Below are positions 1-64,000 of a stretch of 64,000 nucleotides of DNA, in pieces; position 1 is the first letter of the stretch, and the number at the start of each line of letters is the position of its first letter. The position numbers and the translations under genes were made by a program. This DNA is from Candidatus Calditenuis fumarioli. Lineage in GTDB: Archaea > Thermoproteota > Nitrososphaeria_A > Caldarchaeales > Calditenuaceae. The notes beneath the pieces are model-generated. The model saw only the letters and a list, made by a program, of their open reading frames with translations, was not told the DNA's origin and made no database searches. The stretch covers positions 160,001 to 224,000 of the forward strand of contig JANVYR010000002.1 in the NCBI GenBank assembly GCA_030059665.1, given 5' to 3'.

Positions 1-1
1 A

Positions 2-292
2 GAGGTTCCGGTCGCGATCTACCGTTACAGCAACAGGTGGAAGACCAACACCGCCCTCGGAGGAAGGGCGGAGCCCGCTGAGCTGACGGAGGAGCTGGTG
101 GAGACGACGATCAGGGCCGGCGATGCGGTCGGCGGTGGCGTCCTCGGGGTTGACCTGGTCGAGTCGCCCGAGGGGAACCTCTACGTGATCGAGGTGAACG
201 CGGTCATCGAGTTCAGGAACACGGTCCGAGTGACGGGCTACGACCTGGCAGGTCACATTGTGGAGAGGACCGTGCAGGAGATGCGGCGCTGA
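2..292 (+). CDS. lysX: LysX/RimK-family ATP-grasp ligase, 3' part (runs off the window start)
   Basis: The frame is open from base 2: IYRYSNRWKTNTALGG...GVLGVDLVES...IEVNAVIEF, which are the LysX/RimK C-terminal motifs. Confidence 0.85.
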   Translation, partial: EVPVAIYRYSNRWKTNTALGGRAEPAELTEELVETTIRAGDAVGGGVLGVDLVESPEGNLYVIEVNAVIEFRNTVRVTGYDLAGHIVERTVQEMRR

Positions 293-301
293 ACCCGCTG
301 C

Positions 302-571
302 TCACCTCTCCCTCGTCAGGCCTTCGACCTGTATCTCGCCCACGCCATCGACGGATCTGAGGGCCTCCTCCACCCTCTCGGTCACCCCCTCCTCCTCGGG
401 AAGCGAGAGGGCCAGCAGGAGCGTCTCGAGCCCGAAGGCCATGGTCTCCCTGGCGTGGTTCCTCAGCACTACGCCTTCCGGCAGCGAGCTCCTGATCCGC
501 TCCATCAGCGCGTCGAGGTCGACCTCCGAATCCGCAGGCATCACCCTGACGACGTACAGGACCCTTCCCAT
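302..571 (-). CDS. ef1b: Archaeal translation elongation factor 1-beta
   Basis: MGRVLYVVRVMPADSEVDLD...MAFGLETLLL...VEEALRSVDGV matches the aEF-1beta pattern. Confidence 0.92.
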   Translation of the reverse strand: MGRVLYVVRVMPADSEVDLDALMERIRSSLPEGVVLRNHARETMAFGLETLLLALSLPEEEGVTERVEEALRSVDGVGEIQVEGLTRER

Positions 572-688
572 CTCGCACCACATCACAAAAAGGAGTTATT
601 GAGCGTGAAACCGTCAGGGAGTTGCGCGTCGCGGATCTGGTGTCGCATCCGAGAAACGTTATTAACCGTCACAACGCGTTGAGCTCCG

Positions 689-1072
689 GTGTCGATAGCC
701 GGAAAGCTGATCGAGGAGCTCGAGAAGGATCGAATGGCAAGGAGGAGGCTCGCCGAGATCTTGGTTACCGACGGTGAGGTGAGGTTGGCGATAATCAACG
801 CGGTTCTGGCGGATGTCGCCACGAAGGAGGACCTCCGGAGGACGGAGGACAACCTGAAGGCCTTGATCGAGAGGGAGATATCGAGACTTGAGAAGAGAAT
901 TGACTCGCTCGAGAGGAGGATCGATGCCTTGGAGAACAGGGTAAACTCCATCGAGGCCAGGTTGTCGAGGCTGGAGGGTCAGATGAACCTCTTCGTCAAG
1001 CTCTTCATCGCCTTCAACCTGCCGATTCTGCTGGCGGTTATTGGAATTCTGCTGAGGCTCGTCTTCGCCTGA
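689..1072 (+). CDS. Membrane-anchored coiled-coil protein, DUF1640/CCDC90-like
   Basis: Small head, VATKEDL neck motif, heptad stalk (LEKRIDSLERRIDALENRVNSIEARL) and a C-terminal TM helix. Confidence 0.65.
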   Translation: MSIAGKLIEELEKDRMARRRLAEILVTDGEVRLAIINAVLADVATKEDLRRTEDNLKALIEREISRLEKRIDSLERRIDALENRVNSIEARLSRLEGQMNLFVKLFIAFNLPILLAVIGILLRLVFA

Positions 1073-1243
1073 CGGGATAGTGCAGGGTTACCGGTGACGG
1101 GGCCCCAAAGCCCGTCCTATCACGCGAAGGATTCAGGTGGTCAGCGACGCGTGATCTTCCCGACTCTCGGACGGATCAAATGTGCCCGTAACAACAACTC
1201 GATGGAACGCGCTGAGAAAGGTGGAGAAGACCAGAAAAAGGAG

Positions 1244-1272
1244 GAGAAAAGGGTTAGGGGTTTACGGAACGG
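1244..1272 (-). terminator. Pyrimidine/U-rich terminator-like tract after the giant surface protein gene
   Basis: The minus strand reads CCGTTCCGTAAACCCCTAACCCTTTTCTC immediately after the stop. A near-identical copy lies at 56385-56413. Confidence 0.5.
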
Positions 1273-1273
1273 A

Positions 1274-4200
1274 TCACTTGGCCGGAGTCTTCGGCGGTGG
1301 CGGGGCGTAGACGCCTAGCCTCCTTCCTCTCCACCAGCGGTACTCGCTGATGATGATCGCCAGCACTATCACCAGCAGTATGATGCCGATCGCGAGCGCC
1401 AGGAGCGTCGCCAGCGACATCGGTATGCCGAGGACCTCGACGTAGACCGGCAGCCTGATCTCGACGACATCGCCTCTCCTGAGCTGGTCGAGCGTCACGC
1501 TAGCGGAGCCGGTGAAGCCCTTGTACGTCGCCCTGACCTCGTAGGAGGCCGGAGCGAGCTTCTCGAACCTCGCGGAGCCGGCGGCGTCAGCGGATGCGGT
1601 CCCGACCGTGGTGCCAGCCCTGAGCAGCTGGACCGATGCGCCCTGGAGTCCCTGGCCGAGCTCTCCGACGACCCTGACAGTCAGCGCGAAGAGCTGGGCG
1701 AGCACGGAGATCTCCTTCCTCGCGACCGAGATCGGCTCGTCTCTAGCGTAGACCTCGACGCCCTCAACGGAGACCCTGACGGTGTATGTTATCGGCGAGT
1801 CCTCGGTTCCAAGCGGTACCCTCTCGAAGACGGCCTTGCCGTCAGGTCCTGTGGTCTTCGGTTGAGCCCTACCGAAGGTTACCACCGCGCCTCCGACCGG
1901 CCTTCCCTGGGCGTCGACGGCGTTGATCACCACGTCGTCGACCGGCATCTGGAGCGTCCTGCCGCCGAGGAGCCTCGTCCTAATGCCGTCAGCTGTGTCG
2001 GTCAGCGTCACCTGGACCGAGGTACCGTATGTCGGGCTCGTGTACTTGACCGAGAATGTCACCGGTGCGCCGGTGTATAGCGCAGTGATGGTGATCACGT
2101 TGCCAGCGACCTCACGCCTGAAGTAGTAGGCCTCAGGTGTGATCGAGACGTCTCCAGGCGCTATCGAGAGCGGCCTGCCTCTGAGGTCGGTCACCTCGAA
2201 GGACAGGTCTGTGAACGGCATCGATGCCTCGACCTGCACGGTACCGACGTTGACGGTGCTGATGTCGAAGGTCCTCTTGAAGATCGTTCCGGCATCACCG
2301 AACCTCACCTCGAGCTCGTAGACTCCTCTCGGCAGCCTGTTGATCGTGAAGGTCCCTCTGGACATGCCGACGCCCTCCGTGAACCTCAGCGACAGCTCAG
2401 TAGTTGCACCGGTCTTCTTGTAAACAAAGACCTCGAACCTTCTGAGTATGTCGGGTGGCAGCGTCTTCCCTCCGTAGTTCAGCAGCGCCTTGAAGTCGAA
2501 GACCGCGGTTGTCACGTCCCTGTGGACTCCCCTGCTGACCGGATCGCTCGCGCTTACGACCCTGTCAGGCAGCTTCAGTCCGATCGCGGCCTCGGAGTGC
2601 GGCACCTCAAGCGTCTTGGCGGCTGCGTCGGTCTCGTCGAAGTCGCTGTCGTAGACCTTCACGTGCCTCGGCAGCGGAGCTGTCTCGTCCCTGAACGGCC
2701 ATATCGGCCAGAGGTTGCCGTTCGCGTTGTTCGGGTTCGGATCGGTTGCGAGCCAGTAGACCCTGATGATCAGTCTGAGCGGGTCTCTGACACCGGAGTT
2801 GTCTACGGTATCGTCGTTGTTGGCGTCGTAGTTCCAGGTGCCGAAGGTCAGGTTCATGATGGCGGTGTACCCAGCTCCACCGATCGGTCTCGGATCCAGC
2901 AGCTTGCCCCTGTGGTACATGTACAGCGTCTGGAGGTCGATCGGTCTTGCGGTCCAGGAGTTGTTGGCGGTGTAGCTCCAGCCAGCTATCCTGCCGCTGG
3001 CCCTGTCGACCAGCTCGACGAAGGCTCCAGCGAGCGGCCTGCCGTTGAAGTCGATCGCCCTAACCGTCACGGCGGCGTAGTTGACGGTGATCACGAACGG
3101 CTTGCTGATCGTCCTTGCCTGGTCCTTGTCGTAGTAGGTGCAGAGCCCTACGCAGAACCCGTCTGGGTCGAACCAAGTGCTGATCGTCGTTATCGCCCAG
3201 TGCGTCGGCTCCTCGTCCGGGAAGTAGGCGAAGCTGCTCCTCCTGGTGGGCGTGTTGTAGGTCTGCTCGACCAACTGCACGTTCAGACCCTGCATCCAGG
3301 TCTTCCACTTGGCGTCGTCGGGCTCGTTGACGTAGGCCGGCGGCTCGACTCTGTACCTAACCGTTAGCCCTGCCCAGAAGATCTTCCTCACGTTCGTCGG
3401 ATCGCTGTCGAAGGTCACGAAACCGTATGCGTCGCTAACTCCGCTTAGAACGCCGGTGTCGACCGATGTGCCGAGCTTCCTGGCCTGCAGCCTTACGGTG
3501 TAGCCCTGGACCGGGTAGGCGGTGGGCACTCCCTGCTCGTCCCTCCACGTCAGCAGCACGACGCTCAGCTGCCTCGCGGCGTTCAGCATTATCGGCACGG
3601 TCACCCTGCTGGTGGTCACGGTCTTGAGCGGGCCGTCGCCGAAGGTCTCGTTGTTCAGGACGAACTGCGTCGCGACCAGGTCATTCAGCCAGGTGACGTC
3701 GGAGTGGTTGGCGCTGAAGACGTACTTCCAGGTGGTGTTCATGAACCTCGGTCCGGGTATCTTGGAGAAGTCCACTATGCCGTCGGCGTCGGTGGAGCTG
3801 ATCAGCGTGACCCTCTTCTCGCACGGGAAGGCGCTGTCCTCGCAGGCCTCGTAGTCCTGTGGAGCAGGCGGCCAGCTACTCCAAAGGCTCTGGTCCCACC
3901 AGGTCGTCACGTTCGGGTAGTAGATCCAGAGGTTGAGGTTGTGGACGGCGTGCGCCGGGTCAGTGGAGTTGCTCAGCGTGAACATGAACCTGACGTCGTA
4001 GACCTCTGAAGCGCCGAACTCCTTCACCGGACCCTTGTCGAGGACGTAGTTCTCGCTGTAGACGACCGCGCTCTTCCAGACGACGTTGAACTGGTAGTGG
4101 AACTCCTCCTTAGTGTTTGCCAGGCTTATCGCGTGAGTCCGATCAACGCCTCCGGTAGGCAGTATGCCGACGTTGTGACCTATGCCGGACTCGATCCCGT

Positions 4201-7200
4201 ACGTCTCGTTCAGGAACCCGCTGGTCGGGAGCAGCAGCAGCCCCTCGTAACCGGAGATGGTGAAGCTCTTGATGGTGCCGTCGGACTTCGTGTACCACCT
4301 AGCGTACTTGAGCTGTCCATATCTGTACGACAGCGGGTCTGTGGAGGTTCCGGGCACGCCAGTGGCGTTGTTGGCGTCGAAGGCGAAGTCGCTGGACGGC
4401 ATCAGGTAAATGTACCTCTCGGTGACCGTCATGTTCAGCCCGAAGACGTCACGGAGTATCAGCTTGGCGGGCCACGGAGGCACCTGCACGAAGATCTGAT
4501 GTGTGGCAGAATCGTGGCAGTTACTGCCTACGCTTCTTACGCATCGGAACGTGATGTTGATCCTGTCCCACTTGATTTCCTTAAACCTCTGCGGGCTATC
4601 TGGATCGGCGACCCTCTTGGTCTCCCACTCCCACCAGAACGTGTAGGTCGTGTTGGTGGTCCTTTTATCAGACTTCACGGTAGTTATAGTTCTGTTGACG
4701 GGACCTCCGGACATCGCGGATATGTCAATCCTCGATGTGACGTTCAGGTTGACGATCCAGGCCTCTATCAGCGCGTTCTCTAGCGGCGCACCTCCCTTGT
4801 CGATGGCCCTCGGCTTAATGAAAGCAACCGGCAGCGGAGCCCTCAGCGTATCCTTGTCGTAGATGATAATCTTGTAGCCGAATGCGTCCTGCAGCTTCAC
4901 CCACTTGCTGTAGAACGTCTGCTGCTTGTGGAGATCAGCGTTGGGCTGGAGCGTGAAGTTCAATGCAGGCCATACCTTGTTGGGCAGCGCCGATTTGTTG
5001 TAGAACTTGTCGACGACGAAGCTCATGTTGGTCGTCAGCCTGACGTCCTGAAGCCTGTAGCTGCCGTTCCACCAGAGGTAGGAGTAGTCCTGCGGACCTG
5101 GCCTCGTGTTGTCTCCGTATAGGATCGTCTTGTACTCGAGCGATCCGGTCCACTTGGAGAAGTTCCCGAGACCGAGCGTCATGGAGACGAAGTTGTCGTT
5201 GATGATGTCGAACCTGACGTCGCCGATCCGCAGATCGCCGTCGATCATGTCCAGGAACCAGTGGAGGGCCCAGGTGTTCAGGTTGACCTCTAACCTGTCG
5301 CAAACGGTGAACCTCAGGTCCCTGTTGAACTCCCTCAGGACGACCCTCGTATCAGCCTTCTCATGGACCTCCTGCGGCAGCATGGACTCGGATCCGGGCA
5401 TCCAGTGGATGTACGACTCGTACGTCCTGTTACCGGACTCACCTGGCCAGAAGCCGTAACCAGGCGACGCGTCTCTGTAGTTGTATCCTCCTAATGTTCT
5501 CGGCGCCACCGTCGTCACGGTGATGTTGTATATCGCAGGCGGCATCTGGTAGAAGATGTACTCGTTGGTGGCGTTCTTGTGCTGTATGACGTAGCTGAAG
5601 AACTGGGCAACCCTGACGCTGGTGTTCCACCTCTGGAAGTCGAAAATGTTGCCCTGGCCGGCGGGCACCACGCCGAGCCTCTCCGCCAGAGATCCGTCAC
5701 GGATGGCGTAAGGCCACGGATCCATCGTCTCCAGGAAGTACCAGGGCTTCCTCGCCGGGTCGCTGATGTTGTATCCCACCCACGACACCGTGACGTTCAG
5801 CCTCGGTATCGCAACGGTTCCCTGGAAGTCGAAGGTCTTGAAGACGAAGTCGGTGATCAGGGCCCTGACCTTGATCGGTGCGTGGAAGTCGCCCTCGACC
5901 GGTATCGAGACCTTGCCGTCCTGCGCTGCAATCCTTGTGTTATCAGGGAGTATCGCCTCGAGGAACGGGACGTCAACTCCCTTCCAGTAGAGCCTCGTGA
6001 ACGTCAGGGTACCTCCGGTAACGATGAAGTCCTTAGCTCCGTCGGTTCCCGTGTTGAACCTCACCTCGGAGTTGGTGGCGGGGTCGATCATCCAAGCAGG
6101 CGTCTGGGAGAGCGGCCTGTCCTGGCAGTCGACGAAGAGGACCTTCAGCTTGAAGACGCTAACTGTCTTGTCGACGAAGACTGTCCTGACCAGCTTGTTG
6201 ATCTCGCCGGAGTTCTCGTAGATAGTTACACCAGCGTACTGGACCCTTATGCCGTACATCAGGTCCTCTGGGACCTGGAAGGCGACCCAGACGTACTCAG
6301 GCGCCGGAGATCCGAGGAGCGCGACGGAGATGTTCAGCCTCCAGAGGAATGGCCACGATACCGGTCCAACCTGCTCGTAGGCGTACTTTCCATCGATGGG
6401 CGACGGCGATACCAGCCTGTATGCCTTCAGCTCAACCGGGCCTCCGGTCTCCCTTAGCAGCCAGATCCTCACGTCGCTCGGGTTCAGGACGTTGCCCTCG
6501 TTGTCCCTTACCGTTATCACGATGTCGCTGACGTTGGCGACGAGGAGGAGCTTGCCGTCAAGATCGAATGTTAAGGTCCCAAATATCGGGTCAACTACAG
6601 ACCCCGTGTTGTTCTCAACCCTCCCTACCAGAGGACCTCCTCCGCTCGATGTACCCAGCCTGACCAGTCTCGGAGCTGATGTCCTGGAACCGCTGTAGAT
6701 CTCCGGATAAATTGGTGTTGGACCCGAAGTCCACGGATCGGGCCATTCAGATGCACTCTTGAGCGCCACCAGGTACGGGTTCCTCAGGAAGAAGACTCCG
6801 ACCGTCTGAGATGCTCCTCCGTAGCTGTCCATGAACCCTCCGGAGTACTGGATCTCTATCCTGAGACCGTTGTACGGGCCTGGATCATCGGATATGCTCC
6901 TCGTCTTCAGGTAATCGTTCACCGCGACCTTCGTGGGATCGTTGGCAGTGAGGTCAGCGGTTCCGGAATAGTACCTGGAAGTGTAAGTCTCGTCCCTCGC
7001 GAACCTCCCCTCTTGGAAGACCTTGATGTTTCCGAATTTGCCCACCAGGTACATCCACATCGTGGCGTTCGGAACCCTCAGGTACGTCCTGAACTGCGGT
7101 AGGGATCCTGGCCATGCGTGACCGTTGGCCGTCAGGGCGAATCCGTCACCCGGAATTCCGAACGGCTCCTCAGTAGTTCCCACCTGGTTCTGGAGGTAGT

Positions 7201-8686
7201 ATGCGTTGCCGTCCTTGTCCCTGAGGTTGAACTTGCATGTTGCCAGGAAGAGCGAGGAGTTGAAGGTGCTGATTCTCCATCCAAAGTTCCTGGGGTCGTA
7301 GACGGTGCCGTTAACCATCAGGTCGTCGTCCCTGACGCCGCACCTCCAGTAGAAGACGGTGGAGTTGAGGAATATCGCCAGCGGGATCGAGTGACCGCCG
7401 CTAACGTAAGGCTGTGTGGTGTAGTTGTAGTTGAGGTTGAAGGCCTCGAGGAGCTGCGGGACGACATCAGAATAGAAGCCACCGGTCGGAATACCGTCCC
7501 TGAGAGCAGGTGGTGTTGCAGTAACAAGGTGCGAGTTGTCGAGCGTCGAGAAACCATCGGTATCCCTGTTCGCGAAGAACGTCGTGTTCACCAGTACCGT
7601 CTCCCACCAGACCCTGACAGTTACGTTGAGGTGCGCCTGCAGGTTAACTGAAGGATAGAAGTCATCGCGATAAGGCCTCTTCAATCCGAGGTGTATCGCC
7701 TCAAGCGGTATCGGTACCAGCTCGTTGGTCTTGTATCGAGTCCCGTAAACCGGGTACATCTCGTTGGTGGTCCTCGGATCGTACAGACCGTATCCTGATC
7801 CGTCGCCCTTGGTGACGAAGGCCCTTATCAAAGACGCTCCTCCTGTGGTTATGTTCATCTCGTAGATCTTGACCTGGGCGTAGCTCAGGTTGTCCTTCGT
7901 GCTGTACCAAGTGTGGACGTGGAATGGTGTGAAGACCACGGATGCGTTGGCAACCCAAGCGTTCCTTGCGTACCTTGTAGAGCCTAATACGTACTCAGAC
8001 TGGGTGCCAAAGGCCGTCGAGAAGTTCGCCGGCGACATGGCGACGAAGTCAACAGGTCCAGCTCTACCACCGGTGTTGGACATCAGGCTGGGACCGTAGT
8101 TCGAGGTCCAAGGCAACCACACCGCTACCACGGTCCCGTTCATCAGGACGGTCGCGTTGGTCCTCCAATGCCCCTGACCAATCTTACTTTGGATGTATCT
8201 GGTCGATGCGTTGATCACCATCATGTACACGATTATTCCGCTGTATAGGCTCCCGGCACCGACCTCGGTACCGTCGTAGCTCTTCGCCTTAACAACCACA
8301 GTCACGTTCGACCATGTATCGGGCCACTCAATCCTCACGAACCCGGTCGCGTTGATATCGAACTTGCGAGGATAGAAAATGGCGTCGTTTAACGGAGCAC
8401 CCCTCTCGTGGTAGACCTCTACGAAGTACCAGTTATCCGTCAGGTTGTACCTGTCCGCGAAGCCAGTATAGGAACCATCAGGGCACGCCCTCATCCGATG
8501 CGCGGCCGGGAGTGTCGTAGCACCGCTGCATTCTACTCCGTTCCAGCTCGGCGTCACTATCTTCAGCCATGCCGAGTACGTCCCCTCCGCTTGGACAGAC
8601 GGTATCACGTACAGGGCCGCCGGTATCGCCAGCAGCACGGCCAGCAGCGCCACGATTCCGACCCTTGCCAGACCACGGTTGTCCAA
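1274..8686 (-). CDS. 2470-aa secreted, C-terminally anchored surface (S-layer-like) protein with carboxypeptidase-regulatory-like beta repeats
   Basis: TTG start after GGTGAG, signal peptide (…PSVQA|E), beta-rich body with many N-x-S/T sequons, repeated 'V.v.D..GrP..gA.V' units near the C-terminus, then a TM helix and a basic/Pro tail. Confidence 0.8.
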   Translation of the reverse strand: MDNRGLARVGIVALLAVLLAIPAALYVIPSVQAEGTYSAWLKIVTPSWNGVECSGATTLPAAHRMRACPDGSYTGFADRYNLTDNWYFVEVYHERGAPLNDAIFYPRKFDINATGFVRIEWPDTWSNVTVVVKAKSYDGTEVGAGSLYSGIIVYMMVINASTRYIQSKIGQGHWRTNATVLMNGTVVAVWLPWTSNYGPSLMSNTGGRAGPVDFVAMSPANFSTAFGTQSEYVLGSTRYARNAWVANASVVFTPFHVHTWYSTKDNLSYAQVKIYEMNITTGGASLIRAFVTKGDGSGYGLYDPRTTNEMYPVYGTRYKTNELVPIPLEAIHLGLKRPYRDDFYPSVNLQAHLNVTVRVWWETVLVNTTFFANRDTDGFSTLDNSHLVTATPPALRDGIPTGGFYSDVVPQLLEAFNLNYNYTTQPYVSGGHSIPLAIFLNSTVFYWRCGVRDDDLMVNGTVYDPRNFGWRISTFNSSLFLATCKFNLRDKDGNAYYLQNQVGTTEEPFGIPGDGFALTANGHAWPGSLPQFRTYLRVPNATMWMYLVGKFGNIKVFQEGRFARDETYTSRYYSGTADLTANDPTKVAVNDYLKTRSISDDPGPYNGLRIEIQYSGGFMDSYGGASQTVGVFFLRNPYLVALKSASEWPDPWTSGPTPIYPEIYSGSRTSAPRLVRLGTSSGGGPLVGRVENNTGSVVDPIFGTLTFDLDGKLLLVANVSDIVITVRDNEGNVLNPSDVRIWLLRETGGPVELKAYRLVSPSPIDGKYAYEQVGPVSWPFLWRLNISVALLGSPAPEYVWVAFQVPEDLMYGIRVQYAGVTIYENSGEINKLVRTVFVDKTVSVFKLKVLFVDCQDRPLSQTPAWMIDPATNSEVRFNTGTDGAKDFIVTGGTLTFTRLYWKGVDVPFLEAILPDNTRIAAQDGKVSIPVEGDFHAPIKVRALITDFVFKTFDFQGTVAIPRLNVTVSWVGYNISDPARKPWYFLETMDPWPYAIRDGSLAERLGVVPAGQGNIFDFQRWNTSVRVAQFFSYVIQHKNATNEYIFYQMPPAIYNITVTTVAPRTLGGYNYRDASPGYGFWPGESGNRTYESYIHWMPGSESMLPQEVHEKADTRVVLREFNRDLRFTVCDRLEVNLNTWALHWFLDMIDGDLRIGDVRFDIINDNFVSMTLGLGNFSKWTGSLEYKTILYGDNTRPGPQDYSYLWWNGSYRLQDVRLTTNMSFVVDKFYNKSALPNKVWPALNFTLQPNADLHKQQTFYSKWVKLQDAFGYKIIIYDKDTLRAPLPVAFIKPRAIDKGGAPLENALIEAWIVNLNVTSRIDISAMSGGPVNRTITTVKSDKRTTNTTYTFWWEWETKRVADPDSPQRFKEIKWDRINITFRCVRSVGSNCHDSATHQIFVQVPPWPAKLILRDVFGLNMTVTERYIYLMPSSDFAFDANNATGVPGTSTDPLSYRYGQLKYARWYTKSDGTIKSFTISGYEGLLLLPTSGFLNETYGIESGIGHNVGILPTGGVDRTHAISLANTKEEFHYQFNVVWKSAVVYSENYVLDKGPVKEFGASEVYDVRFMFTLSNSTDPAHAVHNLNLWIYYPNVTTWWDQSLWSSWPPAPQDYEACEDSAFPCEKRVTLISSTDADGIVDFSKIPGPRFMNTTWKYVFSANHSDVTWLNDLVATQFVLNNETFGDGPLKTVTTSRVTVPIMLNAARQLSVVLLTWRDEQGVPTAYPVQGYTVRLQARKLGTSVDTGVLSGVSDAYGFVTFDSDPTNVRKIFWAGLTVRYRVEPPAYVNEPDDAKWKTWMQGLNVQLVEQTYNTPTRRSSFAYFPDEEPTHWAITTISTWFDPDGFCVGLCTYYDKDQARTISKPFVITVNYAAVTVRAIDFNGRPLAGAFVELVDRASGRIAGWSYTANNSWTARPIDLQTLYMYHRGKLLDPRPIGGAGYTAIMNLTFGTWNYDANNDDTVDNSGVRDPLRLIIRVYWLATDPNPNNANGNLWPIWPFRDETAPLPRHVKVYDSDFDETDAAAKTLEVPHSEAAIGLKLPDRVVSASDPVSRGVHRDVTTAVFDFKALLNYGGKTLPPDILRRFEVFVYKKTGATTELSLRFTEGVGMSRGTFTINRLPRGVYELEVRFGDAGTIFKRTFDISTVNVGTVQVEASMPFTDLSFEVTDLRGRPLSIAPGDVSITPEAYYFRREVAGNVITITALYTGAPVTFSVKYTSPTYGTSVQVTLTDTADGIRTRLLGGRTLQMPVDDVVINAVDAQGRPVGGAVVTFGRAQPKTTGPDGKAVFERVPLGTEDSPITYTVRVSVEGVEVYARDEPISVARKEISVLAQLFALTVRVVGELGQGLQGASVQLLRAGTTVGTASADAAGSARFEKLAPASYEVRATYKGFTGSASVTLDQLRRGDVVEIRLPVYVEVLGIPMSLATLLALAIGIILLVIVLAIIISEYRWWRGRRLGVYAPPPPKTPAK

Positions 8687-8896
8687 CTTTCCTTCTCACC
8701 TTGCGTCCCTCCCCAGGATCCGCCCGGATAAAGACCGGTCCTTTCTAGAGCGGTTCTAAACCCCGGAATCTCCGCCCGCAACCGCCCTTTTCACCCGGTA
8801 ATACGCCAATAGCGTCCAGAGGGCCAGCAGAGGGTACCAGCAGAAAGGGACAAACCCATCCGTCACAAAGGACAGCGAAGCCAACCCGGTTGCTGA

Positions 8897-9404
8897 TCAC
8901 TGGTCACGTGCGCCCCCCATCCCGAGCCCCCTCGCGACCTCCTCGACCAGCCTCCTCACCTCGCCCAGCGCGTCCTCCACGTCCTCCCTCGTAGCCAGGC
9001 CTTCGTAGGAGTTAACGTGCATCGAGCTCGCCAGCTTGAACGCTGTCCTGACCCAGCTCCAGGGCCACCTCGTTCTTGTGGGCCCAGAGATCGGCGTGCG
9101 ACTCCAGCCTAAGACCCTTCCTCGCCATAGCGTGAGCCCTCACCGCCAGCGCGCAGGCCCCCCAGACCTTCTCTCCCGTCTGCCTCAGGTCTCCCCTGCT
9201 GAGCTCCTCCGCCGCCCGCTCAAGCAGCTGCCGGGCACCCTCGAGGTACTTCCTCCAGGCCTCGCGCGGGTCCTCATCTTTCGTCAGCAGCTCGAACACG
9301 AACTCCTCGACCGTCTGTCCAGCCCTCCTCGCCCTCTCCCTGAGCTCGTCGACCACCACCCTGGGCAGGGCCAAGGCCGTCGCTTCGGGCGCTTCTCCCG
9401 CCAC
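8897..9404 (-). pseudogene. PaREP1-family gene, frameshifted near 9050
   Basis: Frame 1 gives ...GDLRQTGEKVWGACALAVRAHA...HADLW..ELG. The conserved continuation WVRTAFKLASSMHVNSYEG...EDVEDAL lies in another frame and ends at 8897. Confidence 0.75.
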
Positions 9405-9505
9405 TCCGCCAAACCATCGGCTTGTTGCGTCAAATCTTTTTTCCTCCAGCTCCCTCCGTCGCGGGCTCCAAATCGATCGCTCAGCCGCAGATCCCTCAGC
9501 TGCGC

Positions 9506-10201
9506 TCAGACCCTCGTGTATATCTCGACTCCCAGCTCCATAGCAGTCTTCACGGCGTTGTCGGTAGCGAACGGCGTCACGAAGATCAGCCTGTCGGGTC
9601 TCTTCCCGGTCTTCCGCTCGTAGAGCTTCGCCTTCCTGTACAGGGTGACGACGTCTGAGGGCCTCACCTGGGACGATACCTCGATCAGCAGCGTCTTCCC
9701 GTCCTTCACCGCGACGTCGACCTCCACTGGGCTCGGGAACCCGAAGACCTCTCCTCCCTCATCGAACGCCGTCCACCTCTCGACCTTCAGGCCCAGCTCC
9801 TTCTCGAGGATTCCCTTCAGTCCCTCCCTGAACGCTTCCTCGGACATCAGACCCCACCTGGCTCCCAAAGCCGAGATCTGCCTGTTGACCGCTTCGAACC
9901 CCTTGTTCATGTCCTCCCTGAGTCTGTTCATGTCCTCCCGTAGCTTTGCAATCTCCTTGTCATGCCTCTCGAACCCCCTGATCATGTCCTCCCTAAGCCT
10001 GTTCATGTCTTCCCTGAGCCTCGCAATTTCCTGCTCGTGTCTGTCAAGCCTCTTCAGGATCTCGATTATGTGGGATTCGTGCCTGTCGAGTCTCTTCAGG
10101 ATCTCGTCCAACCCAATTAATCCTGCAACTGCGTACCTGAACTCCTCGTCCTCCCTGAGCAGCTTCAGGATCCTCGACTTCAGCCTCTCCCTCGCGGCCA
10201 A
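9506..10201 (-). CDS. Coiled-coil + PD-(D/E)XK-like protein (DUF3782/COG5493-like), copy A
   Basis: EDEEFRYAVAGLIG head, LREDMNR repeats, ALGARWG, and EVDVAV...LIEVSS nuclease-like motifs. Confidence 0.8.
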   Translation of the reverse strand: MAARERLKSRILKLLREDEEFRYAVAGLIGLDEILKRLDRHESHIIEILKRLDRHEQEIARLREDMNRLREDMIRGFERHDKEIAKLREDMNRLREDMNKGFEAVNRQISALGARWGLMSEEAFREGLKGILEKELGLKVERWTAFDEGGEVFGFPSPVEVDVAVKDGKTLLIEVSSQVRPSDVVTLYRKAKLYERKTGKRPDRLIFVTPFATDNAVKTAMELGVEIYTRV

Positions 10202-10430
10202 CCCGTCACTACCTTCGTCGATTCGAGATATAACTGAGTAGGTGCACCGTCGATCCTTGATGGGCCAAAGCCCACCGCGCCCCGCACGTGAGCCGTCTCT
10301 CCCGCCGATCGGGGCATCGCAGCCCTCCGCTGTCTGCGGTGTGCAGCAAGCACCCCGTTGGGAAGGTGGACCCAGCTCGCATAGAACCGCGTGCGAACGT
10401 TCTTAACGCGGACGAAACCTCTCCGAGCCG

Positions 10431-10910
10431 ATGAGCCTGAAGCCGCTCATCAGGAAGGCGAACGAGCAGGACCTCAACGCCATCGTCAACCTCCTCGTCC
10501 GGAACAAGCGCCTGAACGAGGAGTTCGACCCGATGCTCACCGTCACCGATCAGATCGAAGAAGTAGCACGGGAGTACGTCTCCGAGGCCCTGAAGGACCG
10601 GAACTCGCTGGTACTCGTCTGCGAGGAGGGGGGGAAGGTGGTGGGCTTCCTGAAGGCCGACGTCATCGACCGGCTCTTCTACGAGCCCCGGAAGGAGGGG
10701 GTCATCAGGGAGTTCTACCTCCTCCCCGAGTTCAGGAGGCGCGGGATCGGCAGGATCATGGTGGAGAGGGCCTACGAGGAGCTGAGGTCCATGGGAGCGG
10801 GGATCATAACCGCGGAGTTCCCATCGCAGCACAAGATAGCCGTCTCGTTCTACGAGAACCTCGGCTTCCGGCCGATCATCAGCAAGTACGCTAAGGAGGT
10901 CACCAGGTGA
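10431..10910 (+). CDS. GNAT-family acetyltransferase
   Basis: FYLLPEFRRRGIGR acetyl-CoA motif and AVSFYENLGF. Confidence 0.9.
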   Translation: MSLKPLIRKANEQDLNAIVNLLVRNKRLNEEFDPMLTVTDQIEEVAREYVSEALKDRNSLVLVCEEGGKVVGFLKADVIDRLFYEPRKEGVIREFYLLPEFRRRGIGRIMVERAYEELRSMGAGIITAEFPSQHKIAVSFYENLGFRPIISKYAKEVTR

Positions 10911-10919
10911 GTTCCCCTC

Positions 10920-12110
10920 TCAGGGCCTCTCGCCCAGCACCACCTCGACGTTCACGGCTTTGCCGTCCCTGATCACCGTCAGCACCACCCTGTCCCCGGG
11001 AGAGGTGTTCTCCACCAGGTAGGTCAGGAGGTCGTCCAGCGAGGAGATGCTGTGCCCATCTATCGCCACTATAACGTCACCTCCTATCAGGTATGTCTCG
11101 CCCGCAACGGTCACCCTGGTCGTCCCTCCCCTCAGGCCGGCCCTGCTGGCCGGGCTGTTGTTGGCCACCGTCTCCACCAAGAAGCCGGACTTGACCGGTA
11201 TCCCGGCCCTCTCGGCCACCAGCGAGTTCAGCTCCTTCCCCGAGATCCCGATGTAGCTGTGGGAGTACCTGCCCTTCTCGATCAGCACCGGCACGACCCT
11301 TGCCACTATCGAGGAGGGTATCGCGTACCCCACGCCCGAGAAGGTGCCCGTCGTCGTCTCGATCGCCGTCGTCACCCCCACCACCTCTCCCCTGTAATTC
11401 AGCAGGGGACCGCCCGAGTTGCCCGGGTTTATCGCAGCGTCTATCTGGATCACCCACGGTATCAGGTAGCCCCTGTTGGAGGGTAGGAGCCTGCCCTTCT
11501 GGCTGACGATCCCCACCGTCACGGAACCTTGGAGGCCGAAGGGGTTTCCGATCGCGACAACGGGGTCGCCGATCCTGAGGGCCCTCGAGTCGCCGAGTGG
11601 GAGCGGTTTCAGCTGCAGGTCGCTCGGCGGCCTGATCCTGAGGACCGCGAGGTCCGTGTCCACGTCGTAGCCCACGAGGGTGGCCTGGAGCATCGTCCCG
11701 TCGAGGAAGCTGACGTAGATCTGATCGCCCCCGGAGACCACGTGGTAGTTGGTGACTATGTGCCCCCTGCTGTCGTACACGAACCCAGTACCGACCGCCG
11801 AAGTGATCGTCCCTATCACCCTCACCATCACCACCGAGTCCTTCGCCCGCTCGTAGATCTCGGAGACGTTCAGCGGCTCATTCAGAGGCCTCTCAACGAC
11901 AGTCGTCTGCCGCGTCACCGTGACGGTGCTGACCTGCGCGAGCTGGGCCTGCGCGGATCCGAGGGCCTGAACCTGCTGGGCGACCTGCGCGATCCGCGAG
12001 TTGACCCCTTCGAGCTCCCCGCTCAGCGAGTCCAGCTCGACCACCAGAAGCCCCACGAGGAGGAGCGCCAGAACGCTGAGGACCACAGCCACCTTCCCGG
12101 CGCTGGCCAT
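10920..12110 (-). CDS. htrA: HtrA/DegP-like membrane-anchored serine protease with PDZ domain
   Basis: TNYHV / DLAVL / GNSGGPL catalytic triad motifs, N-terminal TM plus coiled coil, C-terminal PDZ (GDVIVAIDG). Confidence 0.92.
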   Translation of the reverse strand: MASAGKVAVVLSVLALLLVGLLVVELDSLSGELEGVNSRIAQVAQQVQALGSAQAQLAQVSTVTVTRQTTVVERPLNEPLNVSEIYERAKDSVVMVRVIGTITSAVGTGFVYDSRGHIVTNYHVVSGGDQIYVSFLDGTMLQATLVGYDVDTDLAVLRIRPPSDLQLKPLPLGDSRALRIGDPVVAIGNPFGLQGSVTVGIVSQKGRLLPSNRGYLIPWVIQIDAAINPGNSGGPLLNYRGEVVGVTTAIETTTGTFSGVGYAIPSSIVARVVPVLIEKGRYSHSYIGISGKELNSLVAERAGIPVKSGFLVETVANNSPASRAGLRGGTTRVTVAGETYLIGGDVIVAIDGHSISSLDDLLTYLVENTSPGDRVVLTVIRDGKAVNVEVVLGERP

Positions 12111-12167
12111 CCCGCTCCCCCACGGCCGCCGGGTCCTATTACGCGTTGTGGACGAAGCGTCCGCGCC

Positions 12168-12395
12168 TCACTCGACCGGGGCCTTCGAGAAGATCACCAG
12201 CTCGTCGTCCCTCAGCTCCACCCAGACCTCGTGCCCCAGCCCGAGGAGCGTCCTGAAGACCCTCTCCCACGGGAACCTGACCGGGTCCTTCACCCGCACC
12301 TCGAACCCGCCCATCACGGTGGTGCACTCGCCGTACCCGTTGATCGCAGACCTGAGCTCGCCCTCGATGTCCACGCAGGCCCGCTCCGAGCCCAA
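12168..12395 (-). CDS. Small hypothetical protein (75 aa)
   Basis: Sits between two genes on the same strand and shows a typical GC3 codon bias. Confidence 0.6.
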   Translation of the reverse strand: MGSERACVDIEGELRSAINGYGECTTVMGGFEVRVKDPVRFPWERVFRTLLGLGHEVWVELRDDELVIFSKAPVE

Positions 12396-12473
12396 GGCCC
12401 CCGTCCGTCCCCGGAGGCTTGCTCATAAAAATTGTGACGCGGTTCCGGCCGGTGCTGTGGCCCGTCTGAACGC

Positions 12474-13805
12474 TCAGCGTCGTACCTTCGAGATCTCGGC
12501 AAGCGACTGCTCGAGCAGGTCGAGCCCGCGCTCCAAGAGCTCCCTCTCGATGGTCAGTGGAGGGTGAAGCCTGACGACGTTCCCGAAGAGGCCTCCCTTC
12601 AGCAACAGCAGGCCCCTCGACCTGGCCTCGGCGACCAGCCTGTCGGTCTCCTCCGTCGCCGGCTCCTTGCTCCTCCTGTCCCGGACGAGCTCCAGAGCGC
12701 GCATCGCACCCATCCCCCTCACGTCGCCCACGATCTCGTACCTCTCCGAGATCTCCAACAACCTCCTCTCCATGATCCTGCCCAGCTCAACCGCCCTCTC
12801 GAGGACGCCGCCGCTCGTCATCACCTCGAGCACCTCCGAGGCCACCGCCGCGGCCACCGGGTTTCCCCCGAACGTCGTCCCGAGGCCCATCGGGTGCACC
12901 GCGTCCATCAGCTCAGCCCTCCCCACCGTCGCCGAGAGCGGCAAACCGTTGGCTATCGCCTTACCCAGCGCGAAGAGGTCGGCCGTCACGCCGAAGTTCT
13001 CCAGCGCGAAGAGCCTCCCCGTCCTGCCGAAGGCGGTCTGCACCTCGTCCGCGATCAGCAAGACGTCGTTCTCCCGGAGGAACCCCCTCAGCTCCCGCAC
13101 GTAGTCCGCCGGCGGCACCACGAACCCTCCCTCGCCCTGTATCGGCTCGAAGAGGACGGCCGCGACGGAGCTCGGCGGTGCCACCGTTCTCATCACCCAC
13201 CTCCTCAGGTAGTCGAGGCATGACAGCCCGCAATCCGGGTAGCTCTGTCCGAACGGGCACCTGTAGCAGTACGGGTAGGGCGCGTGGTGGACCCCCGGTG
13301 CGAACGGTTCGAGGCCCGCCTTGTACGGGTGGTACTTCCCGGTGGCGGTTAGGGCGAGGTATGTCCTGCCGTGGAAGGAGTTCTCGAAGGCGATCACGCC
13401 CTGTCTCCTCGTCGCCAGCCTCGCTACCTTCACCGCGTTCTCCACCGCCTCGGCTCCGCTGTTGAAGAGCGCCGCCTTGTTCTCCGACCCGGTCGGGGCC
13501 AGCTCCGAGAGTTTCCTCGCCACCACGAGGTAGGGCTCGTACGCAGCCACCGCGAAGCAGATGTGCCAGAGCCTCCTCAGCTGCCGCTCCGCCGCCGCGA
13601 TCAGCCGCTCGTTGCAGTGGCCTAGGTTGGCCACCCCTATCCCGCTGGTGAAGTCGATCAGCTCCCTGCCGTCGACCGTCCTGAGGAGCGCGTTCCTCCC
13701 CTCGGAGATCACTATTGGATGGAGCGTCGAGATGCCCCTCCCCACGAAGCGCTGCCTCAACTCCAGAAGGGAAGTCTCGTCCAAGCCGTGTCCCCCAAGC
13801 ACCAA
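12474..13805 (-). CDS. gabT: Class III aminotransferase, 4-aminobutyrate aminotransferase-like
   Basis: DFTSGIGV, NSGAEAVENAVK, FHGRT, EPIQGEGG, DEVQTAFGRTG and the GKAIANG PLP lysine. Confidence 0.85.
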   Translation of the reverse strand: MVLGGHGLDETSLLELRQRFVGRGISTLHPIVISEGRNALLRTVDGRELIDFTSGIGVANLGHCNERLIAAAERQLRRLWHICFAVAAYEPYLVVARKLSELAPTGSENKAALFNSGAEAVENAVKVARLATRRQGVIAFENSFHGRTYLALTATGKYHPYKAGLEPFAPGVHHAPYPYCYRCPFGQSYPDCGLSCLDYLRRWVMRTVAPPSSVAAVLFEPIQGEGGFVVPPADYVRELRGFLRENDVLLIADEVQTAFGRTGRLFALENFGVTADLFALGKAIANGLPLSATVGRAELMDAVHPMGLGTTFGGNPVAAAVASEVLEVMTSGGVLERAVELGRIMERRLLEISERYEIVGDVRGMGAMRALELVRDRRSKEPATEETDRLVAEARSRGLLLLKGGLFGNVVRLHPPLTIERELLERGLDLLEQSLAEISKVRR

Positions 13806-13909
13806 TCGCCGAGGCTGTTATTCTCTGTTGGCCGTGTCGCCGGAAAGCGGTTCGGATTGCGGTTCTGGGCATGAAGTTTTTTGAGAGGTCAGCCGAGAAT
13901 ACCGATCGG

Positions 13910-14038
13910 GCGGGGGTAGCCAAGCCAGGTCAACGGCGCCGGCCTCAAGATCCGCGCGAGGCGAAAGCCGGTCCCGCAGGCCAGACATCGGGCGGAAGGG
14001 TTCGTGGGTTCGAATCCCACCCCCCGCACTTAGAGAAC
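13910..14038 (+). tRNA. tRNA-Leu(CAA) with two introns (~13950-13965 at the anticodon loop; 13980-13997 in the variable arm)
   Basis: Acceptor stem GCGGGGG/CCCCCGC-A, D arm, CCGGC-CTCAAGA-GCCGG once the first insert is removed, T arm GTGGG-TTCGAAT-CCCAC. The second insert forms a strict bulge-helix-bulge. Confidence 0.85.
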
Positions 14039-14209
14039 TTCGCTATGTGTCCCATCGACGGGGTCAACGACCGCACGGAAACCTCGCAGGATAAGCCGCG
14101 CAGAGCCCGAAAGTCCCAGGATAGGGAGCGGTGATCCGAGAGAGGGAGTTGAGAGCTAATGCGGAGTGAAGGATCCGGGTTCAGGATCGAGTGGGTTGCA
14201 CAGGTGCGG

Positions 14210-14872
14210 CTACGCCCTCGTGTATATCTCGACTCCGAGCTCCATAGCGGTCTTCACGGCGTTGTCGGTAGCGAACGGCGTCACGAAGATCAGCCTGTCG
14301 GGTCTCCTCCCGGTCTTCCGCTCGTAGAGCTTCGCCTTCCTGTACAGGGTGACGACGTCTGAGGGCCTCACCTGGGACGATACCTCGATCAGCAGCGTCT
14401 TCCCGTCCTTCACCGCGACGTCGACCTCCACTGGGCTCGGGAACCCGAAGACCTCTCCTCCCTCATCGAACGCCGTCCACCTCTCGACCTTCAGGCCCAG
14501 CTCCTTCTCGAGGATTCCCTTCAGTCCCTCCCTGAAGGCTTCCTCGGACATGAGGCCCCACCTGGCTCCCAAAGCCGAGATCTGCCTGTTGACCGCTTCG
14601 AACCCCTTCATCATGTCCTCCCTGAGCCTGTTCATGTCCTCCCGTAGCTTCTCTATTTCCTGCCATATCCTCCCGATCTCCTGCTCTATCCTCAGGAACC
14701 TCTCCTCGTGTCTGTCCAGCCTCTTCAGGATCTCGATTATGTGGGATTCGTGCCTGTCGAGTCTCTTCAGGATCTCGTCGAGTCCTATCAGTCCTGCAAC
14801 AGCATATCTGAACTCCTCATCCTCCCTGAGCAGCTTCAGGATCCTCGACTTCAGCCTCTCCCTCGCGGCCAA
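14210..14872 (-). CDS. Coiled-coil + PD-(D/E)XK-like protein (DUF3782/COG5493-like), copy B
   Basis: Near-identical to 9506-10201 outside the coiled-coil stalk. The TTG start at 14872 is homologous to the start of copy A. Confidence 0.8.
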   Translation of the reverse strand: MAARERLKSRILKLLREDEEFRYAVAGLIGLDEILKRLDRHESHIIEILKRLDRHEERFLRIEQEIGRIWQEIEKLREDMNRLREDMMKGFEAVNRQISALGARWGLMSEEAFREGLKGILEKELGLKVERWTAFDEGGEVFGFPSPVEVDVAVKDGKTLLIEVSSQVRPSDVVTLYRKAKLYERKTGRRPDRLIFVTPFATDNAVKTAMELGVEIYTRA

Positions 14873-15134
14873 TCCGTCACTGCCTTCGCAACTATCGGAT
14901 ATAACCCAACCTTCCCAATCAGCCAGTAGGCGGTGAAGCTGGGCGACGAGATCACCGCTCTCAGCGAGAACGCGCGGACCAACGGCCTTTCTGCCCAAGA
15001 AGTGAGTTCCAGCAGCTGCAAAGCGCGTTCCGGGCAGTGGACCTGCGGCCTCCTGACAGCCGGAAACGAGGGTGGACGGCGATCCGGGGGCCCTCAACGA
15101 TATCAGGCAGACCTTACGGAGGTTAGCTGCAGGC

Positions 15135-16472
15135 ATGGACGCGGAGCGGAGGTTCGTCAGGGCCGAGGAGGCCTTCAGGAAGGTTCTGCGATGGATGAGG
15201 GAGCACCACGAGTTCTTCGCGAGCTCTATACCGCTGATCGCGAGCGAGAACGTCCCGAGCCCTGCGGTGAGGGAGGCGCTGGCGAGCGACCTGGGAAACA
15301 GGTACGCTGAGGGCTATCCGGGGGAGAGGCTCTACGCCGGATGCAGGTGGATAGACTCTATCGAGATGCTCGGCATCGAGCTAGCGAAGGAGGTCTTCAA
15401 CGCGGAGTACGCCGACCTCAGGCCAATCTCTGGGGTTATGGCGAACCTCGCGGCGTACACGGCCTTCGCCGAGCCGGGAGACGTGATGGTCGCTCTGGCA
15501 GTCCCCCACGGCGGCCACATCAGCCACGGCAAGCGGGAGTGGGGAGGTACCGCGGGCACGGTCAGGGGCCTGAGGGTCGAGCGGTACGAGTTCGACTACG
15601 ACCGGTTCAACATCGACGTCGACGGAACGAGGCGGAGGCTCGAGCGTCTCGAGAAGGAGGAGGGGAAGAGACCGAAGGTCTTCATGCTCGGTGCCAGCGT
15701 CTTCCTCTTCCCTCATCCCGTCAGGGAGGTCTCGGACCTGGCCAAGGAGTACGGCGCGAGGGTCGTCTACGACGCGGCCCACGTCGCCGGCCTGATCGCC
15801 GGCGGCGTCTTCCAGGACCCTCTGAGGGAGGGGGCAGACGCGGTGACGATGAGCACGCACAAGACGCTCGCGGGACCGCAGCACGGCCTGCTCCTCAGCT
15901 GGGAGAGGTACGCGGAGGACTTCAAGCGCGTCATGTTCCCCGGCCTCCACAGCAACCACCACCTCCACGCGGTTGCAGGCGTCACGATAGCGCTGGCCGA
16001 GGCCCTCGCGTTCTACCACGAATACGCCAGGAGGATCGTCGAGAACTCGAAGGCCCTAGCTGGGTTCCTGATGGAGGAGGGGCTGGACGTCCTCTACGGG
16101 GACCTCGGCTTCACCGAGTCGCACCAGGTCCTCGTCGACGTCAGCAGGCTCATGGGAGGTAAGGAGGCGGAGTTCCTCCTGGAGCGGGCGGGCATCGTCG
16201 TGAACAGGAACCTCCTTCCGAAGGACTACCTCCTCAAGACCGACTACAGGAACCCGAGCGGGATAAGGCTGGGGACGCAGGAGGTCACGAGGCTCGGCAT
16301 GGGCAAGGAGGAGATGAGGGAGATAGCGCGCTTCATCTCGAGAGTTCTGGTCAAGCGGGAGGACCCGGAGAAGGTCAGGAGGGAGGTTGCCGAGTTCAGG
16401 CGTCCCTTCCAGAAGGTGCACTACGCCTTCTCCAACGCCACCGAGGCCTACGCGTACGTCTCCATCACCTGA
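15135..16472 (+). CDS. glyA: Serine hydroxymethyltransferase (archaeal type)
   Basis: LIASEN, RYAEG, HGGHISH, DAAHVAG, STHKTLAGPQ and SGIRLGT. Confidence 0.95.
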   Translation: MDAERRFVRAEEAFRKVLRWMREHHEFFASSIPLIASENVPSPAVREALASDLGNRYAEGYPGERLYAGCRWIDSIEMLGIELAKEVFNAEYADLRPISGVMANLAAYTAFAEPGDVMVALAVPHGGHISHGKREWGGTAGTVRGLRVERYEFDYDRFNIDVDGTRRRLERLEKEEGKRPKVFMLGASVFLFPHPVREVSDLAKEYGARVVYDAAHVAGLIAGGVFQDPLREGADAVTMSTHKTLAGPQHGLLLSWERYAEDFKRVMFPGLHSNHHLHAVAGVTIALAEALAFYHEYARRIVENSKALAGFLMEEGLDVLYGDLGFTESHQVLVDVSRLMGGKEAEFLLERAGIVVNRNLLPKDYLLKTDYRNPSGIRLGTQEVTRLGMGKEEMREIARFISRVLVKREDPEKVRREVAEFRRPFQKVHYAFSNATEAYAYVSIT

Positions 16473-16506
16473 CCTCGCCCGCGCCTGGGCCCATCGGGTG
16501 CTCGGG

Positions 16507-17190
16507 ATGGGAGGGAGGATCGCCGGCGTCGTCTTCGACCTCTTCGGCACGCTCGTCCCCCGTTATCCGATCGACAGGCACAGGAAGGTCCTGGCCGAGA
16601 TCGCAGCTCTCCTCGGGGTCGATCCGGTGCGGTTCACAGAGGTCTGGATAAGCAGGCTCGAGCGCAGGATAACGGGCTTCTGCAGGGACGCTGAGGAGTG
16701 CATACTGGACACGCTCGAGGCGATGGGTGCGAGTGCTGACCGAGAGGCGCTTGCCCGGGCCGCTGCCATCAGGTACGAGTTCATGAGGAGCTGCGTCGTC
16801 CCGTACCCGGAGGTCGAGGAAGGGATCAGGGCACTGAAGGGGATGGGATACAAGCTGGGGCTCATCTCCAACTCCTCGCCGGAGGTCCCGGAGCTCTGGA
16901 GGTCGCTGAGCCTGTCGAGGTACTTCGACGTCGCCACGTTCTCCTGTGAGGTCAGGACCAGAAAGCCCCACCGGGAGATCTACCTGATGACCTGCAGTGC
17001 CCTCGGCCTCAGCCCAGAGCTGTGCCTCTACGTCGGAGACGGGTCCGAGAACGAGCTTGAGGGCGCGAGGGAGGTCGGGATGTTTCCCGTCATGATAGTC
17101 CGCGACGGGCCGCTCAGGGACTGGGACGGCCCCGTGGTCCGGGACGTGATGGGCGTCGTGGAGCTGCTGAAGTCGATGTCGGATTGCTGA
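16507..17190 (+). CDS. HAD-superfamily hydrolase
   Basis: FDLFGTL (motif I variant), LISNS, RKP and YVGD..NELEGA. Confidence 0.85.
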   Translation: MGGRIAGVVFDLFGTLVPRYPIDRHRKVLAEIAALLGVDPVRFTEVWISRLERRITGFCRDAEECILDTLEAMGASADREALARAAAIRYEFMRSCVVPYPEVEEGIRALKGMGYKLGLISNSSPEVPELWRSLSLSRYFDVATFSCEVRTRKPHREIYLMTCSALGLSPELCLYVGDGSENELEGAREVGMFPVMIVRDGPLRDWDGPVVRDVMGVVELLKSMSDC

Positions 17191-17262
17191 GCGTAAACCC
17201 TGTATTCTATAAGAGGTGGGGAGAACAGAAAAAGCGAGCGGTGATGGTTCAGGGCAGACAGA

Positions 17263-18333
17263 TCAGATGTCCTTCATGAAGTCCTCGAGGTAGTCGAGGT
17301 CTCCGTCCGCTCCAGAGCCTCGGATCTCCGCGGGCTGCTGCACCTCATGCGGTCTCTGTGGTATCCTGAACATCGGTCCCGTGCTGCCCTGCGAGTAGCT
17401 GCCACCGCTCATGATGATCGAGACGTGCAGCGTCGACCCGTACCGCCTGTCAACCCTCGCCCCCCAGATCACGAGACCCTCCTCGCCCATCAGCTCCGAG
17501 ACGATCTCCGCAGGCCTCGTGGCCTCCTTCAGCTTCATGTCCTCTCCTCCGCCGACGTGGACGATGGCCGCGCTGATCCCCTCGATCGTCCCCTCCAGCA
17601 GCGGCGACTGGAGCGCGTTGAAGGTCGCCTCCTCCGCCCTGTTCGGGGAGCTGCTCTTGCCGAGGCCTATCGTGGCGATCCTCCCCCTGCTCACCACCGT
17701 CTTGAAGTCCTCGAAGTCGATGTTGATCAGGCTCGGCCGCACCAGCGACTCCGTGATGCTCACGACCATGTTGTTGATCACCTCGTCGGCCAGCGAGAAG
17801 GCGGTGTTCAGGTCGTACTGCGGGTAGAGCTCGAGGAGCCTGTTGTTGTCTATGACCACCACCGTGTTGCAGTACCGCTGTAGCTCCTCAAGCCCCCTCA
17901 TCGCTATCCTCCTCCTCACGGCCCCCTCGAACCTGAACGGCAGCGTCACCACGCCCACGACTATCAGCCCCTGCTCCTGCGCCAGTTTGGCCACGAACGG
18001 GGCCGCTCCGGTCCCGGTCCCTCCGCCGAGCCCCGCAGCGATGAAGACAAGGTCGGCGTCCTCCAGCGCTTTCCTCAGGTCCTCCGCGGACTCCTCAGCC
18101 GCCATCCTGCCGAGCTCCGGGTTTCCGCCGGTTCCGTGGTTCCTCGTGACGGTTGGTCCGAGCAGAAGCTTCTCGTGGGCCTTGATGAAGCTGAGGTGCT
18201 GGAGGTCCGTGTTCATCGCGATGGCGTAGATGTCAGGTACGTTGGCCTCGATCAGCCGGTGGACCGTGTTGGATCCGGCTCCGCCCACGCCGATGACCTT
18301 TATCCTGATGCTGCTGTTCTGGAGCTCACTCAA
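17263..18333 (-). CDS. ftsZ: Cell-division GTPase FtsZ
   Basis: [24 protein letters not shown] signature, PFRFEG and the NIDFED T7 loop. Confidence 0.95.
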
Positions 18334-18475
18334 CGCTCAGCCTCGCCTCCGTTCTTATGAAGTCCCTGACCGCCATCCGGATGGCCTCGGCCCTGTTCGG
18401 GTAGCGCTTCTTCCTGACGAGCTCGTCGATCGCCTCCAAGTATGCCTCAGGTAGGTGCACCGTGACGACCCTCAT
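18326..18475 (-). CDS. cdrS: Ribbon-helix-helix regulator, CdrS-like (49 aa)
   Basis: [37 protein letters not shown]; ATG directly after GGTGAG; the stop overlaps the ftsZ start. Confidence 0.8.
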
Positions 18476-18745
18476 CTCACCCGGTAGACTGAAGGTGAGA
18501 GCGTAAATCGGTTTGAACGAAGAGGTTAAATCCGGTTCCTCGAGGAAGTCCATTCCATCGCGATTTCCGATCCAGAAATTGGTATGTTCTGACCCACTTT
18601 CGCTCCACATTTCATCGTTTGATGAGAACGCGTGGTGAGGTCCGGAGCCGTGAGGTCGGTGAGCGCGTGGCGGAGATTCAACGCTGGTCGAGGGACGCCG
18701 GCACCGATTTATTCGATCCGCGATGATGTGAGAAGGGTTAGCCCC

Positions 18746-19522
18746 ATGCTGCCGGGATGGTTGGAGGGCGATCTGGCCAACGCGCTGCAGATGGTGAGGC
18801 CGGTGGTGCTCGCGGCCCTGATTATTGCGGCTACGTACGTGGTCGCGAAGCTCGTTTCGAGGCTGACTGACGCGGCGCTCTTCGCCTTCACGCCCGCGAT
18901 GAGGTTCGCGGCCAAGAGGACGCTCTCGGCGGTGATCCTCGTCATAGGAGGCATCCTGGCCGCGGAGCAGCTGGGCCTTAGCATAGAGGTTCTGCTGGTG
19001 CTGTTGGCCGTTATGGGCATCGCCGTGGTCCTGGCGCTCCATAACGTCCTCAGCAGCGTCGCTGCCCGGTACTTCATCGAGCCCTACGTCCCGATCAGGG
19101 TGGGAGACACGGTGACGATAGGCTCTTACAGGGGAAAGGTGATCGAGATCAACCCGCTCACGACCCTGCTGCAGACCGATGACGGCCGGGTGGTTTCCGT
19201 CCCGAACTCGGTGATCCTGAGGGAGCCTGTGGTCAACGAGTCGGCCTCCGCAGCCCGGGAGATCAGCATCCCCATCGCCCTCCCCTCGAAGGACGTCAAG
19301 CTGCCTGAGCTGGAGTCAGCGCTGATCAAGGCGTGCATGAAGCTGAGGTCCAAGCTCGATCCCATGAGGCCGCCACAGGTCGAGGTCAGGTCCAGGTCCG
19401 AGAGGGAGGTCCAGATGCTCCTCAAGGTCTGGGTCTCGGACCCGAGTTACAGGAGCGCGGTCAGCGAAGAGCTGAAGCGCAGGGTTGACGACCTCCTGAC
19501 CTCAATGCTCGGCCAGGGTTAG
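18746..19522 (+). CDS. mscS: Small-conductance mechanosensitive channel
   Basis: Three TM helices, then [17 protein letters not shown]...VSVPNS. Confidence 0.85.
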
Positions 19523-19635
19523 TCGCCGTCCACGGCCAGCGAGGCAACCGCTCTCTCCGGATCTGGGGCCGCGGGTCAGTCGTGCTGCGCAGTGGTGCGA
19601 GAGGTTCACGTGCTGGCGTCATGCCGTAAGACCGG

Positions 19636-20028
19636 ATGGTTCCGGGCAGGAGACCTTCCGCGGCGAGGGAGGAGGTGCTTGAGGAGCTCGAGAGGTTCGT
19701 GAGGATCCTGAACGAATCCGGCGCCGTCGTCGTGGTCGAGGGCGAGAGCGACAGGAGGGCCCTCGTCGAGTCCGGAGTCTCCGTGAGGGTGCTGACGCTC
19801 GCGGAGTTCGAGCGTGAGGTCGAGGATATGCCTGGTCAGGAGGTGGAGCTCTTGACGGACCTCGACCGGCAGGGCGAGGAGCACTTCCGGAGGCTCGTTG
19901 GCAGATACGGTGGCGTCGTGAGGTTCACCACTCAGGCCCGGGACTACCTCAGGAGCACCACGTCCTACAGGATGGGCATGAGGAGCGTCTACGAGCTGCT
20001 GCTGTTCTACCGGAGGAACGCTCTCTAG
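19636..20028 (+). CDS. Small TOPRIM-domain protein
   Basis: VVVEGESD and LTDLDRQGE TOPRIM motifs. Confidence 0.8.
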   Translation: MVPGRRPSAAREEVLEELERFVRILNESGAVVVVEGESDRRALVESGVSVRVLTLAEFEREVEDMPGQEVELLTDLDRQGEEHFRRLVGRYGGVVRFTTQARDYLRSTTSYRMGMRSVYELLLFYRRNAL

Positions 20029-20036
20029 GAACGCCT

Positions 20037-21224
20037 CTATGAGCTCCCTAGGAACGCCTCGATGGCCCTCCCCACCTCGGCGGGCCTGCCGGTGAGGTCC
20101 TTCAGCGTTCTGCCCATCGCGACGATCGTCGGTATCAGGTACCTGGCGGTCGCCGTCACGCCCATGTGTCCCACCCGGACGGTGCTGTCGACGAGGCTCC
20201 CGAGGCCGTTCGTCACCATGACCCTGTAGCTTCTCAGCATGTGTCCCACGAACTCGTCGGCCTTTCCCCTGAGTGGGGGCGGAAGCTCCAGCGATGTGAC
20301 CGTCGGCGCTGCCAGCTCCTCCGACCTCGCCACCGGCTCCAGGCCGAGGACCTTCGCGGCCCTCCTGAAGGCCCCTGAAGCCCTCAGGTGCCTCTGGTAC
20401 CTCCTCTCGAGACCCTCCTCAAGCGCCGACTCGGCGGCCAGCCTGAAGGCGACCACCGCGTAGGGGTTTATGGTGGTGTGGTAGGGGTGGCCCTCCTCGG
20501 CCCACAGCAGGTAGTAGCGCTTGAACGCGGAGGGGTTCGAGATCCAGCCGTCGCCGATTTCGGACGGGTCAATTTTCTCCCAGAGGTCCTCGGAGATGTG
20601 GAGCGGCACCACGCCGGGCATGCTGTTGAGGCACTTGTTGGGGTGGCCGACGCAGACGTCGATGCCGAGCTCCCTCACGTCGAGTGGGACCGCACCGTAG
20701 GAGGCTATGGCGTCGCAGATCACCCTAACTCCCCTCTCCTCGGCGAGCCTCGCGTAGGACCTCAGGTCGTGGATCACACCGGTTCCCGTCTCAACGTGGA
20801 CCAGCATCAGCGCCTCCGCGTCCGGGTTCCTGCTGAGGGCCCTCTCGACGTCGCCGATCTCCGGCACCAGCCCCTCCTCCGCCCTCACCTCGACCACGTC
20901 CGCACCGAGGCTCCTCGCTAGCTCCGCCAACCTCTCTCCCCAGAAGCCGCTGATCAGAACCACCGCCTTCTCGCCTCTGGAGAGGACCGTCCTGGTCCCC
21001 AGCTCCAGCGCGAGCGACCCCGGCCCCGGAACCAAAAAGGTGTTCTCGGGGTTGGATCCGAAGAGCGCGGCGGCCGCCTTCCTCGCCCTCTCCACCTCCG
21101 GCGCCCATTCAGGACCGTAGTGTGGCAGCGACCTCTCCGAGAGGACCCTCCTCACCGCAGGGTGGAGCTCGGTCGGTCCGGGTATCATCAGCAGAGCATC
21201 GCCCTCCCAGAGGTCCTCGACCAA
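20037..21224 (-). CDS. Class V aminotransferase (alanine-glyoxylate/serine-pyruvate type)
   Basis: MIPGPT, VHVETGTGV, DAIAS, HPNKCL and VRVGHMG. Confidence 0.88.
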   Translation of the reverse strand: MVEDLWEGDALLMIPGPTELHPAVRRVLSERSLPHYGPEWAPEVERARKAAAALFGSNPENTFLVPGPGSLALELGTRTVLSRGEKAVVLISGFWGERLAELARSLGADVVEVRAEEGLVPEIGDVERALSRNPDAEALMLVHVETGTGVIHDLRSYARLAEERGVRVICDAIASYGAVPLDVRELGIDVCVGHPNKCLNSMPGVVPLHISEDLWEKIDPSEIGDGWISNPSAFKRYYLLWAEEGHPYHTTINPYAVVAFRLAAESALEEGLERRYQRHLRASGAFRRAAKVLGLEPVARSEELAAPTVTSLELPPPLRGKADEFVGHMLRSYRVMVTNGLGSLVDSTVRVGHMGVTATARYLIPTIVAMGRTLKDLTGRPAEVGRAIEAFLGSS

Positions 21225-21284
21225 CGCCCTCGCCTCCTCAGCCGAGCCGGGAAGCCTTCGGAAAAAGTTGACGCGGGCCCTCCG

Positions 21285-21995
21285 TCAGAGCTCCAGCGTC
21301 TCCCTTATCTCCCTGCCCAGCACGAGCCTGATCCCGTTCCTCCCCGCGAGCTCCCTCAGGTACGAGCCGATCTCCTCCGGCACCGAGCCCACCAGGAGGA
21401 GCACCAGCAGCGCCCTCCTGCCGTACCTCTCCTCGACCATCGAGACCCTGCTCCTGAGCTTCTCGACCTCCGACTCGGCCTGTTCGCGCGTTCCGATGTA
21501 ATTCGTGATCTCGCCGACCACGAGCGGTTCCTCGCAAAAGGCGTCGATATCAACGACCTTGCCGTCCACGGCGAAGTGCTTGACGTCAACCCTCGCGTCG
21601 GGGTACCCCATCTCGTCGAGCAGGACCTCGATGAAGGCCCGGGCCGTGGCCTCGAAGGTGACGCCGAGCATCTCCCTCAGCTCCCTGAACCCTGACTTGA
21701 CGTACTTCCAGAACCTCTCTTGGCCGGCCTCGAGTCGCCTCACGCTCTCCCACAGCCTCTCCTGTCCCTCCCTAAGCGCTCTGACCTCCTCCCACAGCCT
21801 GTTAACATTCTCCCACAGTCTGTTCTGGTTCTCCTCCAGCCTGTCGAGCCTCTTCAGTATCTCGAGTATGTGGGACTCATGTCTGTCAAGCCTCTTGAGT
21901 ATCTCTGACAGGCCGAGATAACCTGCGACGGTGTACCTGAACTCGACGTCCTTCTCCAGCAGCTCGATGAACTCCCTCTTCAGCTTCTCGGCCAT
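21285..21995 (-). CDS. Coiled-coil protein with degenerate PD-(D/E)XK-like C-domain (divergent paralog C)
   Basis: Shares EFRY.VAG.LGL.EILKRLDRHESHI.EILKRLDR with copies A and B. It has a different stalk (RLWE repeats) and VDIDAF...VVGEIT. Confidence 0.7.
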   Translation of the reverse strand: MAEKLKREFIELLEKDVEFRYTVAGYLGLSEILKRLDRHESHILEILKRLDRLEENQNRLWENVNRLWEEVRALREGQERLWESVRRLEAGQERFWKYVKSGFRELREMLGVTFEATARAFIEVLLDEMGYPDARVDVKHFAVDGKVVDIDAFCEEPLVVGEITNYIGTREQAESEVEKLRSRVSMVEERYGRRALLVLLLVGSVPEEIGSYLRELAGRNGIRLVLGREIRETLEL

Positions 21996-22079
21996 CCCCG
22001 ATCAAACGCGTGTGTCAGCGACTAATGGGAGTTATTGCTGTCCCCCCAGCCGGTTGTCGGCCACGCGGTCCTCCCTGCC

Positions 22080-23420
22080 TCAGGGTCTGAGCCTGACGGG
22101 TTCGCTCCGGTCGCCGATCTCCCCCGCGATCCTCGTGAGCATCAGCCTCCTGATCTCCTCCAGGTCGTGGGCCCTGTGGAGGACCCACATCAGCTTGACC
22201 AGCGCGACCTCCGGGAGCATGTCGTCGAGCGGCGTGACGCCGGCCGCCTGTAGGTCCCTGCCGTTGTCGTAGACGTTCATGTTCACCCTTCCGAACCTGC
22301 ACTGGGAGCACATGCCGAAGAAGACCCCGTCCCTCACGAGCCTCCTTATCACCGGTATCCACGAGGACGCCACGTGTCCTAGCCCCGTCCCCTCCAGCAC
22401 GAAGCCCCTGACGCCCTCGGATGCCAGGTGCTCGAGGACCGATGGTCTCATTCCTGGCCAGAACTTCAGCAGGTAAGCCCTCTCGTCGAACCCCGGCTCG
22501 TACCTGTAATCTTCGGATCCCCGAGGGTTCAGGCCCTCCGCCAGCACCTCGATCCTTCCCTCCCTGACCAGCGCTATCGGTCCCGCGTTGACGCTCCTGA
22601 AGGCGTCCCTGCTGCTGGTGTGGAGCTTCACGACCCTCGTTCCCCTGTGGACAGCTATCTCGTCGTCCGAGTGCCAGTGGTGCATCGCAACGCAGACCTC
22701 CGCGAAGCTCGATCTCGCAGCTACCGTGAGGGCCCCCATGAGGTTGGTGGCAGCATCGCTCGATGGCCTGTCGGAGCTCCTCTGAGCTCCCACCAGGACG
22801 ACCGGGACCGGAGGCCTCTGGAGGACGAAGCTGAGCGCGGCAGCGGTGTAGTGCATCGTGTCGGTTCCGTGCGCTATCACGATCCCGTCGTAACCGTCAA
22901 CGAGCCTTTGGTGTGCGCGCTCCGCGATCAGACTCCAGTCCCTCGGAGTCATGTTCTCGCTGTAGAGGGAGAGGACCACCTCCGCGTCGATCCTGGCCAG
23001 CTCAAGCACCTCCCTGATCACGGAGACCAGGTCCTCCGTGGTCATCGCTGGCCTCACGGCTCCGGTCCTGTAGTCGACCCTGCTCGCGATCGTCCCTCCG
23101 GTCCCGAGCAGCGCCACCCTCGGCAACGACGGGTCCTGCGGCGGTATCTCGCCTCGCCTGAAGGCCGGAGCCCTCCCCGCAGCCAACCTCCTGATGACCG
23201 TCCCCTCGGTGAACGCGATGCCGACGTTGTACCCGTTCCTGAGCTTGATGGTGATGACGTCCTCGTCGGCGTACTCCGGCCTCGCGATCAGGTAACCGAC
23301 GAAGGTCTGGCCGTCGGGCGTTACGACCTCCAGCTCGTCCCCCTCCTCGGCTCCGATCCCCTCGAGGACTTCCCTCAGCCTGCCCCTGTAACCTGAAGGC
23401 GCCATCCCGGAGTCAGCCAA
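22080..23420 (-). CDS. gatD: Glu-tRNA(Gln) amidotransferase subunit D
   Basis: N-terminal KLRNGYNVG domain, GGTIASRVDYRTG, HGTDTM and GAQRSSDRPSSD. Confidence 0.95.
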   Translation of the reverse strand: MADSGMAPSGYRGRLREVLEGIGAEEGDELEVVTPDGQTFVGYLIARPEYADEDVITIKLRNGYNVGIAFTEGTVIRRLAAGRAPAFRRGEIPPQDPSLPRVALLGTGGTIASRVDYRTGAVRPAMTTEDLVSVIREVLELARIDAEVVLSLYSENMTPRDWSLIAERAHQRLVDGYDGIVIAHGTDTMHYTAAALSFVLQRPPVPVVLVGAQRSSDRPSSDAATNLMGALTVAARSSFAEVCVAMHHWHSDDEIAVHRGTRVVKLHTSSRDAFRSVNAGPIALVREGRIEVLAEGLNPRGSEDYRYEPGFDERAYLLKFWPGMRPSVLEHLASEGVRGFVLEGTGLGHVASSWIPVIRRLVRDGVFFGMCSQCRFGRVNMNVYDNGRDLQAAGVTPLDDMLPEVALVKLMWVLHRAHDLEEIRRLMLTRIAGEIGDRSEPVRLRP

Positions 23421-23466
23421 CAGTTACGGATAATAACTGTGCAGTGGAAAGTATTGTTGAGGAGCC

Positions 23467-23883
23467 ATGCCCATAACAGTCCGCGTCAGGGACATCATGG
23501 AAAAGGAGGTGCCCACGATCGATGCCAAGGCCACGGTGATGGAGGCGGTCCAGCGCATGGTGAGGGAGAACGTCTGGTCATTCCTGGTCACCCGGGATGG
23601 CCTGCCGGTTGGGGTCGTGACGGAGAGGGACATCCTGAGGAGGTGCATCTCGAAGGGTTACAGCCTCAACATGAAGGTGGAGGAGATCATGTCGTCGCCG
23701 ATCATAACGATAGGGCCCGACGAGCCGATCGGGAAGGCGCTGCAGCTGATGGCCGAGAAGAACATCAGGAGGCTCTACGTCGTCGAGGGCGGCAAGGTCA
23801 TCGGACGTATAACCCAGACCAAGTCGATGGAGTCGCTGCTGGACATACTCATGACTTTGCAGAGCCTCCCCTACCAGCTCTGA
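23467..23883 (+). CDS. CBS-domain protein
   Basis: VRDIM..., GVVTERDI, VEEIMSSP and IRRLYVV. Confidence 0.9.
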   Translation: MPITVRVRDIMEKEVPTIDAKATVMEAVQRMVRENVWSFLVTRDGLPVGVVTERDILRRCISKGYSLNMKVEEIMSSPIITIGPDEPIGKALQLMAEKNIRRLYVVEGGKVIGRITQTKSMESLLDILMTLQSLPYQL

Positions 23884-23921
23884 CCTAACACAACACCCCG
23901 ATCGGTTTCTTGCGGCCCTTC

Positions 23922-24506
23922 TCACCCAGCAGCAGAGGGTCGCTCCTCCGCGTCCTCGTTCCTCTCCCGCTCCCCACCCTTGCCCTTCCCTCTGGACAGG
24001 TACCTGACCGAGAGGTGAACGGCCTCCGCCGCTATCAGGACGGCCAGCGTGATCGGCCCCCACGGCGGGAAGAGCTCGCCCCTCAGGAAGAGCGTCAGGT
24101 AACCCAGCCCGGTCCAGTGAGGTATCATCAGCCCGGTCCACCTCCCCACCACCGCATCCGGAGGGACGGGGAAGGGGTCAGGAGCGCTGTTGGCGTCGCC
24201 CTTCGTGATCAGCGCGTAGGGTTCCTTCGCTATGGCCCTGTGGACGATGAGCCGGCCGTCGAAGGGCCTCCGGTAGACGATCACGTCTCCGTCGATCGGT
24301 GAGGCCCTGATCTCCTCGAACCTCACGCCCTCTATCAGCAGGATGTCGCCCTCGTGGAGGACCGGCCTCATGCTGCCCGATGCCACCACGACCAGCGGCG
24401 TCCGGGTGTCCAGCGCGAGACCGAGGCCCACGAAGAGCGCGAGGAAGGCCAGCAGGAGCACCAGCAGGGGAAGGGCGCCCTTCAGGTACCTCGTCGCGTT
24501 GCTCAT
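23922..24506 (-). CDS. Signal peptidase I, archaeal Sec11/SipW type
   Basis: VVASGSM.P (Ser), IVHR (His), TKGDAN..PD, with flanking TM helices. Confidence 0.9.
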   Translation of the reverse strand: MSNATRYLKGALPLLVLLLAFLALFVGLGLALDTRTPLVVVASGSMRPVLHEGDILLIEGVRFEEIRASPIDGDVIVYRRPFDGRLIVHRAIAKEPYALITKGDANSAPDPFPVPPDAVVGRWTGLMIPHWTGLGYLTLFLRGELFPPWGPITLAVLIAAEAVHLSVRYLSRGKGKGGERERNEDAEERPSAAG

Positions 24507-27403
24507 AGGTTCCGCCTCACCCTCCTCCTGAAGCTCGTTTTACCTCCCTCCTCTTCAGGCCTTCCCGACGAACCTCCCTCGACCGTCCCCCTCCTCGCGG
24601 GACCTCCCGCTGCCTTGGTGAGGCTCAGCGACCTGAGGATCCCCAGCGCGGCCACCGCCACCAGAGCCACCGAGACCACGTAGGGCGCCCCTCCCTGGAC
24701 CGGTCTCTGCGGAACCAAGGCTATGTTCCTCGAGCCGGGACCCGTGAGATCGATCCCTGCCTCCTGGCTCCAGGAGCTAGAGTTCAGCCTGATCAGGTAC
24801 CTGCCGGAGGGAAGGACCGCGCTCCCCTCGCCGGACGGCCCGACGTGCTGCGTGAGCAGCGGCCTGGCACCCTTTCCCTGCTGGATCAGGAGGAACGTGA
24901 CCGTGAGGTTCCCCACCGGCGTGCCCTCCACGTCCAGCACCCGGTAGGCCACCCCGTAGACCGGCAGCTCCATCTCCTCCTCGATCCTCGCGGCGTGGTT
25001 GACCTCGCTCCTTCCCACCTCTACGTCCATGAAGCGGTAAACGACCACGTAGTTCGACGCCGGCAACAGGACCGTTGCCCTCCCCCTCTCGTCGGTCGCG
25101 GTCTCCTCGATCAGCGCTCCCGAGCCCTTCAGCCTGTACTCCACCTTCACGCCCGGCAGCCCCCTCCTGTTCCCTCCCACGTCGAGGTAGAGGACGTCGA
25201 CAACCCTCCTGAAGACCCGCGTCACCAGCTGGAGCCTCTCGTCCTGCTCGTCGACCCTCTCCTCCGACTGCCTGACCTGAACGCCCTTGAATTCTATGGT
25301 GACACGGACCGTCCCGCCCGGGACCAGCCTGACCGTGGCGTTCCCGCGATCGTCCAGCTCTCCCTCGGCGCTGAACTCCCCTATCTCGAGCCTGTACCTC
25401 CCACCCGGCAGCGGCGACCTCTCCCCGTCGAGCGCGGTTATGTGCACCCTGAAGACCCTCGTCCCCGAGATCTCGAACCCCTTGTCCTCGATCCGGTACT
25501 CGACCTCGGCTCCGTAGACCTCGACTCCCATGTACCGCACCGTGACGTTGGCCTTGGAGTAGGGCACGTCCGGGAACAGCACCTTTCCGGTGGCGTTGGC
25601 CGTCCTCGTGTCCCGGTAGCCTCCCACCTGGAGCGTCACCAGCGCTCCCTCCAGAGGCACCTCACCGTCGTGGTCGAGCACCCTCACCACCAAGTCCAGC
25701 ACCCTGACCCTGATAGCGAGCTGACCCTGCCTGACGGTATTCTCGGCGAGCTCTCCCTCGGCCACCTGCACGTTCCTGTAGACGACCCTGTAGCCGTACT
25801 TCAGTGGGACCAGACCCTTCACCGCTCCGCCCTCGGCCGACAGCTGGACCGAGCCGATCTCCGAGTTGCCGACGCTCAGGATCAGCGTGCCGGGAACTGG
25901 TCTGCCGTCGAGGGAGACCGCTTTGACGTTGAGGTCCAGCACCTCGGGCCTGACGGTCAGGAGGTCTCCGTTCCTCTGGGGCCTGATGGTATCCTCCCCG
26001 ATGACCGAGCCCAGGTAGAGCAGCCTGTATCGGTAGGGCACGAGGGGTTGGTCCTTTGCTAGGAAGACTTCGTTCTCTCGGGTCGGCGTCATCTTGTAGC
26101 TCCCGCCATCGACGGTCAGCTCAAGAACCACCGCATCCCTAAGCAGCTGAGGGAGCCTGCCGAAGAGGCCCTCGAGGTTCAGGGAGATCCCGAAGTTGCC
26201 GAAGTTCAGCGTTAGCGTCACGCCCGTCCGTATGTCGTCGCCCCTCAGCGTCCCCTCGTAGACCTTCTGACCATCGAATAGGACCTGTACGACGTAGTCC
26301 CTGTCGGCCCTGACGTACCCGAAGTCGACGGAGTCGACTGAAGTCGTCCTGGACCTGTACTCGGAGTTGTCGTCCGTTCTGATCAGCTTCACCACGAGCT
26401 GGAACCCGGTTACAGGCCTGTTGTTCTGCGAGACCAGGCTGAACGCGAGCTTTTTGACCGGTAACGTCAGGTCGCCCAAGTTGACGTCTCCCGCTACGAC
26501 GAGGTCCCGCCTCTCGTCCACCAGCTCGTTGTCTATCTTGAAACGGAGCGAGTAAGTTCCTCCGGGCAGCAGCTTGAAGGTCACCAAGCCGTTGGAGTCG
26601 GAGGTCGTCGTGAGCAAAGGCGTCGCGCTGTCTTCTTTCAGGAGCTCTACCGTGACCCCCTGAATCGAGTTGCCTTCCATGTCCTGCACCTTCGCCGAGA
26701 TACTGTACAGGTCGAGTCTGACCTCCACGGAGGTTCTGTCGCTGCTTAGCGTGTGGGTAACGCTCTTCGTCAGCTTGACGTTCCCGACGGCCGTGTAGGA
26801 GACGTCGATGGTGTACTCCACATCGAGTTCGCCTGAGTCGGTGAGGTATTTTGCGGGCAGGTTCCTAACCACGAGGTTGCCGCTGCTGTCGGTCTGCGCA
26901 TTCCTGGCGATCTCCTGAGGATCGATTAGTGAGGAGGTGACGTTGACTCTGGCGCCTGGCACCGGAACCCCCGAGCTGCTGAGGACCCTGATGGTGAGGT
27001 GGTAAACGTCAAGCTTCACGGAGAAGGAAGTCCGAGGGCACTCTGTGCTGCAATCAAACTCGTTTTGAGTCTCGTTGACGAGCAGGCCTCTGAAGTAAAC
27101 CTTTATTACATATTTGGCGTCGGTGGTTCCGCTCATCAGCTGCAGGACCGCCCGTCCGCTCGAGTTAGTGATTGCCGAGCCTCTCATTCCTCCCGTGTTC
27201 GGCACCTTGGTCTCGTTGGTGTAATACGCGGTGACGTTAGCTCCCTGCAGTACCTCGTTGTGGCCGTTGAGGACGGTGACCGTGATGCTGACTATGTTCC
27301 CCTCCGCGCGGACCGGTTGGACCCAGAGCAGCAGGACCAGCGCGGCCGTTAACGCCAGCAAGAGCGCGAGGTGAGCCGCGGCCGGTCCCGGCCTTCGCCA
27401 CAT
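24503..27403 (-). CDS. 966-aa membrane-anchored surface protein of tandem carboxypeptidase-regulatory-like beta domains
   Basis: Signal peptide (VRA|E), repeated 'V.D..G.p..GA.V' and 'T...G.a.f' units, C-terminal TM plus basic tail; 4-bp overlap with the signal peptidase gene. Confidence 0.8.
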   Translation of the reverse strand: MWRRPGPAAAHLALLLALTAALVLLLWVQPVRAEGNIVSITVTVLNGHNEVLQGANVTAYYTNETKVPNTGGMRGSAITNSSGRAVLQLMSGTTDAKYVIKVYFRGLLVNETQNEFDCSTECPRTSFSVKLDVYHLTIRVLSSSGVPVPGARVNVTSSLIDPQEIARNAQTDSSGNLVVRNLPAKYLTDSGELDVEYTIDVSYTAVGNVKLTKSVTHTLSSDRTSVEVRLDLYSISAKVQDMEGNSIQGVTVELLKEDSATPLLTTTSDSNGLVTFKLLPGGTYSLRFKIDNELVDERRDLVVAGDVNLGDLTLPVKKLAFSLVSQNNRPVTGFQLVVKLIRTDDNSEYRSRTTSVDSVDFGYVRADRDYVVQVLFDGQKVYEGTLRGDDIRTGVTLTLNFGNFGISLNLEGLFGRLPQLLRDAVVLELTVDGGSYKMTPTRENEVFLAKDQPLVPYRYRLLYLGSVIGEDTIRPQRNGDLLTVRPEVLDLNVKAVSLDGRPVPGTLILSVGNSEIGSVQLSAEGGAVKGLVPLKYGYRVVYRNVQVAEGELAENTVRQGQLAIRVRVLDLVVRVLDHDGEVPLEGALVTLQVGGYRDTRTANATGKVLFPDVPYSKANVTVRYMGVEVYGAEVEYRIEDKGFEISGTRVFRVHITALDGERSPLPGGRYRLEIGEFSAEGELDDRGNATVRLVPGGTVRVTIEFKGVQVRQSEERVDEQDERLQLVTRVFRRVVDVLYLDVGGNRRGLPGVKVEYRLKGSGALIEETATDERGRATVLLPASNYVVVYRFMDVEVGRSEVNHAARIEEEMELPVYGVAYRVLDVEGTPVGNLTVTFLLIQQGKGARPLLTQHVGPSGEGSAVLPSGRYLIRLNSSSWSQEAGIDLTGPGSRNIALVPQRPVQGGAPYVVSVALVAVAALGILRSLSLTKAAGGPARRGTVEGGSSGRPEEEGGKTSFRRRVRRNL

Positions 27404-27473
27404 GCCTGAGGGTATGGCTAATCCGGTTGCTTAAAACTGGTTCCTCAAGGATGTGGGGGTGCGCCTCCGTCCA

Positions 27474-27776
27474 CTACGGGGACGATCGGATCGCCAGTCC
27501 TCCGGCTATCGCGGGGAGCAGCAGTATCCGGTCGTTCTCCCGGACCCTCGCCTCGAGCCCTCCCAGCTCGTTCACGTTCCGGTCGTTGAGGAAGACGTTG
27601 ACGTGCCTCCTGACCCTCCCCTGCTCGTCGAGGAGCTGCGTCCTCAGCTGGGGATACCTCTCCACGAGGGCCCTGATCGCGTCTCCCACCGTCTCCGCCT
27701 CCAGCGACACCTTGTCGGCGTTGCCCACGTAGGGCCTCAGCGGCGCTGGGATGTAGACCTCGACCTTCTGCTTCAA
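27474..27776 (-). CDS. MoaD/ThiS/SAMP-like beta-grasp protein with a 7-aa extension after GG
   Basis: V.VYIPAPLR...TVGDAIRALVERYPQL...VNVFLN...DRILLLPAIAGG followed by LAIRSSP*. Confidence 0.88.
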   Translation of the reverse strand: MKQKVEVYIPAPLRPYVGNADKVSLEAETVGDAIRALVERYPQLRTQLLDEQGRVRRHVNVFLNDRNVNELGGLEARVRENDRILLLPAIAGGLAIRSSP

Positions 27777-27969
27777 TCCCTCATTGACGGGCCGGCCGCT
27801 TGATCATAACCCTAAGCGTCACGTCCGAGGCTTGTGCCTGCGCTGCTGGTGGACCTTCGGCCCGGTCACATACTACCCTGGTATTACGGACTGTCGGCTT
27901 GACCGGTTCGGTCCGCAAACCCTTTACGTGGAGGTGGTTGACAAATTTGTCTAACGCGGAGGCGGGCGG

Positions 27970-28401
27970 ATGGAGCGGAGTTCCCTCGCGATCCAGCGGC
28001 TTCAGGAGGCGCAGCAGGTCCACGCGGACCGGGACCCGGTGCTGCTCTATTTGGCCAGGAGGGGGGCGCTGACGGAGCGGCAGCTCCAGGTGCTGCTGGC
28101 GGAGATGGACCCGGCGAACAGGGGGAAGAAGATGTCGGAGCGCGCGGCGAAACTCGGCGTCACGAAGGGGACCTACGCCAAGGTGTTGCAGCAGGCCCTG
28201 AGAAACGTGACGCAGAGCGTCTTCACCGTCCTCCTGATCAGCTACCTCGGTCTGGCGGGCGAGGAGGGCTGCAGCTGGCTCGTCGAGGTGGGTCAGCTCC
28301 TGAGGGAGGGGAGGTTCGAAGAGGCCGCAGAGGTGCTCGATGGCGTGCAACGGAGCCTCAGGAAGGCCCTTCGGGACCCCGGTTCCACCGCTTCTCCCTG
28401 A
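27970..28401 (+). CDS. Putative HTH DNA-binding protein
   Basis: LTERQLQVL...ERAAKLGVTKGTYAKVLQQA, a sigma70-r4/LuxR-like HTH. Confidence 0.65.
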   Translation: MERSSLAIQRLQEAQQVHADRDPVLLYLARRGALTERQLQVLLAEMDPANRGKKMSERAAKLGVTKGTYAKVLQQALRNVTQSVFTVLLISYLGLAGEEGCSWLVEVGQLLREGRFEEAAEVLDGVQRSLRKALRDPGSTASP

Positions 28402-28732
28402 ACGCCGCCGCGAAGACTGCAGCCAAGGCTATCATCCCCCCGTGGGCCGCCCTGAAGGCAAGGTCTCTCGAGGCGTCCAAGACGGCTCCAGACATCCTGT
28501 ATCCGACTAGAATCAGTAGAATCATTGCTAGAACGTGACCGAACTTGCCCTTCCAAATCATTAGAATCGAGGCGAGAAATCCTGCGAGAAACAGGAAGTT
28601 TGAAACGGCGAGGGTGGTCTGCCCTTCTAATAGCGTTCTAATCCCTTGGAATCCGTATAGAATCACGTTGAGCGCGCCGAGAGCGGTGGAAGCGGCCGGG
28701 ATTCTAATTCCCACTGAGCGGTTGCGCGCCAT
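28358..28732 (-). CDS. Small membrane protein (~4 TM)
   Basis: ATG at 28732 followed by four hydrophobic segments. Confidence 0.5.
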   Translation of the reverse strand: MARNRSVGIRIPAASTALGALNVILYGFQGIRTLLEGQTTLAVSNFLFLAGFLASILMIWKGKFGHVLAMILLILVGYRMSGAVLDASRDLAFRAAHGGMIALAAVFAAAFREKRWNRGPEGPS

Positions 28733-28912
28733 TCTTCCCCAGCTGCACCTACTCGGTAGGACGTAGAAATATACGCTATCTTCAGCCACGACCCGAATGG
28801 CCAACCCTTTGCGGACCTCGTCTGCGGGTTGAGGTTCCGGGGTCTGGAACGGGCTTCCACTTCCTGTGCAAAGGGCACGCTTTATCGACGGCGCAGATGT
28901 CGACCTGGTGGG

Positions 28913-29296
28913 TTGCCGAGGAAGAGGCTCAAGCTCGAGATGGTGGACGAGGACGGCGACAAGATCACGCTGGTGGTGGAGGGAAACATAACCCGTGAGA
29001 AGATACTCCAGCTGGCGGACCTGATGGAGCTGTACTCCGGGCACCCGGATCGCAGCTCGACCATCGAGAACAAGCTGGTCCGGCTCGCAAGGGCTCTTGA
29101 GCGGAGGTTCCCGAGCGGTGACTTCAGCTCCCGGGAGGCCCTCGAGGCGTACGTTGAGGAGTACGGAGAGGAGATCCCCCTCAGCACCGTCTCGACCTAT
29201 CTGGCCCGGCTCACCGAGAGGGGCTTCCTGGAGCGGGTCAGGGGGCCCGGATACATCAGGTACCGGCTAGCCAGGTCCGCCGAGGCCCAGGGGTAG
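28913..29296 (+). CDS. Putative winged-helix DNA-binding protein
   Basis: TTG after GGTGGG; C-terminal LSTVSTYLARLTERGFLERV wHTH. Confidence 0.65.
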   Translation: MPRKRLKLEMVDEDGDKITLVVEGNITREKILQLADLMELYSGHPDRSSTIENKLVRLARALERRFPSGDFSSREALEAYVEEYGEEIPLSTVSTYLARLTERGFLERVRGPGYIRYRLARSAEAQG

Positions 29297-29306
29297 CGGA
29301 GCGCCC

Positions 29307-29434
29307 GGGAGGGCTATGCTCTGCTGACGATACTCAGACCGGCTGAGCTCCATCCAGCGGTGAGGGGGGGCCTCTCGGAGAAGTCGCTGCCACACTACGG
29401 TCCGGAATGGGCGCCGGAGGTGTAGAGGGCGAAG
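29307..29434 (+). pseudogene. Decayed inverted copy of the 5' end of the class V aminotransferase gene
   Basis: Colinear with the reverse complement of 21081-21208; I counted 14 mismatches in 128 nt, including GAG>TAG. Confidence 0.85.
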
Positions 29435-29581
29435 GGCCAGGGCCTGGATACGGACCCACGACATCCACGTCTCCCCATCAGCCCGGATTACGGGCAAGGC
29501 CCTCTGGCCGCGTGCCTCCGCCAGCTGAGATGAAACCCTCAGGCCCTCAGCTCCCGCGCAAATCGCTGCCGACCGGAAAGG

Positions 29582-30031
29582 TCATCCCCTGCTGACCGCG
29601 AGGATCGCCACCTTGTCGTTGGCGCACGACAGCGAGATCGTCCCCGCTGAGTAGGAACGGCTCGGGTCGAACGCTCCCCACACGACGGAGAAGAGCCTGT
29701 GGTCCACCTCCACTGAACCGTCGCTGCTCCGCATCAGCTTGACCACGGTGAAGTTCACAGCTATTCCACGAGGTGCCACAGAGGCAATGATGCCCAGCGC
29801 TTCATCCGGTGATGTGTACTCTTCTCTGCAGATGAGCTCGTCGAGGTCGCCCCTCTCGTTGAGGGCCCCCAGCATTTTGTTGGCAATCTCCTCCAGGTCT
29901 CCCCTGTGCTCGGAGGTCGAGGCCGTCTTCAGCGAGACTATCTGGATGTACAGCATCAGCCCGATCACTATTATCGAGGCCGCAAGTATCGCCTCGACGG
30001 TCCACGCTATCCCGGCCCTGCGCCTCCTCAC
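29582..30031 (-). CDS. Pilin-like protein with class III signal peptide
   Basis: MRRRRAG|IAWTVEAILAASIIVIGLMLY; the GTG start overlaps the upstream stop. Confidence 0.65.
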   Translation of the reverse strand: MRRRRAGIAWTVEAILAASIIVIGLMLYIQIVSLKTASTSEHRGDLEEIANKMLGALNERGDLDELICREEYTSPDEALGIIASVAPRGIAVNFTVVKLMRSSDGSVEVDHRLFSVVWGAFDPSRSYSAGTISLSCANDKVAILAVSRG

Positions 30032-30825
30032 ATCGCCCCACCCGACCAGGCCCAGACCTCGATCGTTATCGAGACGCCGTTCTCCATGATCGTGGAGTCT
30101 GAGACGTAGACCGCATCGCTCGGCACCCTGACGCTCGACGGATCGACGGATCTGCCCTTGACGAAGGCCAGCACCGCCTCTGGATACGCAGACGGGACGA
30201 CGACGTATGAGCCGCCATCGGTGTAGAAAACGATCGGCGACTCGTGTGTGAAGACGCTCGTCAGCGCACCGGGTTCTATTGTGTCGCTGTACGTGAAGGA
30301 GCACACCTTAAGCTGAGCGTTCGCCCTGATGGTTCCATCGCTCTCGATTTTCACGAGGTTCGGATCCGGCCTCATCCCGGTGATTCCGACGCCGTACCTG
30401 GAGACCGCAACGCCCTTCCCCGGACCAGTGGGGCAGGCGAAGACCTGCGAGGGGAAGGACGGCGATGCACCGGCTTGGGAGATGGCGATACGCTGGGGGA
30501 AACTGATCCTCGCCACGAAGTCGACCCGGAACCCCGTTAGGTCCATCGCAGGCCGACCGACGTAGCTCGGGTTCAGCTCGAGGAGGTTCTTGGACGACCT
30601 CGAGATGTAGCCCTTCAGGAAGTTGGTGACGGCCCTGGCCTCTGCCCTCACCATCGCGTCCTCCGTGTAGCTCAGGTACATCGATCCGCCGCTCAGCGCG
30701 AAGACCACCACGACCCCGACCGCAAGGGCGAAGACGCCCGCAGCGATCGCGGCGTCGACGACCGCCTCCAACGAGGGACGACCAGAGTGCTGGGCTAAAA
30801 GCGTTGTTTCCGGGACGATCCTCAA
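30028..30825 (-). CDS. Pilin-like/secreted protein
   Basis: ...QHSG|RPSLEAVVDAAIAAGVFALAVGVVVVF, similar to the G-Q-x-S-x-E class III motif. Confidence 0.5.
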   Translation of the reverse strand: MRIVPETTLLAQHSGRPSLEAVVDAAIAAGVFALAVGVVVVFALSGGSMYLSYTEDAMVRAEARAVTNFLKGYISRSSKNLLELNPSYVGRPAMDLTGFRVDFVARISFPQRIAISQAGASPSFPSQVFACPTGPGKGVAVSRYGVGITGMRPDPNLVKIESDGTIRANAQLKVCSFTYSDTIEPGALTSVFTHESPIVFYTDGGSYVVVPSAYPEAVLAFVKGRSVDPSSVRVPSDAVYVSDSTIMENGVSITIEVWAWSGGAM

Positions 30826-30879
30826 ACGCGCCGATGCCCACCAGATTTTAATATCGTTGCGTTATGCCGGAGGCGGATC

Positions 30880-31179
30880 ATGGAGGAGCTGCTGAGGCGG
30901 ATCAAGGTCGAGATCGTGGGCAATTACAGGAACTTCGTCCCGAGCCTCGGCGTCACGACAGACGGCACGTGGGAGATCCAGATCCTGGACAAGTTCGAGA
31001 GCTTCATGGGGCCGCTCGAGTGCCCCATCGACAGGGAGGAGGTTAAGCTGGAGGAGGCCGTTCTCTGTCCCATCTGCATGACGCCCTACCACCTGGACTG
31101 CGCCAGACTGCTCGCCAGCAGGAGGGAGAAGTGCTGGAAGTGCGACAAGTTCGAGAGGTTCGATCTGCTGGTGACGTGA
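30880..31179 (+). CDS. Small RING-like zinc-finger protein (C4HC3/Prok-RING type), candidate E3
   Basis: C-x2-D-x11-C-x2-C-x4-H-x2-C-x10-C-x2-C (CPID…CPICMTPYHLDC…CWKC). Confidence 0.7.
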   Translation: MEELLRRIKVEIVGNYRNFVPSLGVTTDGTWEIQILDKFESFMGPLECPIDREEVKLEEAVLCPICMTPYHLDCARLLASRREKCWKCDKFERFDLLVT

Positions 31180-31180
31180 G

Positions 31181-32023
31181 GTGGAGCCCGCGGAGACGAG
31201 GAAGGTTCTGCTCACACTGGTGACCGATCCACGACGGTTCGGCAGCTCACTCTACTTCAACCCCGACGTGCTCGGCTTCAGGCTCGGCACGGATTCGTGG
31301 ACGGCCCTCGAGGCGCTCGTCTCGCTGGAGGACGCGGGGATCCTGAAGCTCTCGGCCCCACCGGAGCTGGAGCTCCTGTATCAGGTCGAGCTGACCAAGG
31401 TGCGCGTCGCCAACTTCCTCGAATTGAAGGGTTACCAGGAGATCACCTCCGACTTCAAGAGGGTCTGGCTTCTGGGGAGGGTGCTGAAGCTAGAGTCGCC
31501 TCAGCAGCTCGGTCTCCGTCTAACGGACTACTCTCCGAGGCTCTCCGCCCTTTCGGGGAACCTGACTAAGATGTTGAAGCTCTTCGAGAGCAAGTCGCTG
31601 GTCAGCAAGGAGGTCTACATGAGGGTCGCGTCCTCGGTGATGCGCGAGACGGCCTCTGCCGCGAGGGACGCGAAGGAGATACTGTCGGAGCTGAGCGACT
31701 TGGTCCGCACGATATCCCAGCTGATATCCAGGCTCAGGGAGGCGCGATCGTCCATCGAGGAGACGTCCGCCAAGCTGGGTATCAAGCTGGAGGAGAACGA
31801 GAGCCTGATCAGGGCCTACCGCGAATCGGAGCGCGAGCTGCTGGAGCTCCTCGGGCTCGTCAAGTCCAAGCTGCTCGAATCCTTCCCCAACTGGAGCGCC
31901 GTCCTTACCTCGTACGACAAGCTCAGGAGCGAGTTCGGTGCGACAGGGCAAGATTTCATCTCGGCGCTGGAGACCATGAAGTCCATAAACGACAAATTCG
32001 TGCTGGTCACGCAGATCGGTTGA
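31181..32023 (+). CDS. Hypothetical protein: wHTH-like N-terminus plus long coiled coil
   Basis: LGFRLG…ALEALVSLEDAGIL, then heptad-rich helices; translationally coupled to the RING gene. Confidence 0.7.
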   Translation: MEPAETRKVLLTLVTDPRRFGSSLYFNPDVLGFRLGTDSWTALEALVSLEDAGILKLSAPPELELLYQVELTKVRVANFLELKGYQEITSDFKRVWLLGRVLKLESPQQLGLRLTDYSPRLSALSGNLTKMLKLFESKSLVSKEVYMRVASSVMRETASAARDAKEILSELSDLVRTISQLISRLREARSSIEETSAKLGIKLEENESLIRAYRESERELLELLGLVKSKLLESFPNWSAVLTSYDKLRSEFGATGQDFISALETMKSINDKFVLVTQIG

Positions 32024-33092
32024 TCTGGTCCAGCAACCTCTTCAGCAGCTTGATCTCGTCGCTTATCTGGCCCAGCAGGTCCACGGCCTTGTTCGTCCGG
32101 ACCTCCATCGCGTCGAGCAGCGCCTTCTCGACCCGCTGACCCCGCGACCTTATCCCCCTGATCGCGTCCAGCTGCTCCCTGAGCTGCGCTATCCCGGCCT
32201 CGATCACCCTCAGGTAACCTTCCAGGTCGCCACCGGAACCAACGCCGAACTTCCGCAGCAACTCGTTGTAGAGGTACTCGTACTCCTCCTTCGAGATCTC
32301 GCCCAGGTTAAGCCTGGTCCTGAGGAGCTCTATCTCCACCTCGACGAACGGTGGCAGCGTCACGGCCTCGTCCTGCTGGAAGTACTTGCCCAGGGCCTGA
32401 ACGATCTCATCCAGGCGCTCCGTGACCTCGGCCTTCGTGGCCTCGAGTTGCTTCGGATCTAGGTCGCCGATGGTGGTCCGTAGGAAGTCCTCCTCCAACC
32501 GCTCGCGGAGGTGCCTGAGACCGCTCAGCATCTCAGACCAGATGCCTCCCCCTCCACCCTCTATCTGATCGATCGTCGCCTCTATCTCCTGAAGCCCCCT
32601 CACCACCTCGTTCACGAGCTTCTGGTCCTGCTCCTTTGATGAGGTTAGGTTCAGCAGCGAGGTCACCAGCTGAGACCTCCTCCTGATGAGCCCGCCGAGG
32701 ATTATCGGGGACGGAGGAAGGTCGTTAAGGTTCACGGACTCGAGGCCGAGGGCGAGCTCGACAGCGGCCCTCCTGAGGCTTTCGTACTCGGTCTCGGTCA
32801 TCCTCCCGGCGAGGAACCTGAAATCGATGGTCCTGATCAGCTGGATGAGCTTGGACCTCAGCGCCGGGTCGTTCGGGACGGACGCGATCGATATCAGTCC
32901 CGTTGCCTGGAGGTTCAGAAGCCGCTCGATGACGCGCTCCTCAGTGGTTTGCAGGCTCGCGGCCAGATCGGACACGTTCACGCTGACCCTCCCCGACCTC
33001 CTCGGCAATTCGGCCAGGTAGCGCACCAGCGCCATGTCCTCGGCTGTGAGGTGCAACTCCCACGCACTTGGCTTGCCATGGTTATTAAGCAT
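32007..33092 (-). CDS. wHTH + coiled-coil protein with SHOCT/CdvA-like motifs
   Basis: N-terminal DLAASL…RLLNLQATGLI; repeated motifs AGRMTETEY, IGDLDPKQL and LGEISKEEY. The true start is probably at 33036-33057. Confidence 0.65.
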   Translation of the reverse strand: MLNNHGKPSAWELHLTAEDMALVRYLAELPRRSGRVSVNVSDLAASLQTTEERVIERLLNLQATGLISIASVPNDPALRSKLIQLIRTIDFRFLAGRMTETEYESLRRAAVELALGLESVNLNDLPPSPIILGGLIRRRSQLVTSLLNLTSSKEQDQKLVNEVVRGLQEIEATIDQIEGGGGGIWSEMLSGLRHLRERLEEDFLRTTIGDLDPKQLEATKAEVTERLDEIVQALGKYFQQDEAVTLPPFVEVEIELLRTRLNLGEISKEEYEYLYNELLRKFGVGSGGDLEGYLRVIEAGIAQLREQLDAIRGIRSRGQRVEKALLDAMEVRTNKAVDLLGQISDEIKLLKRLLDQINRSA

Positions 33093-33186
33093 TGAACCAA
33101 GGGAGACGGAGCGGGTTTTCCGGTCGCATCGAGCCGGCCATCGCCAACCCGCGTTGTTCTAAGCGGTTGACGCCCTTTGGAACGAC

Positions 33187-33193
33187 TTATTAA
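33187..33193 (+). promoter_or_regulatory. TATA-like box for the Ubl-E2/JAB operon
   Basis: TTATTAA about 40 nt upstream of the GTG start at 33231. Confidence 0.5.
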
Positions 33194-33230
33194 CAGGCTT
33201 TTGCCTCTTCTGAGTTCGAGGTAGGACGTT

Positions 33231-34049
33231 GTGATCATAACCGTGAACGAGCTGACCACGAGAAGGAGCGTGAAGCTAGAGGTCGAGCCGGGACACACCG
33301 TGCGTGTGGTGGTCGAGGAGGTTATGAAGGCCCTCAAGATACCGCCGACAACGACGTACCGGCTCGTGCTCGGCGGCAAGGAGATCGGCCCTGAGCTCTT
33401 CGACAAGACGCTCGGCGAGCTGGGCATCTCGGACGGCGCCATCATGGACCTGGTACCGAGGCCGGTGGGTGGAGCGATGCTGCCGCAGGACAAGCTGCTG
33501 AAGAGGCTCGAGCGGGAGGAGCAGGAGATGAGGCAGCAGGGGTACGAGTTCGTCCGGGAGGAGGTCTGGAGGCAGATGAGCTTCCCGATGGTTTACAGCG
33601 CCGGGCTCGAGACCCTCGACGTAGCGCTGAGGTACGTCGTCACCTTTCAGGCACGCGGTTTCGTGCTGACCAAGAAGGGCGTGGAGGAGCAGCTCACCCA
33701 CACCGCCAGCATCTACGTGCTCCGGTACTACCCATACCCCGATCCGAAGCACGGTGCGCCGATGAGGATCTTCTGGGAGAGCAACATCTTCCATCCGAAC
33801 ATCTGCCCCGGGCCCAGATACGGCGGAAACGGGCTCGTCTGCTGGAAGATGATCAGGGAGTGGGGGAAGAACTTCTCGCTGTCGACGCTGGTGAGGGGCC
33901 TCCAGCTTCTCGTTGAGAACCCGAACCCCGAGGACCCGCTCAGCAAGATCCCCATCTGCATGCAAGCGACCGCCTTCTTCAAGGAGAACCCGCACCTCAT
34001 GGGATCCATGCAGGCTCCTGCCGGGGGCAGGCCGCGCGTCGTCGAATAG
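33231..34049 (+). CDS. Ubiquitin-like (aa 1-81, ends GG) fused to an E2/UBC conjugating domain
   Basis: Beta-grasp pattern ending KTLGELGISDGAIMDLVPRPVGG. The E2 motifs follow: YPY..P, IFHPNI, GLVCW (C204), WG…SLSTLV and NPNPEDPL. Confidence 0.88.
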   Translation: MIITVNELTTRRSVKLEVEPGHTVRVVVEEVMKALKIPPTTTYRLVLGGKEIGPELFDKTLGELGISDGAIMDLVPRPVGGAMLPQDKLLKRLEREEQEMRQQGYEFVREEVWRQMSFPMVYSAGLETLDVALRYVVTFQARGFVLTKKGVEEQLTHTASIYVLRYYPYPDPKHGAPMRIFWESNIFHPNICPGPRYGGNGLVCWKMIREWGKNFSLSTLVRGLQLLVENPNPEDPLSKIPICMQATAFFKENPHLMGSMQAPAGGRPRVVE

Positions 34050-34059
34050 CACGCCGATC

Positions 34060-34530
34060 ATGTGCGCCGAAGAGAGGCCGGTTTACCCAGTTTACATCGA
34101 CCTAGAGGTTTTGCTGGACGTGACGAAGCACGCACTGGAGGAGCTGCCGCGTGAGGTGATTGGGTTTCTGCTGGGGAGGGCCTACACGTGGAACGGCGAG
34201 ACGTATGTCCACGTGACCGGTTCGATAAGAGGTCGGTCCATCGCCTCCGAGACCTCAGTCGCCTTCGCTCCCGATTCACTGGCCGAGGTGGCCGAGTCTC
34301 TCAGGCGAGATCATCCCGACAAGGAGATCGTCGGATGGTACCACTCGCACCCGGGATACGGATGCTTTCTGTCACCGACCGACATAACGTCGCACAAATC
34401 TTGCTTCGCGATGCCGCATCACGTCGCGCTGGTGGTGGATCCGGTGAGGAAGGAGGCAGCCTTCTTTCGCGTCTCGGAGGGATTCGGCTACGAGGGCGTG
34501 AGGTCGGCCATCGTGAGGAGGCGGGTGTGA
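34060..34530 (+). CDS. JAB/MPN+ metalloprotease, Rpn11-like
   Basis: EVIGFLLG, VGWYHSHPGYGCFLSPTD and ALVVDP. Confidence 0.92.
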   Translation: MCAEERPVYPVYIDLEVLLDVTKHALEELPREVIGFLLGRAYTWNGETYVHVTGSIRGRSIASETSVAFAPDSLAEVAESLRRDHPDKEIVGWYHSHPGYGCFLSPTDITSHKSCFAMPHHVALVVDPVRKEAAFFRVSEGFGYEGVRSAIVRRRV

Positions 34531-34531
34531 A

Positions 34532-34705
34532 ATGGTCAGGGTGTTGGACGTCACGGAGCCGCAGCCCGAGCAGAGGCCTCCCCCTGACATAACGGACGAG
34601 TACGAGGTGATATCGCGCGATGAGGAGGGAGACGGTTACGACATCTCGGAGATCGTGGACATGTTGAAAGGCATGGAAAGCGGCGAGGGGGACGCTCAGC
34701 CCTGA
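34532..34705 (+). CDS. Small acidic protein (57 aa, below the ORF-track cutoff)
   Basis: ATG 1 nt after the JAB stop; MVRVLDVTEPQPEQRPPPDITDEYEVISRDEEGDGYDISEIVDMLKGMESGEGDAQP, with 17 D/E residues. Confidence 0.6.
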   Translation: MVRVLDVTEPQPEQRPPPDITDEYEVISRDEEGDGYDISEIVDMLKGMESGEGDAQP

Positions 34706-35430
34706 ATCCTCTCCAGAACCTCCCTTCTCAGCACCGCTTCGCTCTCCTCGATCGCCCTCATGACGCTCTGGACCCTCGAGGCCGGCTTGATGCCGCCCAG
34801 CGCGCGCTTTGATAACTCGATCTCCTGTTGCATCAGCAAAGCCACCTCCAGTATTATGTCCGAGAGGCCGGTCGAACCGCCCTCGTATTCCCTCATGAGG
34901 ATGGCTAGGTCGTCACCGACGTACGAGGAGAGCCAGATCCACCTGTCCAGACCCTCATAGGCTCTCCTGGCGTTCTGCAGGTCCTCGATCTCCAGCTGCG
35001 CTAGCCTCAGAAGGTGAAGCCCCTCCTCCTTCTTGCCCAGCTGGTGTAGTATGCCGGCGGCAGCTGCGAGCCTCAGCAGCAACTTCAGCGATGCGCCCGC
35101 CTCCACGACGTTCCTCGGCATCCTCTTGCTCAGGAGACGGTACGACATGTCGGCGGCGCTCAAGGTGAGCAGGAATTCCGCCGCCAGGCGATTCAGTTCC
35201 TCCAACACCTCCTCGTTTCCCGACTTTTCAGCCGCAACGCGGTTCAGCACCAGCGAGAGTGACGTCCTGAGCTGTTCCAGCCTCGAGACCTTCTCCAGCA
35301 GGCTGCCGAGCGACGCCTCACCGAGTAAGGGCGAATCGAAGACCTGAAGGACTACGGGGGGACGCAGGCTGTACTCCGCGACGCTCACGACCCTAGGGTT
35401 TTTCCCCCGCCTCCTGCCTCTCCTGACCAT
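34696..35430 (-). CDS. Hypothetical all-helical protein
   Basis: 244-aa ORF with good codon bias, Leu/Glu-rich amphipathic helices. Confidence 0.7.
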   Translation of the reverse strand: MVRRGRRRGKNPRVVSVAEYSLRPPVVLQVFDSPLLGEASLGSLLEKVSRLEQLRTSLSLVLNRVAAEKSGNEEVLEELNRLAAEFLLTLSAADMSYRLLSKRMPRNVVEAGASLKLLLRLAAAAGILHQLGKKEEGLHLLRLAQLEIEDLQNARRAYEGLDRWIWLSSYVGDDLAILMREYEGGSTGLSDIILEVALLMQQEIELSKRALGGIKPASRVQSVMRAIEESEAVLRREVLERIQG

Positions 35431-35711
35431 TTGATTGCTTATTATGGTGATAATATATAGGTCTTTTCAAGGACGGGGTTTCCGGTCACGGAGTGGGTGT
35501 TGCTGGCGCTTTCGTCGTCCTCCTGTGACGGACCGCATCGAGCCTTTCCTGTTATCCTCCGGTGCATGCCGCTTTGGTCGAAACTCCGTTCCGCAGCGAT
35601 CACCGACCATCGCGAGGACTCCTATCAGACACCCGGGTTACGCTCGAAACGGCCGAAGCCATACCGGGCGAGGTGCGGCGTTCTGACAGCCTCTAACGCC
35701 ACTCCTTTCTC

Positions 35712-35734
35712 TCTACTGTTTGTATCACAGTAGA
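35712..35734. promoter_or_regulatory. Perfect 8-bp inverted repeat, candidate operator
   Basis: TCTACTGT-ttgtatc-ACAGTAGA in the divergent intergenic region upstream of the secretion ATPase. Confidence 0.45.
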
Positions 35735-35889
35735 ACTCAACGGGCCGGAGACTCCTCGCACGTCAGTTGGCCGGGCTCGGACGTCTCTAGTCCCGCTCGA
35801 TTAGCGTCCGGAATTTCTTAAATAATGGATGGCATCAATCATCAAGCCCCGTGGCAACATTTAACAGTCAGCACATTTGTGTACCATCA

Positions 35890-37704
35890 ATGGGTAAGGG
35901 CGATTCCTCCGATAAATCTAGGCGCATCGTTCCGATAAAATTCAAGCGCTGGGATGTGCCCCCGAACGTTGAGGTCTTCGACCGGTACAAGTCCGCGATG
36001 AGCGAGATCGTCATCGGCAGGGAACCCGGCTCACCGGTTCTGAAGTACTTCGTCCAGGACCCGCCGGTGAGCGAAAAGGAGCTCGAGCAGCTGGGCGAGC
36101 TGGCGGGTGAGCTGATCTACACCGCTCGCGGGCAGCAGGACTTCACCCGGGAGAAGTTCGAGGAAGTGCTGAAGAAGCGTAACTTGTACAACCCGATCCT
36201 GATGCACTACATCGAGAGGGAGCTTTGGGGATACGGCCCGCTCACCGCGGTAATGGCGGATCCTAAGATAGAGAACGTGGAGTGCAACAAGGCCGACTCA
36301 CCGGTGACCGTGACCCACACGGATTACGGGAGGATCGAGACCAACATGGCCTTCGCTGCGGACGAGCTCGACCGGCTGGTGATGCGGCTTGCCCATCTGG
36401 CGGGAAAGAGCGTGTCGGTGTTCAAGCCCTTCCTGGACGGCGTAACCATTCCCGGTGGTCACAGGTACACCTGCACCTACCGGACCGAGATATCGTCCAG
36501 CAGCACCTTCGCCATCAGGAAGTTCCCGGAGAAGCCCTGGACGATCGGAAAGCTGCTGTTGAACGAAACCATAACGCCGGAGATGGCTGCGTGGATCTGG
36601 CTGATGATCGAGACGAGGCAGGCGATACTCGTGGCAGGGGTGATGGGATCGGGCAAGACTTCGCTGATAAACGCCTTGGCCTCATTCACGCCTCCTCACA
36701 TGAAGATCGGGACCGCGGAGGACGTGCCGGAGTTCAGGCTGCCCCACACGTACTGGCTGAGGTACGTGATCAGGGAGGCGCAGACGATAGAGGGGACAGG
36801 GGCTGTGACGATCTTCGATTTGCTCAAGCTGCTCCTGAGGAGCAACGTGGACTACATCATGGTCAACGAGATCAGGGGAGAGGACGCCAAGGTCTGGATG
36901 CAGGCCGTTGCCACCGGACACGGAGGCGTCACGAGCATCCACGCGGAGGACCCGGACACGGTGTTCGCCAGGCTGGAACAGCTCGGCATACCGACCGCCC
37001 ACCTTTCGGCGCTGAGGGGAATAGCCTTCATTGGCTTCATCTTCCAGGACATCGGCAAGGGTTACTTCAAGCGGATCAGGAAGGTTAAGGAGTTCTTCGA
37101 GGTGAAGATCGACGAGTCCGGCAGGGAGGTCCGCAGGCTTTTCTGGTACGAGACAGGACCCAACGGAGGTCCCAGGTCGCTCAGCCTCGAGGAGCTGCTC
37201 GAGAGCAACTCCGCCCAGCTGATGATGCAGTACCTCGGCCTCTCGAAGGAGAGGCTGGCGGAGGAGTACAGGACGAGGGTCGACTTCCTCAGGTGGGTCG
37301 CTGGCATGTCACGGGCTAACCCGGAGGTGGCCGAGATGGATAGCATCAAGCAGCTGATGGCAAACTTCTACCTCGACAAGAACTTCTTCAGGTCGATACC
37401 GGTTCCAGCGCCGGCGAGGCCGAAGGAGCAGGAGAAGGCCGAGGTGCGGCCCGTCAAGCCTAAGGTGACCATACCGGTAGCCGTCAGGGAGGCGACGGCG
37501 AAGGAGCAGAAGGAGGGGGAGCAGAAGGAGGCGAAGGAGGTCGAGGCGAAGAGGCTCGGCGACGTGAGACTGGTGGGAATGGGCGACATGGTCCTGAGAC
37601 CGCCGCGCGTGGTGAAGAAGGGCAAGATGAAGTCTCAGGAGGAGAAAGAGAGGAAGGTGATGGGCGCACTGGCGTCCAAGCTCCGCAGGTCGGGTGAGGG
37701 GTGA
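35890..37704 (+). CDS. Type IV pilus/Tad/T2SS assembly ATPase (VirB11/TadA/ArlI family)
   Basis: Walker A GVMGSGKT, Asp box EDVPE, Walker B YIMVNEIRG, His box GHGGVTSIHA; charged C-terminal tail. An upstream GTG at 35851 is possible. Confidence 0.92.
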   Translation: MGKGDSSDKSRRIVPIKFKRWDVPPNVEVFDRYKSAMSEIVIGREPGSPVLKYFVQDPPVSEKELEQLGELAGELIYTARGQQDFTREKFEEVLKKRNLYNPILMHYIERELWGYGPLTAVMADPKIENVECNKADSPVTVTHTDYGRIETNMAFAADELDRLVMRLAHLAGKSVSVFKPFLDGVTIPGGHRYTCTYRTEISSSSTFAIRKFPEKPWTIGKLLLNETITPEMAAWIWLMIETRQAILVAGVMGSGKTSLINALASFTPPHMKIGTAEDVPEFRLPHTYWLRYVIREAQTIEGTGAVTIFDLLKLLLRSNVDYIMVNEIRGEDAKVWMQAVATGHGGVTSIHAEDPDTVFARLEQLGIPTAHLSALRGIAFIGFIFQDIGKGYFKRIRKVKEFFEVKIDESGREVRRLFWYETGPNGGPRSLSLEELLESNSAQLMMQYLGLSKERLAEEYRTRVDFLRWVAGMSRANPEVAEMDSIKQLMANFYLDKNFFRSIPVPAPARPKEQEKAEVRPVKPKVTIPVAVREATAKEQKEGEQKEAKEVEAKRLGDVRLVGMGDMVLRPPRVVKKGKMKSQEEKERKVMGALASKLRRSGEG

Positions 37705-39368
37705 TGGCGTCGATCACAGAAGCGCTGGAGCGCTCCCTGGCCAACTACATCTACCTGAGCGGGATACCCACCACGCCCCGCGATTACATCCGAAGGGTGT
37801 TCAATCTGCTCGTCGCTTCGGCCGTCGTGACCGCTGTGGTAACGTACCTCGCCCTGGCGGTGGCACGCGTTCCTGCCATGCTGATAGTGGGCGTCATGCC
37901 GTTGGCCTACTCCCTGTACCTCCTCTTCAGACCGATGGTCAAGGCCAGGTCGTTCGAGTCCCAGTGCATGCGCGAGCTGCCGTACGTTGCGGCGTTCATG
38001 ACGTCGTACGCCGCGGTCGGGATACCGCCCCACAGGTCAATGGCCTCCGTCTCCCTGAAGGAGCGGATATTCCCTGCGTTCGCGAGGCTGGTGAAGCGGA
38101 TGGAGGCGGTACGCATGATCACGGTGAAGGACCCCCTGGAGACGATAGAGGAGGAGGCGGACAAGATCAGCAGCCTGCCGCTGAAGGACTTCCTCCAGTC
38201 CGCGGTCGGAGCGGAGAGGGGAGGCGGCGGGATGTACAACGTATTGAAGGACAAGATGCGCAGCCTGTTCAACGAGCTGAAGGAGAGGTACAAGGCGCTC
38301 GGGGATCAGTTGAAGCTCTTCGGGGACCTGCTGCTGGTCTTCTTCGGCGTGCTGCCGCTGCTCCTCTACACGATGCTCACCGTCTTCGCGAGCGACATGG
38401 CCATCACGACCTCCAGGCTCTTCACGTTCATGGTGACGCCGTTGCTGGTGGTGACGCTGGCCGTGATGATAGACACCGGATATCCCTCTACGCCGCAGTC
38501 CTTTAACAGGTACTACGTCAGGGCGCTCATGCTGGGCCTTCCGATCGGCGCGGCTGTGGCCTCGGTCTTCTACCTCTCACCGGTCCTCGTTGAGACGCTG
38601 CTGGGCGCTAGGTTCGTCCAGTACAAGCTCGCCATCTCGCTGGGTGCGGGCCTGGTTGCGTTCTCGCTGGTCGCGACCTGGGTCTTTTACAGAGACTACA
38701 AGTTCATGAACGACGTGGACTACGCTCTCCCAAGCTTCGTGAGGGACCTGACCGAGGAGGTGAAGAAGGGGAAGAGCCCGACGCAGGCGACCATCTACCT
38801 CTCGGAGGTCCGAAGCTACAACAGAGCGTTCAACTTCGTCCTTCAGCAGATCGCCGCCCAGCTCAGGGTCGGGAGGAGCCTGAGGGAGGCCCTGGAGCCC
38901 TTCAGGGGGAAGGTCTCCTGGAGGTCCGAGCTGATACTGGACCTCGTGGCCGACGCGGAGGAGCTGGGAGCCCAGAAGGAGATCTTCGAGGAGGTGACCG
39001 AGATAAGCAGGGAGACGCGTGACGCGATCAGGGTCGCCAAGGCCAAGACGACCGGCATCAAGTACTTCGGGTTCATGGTGGCGCTGCTGATGATCTTCAT
39101 CGCCTCGCTACTGATCAAGCAGATCATCGTCCCGCTGGCGAACATGGCCGTAACCGTGCCCCAGAGCATCGGTCTCGGCAACATAAGGCTCCTCAGGCCC
39201 GAGCAGCTTCCGGAGCTGATCGACACCATCTCGGCCGGGATCGTCCTGAACGCGACGTTCCTCGGCGTGCTGACGGGGAAGATGAGCGACGGCATAACTG
39301 CGGCCGGGTTCCTCTACGCCTTCGTCTACACGCTGGCGGCGCTGGTGGCCATGGTGTTCCTCTTCTGA
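37704..39368 (+). CDS. TadC/ArlJ-like membrane platform protein (two T2SSF domains)
   Basis: ELPYVAAFM…GIPP and ALPSFVRDLTEEVKKGKSP T2SSF motifs, multiple TMs; overlaps the ATPase stop. Confidence 0.88.
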   Translation: MASITEALERSLANYIYLSGIPTTPRDYIRRVFNLLVASAVVTAVVTYLALAVARVPAMLIVGVMPLAYSLYLLFRPMVKARSFESQCMRELPYVAAFMTSYAAVGIPPHRSMASVSLKERIFPAFARLVKRMEAVRMITVKDPLETIEEEADKISSLPLKDFLQSAVGAERGGGGMYNVLKDKMRSLFNELKERYKALGDQLKLFGDLLLVFFGVLPLLLYTMLTVFASDMAITTSRLFTFMVTPLLVVTLAVMIDTGYPSTPQSFNRYYVRALMLGLPIGAAVASVFYLSPVLVETLLGARFVQYKLAISLGAGLVAFSLVATWVFYRDYKFMNDVDYALPSFVRDLTEEVKKGKSPTQATIYLSEVRSYNRAFNFVLQQIAAQLRVGRSLREALEPFRGKVSWRSELILDLVADAEELGAQKEIFEEVTEISRETRDAIRVAKAKTTGIKYFGFMVALLMIFIASLLIKQIIVPLANMAVTVPQSIGLGNIRLLRPEQLPELIDTISAGIVLNATFLGVLTGKMSDGITAAGFLYAFVYTLAALVAMVFLF

Positions 39369-39374
39369 GGTGGG

Positions 39375-40931
39375 ATGATGAGGCGCTCCTCTTCGGGTCA
39401 GGTCCTGATCGGCTCCGCGACCGTGATGCTCGTGATACTGCTGGTGATGGCAGCATCGCTTCCGGTGATGAACACCAGCGTCGATCCATCGAGCGAGGTG
39501 TATAACGTTATGGAAGCCATCTCCCAGACCCTCGCAAAGCACTTCTTCCGAAAATTTGGAGCCCAACAGTGCGTTTTTCAAATGGCTTACGGTAAGGCTA
39601 AACCCTCTTACATAAAGTATGATGAAACAATTGAAAACGTCCTCAAGAAAACGTTAGAAAGTTATTATAAAATGCCAATAAAAGATTTTAAGGTTGACCT
39701 TCGCTATGTAGATTTCGAAATCAAGCTTCCGAAGTACGGCGGTCCAGCCATAATTAGCGGAGAAACAGGAAAAGTTGAGCAACAACCTCTTGGTGACATC
39801 TCAGCCAGCGTTTCCATAGAGGTCAGCGTGTCCTATAAAGTCGTTAAAACCACAAGGCAAGGTCCAACGGAAGTTTTTAAGAAGTTTATTTATAGAGAAT
39901 CCTTCGGAGTAAGAACCCAGACGATAGAACCGACATTGATATATAATCATGTCAAGGAATTCGTGCAAGCGATGCCTGGATGGGTACAATTTAGCATAGG
40001 CTTTATTCCTGTTGTGGGCGACGTTGTACAAATAGAGAATGCGAGAACATATTACAAGTATTATTGGTATTTCAATGCAGGCGCCCGAAAAGAAATTGTA
40101 CAGTACGATGGTAATGGCAACGAGGTCGCTAGGGTCTCGAAGGAATGGGGTTATATGAATTATGAAATAGACCCGAAATTCAACGAAAAGCTAGTCGTTT
40201 TGTTCTTCAATAGACCAGCCTATAAGGTCCAACTAAATAAAATTCCTCTTACAATTACTTATGGTCTAGTATATGTTGAATTGACCGAATACTATAACAT
40301 AGATTGGGTAGCCGTAGTACTGGGTCTGTTGGGTCTTATCTCAGTTGGTGATCTAGCTAAAGTGATTCGTATAGTCAAGTCGGATGCCCTAGACGATGAG
40401 GGGGCCGAAGAGACACTTAAGTTCTTCAAAATTCCCGAAGGAGGATTCTGGGATTGGAAATTTTTTAAGAAGGAGGAGCCACCATGGGCCGTAAAGAAGC
40501 CTAAGGAAACACAAGCAAGTAATATGCATAATGAGGGTGCGTTTACGTTTGGAAATGCTGACCGTTTTATGACACTTTCCGAGCAGGAGGGTTCCTGGGA
40601 AAAAATAATGCGTACCGTTAGGGAGTATGCGGAGAAAAAATTGACAGATCAAGAGTTTAAGGCTGCTGCCGATGAAATTAATAAGGCTGCAAGGGATCAG
40701 TTTCTTCAAGAAGCTGAAGATATAGATGCCACAGATTACCTTTACTCGAATGAACTCGGTCAGGGCCTCTTCCAGTCAACAGGTTCTAAGTGGTGGAAGT
40801 TCTTCGATCCTAACGAACAGGACCCATTCATGTACATTATTTATCCACGCAACGGTGGCGGCGTTTACCATATGTGCGTTTGGCTTGAAGGCTTCCATCC
40901 AAGAATCGAGTACGTAGAGGAGGGACAATAA
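39375..40931 (+). CDS. Pilin-like protein with a low-GC passenger region
   Basis: MMRRSSSG|QVLIGSATVMLVILLV. Sampled 60-mers after ~39500 are 32-43% GC, versus ~65% upstream. Confidence 0.7.
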   Translation: MMRRSSSGQVLIGSATVMLVILLVMAASLPVMNTSVDPSSEVYNVMEAISQTLAKHFFRKFGAQQCVFQMAYGKAKPSYIKYDETIENVLKKTLESYYKMPIKDFKVDLRYVDFEIKLPKYGGPAIISGETGKVEQQPLGDISASVSIEVSVSYKVVKTTRQGPTEVFKKFIYRESFGVRTQTIEPTLIYNHVKEFVQAMPGWVQFSIGFIPVVGDVVQIENARTYYKYYWYFNAGARKEIVQYDGNGNEVARVSKEWGYMNYEIDPKFNEKLVVLFFNRPAYKVQLNKIPLTITYGLVYVELTEYYNIDWVAVVLGLLGLISVGDLAKVIRIVKSDALDDEGAEETLKFFKIPEGGFWDWKFFKKEEPPWAVKKPKETQASNMHNEGAFTFGNADRFMTLSEQEGSWEKIMRTVREYAEKKLTDQEFKAAADEINKAARDQFLQEAEDIDATDYLYSNELGQGLFQSTGSKWWKFFDPNEQDPFMYIIYPRNGGGVYHMCVWLEGFHPRIEYVEEGQ

Positions 40932-40987
40932 TGAGGGACAGCAATTACCCCTCTGCTCTCAGCGCCAAAACCTTAGCGAGGTCATCC

Positions 40988-41512
40988 GTGAAGAGCGTGG
41001 GACAGGCCTCCGTCACCTTCGTCGTCCTCGTGGTGCTGCTGGGACTGATAGGCACCGCCTTCTACATGGCAAACCAGTACATGGGGATCTTCGAGCCGTC
41101 GGTCTGGGACGCGGTCGAGGCGTTCAACAGGGCCGTCCAGAGGGTCTACGGTCTGCCCGAGAGGTCGGCCACCATATCGATCTACATTCCCTCCCACGCG
41201 TCGCTGAAAATATCCAGGTCGGGCTCAGGCGACGGCCTAGTCCTGGAAGCGACCGGCGCCTTCGGCGACAGGAGGTACCGGCTGATCGAGCAGGACGGAT
41301 GGGAGCTGATAAACGAGGGCTCCACCACGCTCTCCACCGACGGCCGGCTCAGGGTCGTCTACGGATCGCAGGATAGGCCCCTGAGGCTGGGCTCGGTCGA
41401 TCTCACCCTCGGCCCCGGAAGGCACACGCTCGTGATCAGGAACCTGAACGGCGTCACCGTGGCTGTCCAGCCCGTTCCCCACGGGATCCCCACGGAGGTG
41501 ATGAGCAGGTGA
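40988..41512 (+). CDS. Pilin-like protein
   Basis: GTG start: MKSVG|QASVTFVVLVVLLGLIG, a class III motif. Confidence 0.7.
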   Translation: MKSVGQASVTFVVLVVLLGLIGTAFYMANQYMGIFEPSVWDAVEAFNRAVQRVYGLPERSATISIYIPSHASLKISRSGSGDGLVLEATGAFGDRRYRLIEQDGWELINEGSTTLSTDGRLRVVYGSQDRPLRLGSVDLTLGPGRHTLVIRNLNGVTVAVQPVPHGIPTEVMSR

Positions 41513-44500
41513 GGCTGAAGGTCGCACTGCTCTTCGCGACGGTTCTCATCGCGATGCTGCTCCAGCCAGCGCACTCCCAGACGCAGCTCCCGCCAGGCGA
41601 ATCGGAGGACCTCGGCGTCTCGGTCCTTCCAGATGGGACGCTGACGGTCTGGTACGCGGCCGCCTACCCGATAGGGGCCCTCAACCGCTCCGCCACGCTG
41701 CTCGAGGAGCTGGGAATGTCAGGAGCTACAATGACGGTCTACTACGACGGCTCGCAGGGGCCGTTCACCCTCCAGCTGGAAATCTACGGCGAATCGCTCA
41801 ACGAGAAGAAATCGTCAGACCTGGCGATGACAATAGGCCGGGACCTCGGCATACCCCTCAGCCTGAACAGATCGACGGAGACCTCCCACATCTACACCGC
41901 AACGCTTTCCAGGAAGCAGCTTGAGGACCTGATATCCGAGCTCAGGCCGCTCACGAAATCCGGCGGGTTCTCCGCCAACTTGAACCTGGATTACCTCCGG
42001 AGGTTCAGGGGCTCCTACGTCGTGGTCGAGCTGGTCAGGATGGGCTGGGGGGTGTCCACGTCCTTCGAGGTCAGGGCCTTCGGGCCCACCCTCAACCAAA
42101 CCGGAGGAACGTATGTTGTGGACGTCCTCGCAGCGTTGGGGGTCAGCGAGCTCAGGCCCTCCGAGCAGGCGCTGATGAACGTGATGTTCGTGCCGCCGAT
42201 CGGATCCGACTCCGTCTCCTACTCGGTCTCACCTCCCTCTGCCAAGGTGAGGGACCTGGTGCCCGGACTGAACGTCCTGTACGTCCAGCTCAGCGGAGGC
42301 GAGGTCCTCAGGAGGTTCCAGGTGGAGTTCAGCTACAACGGCTCCTCCCTGACGGGCATAGCGGGGAAGCTCACCGACTTCATGGCCTTCGTCGAGGAAC
42401 TGGAGAGCTCCGGCTCCCTGGTGAACAGGACGTCCCACATGGTACCCACATCTGGCGGAGGACGGGGGACGGCTTCAACCGAGACCGAGAGCACCACGAC
42501 GGCCGAGACCGAGGCGCCTGCACCCGGTCAGCAGGGCGTAGAGACGCGGCAGACCACCACGACCACCAGGAACAGGGTCGGCTCCCTGCCGCCGGTCACC
42601 AGCCCGGAGAGGGGCCAGGCGATCGATCCCCTGCTGGTCCTCGGAATCGCGGTCCTCGCGGTGGCCGTAATAGCCCTCGGGACGGTCTACGTGAACCGCG
42701 GGAGCAAGCTGACGGCCAAGGGGGCTGCGACCGTAGCCCTCTCGACGCTGATGATCGCCGCCGTGGTGCTTCCGGTCCTCACGATGGACGTCGCGAACGC
42801 GCAGCAGGGTCTGGGTCAGGGAGGTCTGGAGCCGCTAGTCGAGGTGAAGCAGTTCAGGCCCGGAGGAGCCCCGCCGGACCTGGAGGTACCGCTGCTCTTC
42901 CCGGGCTTCAAGCAGATAGACAAGATCAGCAAGACCTTCATCTCCTTCGAGGAGATCAAGCTCCTCGCCACGCCCTCCCTCTATGCCCCGTACACGCCCC
43001 AGGGATTCGCGAAGCTCCTGGCAACGCTCGGCATAGATCTCAGGCTGATACAGGCCGCCGGGCTGATAGTGGGAGGAGGCCTCAACCCCCTCGGGATGTT
43101 CAAGGGGTTGACCCTGGCCCACGGAGGCACATCGGCCTTCATCGCCGGAGAGGCGGTCGGTGCCAACGTCTACCTGGTCTTCAAGGCCAAGCCCTCCTCG
43201 ACCCTCGAGTCGATGCTCGACGTCATAAACGCGGTCTACAAGATGGGCTACATCCTCTACCACTCGACGATCTGCTTCCCCGGTGACGGCTGCCTCCACC
43301 CGATAGGTCAGGCCATGATGATAACCGCAATCCTCGCGTCCGTGTACCTCGCGATAACCGCTCCGGGCTTCATGGTCTACGCCTACGCCTCCTACCCCTC
43401 GCTGGTCAACGACCTCTACGTGACGTGGGGAGCGGTGGACGGTCCAGTTGTGAGGGACAAGGAACGGGTCTGGCTGGCCGAGAACCGGTACATGGTCTCC
43501 CTTCCGATCCTGATAATGATCCTCAGGGCTCCCACTTTGTCCGGTTGGAGGGGTTCCAAGGGCCTTGCCGAGACGCCGATGACCGCGTCCTTCCACGTCT
43601 CTTCCGACGCGGACTCCGGGTGGAAGCTCACGGGGTTCCTGGGAGTCTACTCTGGGGACAGAGGCCTCAAGGTCGGCATCGACTTCAGGGACGCGATGGG
43701 GATATGGCAGCTCTTCCAGGTCATCTCGGGTGCGTTCTCCAGCACCTGGTCCAGCATGGCAGGCATCATCGCCGGGTCTCTGGGCGAGGTAGAGGCCACG
43801 CTGCAGCAGGCGGAGTCGTCGCTTTCGGCCATCGGCGCTGAGAGGAGCCCCTACCTGAGCAGTGCCCTCTCCAAGGTGCGTAACGCCATACAGCTGGTGA
43901 GGGACGCTCGGACGAAGCTGATCAGCTACAACTGCGCCGGAGCGATTTCGAACGTAGAAGGCGCGAGGGAGAACGTCGAAGGCGCCATTCAGGACCTCCA
44001 GGAAGCAGCGGCCAGCAGCCCAGCGCTCGGGCTTATGGTCCAGCCCATCATCCAGCAGTTGGAGAGGACCCTCGGTTCGCTGCAGGAGTTCGACGAGAGG
44101 ATAGCCGGCGTCTGCGCGCCCTTGAACTTCAAGGCCGACCCGCCGACTGACCCGGAGTCGCTTCCCGAGGAGCAGAAGTTGACGCTCACGTTCCTCGTGT
44201 TCACCGCAACCCCGCTCGTAACTGAGGCCGTCAACCAGAAGGGCTTCTCGGTCATCAGGCTCAGGGCCTACTACGGCTGGAACCCGTTCCCGGGGATCGT
44301 CCAGGGCGTTGCGGTCAAGGTGCGGTCCGTGTTCGAGACCGTCAGGTCGGTCGCCTACAACGAGCTCGACATGCTCTCAGAGGCCACCTCCACGATCAGC
44401 GAGGTCACCGAATCCGGGTTCAACACGGCAGCTGAGGGGTTGCTGGGCAACCTGGGGAGCTCCTTCGCTGGCGAGCTCATCGGGTCATTGAGCCAGGTTT

Positions 44501-45957
44501 TCGGTCCCCTCGTGAACATGATCAACGACGTCAAGTCGGCCCTCACCTCGCTCAAGGACAGGCTCGTCAGCTTCCTTGACAGGATAGCCGAGCAGATAAG
44601 GGCGGTCTTCGACGCCATCAAGCGCACCATCCAGCAGATCGTCGGCCAGCTCGTCTCGGCCATCACCAACCTGATCAGCTCCTTCGTCGGGTCCATCGTC
44701 AATGCCATCCTCGGCCCCCTCATAAGCGGGCTGGTGCAGCCGCTCGTCAGCCAGTTCAACTTCATCGGCCAGATGATCGGCCAGATCATCAAGGACATGA
44801 TAGAGAACTACATCAAGGAGCTGATCAACGACGTCATCCAGGACATAATCAACGAGCTGATGAAACCCATCAACCAGCTCCTTGGAGCAATAGACCAGCT
44901 GGTCGCGAAGATACTCGAACCGATCAACGCGATCAAGGAGAAGATTAACGAGTGGCGCCAGCAGATAATGGACGCGATCGACAAGTGGGCGGACCAGATT
45001 CTGGGTCCAATCTACAACGTCCTTTCGTTGGTCAAGGTGGACCTCAGCTCTCTCCCCGGATCCGGAGGTACGAGCAATCTGGGCTCCTCGGTGAAGTCCG
45101 TCATCAACGAGTTCGCTGGAGCGGCGCTGACCAAGGTCCGCAAGACCGTTGAAGAGGGGGTTAGGAAGCTGAACGAGCAGGAGAGGAAGATCCTCGGAGC
45201 CCTCGTGAGGGTCAGGGACGCGATGACCTACGCCTCGAGCATGATCAGGATACCGATCATAGGGAGAGGTGGGATGATGCAGGCCACACTGTTGGAGATC
45301 GGCGAGAGCGCTGTCTCCGACGACTACGGCTACCTGGGTGAGATAGCTGTGCCCCATGACCTCGTCAAACCCGTGGCCGGATGGTACAACGAGTTCACGC
45401 TCGTGCTGCACCCCGTCGGAGGCCTGGTGCCCTTCATGGCGGACTACAGCTACGCGGCTCCCTTCATACAGGACCTGATGGATCTGGTCGATGCGCCCCC
45501 GCCATCCGTATTGTGGGTGAAGGTCAACGAGGTCGGCCCGGTCCTCAGAGGGTCGAGCATCGACATCGCGATATTCGGTGACCCGGACAGGCCCTCTCTC
45601 CCCGGAGGCAAGGGCGTTTCGTCCACCTACTTCACGCTCCCCGACGGAACGACCGTCGAGCGTTCGATCGACGACGCACCGGTGATATCGCCGTATTTGC
45701 CCTTCCCGCCTGAAATCACGCCGCTCCTCTCGCCTTACCTCCCCTTCCCACCAGAGATCGGGCCGATGCTGTCACCTTACCTCCCGTTCCCCCCGGAGAT
45801 CACGCCGACCGCTTCTGTCGACGTTTTCACCAGACCCTACCAGGACCCCTCGGCACGAGGAGTGCCTCAGGTCCTCGTTCCCGCCGACACGGCCACAGGA
45901 ACGGTGCTTCTCTCTCCTTACCTGCCGTTCCCCCCTGAAATTACGCCCACGTCTTAG
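41509..45957 (+). CDS. 1482-aa secreted/membrane protein
   Basis: Signal peptide (AHS|Q), Thr-rich linker, TM hairpin with AxA site, amphipathic helical tract and Pro-rich C-terminal repeats. Confidence 0.8.
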   Translation: MRLKVALLFATVLIAMLLQPAHSQTQLPPGESEDLGVSVLPDGTLTVWYAAAYPIGALNRSATLLEELGMSGATMTVYYDGSQGPFTLQLEIYGESLNEKKSSDLAMTIGRDLGIPLSLNRSTETSHIYTATLSRKQLEDLISELRPLTKSGGFSANLNLDYLRRFRGSYVVVELVRMGWGVSTSFEVRAFGPTLNQTGGTYVVDVLAALGVSELRPSEQALMNVMFVPPIGSDSVSYSVSPPSAKVRDLVPGLNVLYVQLSGGEVLRRFQVEFSYNGSSLTGIAGKLTDFMAFVEELESSGSLVNRTSHMVPTSGGGRGTASTETESTTTAETEAPAPGQQGVETRQTTTTTRNRVGSLPPVTSPERGQAIDPLLVLGIAVLAVAVIALGTVYVNRGSKLTAKGAATVALSTLMIAAVVLPVLTMDVANAQQGLGQGGLEPLVEVKQFRPGGAPPDLEVPLLFPGFKQIDKISKTFISFEEIKLLATPSLYAPYTPQGFAKLLATLGIDLRLIQAAGLIVGGGLNPLGMFKGLTLAHGGTSAFIAGEAVGANVYLVFKAKPSSTLESMLDVINAVYKMGYILYHSTICFPGDGCLHPIGQAMMITAILASVYLAITAPGFMVYAYASYPSLVNDLYVTWGAVDGPVVRDKERVWLAENRYMVSLPILIMILRAPTLSGWRGSKGLAETPMTASFHVSSDADSGWKLTGFLGVYSGDRGLKVGIDFRDAMGIWQLFQVISGAFSSTWSSMAGIIAGSLGEVEATLQQAESSLSAIGAERSPYLSSALSKVRNAIQLVRDARTKLISYNCAGAISNVEGARENVEGAIQDLQEAAASSPALGLMVQPIIQQLERTLGSLQEFDERIAGVCAPLNFKADPPTDPESLPEEQKLTLTFLVFTATPLVTEAVNQKGFSVIRLRAYYGWNPFPGIVQGVAVKVRSVFETVRSVAYNELDMLSEATSTISEVTESGFNTAAEGLLGNLGSSFAGELIGSLSQVFGPLVNMINDVKSALTSLKDRLVSFLDRIAEQIRAVFDAIKRTIQQIVGQLVSAITNLISSFVGSIVNAILGPLISGLVQPLVSQFNFIGQMIGQIIKDMIENYIKELINDVIQDIINELMKPINQLLGAIDQLVAKILEPINAIKEKINEWRQQIMDAIDKWADQILGPIYNVLSLVKVDLSSLPGSGGTSNLGSSVKSVINEFAGAALTKVRKTVEEGVRKLNEQERKILGALVRVRDAMTYASSMIRIPIIGRGGMMQATLLEIGESAVSDDYGYLGEIAVPHDLVKPVAGWYNEFTLVLHPVGGLVPFMADYSYAAPFIQDLMDLVDAPPPSVLWVKVNEVGPVLRGSSIDIAIFGDPDRPSLPGGKGVSSTYFTLPDGTTVERSIDDAPVISPYLPFPPEITPLLSPYLPFPPEIGPMLSPYLPFPPEITPTASVDVFTRPYQDPSARGVPQVLVPADTATGTVLLSPYLPFPPEITPTS
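45688..45954 (+). repeat. Four copies of SPYLPFPPEI(T/G)P (three in tandem with a 14-aa period, one terminal)
   Basis: The peptide is nearly invariant while third codon positions differ between copies. Confidence 0.9.
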
Positions 45958-45971
45958 GAGGTCGCGATGGC

Positions 45972-46793
45972 TTGAGGCGTAGCGAATCCGGTCTGAGCGT
46001 GGCCGTACAGACTGCAGCGATGATAGTGATAACTGTGGCCATAGCAGGGGCCATCGTAGCCCTGTGGAGGCCATGGGAAACGGGAAGTCAGGTCCAAGCC
46101 GGAGACATATCCTACGTCATGCAGAACGTCCATGAGGCTGTCCTCAGGCGAGAGGGTTCGGTCCAGCCACATTTCTCGCTCACGGTTTACCCGCTCAAGG
46201 AGACCCACAAAGTGGAAATCGAATGGAACGGCAATAGAATGCCTGTTATGGTGTCAGTAAGCACTATAGAATATCATGGCGACAAGATGAGACTCCCAGG
46301 CGTGTACTTCCTCGACAAGGGGAGCGTCGACGTTCTCGGGACCTACATCGCGGACAGGAAAAGGAACTACACGGTCAATGGGGTGGATACGGTATCCTAT
46401 GTCGAGTACGATGAAAAGGGGATGAAATACGTCGTCAAGGCCCTGCCATACGTTAACGTGGCCGTTGACAGAGTGTACCACGACGTTGTCGTTAACGTCA
46501 TGATAAGGTTCGTGGTGCTCGCGCCCTATCCGCTGAACGCGATGGAGTTCCCAGACTCGGTTAAGCGAGGATACACCATCGGAGCGGGGCAGATGATCAC
46601 CCTCAGGATGAACAACACCTACAGGTTCTACATGCAGCAGCCCGAGTCGGTGGGCGGAGGGACCCTCAGGCTCTACTTCGATGGCGAGCCAATCCTCAAC
46701 GCGCAGAACGAGGCCCTGGAGGTCAGGACTACAGAGCACACCATAGTGAGGGTGTTCGTGGACATGGTCGTGCTGAACGTATGGGGGAGGTAG
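45972..46793 (+). CDS. Pilin-like protein
   Basis: MRRSESG|LSVAVQTAAMIVITVAIAGAIVALW. Confidence 0.7.
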   Translation: MRRSESGLSVAVQTAAMIVITVAIAGAIVALWRPWETGSQVQAGDISYVMQNVHEAVLRREGSVQPHFSLTVYPLKETHKVEIEWNGNRMPVMVSVSTIEYHGDKMRLPGVYFLDKGSVDVLGTYIADRKRNYTVNGVDTVSYVEYDEKGMKYVVKALPYVNVAVDRVYHDVVVNVMIRFVVLAPYPLNAMEFPDSVKRGYTIGAGQMITLRMNNTYRFYMQQPESVGGGTLRLYFDGEPILNAQNEALEVRTTEHTIVRVFVDMVVLNVWGR

Positions 46794-46794
46794 C

Positions 46795-47271
46795 TTGGCC
46801 TCGACCTACGTATACATCGTCACGATAGGCGTTCTGATGCTGATCGGCATGACTTCCGCATACCTCCTCATGCAGCAGGTCGGATCGATGACGTACGTCG
46901 GCCAGAGGAACGCCCTCGCGGTAGCGGCCTCGCACGTCCTTTCGGGGATGTGGAGCGCGGTGGAGGAGGCCAAACTCGTTCCCGGCGGGGGAGTGGAGTA
47001 CAAGGCCGTCTCGGTGGGGTTCTCGTTCAGGGCTGAGGTGGGGAACAGCCCGAGGACGGGCCAGCTCTCCCTCTGCGTCACGGCGTTCGGCATCGCCTAT
47101 GAGAGGCCTCTCCCCACCATTCCCGGTGTCACGTACAGGCCCTCGGGTTCGGGAGGTGAGGTGGTTACGATCAGGGCCTCCGTATCGGAAGGGTCGATCG
47201 AAATAACGCTTGGAAACATGGACCAGAACAGTCAGTTCACAGAGGGCCAGCCAACGGAATGCTTCAAATGA
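46795..47271 (+). CDS. Pilin-like/secreted protein
   Basis: N-terminal hydrophobic helix without a basic leader, followed by a small beta domain. Confidence 0.5.
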   Translation: MASTYVYIVTIGVLMLIGMTSAYLLMQQVGSMTYVGQRNALAVAASHVLSGMWSAVEEAKLVPGGGVEYKAVSVGFSFRAEVGNSPRTGQLSLCVTAFGIAYERPLPTIPGVTYRPSGSGGEVVTIRASVSEGSIEITLGNMDQNSQFTEGQPTECFK

Positions 47272-48746
47272 ACAGGACGCGCTGTTTTCTGCTTCTGCTG
47301 TCGTTGCTTATTTTGCAGCATATTGTCTATTCAACTGCGAACGCTTTAGAAGAGTCCCCCAACAACGGCCATGGGGTCAACTACGATTACCTGATCGAGT
47401 TCGGCCGGGACTGTGTGGCCGAGGTCAGGGTCCTGGTGAGGACATGGGACAGCGAGGCCAGGGCATGGATGCTCCTCCCGAGGCTCGAGAAGGGTTTCTC
47501 CACCAACGCGTCGTTGACAAAGGTGGAGGGTGCTAACCTGGAAGGCAGGAGGCTGGCGCTTTACGTGAACGTTTCGTTCCACCTTCCTCGTGGGACTACG
47601 GCCGCATTCAACTACTCGTTACCCCACGTCTGTCTGGTCCACCGCGGAAAGGCCGTCTTCCTCTCGCCGTTGATGGTGTTCTCACCCGGAGGCAGCGGAA
47701 CGGTATCCGTTAACGTGAACTGGCCCGGGTCGTCCTTCGCAGGAGCCGATGCCGCGCTCTCATCTGTCAGGAGATCGGATGACGGGTTCGGCGTCACCAG
47801 GAGGCTGCCGCTGCTGTCGGGAAGGCTCTCGTTCGTCTTCTCGGTCCCAGAAGAGGAGCTGAGGGAATACGTGAACTGCTCCCTGACGTTCGTCCTGCCC
47901 GAGAGGTACAGCTGGATCGCCGAGAGGTTGATGGCGTTCAATTCGAAGGTGGACGGGAAGCTCGCGGAGCTTTTCCAGCGAAAACCCTCGAGGTTGACGG
48001 TTTCGTTCTTCCTGCCCGACAGATACGACGAGGGGCCAGAGGGGTTCGTAACTCCGCCGAACGGCGACAGCACAGGAAGGATCTCGCTCAACCTCTACCT
48101 GTTGAGGATGGTCGACGGCATGCTCGAGGTCACCTTCCTCCACGAGCTCATCCACCAGTACCTCTTCGCGAACGGCGTCGGGGCCGGCGCCACCTGGCTC
48201 CACGAGGGTCTAGCGACCTACCTCTCGGTGAGGCTGGCGATGGGTACGGGGCTGGAGGCACCCGCGTACGTCCGTGAGCTGTTCGACTGGGAAAACGCGA
48301 GCCTTCAGGAACTCCGAGGCCTTCTCGGCTGGAGGCCGGGTGAGGAGAGGGGCAGGAGGTGGTACGCGATGGCCTACAGGGCCGTGGAGCTGCTCTTCTC
48401 GGCCGACAGCGACGGGATGAGGAAGGCCGTTTCCTCGCTCGGGGACGCAACGGTGAGGACGCCGGAGGACGCCGCGGTGCACGTCTTCGATCACCTCAAC
48501 GCAGAGGGGAGGAGTTTAATGATTGAGATGGGGCTGGTGAGCGCACAGGATCTCGCTCAGGAGATCGGCTCCGAGCCCATGACACCACGTAACGAGACGC
48601 CCGGGAGCGCTGTGATGAACGGCACCGCGCAGACGGTTCAGGGCATCCCACAAACCGTTACGCACGAGCACCTCGTTCTCGTGTTAGCGACCGTCCTGAC
48701 CGTATCGGTGATAGCGCTGATCCTGATCGACGTCAGGCGGACTTAG
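47259..48746 (+). CDS. Membrane-anchored gluzincin (MA-type) metallopeptidase
   Basis: Signal peptide, HELIHQY followed by WLHEGLA, C-terminal TM. Confidence 0.75.
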   Translation: MLQMNRTRCFLLLLSLLILQHIVYSTANALEESPNNGHGVNYDYLIEFGRDCVAEVRVLVRTWDSEARAWMLLPRLEKGFSTNASLTKVEGANLEGRRLALYVNVSFHLPRGTTAAFNYSLPHVCLVHRGKAVFLSPLMVFSPGGSGTVSVNVNWPGSSFAGADAALSSVRRSDDGFGVTRRLPLLSGRLSFVFSVPEEELREYVNCSLTFVLPERYSWIAERLMAFNSKVDGKLAELFQRKPSRLTVSFFLPDRYDEGPEGFVTPPNGDSTGRISLNLYLLRMVDGMLEVTFLHELIHQYLFANGVGAGATWLHEGLATYLSVRLAMGTGLEAPAYVRELFDWENASLQELRGLLGWRPGEERGRRWYAMAYRAVELLFSADSDGMRKAVSSLGDATVRTPEDAAVHVFDHLNAEGRSLMIEMGLVSAQDLAQEIGSEPMTPRNETPGSAVMNGTAQTVQGIPQTVTHEHLVLVLATVLTVSVIALILIDVRRT

Positions 48747-49576
48747 CCCTGCTCCTCGATCTTCGTGGTGTCGTATCCGAGCTCCTTCAGCCTCGTCACG
48801 TACTCCGATCTCAGCCTCTCGTACACCTCCTTCTTGACGCGACCGTCCTTGTACGCCAGCTCGAGGCTCGAGAGGAAGTTAAGGTATCTCGTGACCATGA
48901 CGTTCCGGCCCTCATCGATGACCTCCTTGGAAACCGCCTCGCCGCCAACCCTCGCCTCAACCCCTGCGGTCCCCTCCTCGACCTCAGCAGCTCCTTCATG
49001 GGGCTCAGTCACGGGGACGTATGTGGCCCTCTCCCACGTCGCACGCACCTTCATGCGTAGGACCTGGAAGCCCTCGCTCGGCCGCGTGAGGATCAGCTTC
49101 AACGTGAACGGAGATATCCTGCCCGACCACATCAACAGGCCGAGGAGTACCAGTGACGTGGAACCGATCGCAGCGATCGGGTAGTAGCCGGGAAGGAAAA
49201 CATATGCCGCAGAGACGGCCGCGATCATCGCTGCCAGCGTCGCGATCGTCTTCCGGTCGAGCGTGAGGTTCACGATGCCCCTGCTTGCCAGAAAGGTCGT
49301 CACCAGCAGCGCGATCACCAGACCTGCGACCCCTGCGGCCACGAAGGAGATCGCCGTGAAGAACAACGCGAAGACCGTGTAGAAGATCAGAACGTCAGGT
49401 CCCTTAGCGAGCGAGACGAAGGCGGCCAGTATCGCCACCTCGATGACGATCAAGACCAGCCCCAGGACACCGCCGATCGTATAGGCAGCACCGACCGCGG
49501 TCAAGAGGAAGGAGACCATGGCTATGTCCGACCTCAGTGCGTTCTTGATCCTCGCTCCTCCCGTGATCTCCGCCAT
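48743..49576 (-). CDS. Multi-pass membrane protein with C-terminal SHOCT-like domain
   Basis: About six TM helices; tail LELAYKDGRVKKEVYERLRSEY. Confidence 0.7.
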   Translation of the reverse strand: MAEITGGARIKNALRSDIAMVSFLLTAVGAAYTIGGVLGLVLIVIEVAILAAFVSLAKGPDVLIFYTVFALFFTAISFVAAGVAGLVIALLVTTFLASRGIVNLTLDRKTIATLAAMIAAVSAAYVFLPGYYPIAAIGSTSLVLLGLLMWSGRISPFTLKLILTRPSEGFQVLRMKVRATWERATYVPVTEPHEGAAEVEEGTAGVEARVGGEAVSKEVIDEGRNVMVTRYLNFLSSLELAYKDGRVKKEVYERLRSEYVTRLKELGYDTTKIEEQG

Positions 49577-49738
49577 CGAATGCGAAAGAACTCGCCAAAA
49601 TAAAATTCTTTTTCTGAAAACAGTCCAAATCTGCCCATGCGGACAGCTCATCCCTCTCGTATGAGCGTCGAGGATCGAACCGTCCGTGGCGGGCGCAACA
49701 GGGGAACGTTTTTGAAGGGCTCAGGGGCATGAGGTTCG

Positions 49739-50425
49739 ATGGAGGGAGCGGTCAGAATAGCAGCGTCGGCCGTGATCGCCTTCATTGCGGCACTGGGGCT
49801 CGTCATCGCTTTCCCGGGGATCGTTCCCGGAACGATGAGGGTGACCACTGTTCAGGTTCCCGTGGTGGTAACGCAGACGCTCAGGGTGAACGTCACCCAT
49901 ACCGCCTTCCAGACCGTCCTGAAGGACACCGCAGGACCTGTGTGGGAGCTGGTCTTCGTCGAGTTGCCCCGCGAGCCACGAGAAGGCTCGATAACGGTGT
50001 ACAACGCGACGCTCGGCCTCGGACGCAGCGGTATAGCGGCGGCCATCGTGGTCAAGGCCCCTGACGGATACCAGTTCGCGCCGACGGTGAACGGGTTCGT
50101 GTTCAGGCTTGAGACCAACCTACCGGTAAAGGCTCTGGTGCTGTACTCCGACGTCTCGGTCCCCGTTGTGCCGGGGCTCGACAGGAGCAACTACAGGACG
50201 ATGCTCGCCGAGAAGGCCTTCTCGCCCACCGCGCTCCTGCCGTACCAGAACCCGAGGAGGGCCGACGCTTCACCGGGCGCCTTCACGCTCCAGCGCGAGC
50301 GGGGCAACTTCCAGCCGTATTCGTGGCTCGCGATCTGGCCGCTTTCGGTCTACTTCCACGGCATCGAGGGCCACGAGACGAAGGTGCGGGTCGTGCTGAC
50401 CTACAGCCTGGTGGAGGCGAGGTGA
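49739..50425 (+). CDS. Secreted/membrane-anchored hypothetical protein
   Basis: N-terminal hydrophobic helix and a beta-rich body; lies directly upstream of E1. Confidence 0.7.
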   Translation: MEGAVRIAASAVIAFIAALGLVIAFPGIVPGTMRVTTVQVPVVVTQTLRVNVTHTAFQTVLKDTAGPVWELVFVELPREPREGSITVYNATLGLGRSGIAAAIVVKAPDGYQFAPTVNGFVFRLETNLPVKALVLYSDVSVPVVPGLDRSNYRTMLAEKAFSPTALLPYQNPRRADASPGAFTLQRERGNFQPYSWLAIWPLSVYFHGIEGHETKVRVVLTYSLVEAR

Positions 50426-50426
50426 G

Positions 50427-51278
50427 GTGTCAATGTCATCCGGCACAGGTCTGAGGGGGCTCCCCGTCCTGCAGGTCTACAGGATGGACGACGACGTCTA
50501 CGAGAGGCAGCGTCGTATCTGGAACCAGGACAGAATAGGCGCGATGCGGGTCCTGGTGGGAGGTGCGGGCGCGCTCGGGAACGAGATCGTCAAGAACCTC
50601 GTTCAGATCGGGGTCAAGCGCGTTTACGTAATCGACTTCGACCGTGTGGTCGCGTCCAACCTTAACAGGTGCCTCTTCTTCCGGAGGAGCGATGCCCTCA
50701 GGAGGAGCAAAAAGGTGGAGGTGCTCGCGAGAAGGGCGAGTCAGATCAACAGCGACGTCGAGGTGGTCCCGATCCACGGCGACATCAGGGACCTGAGTGA
50801 CGACGTCATCAGGGACGTGGACATCGCGCTAGGTGCCTTCGACAACTTCCACGCAAGGCTGGTCCTGAACCTGCGGTGCTACGAGAGGCAGGTCCCCCTC
50901 ATCGACGGTGGCATCGAGGGACTGCTCGGGACGGTGCAGGTGGTGGTGCCTCCCTTCACGCCCTGCATCGAGTGCGGCATCACCGACATGGACCTCCAGC
51001 ACCTTTGGGAGAGGTTCTCGTGCGGCGGCGAGGCCACCGGGCTGGAGGGGCCGAAAATCCCGTACGTTCCGATGACGGGGGCGGTCGTCGCAGGCATTCA
51101 GGTCGCCGAGTGCGTCAAGGTCCACCTCGGGCTGGAGCGCTTCAAACGGGAGGGGAACTGGAGCGACAGCGTTGGCGAGCCCATGGCGGGCAAATCCCTG
51201 CTGATAGACCTCAGAACGGGTTCGTTCTACGCGTATGACCTCCAGCGGAGGAGCGACTGCAACGTCTGCTCTCTTTGA
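50427..51278 (+). CDS. ThiF/E1-like ubiquitin-activating enzyme (UBA3-like)
   Basis: YERQ, GAGALGNE, DFD.V..SNLNR, CIEC and C-terminal CNVC zinc motifs, and a candidate catalytic Cys in RFSC. Confidence 0.9.
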   Translation: MSMSSGTGLRGLPVLQVYRMDDDVYERQRRIWNQDRIGAMRVLVGGAGALGNEIVKNLVQIGVKRVYVIDFDRVVASNLNRCLFFRRSDALRRSKKVEVLARRASQINSDVEVVPIHGDIRDLSDDVIRDVDIALGAFDNFHARLVLNLRCYERQVPLIDGGIEGLLGTVQVVVPPFTPCIECGITDMDLQHLWERFSCGGEATGLEGPKIPYVPMTGAVVAGIQVAECVKVHLGLERFKREGNWSDSVGEPMAGKSLLIDLRTGSFYAYDLQRRSDCNVCSL

Positions 51279-51317
51279 ACGGAGTAAGGTTATATGATCC
51301 AGTAAGGCACCACAATC

Positions 51318-53576
51318 ATGGGAAGAGACCCGCAAAGCACGAGCGAGATCGTTGCACGGAGCGTTCCGATCTTCCTCCTCCTGGTCCTCCTATTGACGCA
51401 GTCGGCACAGGTTCTGGTGGCGCACGCTCAACAGGACTCGTCACCTCCCATCAGTTTGCCGCTCAGGGCACCGCTTCCGGTGAACGTGATCACCGTTGGA
51501 CTCAGGCCGGAGGTGCTGGGGCTGAGGACGATGGCGGAGCTTCAGCAGATACTCAGCACGCACGTCAGGTCAAAGGCCGCTTCCTACGTCGGCTTCAGCC
51601 TCGACGACCCGATCCTGATCGCCGAGTTCGACGTCCATCTCCAAGTTCTGGAGGCCCCCCAGCGGTTCGTGGCCGAGTTCGCCAACGATTTGTCCTTGGT
51701 CACATATGATCCGGCGAGGCTCCCGCTGGAGGCCAAGCAGGAGAACCAGAGGTACAGGGACTTCGTCAGGTCGGCTTACGGCGGCACCGTGGCTGGCAGC
51801 CTGACGTTCACCCTGACCGACATGGAGGCTGTCGTTCAGCTCATGGCCTACTACACCGAGAAGTACATACCCGCGGTCCTGAACGACTACAACGTCTACC
51901 TCCTCTGCGGTAACTCTTTCTTCGATGGAAAGGTCCCGGTGTACTTCACGGTGGGCTACACGCCAGAGAGGCAGGTGCCCAACGCGGTGGTGGGCCTCAA
52001 CCTGTACGGAGGCATGTGGACCGGCCGGCACGTGGTGATCGACGTCTGCGCGGTGCCTAACCCTTACGGCAACTTCGCGCCGAAGGGCCAGCAAGAGGTC
52101 CTCGAGTACCTGCCGGTATGGGTCTCCAACGACCCTGAATTCAGGATCGGGATGGTGGTGAAGTACGTGGACGAGGTCATCGACAACCTCTTCGTCAAGT
52201 CCCTGCTCTACCTGCCCCGGTATCAGGTGACCTACCTCTTCGACGTCGTGGTGATCGACCTGACCACCTCCGGTGGAGGGCCCTCCTTCTTGGTGAACAA
52301 CTTCTCCCCTGAGCTCTTCGAGTACGCCATGAGGCAGCTGGCGCCCTACAACTACTACACGAGCAGGTACAGCTACTACCACATAAGCGATGTGCCGCAG
52401 ATGAGGCAGGTCATCCGCTCCTCTAGGGGATACCAGGTAATAGACGTGGAAGCGGCGCTCGACACAGCCCAGCGTCTCGGGATAATCAAGGAGACCGTGA
52501 AGGGTGTCGCTTACACGCCGATACTGATCTTCGTCTCGGACTCGGACATTTTCCCTGATGCGCCAGGCGTGCTCGGCATAGCATGGGCTGACAGGGAGGA
52601 CCCCAGATATCCACGGGGGGTGGTGGTCGGGGCCGTGTTCAGCGCAATTCAGCGCGAGGGCCTCACGTTCACCGTCATCCACGAGGCAGGGCACACGCTT
52701 GGGCTGGCACACCCGTTCCAGGACCTCGACGAGTCGCAGATGGCCCCCGGCAGGTCCGGAAACCTCAGGCCGACGTTCGTGAACAGGTGGATCTACGCCT
52801 ACGTCGACTCCGCGATGACCTACGCTAATGTGCTTCAGGTCACCGATTACCGGGACCTCTTCACATACAAGTACCCGATGAGGACCTTCTTCAGCACCTT
52901 CGACCTGGACGCGCTGGACAGGACCACGATCTCCCTCCTGCTGTACTACTACCTGCTCTACAGACAGGAGGCTCTTGCGGAGCTCAACAAGCTCAACAGG
53001 CCGCTTGAGGCCTTCGAGAAGGGGAAGGAGCTTCTAAAGCTGGCTGACCAGGCCGCCGTCGATGCGGTCAGGCTATTCGAGCAGCATATGTACTTCGATC
53101 GGCTGGAGTTCGAGGGACTGGGATCGCAGCTGGTCTCCTCGTTCGATCACGCCTGGCTCGCATACGTCTCGGCTTACACCCTGTACAACCTGATCGTGGG
53201 CGTTCAGGACGCAGCGGCCTTTTACGAGCCCCAGATCGAGGAGCTGCAGCGCACGGTTGCGAATCTGAACGGCAGGATCAACGATCTGAGCTCCCAGCTC
53301 GAGGACTCGAGGAGGCAGACGGAGCAGCTGAGGACGGCGCTGGAATCGGAACGCCAGCAGAGGAATGCCATCCAGGCGGAGCTTGACCGGACGAAGGGCG
53401 AGCTGCAGCGGGCACAGCAGGATCTCGCGGCGAAGGAGAGGGAACTCTCCGACGCCAACGCCAGGGCAACGACCTACCTCTACGGCATGGTGGGGGTCGC
53501 CGTCGGCGCAGCGGTCGCGGTCGCGTCCGTGGTCGTCCTCAGCAGCAGGAGAAGGCCGAAACCGACGGTAGCCTGA
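51318..53576 (+). CDS. Secreted metzincin protease with coiled-coil stalk and C-terminal TM
   Basis: HEAGHTLGLAH, Met-turn SAMTY, signal peptide (AHA|Q), long heptad stalk and TM. Confidence 0.8.
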   Translation: MGRDPQSTSEIVARSVPIFLLLVLLLTQSAQVLVAHAQQDSSPPISLPLRAPLPVNVITVGLRPEVLGLRTMAELQQILSTHVRSKAASYVGFSLDDPILIAEFDVHLQVLEAPQRFVAEFANDLSLVTYDPARLPLEAKQENQRYRDFVRSAYGGTVAGSLTFTLTDMEAVVQLMAYYTEKYIPAVLNDYNVYLLCGNSFFDGKVPVYFTVGYTPERQVPNAVVGLNLYGGMWTGRHVVIDVCAVPNPYGNFAPKGQQEVLEYLPVWVSNDPEFRIGMVVKYVDEVIDNLFVKSLLYLPRYQVTYLFDVVVIDLTTSGGGPSFLVNNFSPELFEYAMRQLAPYNYYTSRYSYYHISDVPQMRQVIRSSRGYQVIDVEAALDTAQRLGIIKETVKGVAYTPILIFVSDSDIFPDAPGVLGIAWADREDPRYPRGVVVGAVFSAIQREGLTFTVIHEAGHTLGLAHPFQDLDESQMAPGRSGNLRPTFVNRWIYAYVDSAMTYANVLQVTDYRDLFTYKYPMRTFFSTFDLDALDRTTISLLLYYYLLYRQEALAELNKLNRPLEAFEKGKELLKLADQAAVDAVRLFEQHMYFDRLEFEGLGSQLVSSFDHAWLAYVSAYTLYNLIVGVQDAAAFYEPQIEELQRTVANLNGRINDLSSQLEDSRRQTEQLRTALESERQQRNAIQAELDRTKGELQRAQQDLAAKERELSDANARATTYLYGMVGVAVGAAVAVASVVVLSSRRRPKPTVA

Positions 53577-53685
53577 GAGCGATACTAACCTGCTTCTATT
53601 CTTTTTGCAGTGTTGGTCGGTGTTGCTGCGATCGGCCCGAATTTTTCGTATATGTTTAATTATTGGACAATTGAAATGAGTTCGC

Positions 53686-54105
53686 ATGGGGAAGGGAAGC
53701 AGAAGGAACGAAGGGCTGAGCGAGGCCGTGACGACGATTCTGCTCGTCGTGATCGGGATAGCGATGGCGTTGATGATATGGCAGTTCTTTACGCCGCGAC
53801 CCTCTGAGGAGCTCAGGATAGGGCCCATAGACGTCTCCGGCGGGACGGTCATCTTCACCGCCCAGAACGTGGGCAGCGTGGACGCCGAGATCGTCGGCGT
53901 GGCCTGCTATCCGCCGGGGAGCGCACCGCCTTCGACCGGGGGCGCAGTAACGCCGCTCGGCGGTGCGGACACAAAGCTGCAGCAGGGCGAGTCGAGCAGT
54001 TTCTCGGGCAGCTGTGCGGGTTCCGAGCCTGGCAAACCGATCAACGTGCTGGTCTTCACGAAGAACAAGGCCTACGGACCGTTCACGGTCATAGTCAGGA
54101 GCTGA
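53686..54105 (+). CDS. Archaeal type IV pilin, likely the major pilin
   Basis: SRRNEG|LSEAVTTILLVVIGIAMALMIW canonical class III peptide; AT-rich promoter-like region at ~53640-53680. Confidence 0.85.
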   Translation: MGKGSRRNEGLSEAVTTILLVVIGIAMALMIWQFFTPRPSEELRIGPIDVSGGTVIFTAQNVGSVDAEIVGVACYPPGSAPPSTGGAVTPLGGADTKLQQGESSSFSGSCAGSEPGKPINVLVFTKNKAYGPFTVIVRS

Positions 54106-54116
54106 GAGCCGACTCG

Positions 54117-54140
54117 CGGTCCATATTTCGGTCCATATTT
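54117..54140. repeat. 12-bp tandem direct repeat
   Basis: CGGTCCATATTT x2 just after the pilin stop. Confidence 0.7.
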
Positions 54141-54464
54141 TGCTCCTCCATTTTCAACGTGATATGGTTCTCCAGGGCGCACGTCACCCGCCGTTTGGGA
54201 GGAGGTCAGTTGGCGACTGAAGCACCTCCGTGTAGGTTCGCGATGCGACGGGACGGATGGTGTTTGATGTCAAGCCCTGACTGTTAGGCAGTCGAGACGC
54301 AGGCTGGTTCACGGAGCGTCTGAAGGCCGGATTCATGCCCAGGAACTTCGTGTAGACGCTGGCGGTGCGTTGCCGGCCGTTTTCGTGGCGTCGCGGAGAC
54401 CTCTCGACCGCACTTCGCGCCCCTTGAGCAGCCCTCCGGAGGACCAGAACTGGTGTAAAGGCTC

Positions 54465-55490
54465 GTGAAGGCGTTCCGGCGAAAAGTGATGGAACCTAGT
54501 AACTGGATCATTTTGATATATCAGATGGTATTTTGCTACCACGTGCCAATCCGTCCGGTCGCGTTCGTGCTGAGGGCTGTGGAGACGCGAGAGGGCGCGG
54601 GAGTGAAGGTCAGGAGGGCCTTCGGCGACCCGCTGGTGGCGCACGAGACCGACCCGTTCCTCCTCCTGGACGACTTCGGCTCGAGGTACCCGCACGAGTA
54701 CCTCGCAGGGTTCCCCTGGCACCCCCACCGTGGCTTCGAGACCGTCACGTACGTCATCAAGGGCGAGGTTCACCACGAGGACAGCACCGGGATCAGGGGC
54801 GTCCTCAACAGCGGCGACGTCCAGTGGATGACCGCCGGAAGCGGGATCTTCCACTCCGAGATGCCCAAACCAGCGAGGAGGGTGGTAGGCGACCGCGTCG
54901 AGAAGGACCCGGAGCACAGGGGAATCCAGCTCTGGATCAACCTGCCGCCGAGGCTTAAGATGGTCAGGCCGCACTACCGGAACCTCCGCGGAGGCAACGT
55001 CCCCTCGGGTACCACGGACGACGGCATCGAGGTCAGGGTCATCGCGGGTCGCGTCAGCGGTCTGCCCGGAACCGGAACCATCGAGGGCCCGGTCGCGAAC
55101 GTCTCGATCGAGGCTCAGGACGTCAGCTACCTCGAGCTCCTGATGCCGCCTGAGAGCAGGTTCGAGTATCCCGTGAGGGAGGGCTACACCGCCATAGCTT
55201 ACGTGCTGGAGGGCGAGGTGCTGGTTCCGGAGTCTCCGGAGAAGTCGGTGAGGGTTCGGGAGAGGAGCGCCGTCCTCTTCGAGCGTGAGGGCGACAGGGT
55301 GGTCGTCACGGCAGGGGAATCTCCGGCGAGGCTGATCCTGCTGTCGGGCAGGCCCATCGGCGAGCCCATCGCCTGGTATGGCCCCATAGTGATGAACACG
55401 AGGGAGGAGCTGATCCAAGCCTTCAGGGAGCTGCGGGAAGGGACCTTCGTGAAGCACAAAGCCACCGAGGTCGACGACCTGAACCCGTGA
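54465..55490 (+). CDS. Pirin-family protein
   Basis: DPFLLLD, HPHRGFETVTY, QWMTAGSGIFHSE and QLWINLP. The true start is probably ~54525-54545. Confidence 0.92.
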   Translation: MKAFRRKVMEPSNWIILIYQMVFCYHVPIRPVAFVLRAVETREGAGVKVRRAFGDPLVAHETDPFLLLDDFGSRYPHEYLAGFPWHPHRGFETVTYVIKGEVHHEDSTGIRGVLNSGDVQWMTAGSGIFHSEMPKPARRVVGDRVEKDPEHRGIQLWINLPPRLKMVRPHYRNLRGGNVPSGTTDDGIEVRVIAGRVSGLPGTGTIEGPVANVSIEAQDVSYLELLMPPESRFEYPVREGYTAIAYVLEGEVLVPESPEKSVRVRERSAVLFEREGDRVVVTAGESPARLILLSGRPIGEPIAWYGPIVMNTREELIQAFRELREGTFVKHKATEVDDLNP

Positions 55491-55525
55491 ACCTTTTTCA
55501 TCGAGTTTCGTGACGGGTTTGTTCT

Positions 55526-55963
55526 GTGAGGGCCTTCGTGATCGCTGCTGCAATGGTCCTCGTCGTCGCAACGTTGCTCTTCCTCCTCGTCTTGAGTTGG
55601 AACCCTGACAGCGGAGACCGTGGACAAGGGGTTCTGCTCAAGCTGGACAAGACCGAGCTTCGGGGTGAGCGGACACTCACCTACACGCTCGTTAACGGTG
55701 CTGGTTCCGAGGGGGACGTCTGCTTCGGCGAGCCTTACGACGTCCAGATCCTGAAGGACGACTCGTGGGCCACGGCGGAGTGGATGAGGGACAGGGTATG
55801 GATTGCGATACTGTGGCGGCTGAAGCCAAACGAGTCCTTCAGTAGGCAGGTCCAGCTCCCGGACGACGTCAAGCCTGGGACATATCGGCTCGTGAAGGAG
55901 GTTCAGTTCTGCGATTCGGGACAGAGGCTCACGCTCACCGCCGAGTTCGTCGTGCTCGAATGA
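55526..55963 (+). CDS. Secreted Ig-like domain protein
   Basis: Signal peptide; FGEPY.., LKPNESF..V.L…PGTYRLVK. Confidence 0.6.
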   Translation: MRAFVIAAAMVLVVATLLFLLVLSWNPDSGDRGQGVLLKLDKTELRGERTLTYTLVNGAGSEGDVCFGEPYDVQILKDDSWATAEWMRDRVWIAILWRLKPNESFSRQVQLPDDVKPGTYRLVKEVQFCDSGQRLTLTAEFVVLE

Positions 55964-56112
55964 CTTTCACGGGCCCTGCAGGTCTTCCTCGTTTTGCAGC
56001 CTTCCTCGCAACAGGATTGATGTCTCCCTTACTGCTTCTTCTTCACGCTCAGGCCTCTGACATATGATGCAAACCAACCAACAATAAAACTGGAATATCC
56101 TTTCTTGGGAAC

Positions 56113-56289
56113 TCAGAAGTCCTCCTTGATGATGGTCTTCCTGCCGTTGGCCTGGCAACGCTTCACCGCCTTGTCGATCGCCTCCTTGACCAGCTCGTTC
56201 AGTCCCTCCAGCGCGTCGCTGCTGAGCCTGATTCCCTCCGGCAGCAGTTGCCTGACCTTGGACTCCACCACGAGCAGTTCCCTCGCCAA
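56113..56289 (-). CDS. Short histone-fold protein (Bd0055/face-to-face type), 58 aa
   Basis: MARELLVVESKVRQLLPEGIRLSSDALEGLNELVKEAIDKAVKRCQANGRKTIIKEDF; TTG start after GTGAG; RKT..D motif. Confidence 0.85.
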   Translation of the reverse strand: MARELLVVESKVRQLLPEGIRLSSDALEGLNELVKEAIDKAVKRCQANGRKTIIKEDF

Positions 56290-56402
56290 GGCTTCTCACG
56301 GATCGGTCCCAGGGGGCGCTATTTTGGCTTATTGAGCCAGGAGAGCACGGATCTCCCGAGTAATACCGGAAAATTGCTGGGAATGAGAAAAAGGGGTAGG
56401 GG

Positions 56403-56564
56403 TTACGGGACGGGCCTCAATACCTTCTCCAGCAGCTCCCTGTCCTCGAGGACTGCCCTCAGCAACCTGTCTGCGAGGTCGCGCATGGTCAGGTTCCGCT
56501 CGAGCGCCTCCCTCTTCAGCATCGCGTAAGTGGACCTCCTCACGTAAACGATCTCCCAGAACTC
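56403..56564 (-). pseudogene. RHH-like DNA-binding protein fragment or small gene
   Basis: EFWEIVYVRRSTYAMLKREALERNLTMRDLADRLLRAVLED; no clear start before the beta strand. Confidence 0.45.
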
Positions 56565-57596
56565 GTCGCGTTCGGCGTCAGCTCGCTCGAGCTGGTTCCG
56601 AGGTTCATGTCGGTCGTCAACGGCCTCTCCGCGCTGGTATCGCTCTCCCCCACGCTCTCGGGTGCCCTCGGTGCCGTCAGGGCAGGGTTCGCGGCGCTCT
56701 ACGCATCGATGGGCCCGGTCGGTTTAGCGCTGCTCGGCATCGGCACAGCCGCAGCGCTCATCGCGGCCAACTGGGAGAGTATCGAGCCACTCTTCGGACA
56801 GGTCGCCTCAACGGTCCAGTCGGCCCTCTCGCCGGCGCTGGACTGGTTGAGGGTTATGTCCTCGAGTCCCCTGGCGTCGCTGCTCGGCAACGTCCTCTCG
56901 TGGGCCCTCGGATACGTCGTGGAGCTGGTTCGGAGCTGGCACGCCGCGACCGCAGGGCTGGGAGATGCGCTCACCTGGTTCTGGAACGAGGTCCTCGTCC
57001 CCCTGCTGACCTACATCGCGGGCCAGGTCATCGGGACGTTCGACCTGGTCTCGAGGGCCGTCGGTTTCCTCGAGGCGGTGTGGCGTTCCCTCGGACGCGC
57101 GATCGAGGCGGTCTGGAAAAACGTCATAGTGCCTCTGGTCGAGTACCTGGTAGGTCAGGTGCTGGGGACGCTGAACGCGGTCTCCGAGGGCGCGAGGACG
57201 ATGGCCGAGGTCCTGACGGGTGCCTTCAGGGCGATCTACGACGCCGCGGTCTCCTTCCTCGGGCCCGTCCTCGACCTAGTGAGGTCCATCGTCTCCGGCA
57301 TCCAGGAGGCCTTCTCTTGGCTCCAGCGCCAGCTCGTGGGAGGCTCGATCGTCCCTGAGACGTGGGAGGGCGTGGTCTCCTGGACCGAGTGGGGCGTCTC
57401 GGAGGTGGCGTCCAGCGTGGACCGGTTGGTCAGGGCCCTCGAGGGGGTTGGCGGCACACCGGCGCCGTCAGTGAGGAGCCTCTCGGTGAACGTCACGCTC
57501 CACGTCAGAGCGCCCGCGCAGGGAGGATACGGCTGGGAGGGGCTGGCCGAGGCGGTGAGCAGGGAGATCCTCCGGCGCCTGCGGCAGCACCTGTGA
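56565..57596 (+). pseudogene. Phage tail tape-measure-like C-terminal fragment
   Basis: MGPVGLALLGIGTAAALIAANWESI, W/F-spaced amphipathic repeats, C-terminal V.V.LHV strand; the protein-like frame is open upstream of the ATG at 56607. Confidence 0.6.
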
Positions 57597-57636
57597 CCCA
57601 CAGGTTTTTTGGTCCGACCTCGGATTCGATAGCGGC

Positions 57637-58239
57637 TTGAGCGGCGAGCTGATCAGGTGCTTCGTGGCGATCGACGTCTTCACACCGGAGATCGTCAGGA
57701 CCGTGACGGGTCTCGGGAGGGAGCTGGAGGAGGCGGGGCTTGTGGGGAAGGTCGTGGACCCCGAATCGCTGCACATCACGCTCCAGTTCCTCGGGGAGAT
57801 AGGGAAGGACCTCGTTGAGCGGGTGAAGGAGGAGCTCTCCCGGATCGAGTTCAGGCCTTTCCCGATCAGGCTGGAGGGGGTCGGCTACTTCCCGGGCGGT
57901 GGGAGGATAAACGTCGTCTGGATCGGCGTCCGGGACCCTTCGGGCGAGCTCCACAGGCTCCAGGGCGAGGTCTCCAGTAGGCTCGGCGCTCTGGGGCTGA
58001 GGCCCGACAAGGAGTTCAGGCCCCACATCACCTTCTTCAGGGTCAAGTCGGTCCGGAACAAGCCGCAGGTCCTCGAGGCGATAACGCGTAGGGCGAACTT
58101 CGAGGTCGGCGAGCTCACGGTCGACCGCTTCAAGCTGAAGAGGAGCGTTCTGAGGCCCGAGGGGCCGCTGTACAGCGACCTCCTCGTGGTCAGGGCCAAC
58201 AGGGGCGAGGAGACTTCAGGCCCGGGACTCACAGGCTGA
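57637..58239 (+). CDS. thpR: RNA 2',3'-cyclic phosphodiesterase / 2'-5' RNA ligase (2H family)
   Basis: Two HxT motifs (HITL, HITF). Confidence 0.9.
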
Positions 58240-60334
58240 CCCGGTAGAGGGTCATCGAGTTCAGCGTCACCGAGATGGAGCTCATGGCCATAGCAACCGC
58301 CGAGAAGACGGGGTTCAGCAGCACCCCGAACGGGTAGAGGATGCCGGCGGCTATCGGTATGAGGGCCACGTTGTACGCGAAGGCCCAGAAGAGGTTCTGC
58401 TTGATCTTCGCGGTGGTGACCTTGCTCAGCTCTATCGCCCTGACCACGTCCCTCAGGTCGTTCCTGAGCAGGACGATGCTCCCCGCCTGCTTCGCGATGT
58501 CCGTGCCGGAGCCTATTGCTATCCCCACGTCGGCGGCCGTCAGGGCAGGAGCGTCGTTGATGCCGTCCCCCACCATCGCAACCACCTCACCCCTCTCCCT
58601 CAATTCCCTCACAACTTCCGCCTTCTCCTCGGGCATGAGGGAGGCCCTGAACCCGTCGACCCCGACCTCCTCGGCGATCGCCCTCGCGGTCACCTCGTTG
58701 TCGCCCGTCAACATGACCGTCCTGATCCCGCGCCTCCTCAGCTCCGAGATCACCTCCCTCGCCTCCTCCCGCGGCCTGTCCATGAGGGCAACAACTCCCG
58801 CCAGAACCCCGTCGACGGCCACCAGGACCGTCGTCATGCCAGATCCCTGGAGCTCCAGCACCGGATCGAGGAGCTGGCCGTCACCGATCTGCGAGGCGGA
58901 GCCGCTGACCGACGAGGGTTTTCCGACGAGGACCCTCCTCCCTTCCACCTCAGCCTCCACCCCCACACCGGGCCTCGTGACCGCGTTCCTCGGCTCGGCC
59001 ACCTCTATCCCCGACCTCCTGGCGTGGTCGAGTATCGCCGATGCTATGGGGTGGTTCGAGGAGCGCTCGGCCGAGGCGGCGTAGAAGAGCACGTCCCGCT
59101 CGGTGAAGCCGTTGAAGGCGATCACCCTCACCACCTCGGGCCTGCCGCGAGTGATGGTTCCGGTCTTGTCGAGGGCCACCGTGGTAACCCTCCTCAGGAG
59201 GTCCAGGGCCTCGCCGGACCTGATCAGTATCCCCCGCCTCGCGGCCCTCCCCGCGCTTATCATGATGGCTGCTGGTGTGGCGATCCCGAGGGCGCAGGGA
59301 CACGCTATGATCAGGACTGAGACCGCGATCAGCACGGCGAAGCTCGCAGGCATACCCATCGCGAGACTCCAGAAGAGGGAGGCTCCCAACGCGACCGAGA
59401 CTACCACCGGCACGAAGACCGATGCCACTTTATCCGCGAGCCTCTGGAGCGGGACCCTCGAGAGTATCGCCTCCTGAACCGTTCGGATCACCTGGGAGAA
59501 CGTGGTCTCGTGACCGGTCCTGACGGCCCTCACCTTGATCAGTCCCGTTAGGTTGACGGTGCCCGCGATCACCTCGTCGCCGACCGACTTCTCGACGGGG
59601 ACGCTCTCCCCTGTCATGGCCGACTGGTCTACGCTGGTGAAGCCCTCCTCCACCACGCCGTCAACTGGGATCCTCTCTCCGGGCCTGACCAGCACCAGCT
59701 CCCCCGGCTGCACCTCCTCCGCGGGGACCTCGACCTCCTCTCCGTCCCTGATCACCGTCGCCTTGTCCGGGTGCATCTCGTAGAGGGACCTCACCGCCTC
59801 CTCTGCCCTGACCCTGACGGTGTGCTCGAGCGTCCTGCCCAGTAGTATGAGGCCGATGATCAGGGTCGACTCCATGAAGTAGTAACGGTGCGGGCCGGGC
59901 GGCGCCGGTATCAGGACAGGGACGATGCCGAGGTCCTGCAGGACGAGGAGCGCGCTGTAGGCCCAGGCGGTCGTGGTGCCTATGGCTATGAGGCTGTCCA
60001 TGTTGGCCTGTCTCGCCCTGATCGCGTCGATCAGCCCCCTGTAGAAGCGGAGGCCGGCCGTGAACTGGACCGCCGTGGCGAGCGCCATCAGCAGCAGGCC
60101 GCTGGGGTGGAGTCCCAGGAGGACCGGGAGGAGGAACTCGGAGACGGTGATGATGGCACCGGCGGCGAGCGCGAAGGCCACGAGGTACCTGAGCCTCCTC
60201 AGCTCGATCTCAGGTTGCATGAACTGGAGCATGCACGATTGGCTGCAGAAGTAGTAGAGGACGCCGTTTCTGGAGACCTTGAACTCGGCCGTCGACTCGT
60301 CCACGTACATGCCGCAGACTACGTCCCTCGCCAT
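58229..60334 (-). CDS. copA: Cu(I)-type P1B ATPase with N-terminal YHS/TRASH domain
   Basis: DVVCGM…[37 protein letters not shown] and MAMSS. Confidence 0.92.
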
Positions 60335-60374
60335 CCTTCCAGTAGAGTTCCGGTTCCCCTGATATAATTATCGA

Positions 60375-60956
60375 GTGGACAAGGCTTCGTTAGATGCGAT
60401 GGGCCAGGTCAGGTCCCGCGTCGGCGTGAGGCGTCAGGCTGCGGTCACGGCGCTACTCACCGCGCTCTCGTACTCGTTGCTCGCATACCTGCTCACCTAC
60501 CACAGGCCCGATCACGCGGAGAGCCCTCTGCTCGGGGTCCTCCCCCACGCGATAGCGCTCGTCAACGCGGCGGGCGTCGTCTCGCTCCAGCTCGGTTACA
60601 GGGCCATAAGAAGGGGCGACGTGAGGGGACACAGGAACTTCATGGGCCTCAGCTTCGCGCTGATAGCGGCGTTCCTCACGATGTACGTCACGAGGCTCGT
60701 CCTGGGAGGCACGGAGGTCTACCGGGGCCCTCAGGTGATCAGGGACTTCGTCTACCTCCCGGTGCTTGCTGTACACCTGGGCCTCTCGATCGTCTCGGTT
60801 CCTATGGTCCTCTTCAACGTCCTCACGGGTCTTACGATCCCCTACGGCTCGATCGGTGATACCCCCCATCCACGTGTCGGAAAGGCGGCGTACGTCTGCT
60901 GGTCCCTCAGCCTCGCGCTGGGGATAGTCGTGTACGTTTTGCTGAGGTGGACGTGA
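60375..60956 (+). CDS. DUF420-family membrane protein
   Basis: AI++GD...HR..M, FL.MY, and HLGLSI.S.P.V motifs. Confidence 0.75.
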   Translation: MDKASLDAMGQVRSRVGVRRQAAVTALLTALSYSLLAYLLTYHRPDHAESPLLGVLPHAIALVNAAGVVSLQLGYRAIRRGDVRGHRNFMGLSFALIAAFLTMYVTRLVLGGTEVYRGPQVIRDFVYLPVLAVHLGLSIVSVPMVLFNVLTGLTIPYGSIGDTPHPRVGKAAYVCWSLSLALGIVVYVLLRWT

Positions 60957-60969
60957 GCGTTGAGGGCCG

Positions 60970-63486
60970 CTAACCCTTCGCCTCGACGGGCCTGGAGAGC
61001 GCCGCTATCCTCTCCATCATCCTCCTGTTCTCCTCCCTCAGCCTCTCGAGCTCCTCTCTCAGCGCCTTGTACTCGGTTCCCCGCTCCAGCGCCTTCCTCA
61101 CCTTCTCCGCAGCATCCCTCGCGGCCCTCCTCACCATCTCGTACGGGTCCGACTCGGCCATCTGGTTGAGGATGCCGATGACCTGAGGTGTGATCAGCTC
61201 CGCGCAGGCAGCGACCACCGCCCTCCTGACCCTGTAGCTCTCGTCGCGTGAGAGCTCCCTGAGCCTCTCGATCACCTCCCTCCTCCCGGGGAACCTGCCG
61301 AGGAGCGATGCCGCAACGGCCCTTACGTGGCTCGGCCTGTCGTCCTCGGTGTAGCGCATTATGACCCGCAGCGTCTCCTCGTCTCCGATCTCGGCAAGCC
61401 CCCTAAGGCACCCTGCGGTGATCGCGTTGTTGTGCGACGGGTCGTCGATGTGCCTCAGCAGCAGCCCCCTCACCGACTCGCCGCCGACCTTGCCCAGCGA
61501 GCTCGCAGCGGCCTGCCTCGTGTAGTACCCCTCCTTCGGGTCCTCGAGGACGGAGGTGAGGGCCTCGATCACCTCCCTGTCGCCCTTGAAGGCCGAGAGG
61601 GCCTCGCAGATCGCGGTCCGCACCTTCTTGTTGTTGACGGTCCTCAGGGCCTCGAGCAGCTCCCTCCGGGCCGACTCGGTCCTCGCGTTACCGAGGGCCT
61701 TGGCCGCCTCCACCGCGACCCCCCAGAAGGTCTTCGGAGACCTCAGCACCTCTCCAAGCGCCTCCACCGCCCTCTGGCTGCCGCTTTTACCCAGCGCCCT
61801 CGCCGCGAGAACCCTGCAGTACGTGTGCACGTCCTCCTTGAGGATCCTGATCCAGACCTCGTCGCCGAGTTTGCGCTCGATGACCGCGAAGGCCTCGAAC
61901 CTCGGGTCGACGCAGACCCACCTCGGCCTCTCCTCGACCGGGAGGACGAAGACCTCCTCCCTCGACCTCAGCTCGACCCTGAACTCCCTTCTGCCGGAGG
62001 GGAGGTTGACCTCGATCGCGAGCGGCACCCAGTACTCCGGAAGCGAGTCGTCGCCCTGCGTCTGCCTGAACCTGAGCCTGAGGGTTCTGGAGGCCTCGTC
62101 GTACTCCTCCTCCACCGATATCACGGGATGGCCGGCGTTGTAGAGGTACTGCTCGAAGAAGAGCTCGAGGTTCCTGCCGCTCACCTCCTCCAGCACCTTC
62201 CTCAGGTCCTCCGTGTCCGCGGTCCTCCGGGCGAACCTCCTCAGGAACTCGCTGAGGCCCTTCCTGAAGGTCTCGTCGCCGAGGAGGGACCTCAGGGCGT
62301 TCAGCACCAGCGCTCCCTTCGGGTAGGCGTGGGAGTCGAAGAGCTCCGCCGCGTACTTGTAGACCCTCGTGACGATGGGCCTCGCGTACCTCTCCCTGTA
62401 CTCGCTCAGGTAGGAGTCGAGGTCCCTGATCATCTCGTAGACGAACTCGTCCTCGCCCTTGTCGTGGAGCACGAAGAGGTTCTCGAGGTAGGTGGCGAAG
62501 CTCTCGTTCAGCCATATGTGGGGCCAGTCACGGCACGTCACGAGGTCCCCGAACCACTGGTGGACCAGCTCGTGCGCCACCAGCGGGTCGCTCGTGAACT
62601 CCTCGTGCGCCAGCTCGTCGTGCAGGGTCAGGTCCGTGAGCGTGGTGGCCGTTGTGTTCTCCATGCCTCCGAAGATGAACTCGTGCACCACCACCTGCGC
62701 GTACTTCCTGTAGGGGTACGGGTAGCTGAGGTACGAGCTGAGGAAGTCGATCACCTTGGGCGTCTTCGAGAAGCTCAGGTGCGCTTTCTCCCTCCACCCC
62801 CTCGGAACGTAGTACTGGAGCAGGACGCCGTTGTGTCTCTCCTCGATCAGCTCGAACTCGCCGGCGGCCACGCTGATCAGGTACGGCGCGTGCGGAACGT
62901 CCATCAGCCAGTGCCAGACCTCCTCGTCGCCGATCACCTCGTGCCTCACCAGGTCTCCGTTGGAGACCGCGACTAAACCGCGGGGGACGTGGATCACCAG
63001 CTCGGAGGTGTGCTTGACGGATGGGTGGTCGAGCAGCACCATCCAGTACCGGTTGTACTCCGTCTCTCCCTGGCTCCAGCACTGCAACCCCCTCTCCGGG
63101 TTGGCCCTGTCGGGTCCGACGAAGTGGAACCCCTTCCTCGGCGCGGCCCTGTACTCCACCTCTACGACCGGCTCCCTTCCCCTCACCCTCACCGAGAGGA
63201 GCTGGCCGTCGTAGTGCCACTCCGTTTGAGAGCCGTTGGCGGTGACCCGCGAGATCTCCAGCTCGCACGCGTCGAGCCTCACCCATCCATCCCCGTCCTC
63301 GGGCCTGCTCAGCCTGATCTCCTCGCGTCCCCTGATGCTCCTCGAGCGGAAGTCGATCCAGAGCTCCAGCTTCAGGTGCCTGACCGAGAAGCCCCTGTCC
63401 GGCGGGTAAACCGCTGCGTACTCCGGGTAAGCGAAGTCCCTTCCGGGCTTGAGGTAGGGATGGACCTTCAACTCCTTCGGCCGCAC
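60970..63486 (-). CDS. pepN: M1-family aminopeptidase with C-terminal HEAT repeats
   Basis: GGMEN, HELVHQWFGD, WLNESFA and AYPKG, followed by HEAT repeats. The start is placed at GTG 63486. Confidence 0.88.
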   Translation of the reverse strand: MRPKELKVHPYLKPGRDFAYPEYAAVYPPDRGFSVRHLKLELWIDFRSRSIRGREEIRLSRPEDGDGWVRLDACELEISRVTANGSQTEWHYDGQLLSVRVRGREPVVEVEYRAAPRKGFHFVGPDRANPERGLQCWSQGETEYNRYWMVLLDHPSVKHTSELVIHVPRGLVAVSNGDLVRHEVIGDEEVWHWLMDVPHAPYLISVAAGEFELIEERHNGVLLQYYVPRGWREKAHLSFSKTPKVIDFLSSYLSYPYPYRKYAQVVVHEFIFGGMENTTATTLTDLTLHDELAHEEFTSDPLVAHELVHQWFGDLVTCRDWPHIWLNESFATYLENLFVLHDKGEDEFVYEMIRDLDSYLSEYRERYARPIVTRVYKYAAELFDSHAYPKGALVLNALRSLLGDETFRKGLSEFLRRFARRTADTEDLRKVLEEVSGRNLELFFEQYLYNAGHPVISVEEEYDEASRTLRLRFRQTQGDDSLPEYWVPLAIEVNLPSGRREFRVELRSREEVFVLPVEERPRWVCVDPRFEAFAVIERKLGDEVWIRILKEDVHTYCRVLAARALGKSGSQRAVEALGEVLRSPKTFWGVAVEAAKALGNARTESARRELLEALRTVNNKKVRTAICEALSAFKGDREVIEALTSVLEDPKEGYYTRQAAASSLGKVGGESVRGLLLRHIDDPSHNNAITAGCLRGLAEIGDEETLRVIMRYTEDDRPSHVRAVAASLLGRFPGRREVIERLRELSRDESYRVRRAVVAACAELITPQVIGILNQMAESDPYEMVRRAARDAAEKVRKALERGTEYKALREELERLREENRRMMERIAALSRPVEAKG

Positions 63487-63797
63487 ATCATCTCCGGAGT
63501 TGCAAAATACCTTTGCCGCGCGTCCCTCCTCGGAGCCGTTGGTCGAGCGAAGGTCCTGCGGTCGGCAGCAACCGGTTCGCTGCACGTGGACGTCGTTTCC
63601 GGGCTGAGAGGGGTCTCTGCGAAGGGCGGGTCGGTCACGGCTCCAAGCGGAGGGGGTCGGCGACGCGTCGGGCTGGCGTGGTTCCGGAGCGTCCTCGAGC
63701 GACCATAGGTGGGTCATCGGGAGGGATTATGACGGTATTGGGACCCCCTCTCCCCGAGGTGTGGATATAGGTCAGAGGATGATACTGCAGTATCAGG

Positions 63798-64000
63798 TTG
63801 CTGGACGAGCTGGTGACGCTGAGGGTGAGGTTCACGACCGACGTCCAGAGGATCGCCTTCGGAGGGAGGAGACTCGAGGGCATCAGGGCCGGGTCCGTGC
63901 TGGAGGTTCCGGCCTGGGTCGCGGACGTCCTCGGTGAGGCGAGGCTGGCCGAGGTGGTCGATGAGGTCGGGCTCCAGCAGCTCTACCAGCTCCTCGTAAG
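63798..64000 (+). CDS. GINS23-like subunit, 5' part (runs off the window end)
   Basis: LRVRFTTDV…LEVPAWVADVLGEARLAEV resembles the GINS B-domain. The start codon is uncertain. Confidence 0.5.
   Translation, partial: MLDELVTLRVRFTTDVQRIAFGGRRLEGIRAGSVLEVPAWVADVLGEARLAEVVDEVGLQQLYQLLV

Follow-up and report, generated by a model that had tools for sequence, protein, structure and literature searches.

Gene content of the locus

The window analyzed here is a stretch of 64,000 nt from Candidatus Calditenuis fumarioli (Calditenuaceae; contig JANVYR010000002.1, forward-strand positions 160,001 to 224,000), an archaeon whose habitat is a hot spring. Within it, genes for ubiquitin-type conjugation are interspersed with those of a type IV pilus machine (Table 1), and the locus is flanked by housekeeping genes. 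Two additional small HTH proteins adjoin it. All features of both types named in a preliminary description of the sequence were found in place, and the identity of the parts was established; the set of ubiquitin-like protein (Ubl), E1, E2, JAB and RING is real, as judged by Pfam and PDB matches, AF2 models with Foldseek comparison and motif conservation.

Table 1. Features of the locus (positions within the window; a slash marks the residue boundary noted at an N-terminus)
Feature	Coordinates	Strand	Length (aa)	Description
ThiS	27474..27776	-		Pfam match 2e-13
Pilin-like	29582..30049	-		True start probably near 30049, at RRRRAG/IAWTVEAIL
Pilin-like	30028..30825	-	265	Hydrophobic N-terminal helix
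RING-like	30880..31179	+	99	C4HC3 RING-like zinc finger, candidate E3
Coiled-coil protein	31181..32023	+	280	Starts 1 nt past the RING gene
cc361	32007..33092	-	361	Winged helix and long coiled coil; member of the ubiquitin-type module
Ubl-E2	33231..34049	+		Ubl domain (1-81, ending RPVGG) fused to UBC-type E2
JAB	34060..34530	+		Rpn11-like JAMM/JAB metalloprotease
Short ORF	34532..34705	+	57	PPP...EYEV motif; starts right after the JAB stop codon; missing from the ORF list
Helical protein	34696..35430	-	244	Helical/coiled coil
Pilus ATPase	35851..37704	+		FlaI/BasE-type type IV pilus assembly ATPase
Platform protein	37701..39368	+		FlaJ/TadC-type, polytopic; T2SSF; BasF/UpsF match
Pilin-like	39375..40931	+	518	Hydrophobic N-terminal helix; variable low-GC passenger region
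Pilin-like	40931..41512	+	193	N-terminus SVGQ/ASVTFVVLVV
Giant secreted protein	41509..45957	+	1482	Signal peptide
Pilin-like	45972..46793	+	273	N-terminus SG/LSVAVQTAAMIV
Pilin-like	46795..47271	+	158	Hydrophobic N-terminal helix
Secreted protein	47259..48746	+	495	C-terminal anchor; HELIH motif; kept in congeners
Membrane protein	48743..49651	-	302	Cytoplasmic helical C-terminus
p228	49739..50425	+	228	Membrane-anchored; gene ends 1 nt before E1
E1	50427..51278	+	283	Short, eukaryote-like; two CxxC motifs
Protease	51318..53576	+	752	Secreted, metzincin-like; coiled coil and C-terminal anchor
p139 pilin	53686..54105	+	139	Archaeal type IV pilin; leader NEG/LSEAVTTILLVVIGIA

Components of the ubiquitin-type module

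The Ubl-E2 fusion scored 30.4 bits against UQ_con, over the Pfam cut-off, and its E2 part carries HPN188-190 and Cys204. In the AF2 model (pLDDT 83.5), the N-terminal domain is predicted to share the ubiquitin fold (TM 0.8-0.88, 31-35% identity). The fusion is kept in at least 10 independent assemblies and its ..P.GG junction recurs in the Ubl-E2 fusions of other cluster representatives; more distant relatives encode Ubl and E2 separately, in overlapping genes, and where the clade's Ubls are unfused, their GG is followed by 2-15 extra C-terminal residues. The JAB protein (Pfam JAB, 5e-16; motif HSHPx7SxxD) has the Caldiarchaeum Rpn11 as its top PDB match (6FJV, 4e-18), and its gene lies directly 3' of E2 in every relative's arrangement compared. 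Since the Caldiarchaeum enzyme cuts pro-ubiquitin as well as a linear Ub-sfGFP fusion (PMC5654768), the Ubl-E2 precursor is probably matured by this JAB. The E1 matches ThiF at 5e-46, with the eukaryotic UBA1, UBA7 and UBA3 ranking above MoeB/ThiF among its PDB matches. The E1 tree places it together with E1s from Bathyarchaeia and pilus-linked loci, sister to the Asgard E1s and far from the canonical E1 of the same genome. The Pfam and structure matches thus bear out the earlier naming of these three proteins.

The same holds for the RING-like protein, though its match to Prok-RING_1 (1.7e-5) is under the Pfam gathering score: seven of eight metal ligands (C48, C63, C66, H71, C74, C85 and C88) are unchanged across 10 relatives, and at the remaining one, position 51, this genus has Asp and distant relatives have Cys. 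The same signature also adjoins Asgard E1-E2-JAB operons. We infer an E3 role for the protein. The coiled-coil protein next to it, which returned no family match in the Pfam search, keeps this position in all congeners and metagenome contigs compared. Counterparts of cc361, itself with weak HTH matches, combine a winged-helix HTH (wHTH) with a coiled coil and adjoin Ubl/E2/JAB genes in L141, L167, L169, L172, L174 and L182, and the L045 counterpart is a fusion with RING. The PPP...EYEV motif (often PPxPPEY) is found in the gene directly 3' of JAB in congeners, in L141, L162, L164, L165 and L174, and in a sister clade that has no pilus genes (L045, L081, L083 and L218). In lineages other than this genus, the motif makes up the N-terminal, cytoplasmic part of a membrane protein. 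The helical protein, likewise with no family match in Pfam, adjoins JAB in all congener arrangements, in all of which the p228-E1 pair is also retained. Proteins with a membrane part and a helical tail, similar to the 302-aa membrane protein, occur in the sister-clade loci.

A compact Ub-E2-E1 operon (Ub of 78 aa ending in GG, E1 of 394 aa) lies on contig 1 of the same genome, which answers the question, raised by the preliminary description, of a separate canonical operon. The locus is therefore not a rearranged canonical operon, and the system within it is a second one besides the ordinary operon. Another JAB is also encoded on contig 1. The ThiS gene had been counted as a propeptide-bearing SAMP of the cascade. 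The gene exists, but this membership was rejected, as it sits in a different conserved block, which congeners carry on other contigs, and the orthologues of the gene end immediately after GG.

Pilus machine and secreted proteins

The secretion ATPase and the platform of the machine described earlier as Tad-like are real, but of the archaeal FlaI/FlaJ type and not specifically Tad, given their BasE/FlaI (ATPase, 1e-64; T2SSE, 2e-23) and BasF/UpsF matches. In the ATPase tree, the protein belongs to the same clade (100/99) as those of the ubiquitin-linked loci L174 and L204, apart from the other ATPases of its own genome; ATPases of such loci cluster together and score 367-406 bits, whereas those of other Caldarchaeales genera reach about 270 bits. 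Platform orthologues adjoin ubiquitin-type modules in L141 (1e-89), L174 (3e-110) and L204 (4e-113), and a further one (P0169, 55% identity) is found on the L046 contig.

Among the pilin-like proteins, p139 is assigned by its fold, the top Foldseek matches of its AF2 model (pLDDT 80.5) being the solved archaeal pilus subunits 8FK7, 8TIB, 6NAV, 8Q30, 6W8X and 6W8U. It is the best conserved of all proteins encoded here (83-85% identity) and likely the major pilus subunit. The six others are called pilin-like from sequence, by their hydrophobic N-terminal helix. One of them (29582), in which this helix follows a basic stretch, has a weak match to DUF7288 (9e-6) and lies downstream, on the same strand, of the 30028 gene, whose orthologues stay at the locus in congeners (51-53% identity) and in L046 (the 65%-identity contig). 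Those starting at 40931, 45972 and 46795 are also kept in congeners and L046. In the 39375 gene, positions 39498-40875 are swapped for 1391 other letters in a contig of another sample. The giant secreted protein, a possible tip adhesin, has orthologues in congeners (47-49% identity) and L046, and proteins of 1030-1187 aa occupy its position in L172, L174, L182 and L204. Of two supposed surface proteases, the 51318 protein, kept in congeners, has the metzincin motif HEAGHxxGxxH (HEAGHTLGLAH) with weak Reprolysin/Met-zincin matches, but the other (47259) has only HELIH. A 966-aa protein consists of CarboxypepD_reg/Ig repeats, and no catalytic domain was found in it by Pfam and motif search.

Conservation of the linkage

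Within the genus, the same roughly 20 genes stay together in the genomes of four species and on about 10 metagenome contigs, with their order taking at least four forms. The series p228-E1-pilin-UblE2-JAB, in which the p139 pilin stands between E1 and Ubl-E2, is contiguous in most congeners, with L158, L162 and the window itself differing. ATPase and Ubl-E2 share one contig in four of six congeners; of the remaining two, one (84% complete) has neither and in the other (66% complete) the ATPase sits where a contig ends. Other genera of the family lack the gene set.

Beyond the genus, Ubl, E2, JAB, E1 and RING genes lie beside pilus genes in metagenomic lineages with E2s 37-65% identical and GC contents of 26-62%, most of the distant examples being single metagenome contigs of uncultured organisms without taxonomic placement. 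Their neighbors include the same pilin type, the giant secreted protein and the orthologous TadC/ATPase. In L046 (E2 65% identical), UblE2-JAB adjoins pilin-like genes and the gene of the giant protein, and the contig also carries TadC; L141 (41% identity, GC 0.38) holds TadC, five pilin-like genes, a wHTH-coiled coil protein, UblE2 and JAB; and in L174/L175 (44% identity, GC 0.34) a Ubl, E2 and JAB block stands between pilus genes on both sides (pilins, giant protein, TadC and ATPase). A p139-type pilin is close by in L167, L169, L182 and L183, and a different pilin-like gene is beside E1 in L172. Searching from the TadC side, a homologue (P0172, 38% identity) was recovered on L204 with E1, pilins, giant protein and ATPase. 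Chance adjacency is thus rejected: both gene sets stay adjacent in relatives of this E2 clade, whether close or distant, and the linkage, proposed from the window's sequence, is evolutionarily conserved.

This linkage has bounds. About 65 more distant E1-E2-JAB loci, in Asgard, Thermoplasmata, Micrarchaeota and Bathyarchaeia, have no ATPase, TadC or p139-type pilin within about 10 kb, and in the sister clade the ubiquitin-type module lies, without pilus genes, among other membrane and secreted proteins. Pilin-ATPase-TadC loci in two other families of the phylum, with ATPases of the same broad clade in a polytomy, have no such module within 15-20 kb on either side. Because these related loci exist, the pilus type does not need the module.

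Proposed function and alternative explanations

We favor, at somewhat better than even confidence for the explanation as a whole, mechanism included, that two modules have been turned into one conserved unit. The first would be a second, membrane-associated ubiquitin-type conjugation system, comprising the Ubl-E2 precursor, the Rpn11-like JAB, the PPP..EYE-motif protein, the short E1, the C4HC3 RING and the winged-helix/coiled-coil partners; the second, an archaeal type IV pilus machine with its FlaI-type ATPase, FlaJ-type platform, major pilin, giant secreted protein and four to six minor pilin-like proteins. JAB would cut the precursor after Gly81 (RPVGG/A), yielding a Ubl with a Gly-Gly end and a free E2; the Ubl would then be adenylated by E1 and passed to Cys204 of E2, with the RING, coiled-coil and winged-helix partners acting as E3 or scaffold on the membrane's cytoplasmic side. 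Probable targets of the cascade are pilus components exposed to the cytoplasm, which may be the ATPase, platform loops or prepilin leaders, or else the module's own membrane adaptors. Such tagging, reversed by JAB, would set assembly or turnover.

Alternatively, the winged-helix/coiled-coil proteins could be transcription factors or anti-factors of the pilus operon, tagged by the module for proteasomal removal, so that the machine itself would not be tagged and the linkage would reflect expression control. The winged-helix N-termini of cc361 and its counterparts in every lineage, the adjoining small HTH proteins and the divergent promoter regions between these genes and the ubiquitin-type genes fit this. 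However, the fusion to RING in L045 argues for a ligase part and not a substrate, and the same proteins accompany the module in sister-clade loci without a pilus operon; we regard this explanation as unlikely. A little less probable still is a co-inherited, laterally transferred island of surface-protein genes, in which the module and the pilus genes each work alone, as suggested by the patchy distribution (absence from the family's other genera, presence at GC 0.26 to 0.62) and by the occurrence of each module alone elsewhere. Yet the linkage outlasts at least four rearrangements in a single genus and persists where E2 identity has dropped to 37-45%, several lineages have the major pilin flanked by E1 and Ubl-E2 or immediately upstream of Ubl, and translation of E1 is coupled to that of a membrane protein.

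It is also conceivable, at a low probability, that the membrane-associated system serves quality control or extraction of exported proteins, marking the giant secreted protein, or prepilins that are stalled or in surplus, on the cytoplasmic side for removal by Cdc48/proteasome in an ERAD-like manner. Modules of this family always have genes of membrane-anchored and secreted proteins around them, even where there is no pilus, and several of their own components are membrane proteins with cytoplasmic domains, but a prepilin exposes just a short leader to the cytoplasm. Archaeal pili are common virus receptors, and a Bil-like system beside the pilus could tag incoming or assembling virus proteins, with the Ubl-E1-E2-JAB logic shared with bacterial Bil systems (PMC11354881) and the passenger region replaced between strains; this is very improbable, and of the functions first offered, namely control of appendage assembly or turnover, tagging of cargo, and defense, the last is the least favored, because E2, like RING and the partner proteins, has no PADLOC match, those of E1 and JAB are weak and generic, and the flanks are housekeeping genes, with no tRNA in the window and a stable linkage to one ATPase/TadC clade that is unlike the defense-island pattern.

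We found no paper describing a link between a Ubl cascade and a pilus machine. The conserved embedding of a ubiquitin-type system in one type IV pilus cluster, across very different archaeal lineages, suggests that ubiquitin-like tagging serves a cell-surface filament machine.

Gene content of the ubiquitin-pilus block

The 64-kb window (contig 2:160001-224000) has a GC content of ~62% and belongs to a 1.57-Mb genome that is 91% complete; its closest public relatives are hot-spring MAGs labelled Candidatus Calditenuaceae or Caldarchaeales. A ubiquitin-pilus block of ~22 genes is bordered on both sides by housekeeping genes, and a tRNA search across the window found none. Judged by the flanking genes and this search, the block lacks the marks of a mobile element in the window. 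The ubiquitin and pilus elements named in the preliminary description were all recovered in Pfam, NCBIfam and PDB searches, and their positions are collected in the table together with other features, among them a long open reading frame at the window's left end.

Features of the window, in window coordinates (pNNN, protein named by its length in residues; cc, helical/coiled-coil protein)
Feature	Position	Strand	Match or content
Open reading frame, 2470 aa	1274-8686	-	
Conserved block	24503-29296		966-aa CarboxypepD_reg-repeat surface protein, ThiS, HTH, membrane protein, wHTH; on other contigs in congeners
ThiS-family protein	27474-27776	-	Profile searches
Left flank of ubiquitin-pilus block			GatD and aminotransferase (housekeeping)
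RING-like zinc finger, 99 aa	30880		Weak Prok-RING_1 match
cc280	31181		
cc361	32007		Winged helix and coiled coil
Ubl-E2, 272 aa	33231		N-terminal ubiquitin-like domain and UBC E2 domain
JAB/JAMM protease	34060		Pfam JAB, 5e-16
57-aa ORF	34532-34705	+	Begins right after the JAB stop codon
cc244	34696		
FlaI/BasE-like ATPase	35851		T2SSE 2e-23; best NCBIfam match BasE/FlaI, 1e-64
FlaJ/BasF/UpsF-like platform (TadC)	37701		T2SSF 2.4e-11; best NCBIfam match BasF/UpsF; gene overlaps the ATPase gene
p518	39375		
Low-GC passenger of p518	39498-40875		
Giant protein, 1482 aa	41509		
p302	48743		
p228	49739		
E1, 283 aa, ThiF family	50427		ThiF 5e-46
p752	51318		
p139 pilin	53686		
Right flank of ubiquitin-pilus block			Pirin, LigT, P-type ATPase, M1 peptidase (housekeeping)

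In the AF2 model of the Ubl-E2 protein (pLDDT 83.5), residues 1-81 form a beta-grasp domain that matches ubiquitin in Foldseek with a TM of 0.8-0.88 and 31-35% identity to human ubiquitin, Caldiarchaeum ubiquitin being matched as well. The C-terminus of this domain, RPVGG, sits exactly at the start of the E2, a conserved junction. The E2 domain scores 30.4 bits against UQ_con (cut-off 27), its profile matches solved E2 structures at 1e-12 to 1e-14, and H188-P189-N190 and C204 are unchanged across 20 relatives. The polypeptide thus joins a beta-grasp modifier with a C-terminal Gly-Gly to a UBC-fold E2 bearing HPN and the catalytic Cys. An assembly artefact can be dismissed, since the fusion is kept in many independent assemblies.

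The JAB protein carries an HSHPx7SxxD motif (HSHPGYGCFLSPTD), and thereby the signature of a JAMM/Rpn11-type protease (E...HxHx7Sx2D); its best PDB match is the Caldiarchaeum Rpn11 homologue 6FJV, followed by eukaryotic Rpn11 and CSN5. The E1 has an adenylation domain whose PDB search scores are higher with the eukaryotic UBA1, UBA7, UBA6, UBA3 and SAE2 than with MoeB or ThiF, and it contains two CxxC motifs and a Cys within RFSCGG. The RING-like protein reaches 25.1 bits against Prok-RING_1, below the cut-off of 29.1; seven of its eight zinc ligands are invariant in ten relatives, the eighth being Asp in the genus and Cys in distant relatives. A modelled complex between the E2 domain and the RING-like protein scored 0.18 (mark, 0.32), a value that speaks neither for nor against binding.

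On the pilus side, the locus encodes a FlaI/PilB-family ATPase adjoining a polytopic FlaJ/TadC-family platform, with NCBIfam scores for both all far under the equivalog cut-offs. The leader of p139 is of class III type, with ..RRNEG followed by LSEAVTTILLVVIGIA (also written as ..RRNEG followed by LSEAV), and its model (pLDDT 80.5) has an N-terminal helix (13-35) and then a beta-sandwich. Its top Foldseek matches are solved type IV pilus subunits from Pyrobaculum, Sulfolobus/Saccharolobus and Haloferax, including 8FK7, 6NAV, 8Q30, 6W8X and 6W8U. Leader, helix and modelled sandwich together identify p139 as a pilin. Six other proteins, judged on sequence alone, have pilin-like hydrophobic N-terminal helices. 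One prepilin peptidase match above cut-off (Peptidase_A24) exists in the genome, ~70 kb beyond the window (contig 2:294141-294479). The 752-aa protein bears a metzincin HEAGHxxGxxH motif; the 966-aa protein, made up of CarboxypepD_reg/Ig-like repeats, is no protease. In a DNA contig from a different hot-spring sample, 1391 unrelated letters stand in place of the low-GC passenger of p518; the passenger looks like a strain-variable cassette.

Two metatranscriptome assemblies include pieces of 154-544 nt, with at most three differing letters, that fall on the Ubl-E2, cc244, ATPase, TadC and giant genes; as contigs from RNA libraries these are a weak hint of expression and not proof of transcription, and the uncovered parts carry no meaning.

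The ubiquitin genes are distinct from the canonical operon

Two alternative views of the ubiquitin genes bear on their identity. One is that they are a rearranged canonical operon. The genome has, on contig 1, a separate compact Ub-E2-E1 operon (98500-100500; L008 4524-6457), in which the 78-aa Ub ends exactly in GG (RTVGG), the E2 scores 92 bits against UQ_con and the E1 has 394 aa; a 187-aa ORF 3' of this E1 has no Pfam match. A MoeB-like ThiF and a further Rpn11-like JAB (contig 1:29766-30092), far from the canonical operon, are also encoded. Among the other Caldarchaeales genomes of the phylum sample, all 59 have an E2 match and most a separate Ub match, which we take to be the canonical pair; the fused Ubl-E2 is found there only in this genus. 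In an E1 tree built with a quick method and SH-aLRT support, the window E1 groups (91) with the E1s of pilus-linked metagenome loci and a clade of Bathyarchaeia and genome G206, this group being sister (86) to Asgard E1s, and the canonical E1 of the genome is a distant long branch. The separate canonical operon and the different E1 clade rule out a rearrangement, so that the window encodes a second ubiquitin system of a different lineage. That its genes form a real second cascade of ubiquitin type is, in our view, very probable.

The other concerns the modifier. The preliminary description had included in the cascade a propeptide-bearing SAMP, and this gene exists as one of four ThiS-like genes of the genome. 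Its orthologues in four congeners (72-77% identity) end right after GG, the 7-residue tail past GG being peculiar to this genome, and keep the window's left neighbours (the 966-aa protein, two small HTH proteins and a membrane protein). Since they lie on contigs other than the ubiquitin-pilus locus, the ThiS protein is ruled out as modifier, and that part of the earlier proposal falls.

Conservation of the linkage

Four species genomes and approximately ten metagenome contigs of the genus share the gene set in at least four gene orders. The usual order starts with p228, E1, p139, Ubl-E2, JAB, cc244, a pilin-like gene, RING, cc280 and cc361, and further on runs ATPase, TadC, p518, p193, the giant gene, p273, p158, p495, p302 and p752; deviations occur in two relative loci (L158 and L162) and in the window. 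Because E1, pilin, Ubl-E2 and JAB are contiguous elsewhere, the separate positions of E1 and E2 in the window are due to a local rearrangement. The ATPase and Ubl-E2 lie on one contig in four of the six congeners; of the others, one (84% complete) lacks both, and in one (66% complete) the ATPase lies at the edge of a contig.

The neighbourhood comparison extended this co-occurrence from the genus to distant metagenome lineages (identities are those of the E2). On the 17-kb contig L046 (65%), Ubl-E2 and JAB adjoin the giant protein and pilin-like genes, and a 55%-identical TadC is encoded on the same contig. L141 (41%, GC 0.38) has TadC, five pilin-like genes, a winged-helix/coiled-coil gene, Ubl-E2 and JAB. 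In L174/L175 (44%, GC 0.34), Ubl, E2 and JAB are separate genes. One flank carries a p139-type pilin, pilin-like genes and a secreted protein of 1077 aa, the other the ATPase, TadC (3e-110) and four pilin-like genes. A p139-type pilin adjoins or lies near the ubiquitin genes in L167, L169, L182 and L183, and a different pilin-like gene is directly 3' of E1 in L172; RING, E1 and winged-helix/coiled-coil genes occur in these five loci. The reverse search, starting from TadC, led to a 38%-identical homologue (P0172) on contig L204; also encoded there are E1, one pilin-like gene, a protein of 1030 aa, a pilin of p139 type, the ATPase and four other pilin-like genes. Against the window ATPase, those of the ubiquitin-linked loci score 367-470 bits, the best of other Caldarchaeales genera ~270 bits. 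The ATPases of the ubiquitin-linked loci fall in one clade (support 100/99). The closest ATPases outside the genus are carried by two contigs (L206 and L207) that are too short to be informative about a nearby ubiquitin module. Given this pattern, a conserved, functional coupling of the ubiquitin module to this pilus system is likely.

Two other families of the phylum also have ATPases in the same clade. The pilin-ATPase-TadC loci of these families (L214 16481-20000 and L216 14428-18385) show no ubiquitin genes across the 15-20 kb retrieved on each side, and their TadC is much more distant (1e-45). Such related loci indicate that the pilus type is older than the coupling and can exist alone; the coupling defines a sub-group of it, and the loci offer natural controls for the contribution of the ubiquitin module. 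In a control with the same searches, approximately 65 distant E1-E2-JAB loci from Asgard, Thermoplasmata, Micrarchaeota and Bathyarchaeia, each with at most 10 kb of flank, showed no ATPase, TadC or p139-type pilin. The ubiquitin module also has a sister clade (L045, L081, L083, L218, L220), which is located amid other membrane-anchored or secreted proteins, with no pilus genes, and a membrane or surface context is the common theme of this branch.

A congener, the Calditenuaceae MAG with L081/L062 (G403 contig 91), has the sister-clade module as a third system: a cluster of membrane protein, Ubl, E1, E2, JAB, PPxY-motif membrane protein and winged-helix/coiled-coil protein, with its nearest relatives in Bathyarchaeia. 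Some Calditenuaceae may thus carry three systems of ubiquitin type. In L182, the E1 (5998-7014) has an N-terminal extension of ~45 residues with a CxxC, at the place where other lineages have a separate RING upstream of E1; this may reflect what is left of a RING, or a start codon called wrongly.

Partner proteins of the ubiquitin module

Winged-helix/coiled-coil proteins are present in loci devoid of pilus genes, and the L045 counterpart is fused to the RING; for these reasons they are assigned to the ubiquitin module and not to the pilus. A protein-atlas search with the 361-aa protein gave no usable match. The 57-aa ORF, shorter than the 60-aa limit of the ORF list, carries a PPP..EYEV motif and then GxGYDIsE. 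The PPP..EYE motif is conserved in all clades of this ubiquitin module, in the gene directly 3' of JAB: it occurs there in congeners, in L141, L162, L164, L165 and L174 and also in the sister clade devoid of pilus genes, often as PPxPPEY and often as an exact PPxY (PPEY or PPDY); outside the genus it forms the cytoplasmic N-terminus of a single-pass membrane protein. We read the small protein as a putative conserved adaptor or substrate of the ubiquitin module.

Comparison with described systems

The nearest described system is the Ub-E2-E1-srfp(RING)-Rpn11 operon of Caldiarchaeum subterraneum (PMC3082918), reconstituted in PMC5654768. Shared with it are a eukaryote-like ubiquitin fold, a UBC E2 with HPN and catalytic Cys, an Rpn11-like JAMM, a small RING-like protein and a modifier that needs proteolytic maturation, predicted for the window system. 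An operon of this kind is already present elsewhere in the genome. Unlike in Caldiarchaeum-type operons, however, the E1 has 283 aa instead of 394 and belongs to another clade, the Ubl is fused to E2, the RING-like protein is C4HC3 of Prok-RING_1 type, winged-helix/coiled-coil and PPP..EYE partners are present, and the genes sit in a pilus locus. JAB-E1-E2 operons of Asgard archaea (Promethearchaeota and relatives) contain the same E1, E2 and JAB families (E1 phmmer 1e-49 to 1e-60), and nearby RING proteins have the window's C..CxxC-x4-H-xxC..CxxC signature. In contrast to the window, these ~50 loci have no ATPase, TadC or p139-type pilin within ~10 kb, and the Ubl is a separate gene.

In the bacterial Bil (BilABCD) and CBASS Cap2/Cap3 systems, Ubl (or target), E1, E2 and JAB are also encoded together and the JAB acts on a Gly-Gly end, a logic shared with the window. 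Yet the window differs in its RING, coiled-coil partners, housekeeping neighbours and conserved pilus linkage, and PADLOC gave no E2 match, only generic adenylation-domain matches for E1 (BilD 2e-4) and a weak JAB match; this result and the housekeeping context rule out membership in these families. Ubl and E2-like domain also share one polypeptide in bacterial polyubiquitin-like proteins, whose E2-like domain is inactive and whose operon encodes JAB and E1 as well (cited in PMC11354881). Here, the E2 retains HPN and the catalytic Cys and the modifier is a single true-ubiquitin-like domain. The position of its GG, exactly on the junction, implies that the protein is a precursor to be cleaved and not a permanent fusion. 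In the literature, no description of a cleavable true-ubiquitin fusion to an active E2 was found for archaea.

Described archaeal type IV pili (Sulfolobus Aap/Ups, bindosome Bas, Pyrobaculum) share the FlaI-type ATPase, the FlaJ-type platform and the pilin fold with the window, which differs in its distinct ATPase/TadC clade and in the ubiquitin genes within the locus. The words ubiquitin, ThiF and JAB are all absent from the 2016 census of archaeal pili (PMC4858521), on the basis of which none of the described loci carries ubiquitin genes. Full-text literature searches with archaeal ubiquitin and pilus terms found no publication that connects an archaeal ubiquitin cascade with a pilus locus, in agreement with the earlier statement that such a coupling was undescribed. 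What appears new, next to the known canonical operons and bacterial fusions of Ubl to inactive E2, is an archaeal ubiquitin-type cascade with conserved linkage to a type IV pilus locus.

Possible mechanism and implications

Caldiarchaeum Rpn11 removes the pro-peptide of its ubiquitin and also cuts a linear Ub-sfGFP fusion (PMC5654768). Following this precedent, the neighbouring JAB would most likely cut Ubl-E2 after Gly81. Ubls of the clade that are not fused carry 2-15 residues beyond the GG, and several further cluster representatives of the E2 family also have a Ubl-E2 fusion with ..P.GG at its junction. The order of transfer from E1 to E2 (here Cys204) and then to RING is established for these families. 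The gene neighbourhood, and it alone, suggests pilus components as targets, a specific model that we regard as tentative and rather less probable than its opposite. For the whole of a second cascade, its coupling and its targets, we lean slightly in favor. It seems doubtful that the system is a dedicated working part of the pilus machine, in which prepilin leaders, mature pilin N-termini or the platform/ATPase, for example, would be tagged and pilins then extracted and degraded via Cdc48/proteasome, or assembly gated. If true, this would provide ubiquitin-driven turnover for an archaeal pilus without a retraction ATPase, the first natural, genetically defined substrates of archaeal ubiquitination and the first ubiquitin-like modification linked to a prokaryotic surface filament.

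Among archaeal eukaryote-like ubiquitin systems, the reconstitution of the Caldiarchaeum cascade used surrogate substrates only (PMC5654768). Here, conserved gene neighbourhood ties a second cascade to a particular membrane machine and supplies a small set of thermostable candidate substrates and partners, accessible to tests in vitro. More broadly, a family composed of a short E1, E2, JAB, C4HC3 RING, winged-helix/coiled-coil protein and PPxY-like motif protein is consistently encoded among genes for membrane and surface proteins, and such a membrane-linked family bears on the pre-eukaryotic origin of ubiquitin signalling at membranes.

What the first reader, a model, noticed from the sequence alone, without database searches (positions are those of the whole stretch)
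33231..34049. Ubiquitin-like protein fused in-frame to its E2: a precursor that may be matured by the adjacent JAB
Seen: aa 1-81 form a beta-grasp ending RPVGG (33468-33473), followed by a UBC domain. The UBC has HPNI at 188, Cys204 and NPNPEDPL, plus a 6-aa insert (CPGPRY) lengthening the usual HPN-to-Cys spacing from 10 to 16. An internal ATG (33477) follows an SD-like GGTGGA, suggesting fusion of two genes or dual initiation. Known: eukaryotic ubiquitins are made as fusions (polyUb, Ub-ribosomal protein) and released by DUBs. Inference: JAB cleavage after G81 would release Ubl and E2 in 1:1 stoichiometry and gate the whole cascade.
Basis: partly seen in the sequence, partly recalled or inferred. 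Interest (0 to 1): 0.92.

Follow-up and report, generated by a model that had tools for sequence, protein, structure and literature searches.

The report
Archaeal ubiquitin-E2 fusion precursor gene
A hot-spring archaeon makes a ubiquitin-like tag and its canonical cysteine E2 enzyme as one protein joined at an invariant Gly-Gly. The protease gene next door most likely cuts it there, as shown so far only for a divergent bacterial system (Bub).

Summary
The ORF at 33231-34049 (+) encodes 272 aa: a ubiquitin-fold domain (1-81, ending RPVGG) joined in frame to a canonical UBC/E2 domain (HPN 188-190, Cys204).

It is not an assembly error:
- Contigs from three other hot-spring studies span the junction without indels.
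- Fused homologues occur at 94% down to 26% identity, with GG, HPN and Cys204 invariant.

The gene belongs to a conserved module:
- the Ubl-E2 fusion;
- an Rpn11-like JAB (34060-34530);
- a small protein with a PPP motif (34532-34705);
- a minimal ThiF-type E1 (50427-51278 here, adjacent in relatives).

A split version of the operon exists (pro-Ubl, E1, E2, JAB). The same genome also carries a canonical Caldiarchaeum-type Ub/E2/E1 operon, the Rpn11 orthologue and a SAMP-type JAMM. This locus is therefore a third, paralogous system.

Best explanation (about 0.7): the JAB cuts after G81, releasing the Ubl and the E2. A complex model puts G80-G81 in the JAMM site (ipSAE 0.70, controls 0.00), though this may reflect likeness to the solved CsRpn11-CsUb complex.

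The internal-start idea is not supported, because codon 83 is Thr in congeners.

The principle is already shown for bacterial Type I Bub (BubAB). This scan also noted divergent archaeal Ubl-E2 fusions before (Ignicoccus, Asgard). Verdict: a new variant of a known kind.

The parts
33231..34049 (+). Ubl-E2 fusion gene (272 aa), GTG start, TAG stop
   Evidence: ORF. Pfam UQ_con scores above its cut-off. Fused homologues at 62-94% identity and 26-43% identity. AF2 mean pLDDT 88.7.
33218..33222 (+). GAGGT Shine-Dalgarno-like site, 8 nt before the GTG start
   Evidence: Read from the sequence. Homologues start at the same residue.
33231..33473 (+). Ubiquitin-like beta-grasp domain, residues 1-81, ending RPVGG
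   Evidence: Foldseek TM 0.82-0.88 to ubiquitin/NEDD8 and 0.74 to Caldiarchaeum Ub 6fnn_C. phmmer aligns RPVGG-AM with RLRGG-MQ of linear polyubiquitin.
33468..33479 (+). Junction G80-G81 | A82-M83: predicted scissile bond after G81. M83 is a likely relic of the ancestral E2 start codon.
   Evidence: GG is invariant in 14 fused sequences. Stand-alone E2 relatives start M-LP. Codon 83 is not conserved. The junction contacts the JAMM catalytic residues in the complex model.
33474..34046 (+). UBC/E2 domain, residues 82-272. HPN at 33792-33800, catalytic Cys204 at 33840-33842, and a 6-residue longer HPN-to-Cys loop. C192 is not conserved.
   Evidence: (H188, P189, N190 and C204 invariant).
34060..34530 (+). 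JAB/MPN+ (JAMM) metalloprotease, 156 aa, starting 10 nt after the fusion's stop: the predicted maturase and deconjugase
   Evidence: Pfam JAB 60 bits. Best solved relative is Caldiarchaeum Rpn11-like 6fjv, E 3.9e-18. E32, H95, S96, H97, S105 and D108 are invariant. It always follows the fusion.
34532..34705 (+). Small acidic protein (57 aa) with the motif E-R-PPP-x4-D-Y-E-V-I: a conserved fourth gene of the module, function unknown
   Evidence: Homologous small ORFs follow the JAB in L004 and L006. Longer, membrane-anchored forms with the same motif occur in L019, L036 and L038.
50427..51278 (+). Minimal ThiF-type E1 (283 aa) with a conserved crossover-loop Cys, two CxxC pairs and no ubiquitin-fold domain: the predicted cognate E1
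   Evidence: Pfam ThiF 157 bits. Its orthologue sits near the fusion in L004 (65% identity, one 138-aa gene between them). It is also in the module in L019, L035 and L036. Alignment.
30880..31179 (+). RING-like zinc-finger protein (99 aa): a possible E3, with weak linkage to the module
   Evidence: Prok-RING_1 scores 25 bits, below the 29.1 cut-off. It is near the module only in this genus. No Pfam RING-family hit was recorded for the genes listed on the three distant fused-form loci L035, L036 and L038.

Best explanation
The gene encodes a precursor of a self-contained ubiquitin-like conjugation module, paralogous to the archaeon's canonical ubiquitin operon.

Proposed sequence of events:
1. 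The 272-aa protein is made as Ubl-GG-E2.
2. The JAMM/MPN+ protease encoded 10 nt downstream binds the Ubl domain and cuts the peptide bond after G81.
3. This frees a Ubl with a C-terminal Gly-Gly and an E2 starting at about A82.
4. The small ThiF-type E1 (50427-51278) adenylates the freed glycine, probably passing it to its conserved crossover-loop cysteine.
5. The Ubl then moves as a thioester to Cys204 of the released E2 and on to target lysines.
6. The same JAB probably also removes the tag from targets.

Shown here: the fusion, its folds, its catalytic motifs, its conservation and the gene linkage.
Inferred: cleavage, the choice of E1, the thioester chemistry and the targets.
For: 1. The fusion is real and under selection.
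- Independent contigs span the junction without indels, and the strain differences inside the ORF are synonymous.
- Fused homologues run from 94% to 26% identity with G80, G81, HPN and C204 invariant.

2. No separate Ubl gene was called in the fused-form loci examined. The fused domain therefore looks like the module's only modifier, and an E1 needs a free C-terminal carboxylate (established E1 chemistry).

3. A split orthologous operon exists: pro-Ubl with GG plus a 16-aa tail, then E1, E2 and JAB.
- Its E1, E2 and JAB each match the window's module proteins better than they match the canonical ones.
- Stand-alone Ubl relatives mostly carry 1-14 residue tails after GG.

4. On the E2-domain tree, fused and split forms are interleaved, with at least 6 changes forced by well-supported branches. 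This suggests the two forms are functionally interchangeable.

5. The JAB has the complete E...HxH...S...D motif. Its closest solved relative is CsRpn11.

6. The complex model scores ipSAE 0.70 against a best control of 0.00.
- That mark was reached by 58 of 80 solved complexes and 2 of 110 mismatched pairs.
- The runs agree in at least 78% of contacts and the partner pLDDT is at least 81.
- Residues 75-83 lie against JAB residues 32, 95, 97, 105 and 108.
- The pass may come from likeness to the solved CsRpn11-CsUb complex.

7. Precedent exists.
- CsRpn11 cuts Ub-pre and linear Ub-GFP, Ub-DHFR and Ub-lactalbumin fusions after GG (PMC5654768, PMC6043591).
- BubCD cuts the BubAB Ubl-E2 fusion after a conserved Gly (PMC11601596).

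8. The genome holds three E1s and three JAMMs: a SAMP-type set, the canonical Ub set and this module. That fits one protease per modifier.
Against: - No biochemical or proteomic evidence of cleavage exists for this family.
- In this genome the E1 is 16 kb from the fusion, so its assignment rests on relatives.
- The E1 lacks the ubiquitin-fold domain that canonical E1s use to recruit an E2, so the transfer step is unexplained.
- The Ubl domain's Pfam scores are below the gathering cut-offs.
- The interdomain arrangement in the monomer model is uncertain (pTM 0.69).
- Some 'split' relatives on short metagenome contigs could be truncated gene calls, which would inflate the fusion/fission count.
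Confidence: 0.7

Rival explanations
1. The Ubl domain is never released. It acts in cis as a regulatory or docking domain of the E2, for example recruiting the UFD-less E1 or occupying the E2 backside. The modifier actually transferred would be another protein, such as the canonical Ub or the ThiS-like protein at 27474-27776.
For: - The E1 of the module lacks a ubiquitin-fold domain, so a cis Ubl could serve as a docking element.
- Other Ubl genes exist in the genome.
- Permanent UBL domains are common in eukaryotic enzymes (general knowledge).
Against: - The Gly-Gly at the junction is invariant down to 26% identity, while the surrounding linker varies.
- Split forms of the same module encode the Ubl as a separate pro-protein.
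- Fused and split forms interleave on the tree.
- Distant modules carry no other Ubl.
- The canonical Ub has its own E2 and E1.
Confidence: 0.12
2. The precursor is cleaved at GG, but not by the adjacent JAB. The cutter would be the genome's Rpn11 orthologue (C1:29766-30092), the SAMP-type JAMM, or another protease. The adjacent JAB would act only as a deconjugase.
For: - Two other JAMM proteases are present.
- The Rpn11 orthologue has no precursor to process, because the canonical Ub gene ends exactly at GG-stop.
Against: - A JAB gene is invariably the next gene after the fusion, often overlapping it or within 10 nt.
- CsRpn11 and CsJAMM are each strictly specific for their own modifier (PMC6043591).
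- The complex model with the adjacent JAB passes its controls.
Confidence: 0.08
3. Dual initiation: in this organism the E2 is also, or mainly, made separately from the internal ATG at 33477, so that free E2 exists without proteolysis.
For: - ATG 33477 is in frame and corresponds to the start of stand-alone E2 relatives (M-LP...).
- A purine-rich GGTGGA precedes it.
Against: - GGTGGA is the Gly-Gly codon pair and varies synonymously in relatives.
- It ends only 3 nt before the ATG.
- Codon 83 is ACC in two species of the same genus, is missing in L038 and is Phe in L035.
- Even if the internal start were used, the Ubl would still need releasing.
Confidence: 0.05
4. Assembly or sequencing artefact: two adjacent genes (Ubl and E2) joined by a lost stop codon or a frameshift.
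For: In the canonical operon of related genera, Ub and E2 lie in the same frame separated by a single stop codon, so a single error could mimic a fusion.
Against: - Contigs from three other studies span the junction with 0 gaps and no change at the junction.
- An RNA-library contig also bridges it.
- Five species of the genus and at least 10 distant clusters have the same architecture.
Confidence: 0.01

Closest known systems
Type I Bub (6E.1) operons of bacteria: BubAB (Ubl-E2 fusion), BubCD (JAB-E1 fusion), BubE (Ye, Gong, Chambers, Corbett 2024, PMC11601596)
   Same: The modifier is encoded as an N-terminal fusion to its E2. An operon-encoded JAB/JAMM cuts after a conserved Gly to expose the reactive C-terminus; this is shown experimentally for BubAB. 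The E1 is small and dimer-type, without a ubiquitin-fold domain.
   Different: - Here the E2 is a canonical UBC with HPN and a catalytic Cys. The Bub E2 uses Ser/His oxyester chemistry and lacks the Cys.
- JAB and E1 are separate genes here.
- No DUF6527/BubE was found in the genome.
- The Ubl is a single ubiquitin-like beta-grasp.
- The host is an archaeon.
- No PADLOC defence model matches the fusion.
Caldiarchaeum subterraneum eukaryote-like ubiquitin system (Ub-pre, E1, E2, srfp RING, CsRpn11; PMC3082918, PMC5654768, PMC6043591)
   Same: - Same order of archaea.
- Ubiquitin-fold modifier made as a precursor.
- An Rpn11-like JAMM cuts after GG and also cuts linear Ub-protein fusions.
- Canonical HPN/Cys E2.
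   Different: - In Caldiarchaeum the pro-peptide is 9 residues, not a whole E2.
- Its E1 is about 400 aa, with an inserted Cys domain and a C-terminal ubiquitin-fold domain.
- This genome has that canonical system as well, on another contig.
- The fusion's E2 shows about 31% identity over a roughly 98-residue local match to the canonical E2.
- Its JAB is a paralogue of the Rpn11 orthologue: 69 against 148 bits to 6fjv.
Eukaryotic ubiquitin fusion precursors (polyubiquitin, Ub-eL40, Ub-eS31)
   Same: Ubiquitin is translated as a head-to-tail fusion ending RxxGG, followed directly by another folded protein, and is released by a deubiquitinase. The junction RPVGG-AM aligns with RLRGG-MQ of linear polyubiquitin.
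   Different: The passenger here is the pathway's own E2, not a ribosomal protein or another ubiquitin. The processing enzyme is predicted to be a JAMM metalloprotease rather than a Cys DUB.
Type I/II BilABCD operons (bacterial ISG15-like; 10.1101/2023.09.26.559546)
   Same: A four-part set of Ubl, E2, JAB and E1. The JAB (BilC) pre-processes the Ubl to expose its glycine.
   Different: Bil components are separate proteins. BilD is a large eukaryote-like E1. The only PADLOC match here is a weak BilD hit of the ThiF domain (E 2e-4).

Membership tests
UBC / E2 ubiquitin-conjugating enzymes (Pfam PF00179) | Profile match above the curated cut-off | tested here: met
   30.4 bits against a cut-off of 27, residues 158-239; 31.3 bits in the genome scan.
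UBC / E2 ubiquitin-conjugating enzymes (Pfam PF00179) | HPN motif followed by the catalytic Cys | tested here: met
   H188, P189, N190 and C204 are invariant in 14 fused sequences. The spacing is 16 rather than 10.
UBC / E2 ubiquitin-conjugating enzymes (Pfam PF00179) | UBC alpha/beta fold | tested here: met
   AF2 model: helix 86-102, four-stranded sheet, helices 217-229 and 241-252. Foldseek TM 0.61-0.64 to UbcH5A/B/C.
UBC / E2 ubiquitin-conjugating enzymes (Pfam PF00179) | Forms an E1-dependent thioester with its Ubl | not testable with these tools
   Needs biochemistry.
Ubiquitin family beta-grasp modifiers | Beta-grasp fold close to ubiquitin | tested here: met
   TM 0.82-0.88, rmsd 1.6-2.3 A and about 31% identity to ubiquitin/NEDD8.
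Ubiquitin family beta-grasp modifiers | Pfam ubiquitin / Rad60-SLD match above the cut-off | tested here: not met
   21.2 bits (cut-off 25.4) and 23.0 bits (cut-off 23.8). By sequence score it is ubiquitin-like, not ubiquitin.
Ubiquitin family beta-grasp modifiers | Gly-Gly at the end of the fold that becomes the reactive C-terminus | tested here: inconclusive
   The GG is present and invariant, but internal. Its exposure by cleavage is inferred.
JAMM/MPN+ metalloproteases (adjacent gene) | E...HxH...S...D metal-binding and catalytic motif | tested here: met
   E32, H95, H97, S105 and D108 are invariant in 8 module JABs. Pfam JAB scores 60 bits.
Type I Bub (6E.1) | Ubl fused N-terminally to the E2 | tested here: met
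Type I Bub (6E.1) | E2 with catalytic Ser plus His/Asp, no Cys (oxyester chemistry) | tested here: not met
   Invariant HPN and Cys204; classical UQ_con match.
Type I Bub (6E.1) | JAB fused to E1 (BubCD) and a DUF6527 protease (BubE) in the operon | tested here: not met
   JAB and ThiF are separate genes. There is no PF20137 match in the 91%-complete genome.
Caldiarchaeum-type Ub operon | Separate Ub gene; about 400-aa E1 with Cys insertion and C-terminal ubiquitin-fold domain | tested here: not met
   The modifier is fused. The module E1 is 283 aa, without either the insertion or the UFD. The canonical operon lies elsewhere, at C1:98568-100192.
Caldiarchaeum-type Ub operon | Associated RING E3 (srfp) | tested here: inconclusive
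   A RING-like gene lies 2 kb upstream but scores below the Prok-RING_1 cut-off. It is linked only within this genus.

The most novel reading that the evidence does not exclude
This is an undescribed third kind of archaeal ubiquitin-like conjugation system with four parts:
- a Ubl-GG-E2 precursor built on a canonical eukaryote-type Cys E2;
- a dedicated Rpn11-like JAMM maturase;
- a minimal UFD-less E1;
- a conserved PPP-motif, often membrane-anchored, partner that may be the target or anchor.

It coexists with the canonical Ub and SAMP systems. Its E2 is related to a stand-alone E2 family of Asgard archaea. If so, making ubiquitin as a cleavable fusion to a functional passenger would predate eukaryotes within the canonical E2 lineage.
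Probability: 0.5. Interest if true: 0.7.

Novelty: new variant of a known kind. Interest (0 to 1): 0.55.

Why it matters
Eukaryotes make all their ubiquitin as fusion precursors. The archaeal systems regarded as forerunners were known only with short pro-peptides.

Here a canonical HPN/Cys E2 is itself the 'pro-peptide' of a ubiquitin-like tag, in the same archaeal order (Caldarchaeales) in which the eukaryote-like cascade was first reconstituted. A complete second system sits beside it for comparison.

This offers:
- a compact, thermostable model of three or four proteins for asking how precursor processing gates a conjugation cascade;
- a way to study how a UFD-less E1 hands a Ubl to a classical E2;
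- a way to study how three parallel Ubl systems keep their specificity in one cell.

It also shows that the Ubl-E2 precursor design proven for the oxyester-based bacterial Bub system recurs, several times independently, with thioester-type E2s.

Tried and rejected
- Assembly error: rejected.
- Internal start at M83 as a conserved feature: rejected.
- C192 as the catalytic residue: rejected. It is V, A, R, H or another non-Cys residue in homologues, while C204 is invariant.
- Membership in known defence systems: no PADLOC or NCBIfam model matches the fusion. The JAB and ThiF give only generic hits.
- Bub membership: rejected on three defining features.
- Taxonomy of the distant fused forms: the search for related loci with the wide alignments A2 and A6 failed because there was no conserved stretch to search with. 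With A1 it returned only the Calditenuaceae/Caldarchaeales fusions plus stand-alone Asgard, Bathyarchaeota and other E2s. The taxonomy therefore stays unknown.
- Phylum-wide genome search: 401 genomes showed uninterrupted fusions only in this genus. This was a sample, so absence elsewhere is not shown.
- Literature: searches for an archaeal Ub-E2 fusion found none. The library is incomplete; for example, Burroughs et al. 2011 on prokaryotic RINGs could not be read.
- RNA evidence: the metatranscriptome run gave only one 198-nt contig across the junction. This is too little to claim expression or a transcript structure.
- Functional link to the neighbouring type-IV-pilus-like cluster: considered because of the adjacency. 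Left open, because the distant modules L035 and L036 lack it.
Full report
OBSERVATION

The ORF 33231..34049 (+) is real: 272 aa with a GTG start. A GAGGT site lies 8 nt upstream. Residues 77-81 are RPVGG; the Gly codons GGT GGA are at 33468-33473, followed by A82 and M83 (ATG at 33477). The second half carries HPN (188-190), Cys204 (TGC at 33840-33842) and NPNPEDPL.

The H-to-C spacing is 16. It is 10 in UbcH5-type E2s (my knowledge) and 12 in this genome's own canonical E2.

FOLDS

- Pfam gives UQ_con above its cut-off (30.4 against 27 bits, residues 158-239). The ubiquitin and Rad60-SLD matches over residues 9-75 fall just below theirs.
- An AlphaFold2 model built on a 41-row alignment has mean pLDDT 88.7. 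It shows a beta-grasp (1-77), a short linker (78-85) and a UBC fold (86-252). The last 11 residues are disordered.
- Foldseek matches the first domain to ubiquitin/NEDD8 (TM 0.82-0.88, rmsd 1.6-2.3 A, about 31% identity) and to Caldiarchaeum ubiquitin. It matches the second domain to UbcH5 enzymes (TM 0.61-0.64).
- phmmer against PDB sequences aligns RPVGG-AM with the RLRGG-MQ joint of linear polyubiquitin.

NOT AN ARTEFACT

- The stretch is held by hot-spring metagenomes of 10 studies.
- Contigs from three studies other than the likely source span the junction with no gaps and no change at the joint. One 198-nt contig of an RNA library bridges it too.
- The four strain differences inside the ORF (33452, 33893, 33899, 33968) are all third-position synonymous changes by my reading of the codons.
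- Five species of the genus carry the uninterrupted frame at 78-79% identity. Record titles place them in Calditenuaceae/Caldarchaeales, the former Aigarchaeota.
- Metagenome clusters extend the fused form to 62-65% identity in low-GC relatives.
- An exhaustive representative search extends it to at least ten further clusters at 26-43% identity.
- Across 14 fused sequences, the invariant columns include G80, G81, H188, P189, N190 and C204.

THE MODULE

A JAB/MPN+ gene follows the fusion in every fused-form locus examined: this window, L004, L006, L035, L036 and L038. It is often overlapping or within about 10 nt. Its E...HSH...S...D motif is invariant.

A small ThiF-type E1 of 264-301 aa belongs to the set:
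- next to the fusion, or separated from it by one gene (the JAB or a 138-aa protein), in L004, L035 and L036;
- 16 kb away here, at 50427-51278, as part of a local rearrangement of otherwise syntenic blocks.

The module E1s share two CxxC pairs and a conserved Cys in a short crossover loop. They lack both the Cys-domain insertion and the C-terminal ubiquitin-fold domain of the canonical archaeal E1.

A fourth gene follows the JAB. Here it is a 57-aa acidic protein (34532-34705). In distant modules it is a longer, single-pass membrane protein. All share an E-R-x-PPP-x4-[DE]-[YFH]-E-[VL] motif.

A SPLIT VERSION EXISTS

Locus L019 encodes a 99-aa pro-Ubl (GG plus a 16-residue tail), a 301-aa ThiF, a 213-aa E2 and a 163-aa JAB, packed tightly together. 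Each matches the window's module proteins better than it matches the canonical ones:
- E1: 188 against 104 bits.
- E2: 97 against 33 bits.
- JAB: 41% identity.

Stand-alone Ubl relatives mostly carry tails of 1-14 residues after GG. Stand-alone E2 relatives begin M-LP..., exactly matching A82-M83-L84-P85. M83 therefore looks like the relic of the E2 start codon.

On a maximum-likelihood tree of the E2 domain (50 rows; six near-identical or fragmentary rows left out), fused and split forms interleave. Well-supported branches force at least six changes of state. The two layouts therefore appear interchangeable, which is what one expects if the fusion is cut into the same two products. Caveat: some 'split' calls on short contigs may be truncated.

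THREE PARALLEL SYSTEMS IN ONE GENOME

Contig C1 carries a canonical Caldiarchaeum-type operon:
- a 78-aa Ub ending TVGG-stop;
- a 167-aa E2;
- a 394-aa E1 with a ubiquitin-fold domain.

The true CsRpn11 orthologue lies elsewhere: 148 bits to 6fju, against 69 bits (to 6fjv) for the window's JAB. A Prok-JAB-type JAMM and a third ThiF complete a probable SAMP set. That makes three E1s and three JAMMs for three modifiers. The window's JAB is thus a paralogue dedicated to this module.

MECHANISM

An E1 can only adenylate a free C-terminal carboxylate, so the fused Ubl must be released to act.

The literature shows that close relatives of this protease do exactly this:
- CsRpn11 cuts its pro-ubiquitin after GG, and also cuts linear Ub-sfGFP, Ub-DHFR and Ub-lactalbumin fusions (PMC5654768, PMC6043591).
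- In bacterial Type I Bub operons, the JAB domain of BubCD cuts the BubAB Ubl-E2 pre-protein after a conserved Gly (PMC11601596).

A complex prediction of the JAB with the whole precursor supports binding:
- ipSAE is 0.70, with a best control of 0.00. That mark was reached by 58 of 80 solved complexes and 2 of 110 mismatched pairs.
- The runs agree in at least 78% of contacts, and the partner pLDDT is at least 81.
- The interface is the Ubl surface plus residues 75-83. These lie against JAB residues E32, H95, H97, S105 and D108.
- Only two residues of the E2 domain touch the JAB.
- Because a like complex (CsRpn11-CsUb) is solved, the pass may reflect that likeness rather than show binding.

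I therefore put about 0.7 on JAB cleavage after G81. Activation by the 283-aa ThiF and a thioester on C204 would follow. The 1:1 stoichiometry and 'gating' rationale is reasonable but untested. Gating by JAB processing is in any case a family trait, since most split forms also have tails.

WHAT IS NOT SUPPORTED

Dual initiation is not supported:
- The 'SD-like' GGTGGA is the Gly-Gly codon pair. It varies synonymously among relatives (GGA GGG, GGC GGA, GGC GGC).
- It ends 3 nt before the ATG.
- Codon 83 is ACC in two species of the same genus.

C192 is not conserved.

The RING-like gene at 30880-31179 scores below the Prok-RING_1 cut-off and is linked to the module only within this genus. Two better RING-H2 genes lie elsewhere in the genome.

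COMPARISON AND NOVELTY

The design 'Ubl-E2 pre-protein cut by the operon's JAB' is established for Type I Bub. This locus fails three Bub-defining features:
- a Ser/His E2;
- a JAB-E1 fusion;
- DUF6527.

It is instead built from a classical thioester-type UBC, an Rpn11-like JAMM and a minimal E1, in an archaeon. It is also not the Caldiarchaeum operon, which the genome has separately.

I found no paper describing an archaeal Ub-E2 fusion in the searchable library. Earlier notes of this scan report Ubl-E2 fusions with strongly diverged E2-like domains in Ignicoccus and an Asgard archaeon. I could not compare sequences with those.

The nearest non-fused relatives of the E2 domain among species genomes are stand-alone E2s of Asgard (Promethearchaeota) and a few other archaea.

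Verdict: a real, conserved feature and a new variant of a known kind. Interest is moderate to fairly high for the ubiquitin-evolution field.

LIMITS

- No biochemistry was done.
- The taxonomy of the distant fused clusters is unknown.
- The targets and biological role are unknown. The recurrent neighbourhood of a type-IV-pilus-like cluster in Caldarchaeales relatives may be mere synteny.

Noticed in passing
window 34532-34705 (+); L004 11302-11457; L006 2229-2396; L019 2547-3335; L036 7869-8282; L038 6650-7042: The gene after the JAB is a conserved fourth component. It has an N-terminal motif E-[ER]-x-PPP-x3-4-[DE]-[YFH]-[EI]-[LVI]. In this genus it is a short acidic soluble protein. In distant modules it is a single-pass membrane protein with a Thr-rich tail. 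It is a candidate target, adaptor or anchor.
   Followed up: partly
G000 contig C1:98568-100192 (L011 1456-2200; L013 544-1728): A canonical Caldiarchaeum-type operon sits in the same genome. Its Ub is 78 aa and ends TVGG directly at the stop codon, with no pro-peptide, followed by a 167-aa E2 and a 394-aa E1. The Rpn11 orthologue lies about 69 kb upstream on the same contig (C1:29766-30092), and the RING-H2 genes are dispersed (C1:264656, C1:817885).
   Followed up: partly
L020 (G069:C13), L022 (G063:C17), L087 (G308:C9): In some related genera the canonical Ub and E2 genes lie in the same reading frame, separated by only one or two stop codons. Losing that stop codon would leave a single Ub-linker-E2 reading frame, which shows how easily such fusions can arise.
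   Followed up: partly
L035 (JGI 3300035199 contig, 7304-11114 and flanks): A distant fused module (Ubl-E2, JAB, ThiF) sits beside YqaJ-like, serine-recombinase and integrase genes, suggesting a mobile element or virus. Its JAB is 291 aa, with a roughly 130-residue N-terminal extension and a CxxC-containing insert before the HSH motif.
   Followed up: no
L056-L082 (Promethearchaeota, Hermodarchaeota, Thorarchaeota, Sigynarchaeum, Bathyarchaeota MAGs): The closest stand-alone relatives of the E2 domain among species genomes form an Asgard-rich E2 family of about 170-195 aa. They have an even longer HPN-to-Cys loop and an acidic tail ending DDIIIIDD or similar.
   Followed up: no
window 35851-47271; L004 18221-20822; L006 4037-11543; L038 1-3712: A type-IV-pilus/archaellum-like cluster lies next to the Ubl-E2/JAB pair in several Caldarchaeales-like relatives. 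It includes a T2SSE ATPase, a TadC-like membrane protein, pilin-like DUF7288 proteins and a giant protein of about 1450 aa. It is absent from the most distant modules.
   Followed up: partly
window 27474-27776 (-): A ThiS/MoaD-family protein (Pfam ThiS 51 bits) has its Gly-Gly followed by a 7-residue tail (LAIRSSP). It is probably a SAMP-type precursor for the genome's Prok-JAB-type JAMM (C1:258819-259178), not for the JAB of this locus.
   Followed up: no
window 49739-50425 and 53692-54102 (+): Two proteins without any Pfam match (228 aa and 137 aa) flank the ThiF E1 here. Their orthologues sit between the E1 and the fusion in L004 (54% and 80% identity). They are possible further module components.
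   Followed up: no
L019 (G022:C91) and L006: The split operon lies in a bin labelled as the same genus but has 41% G+C, against 62% for the window. A 65%-identical fusion lies on a 38% G+C contig. Either the bin is mixed, or the module spans lineages of very different base composition.
   Followed up: no
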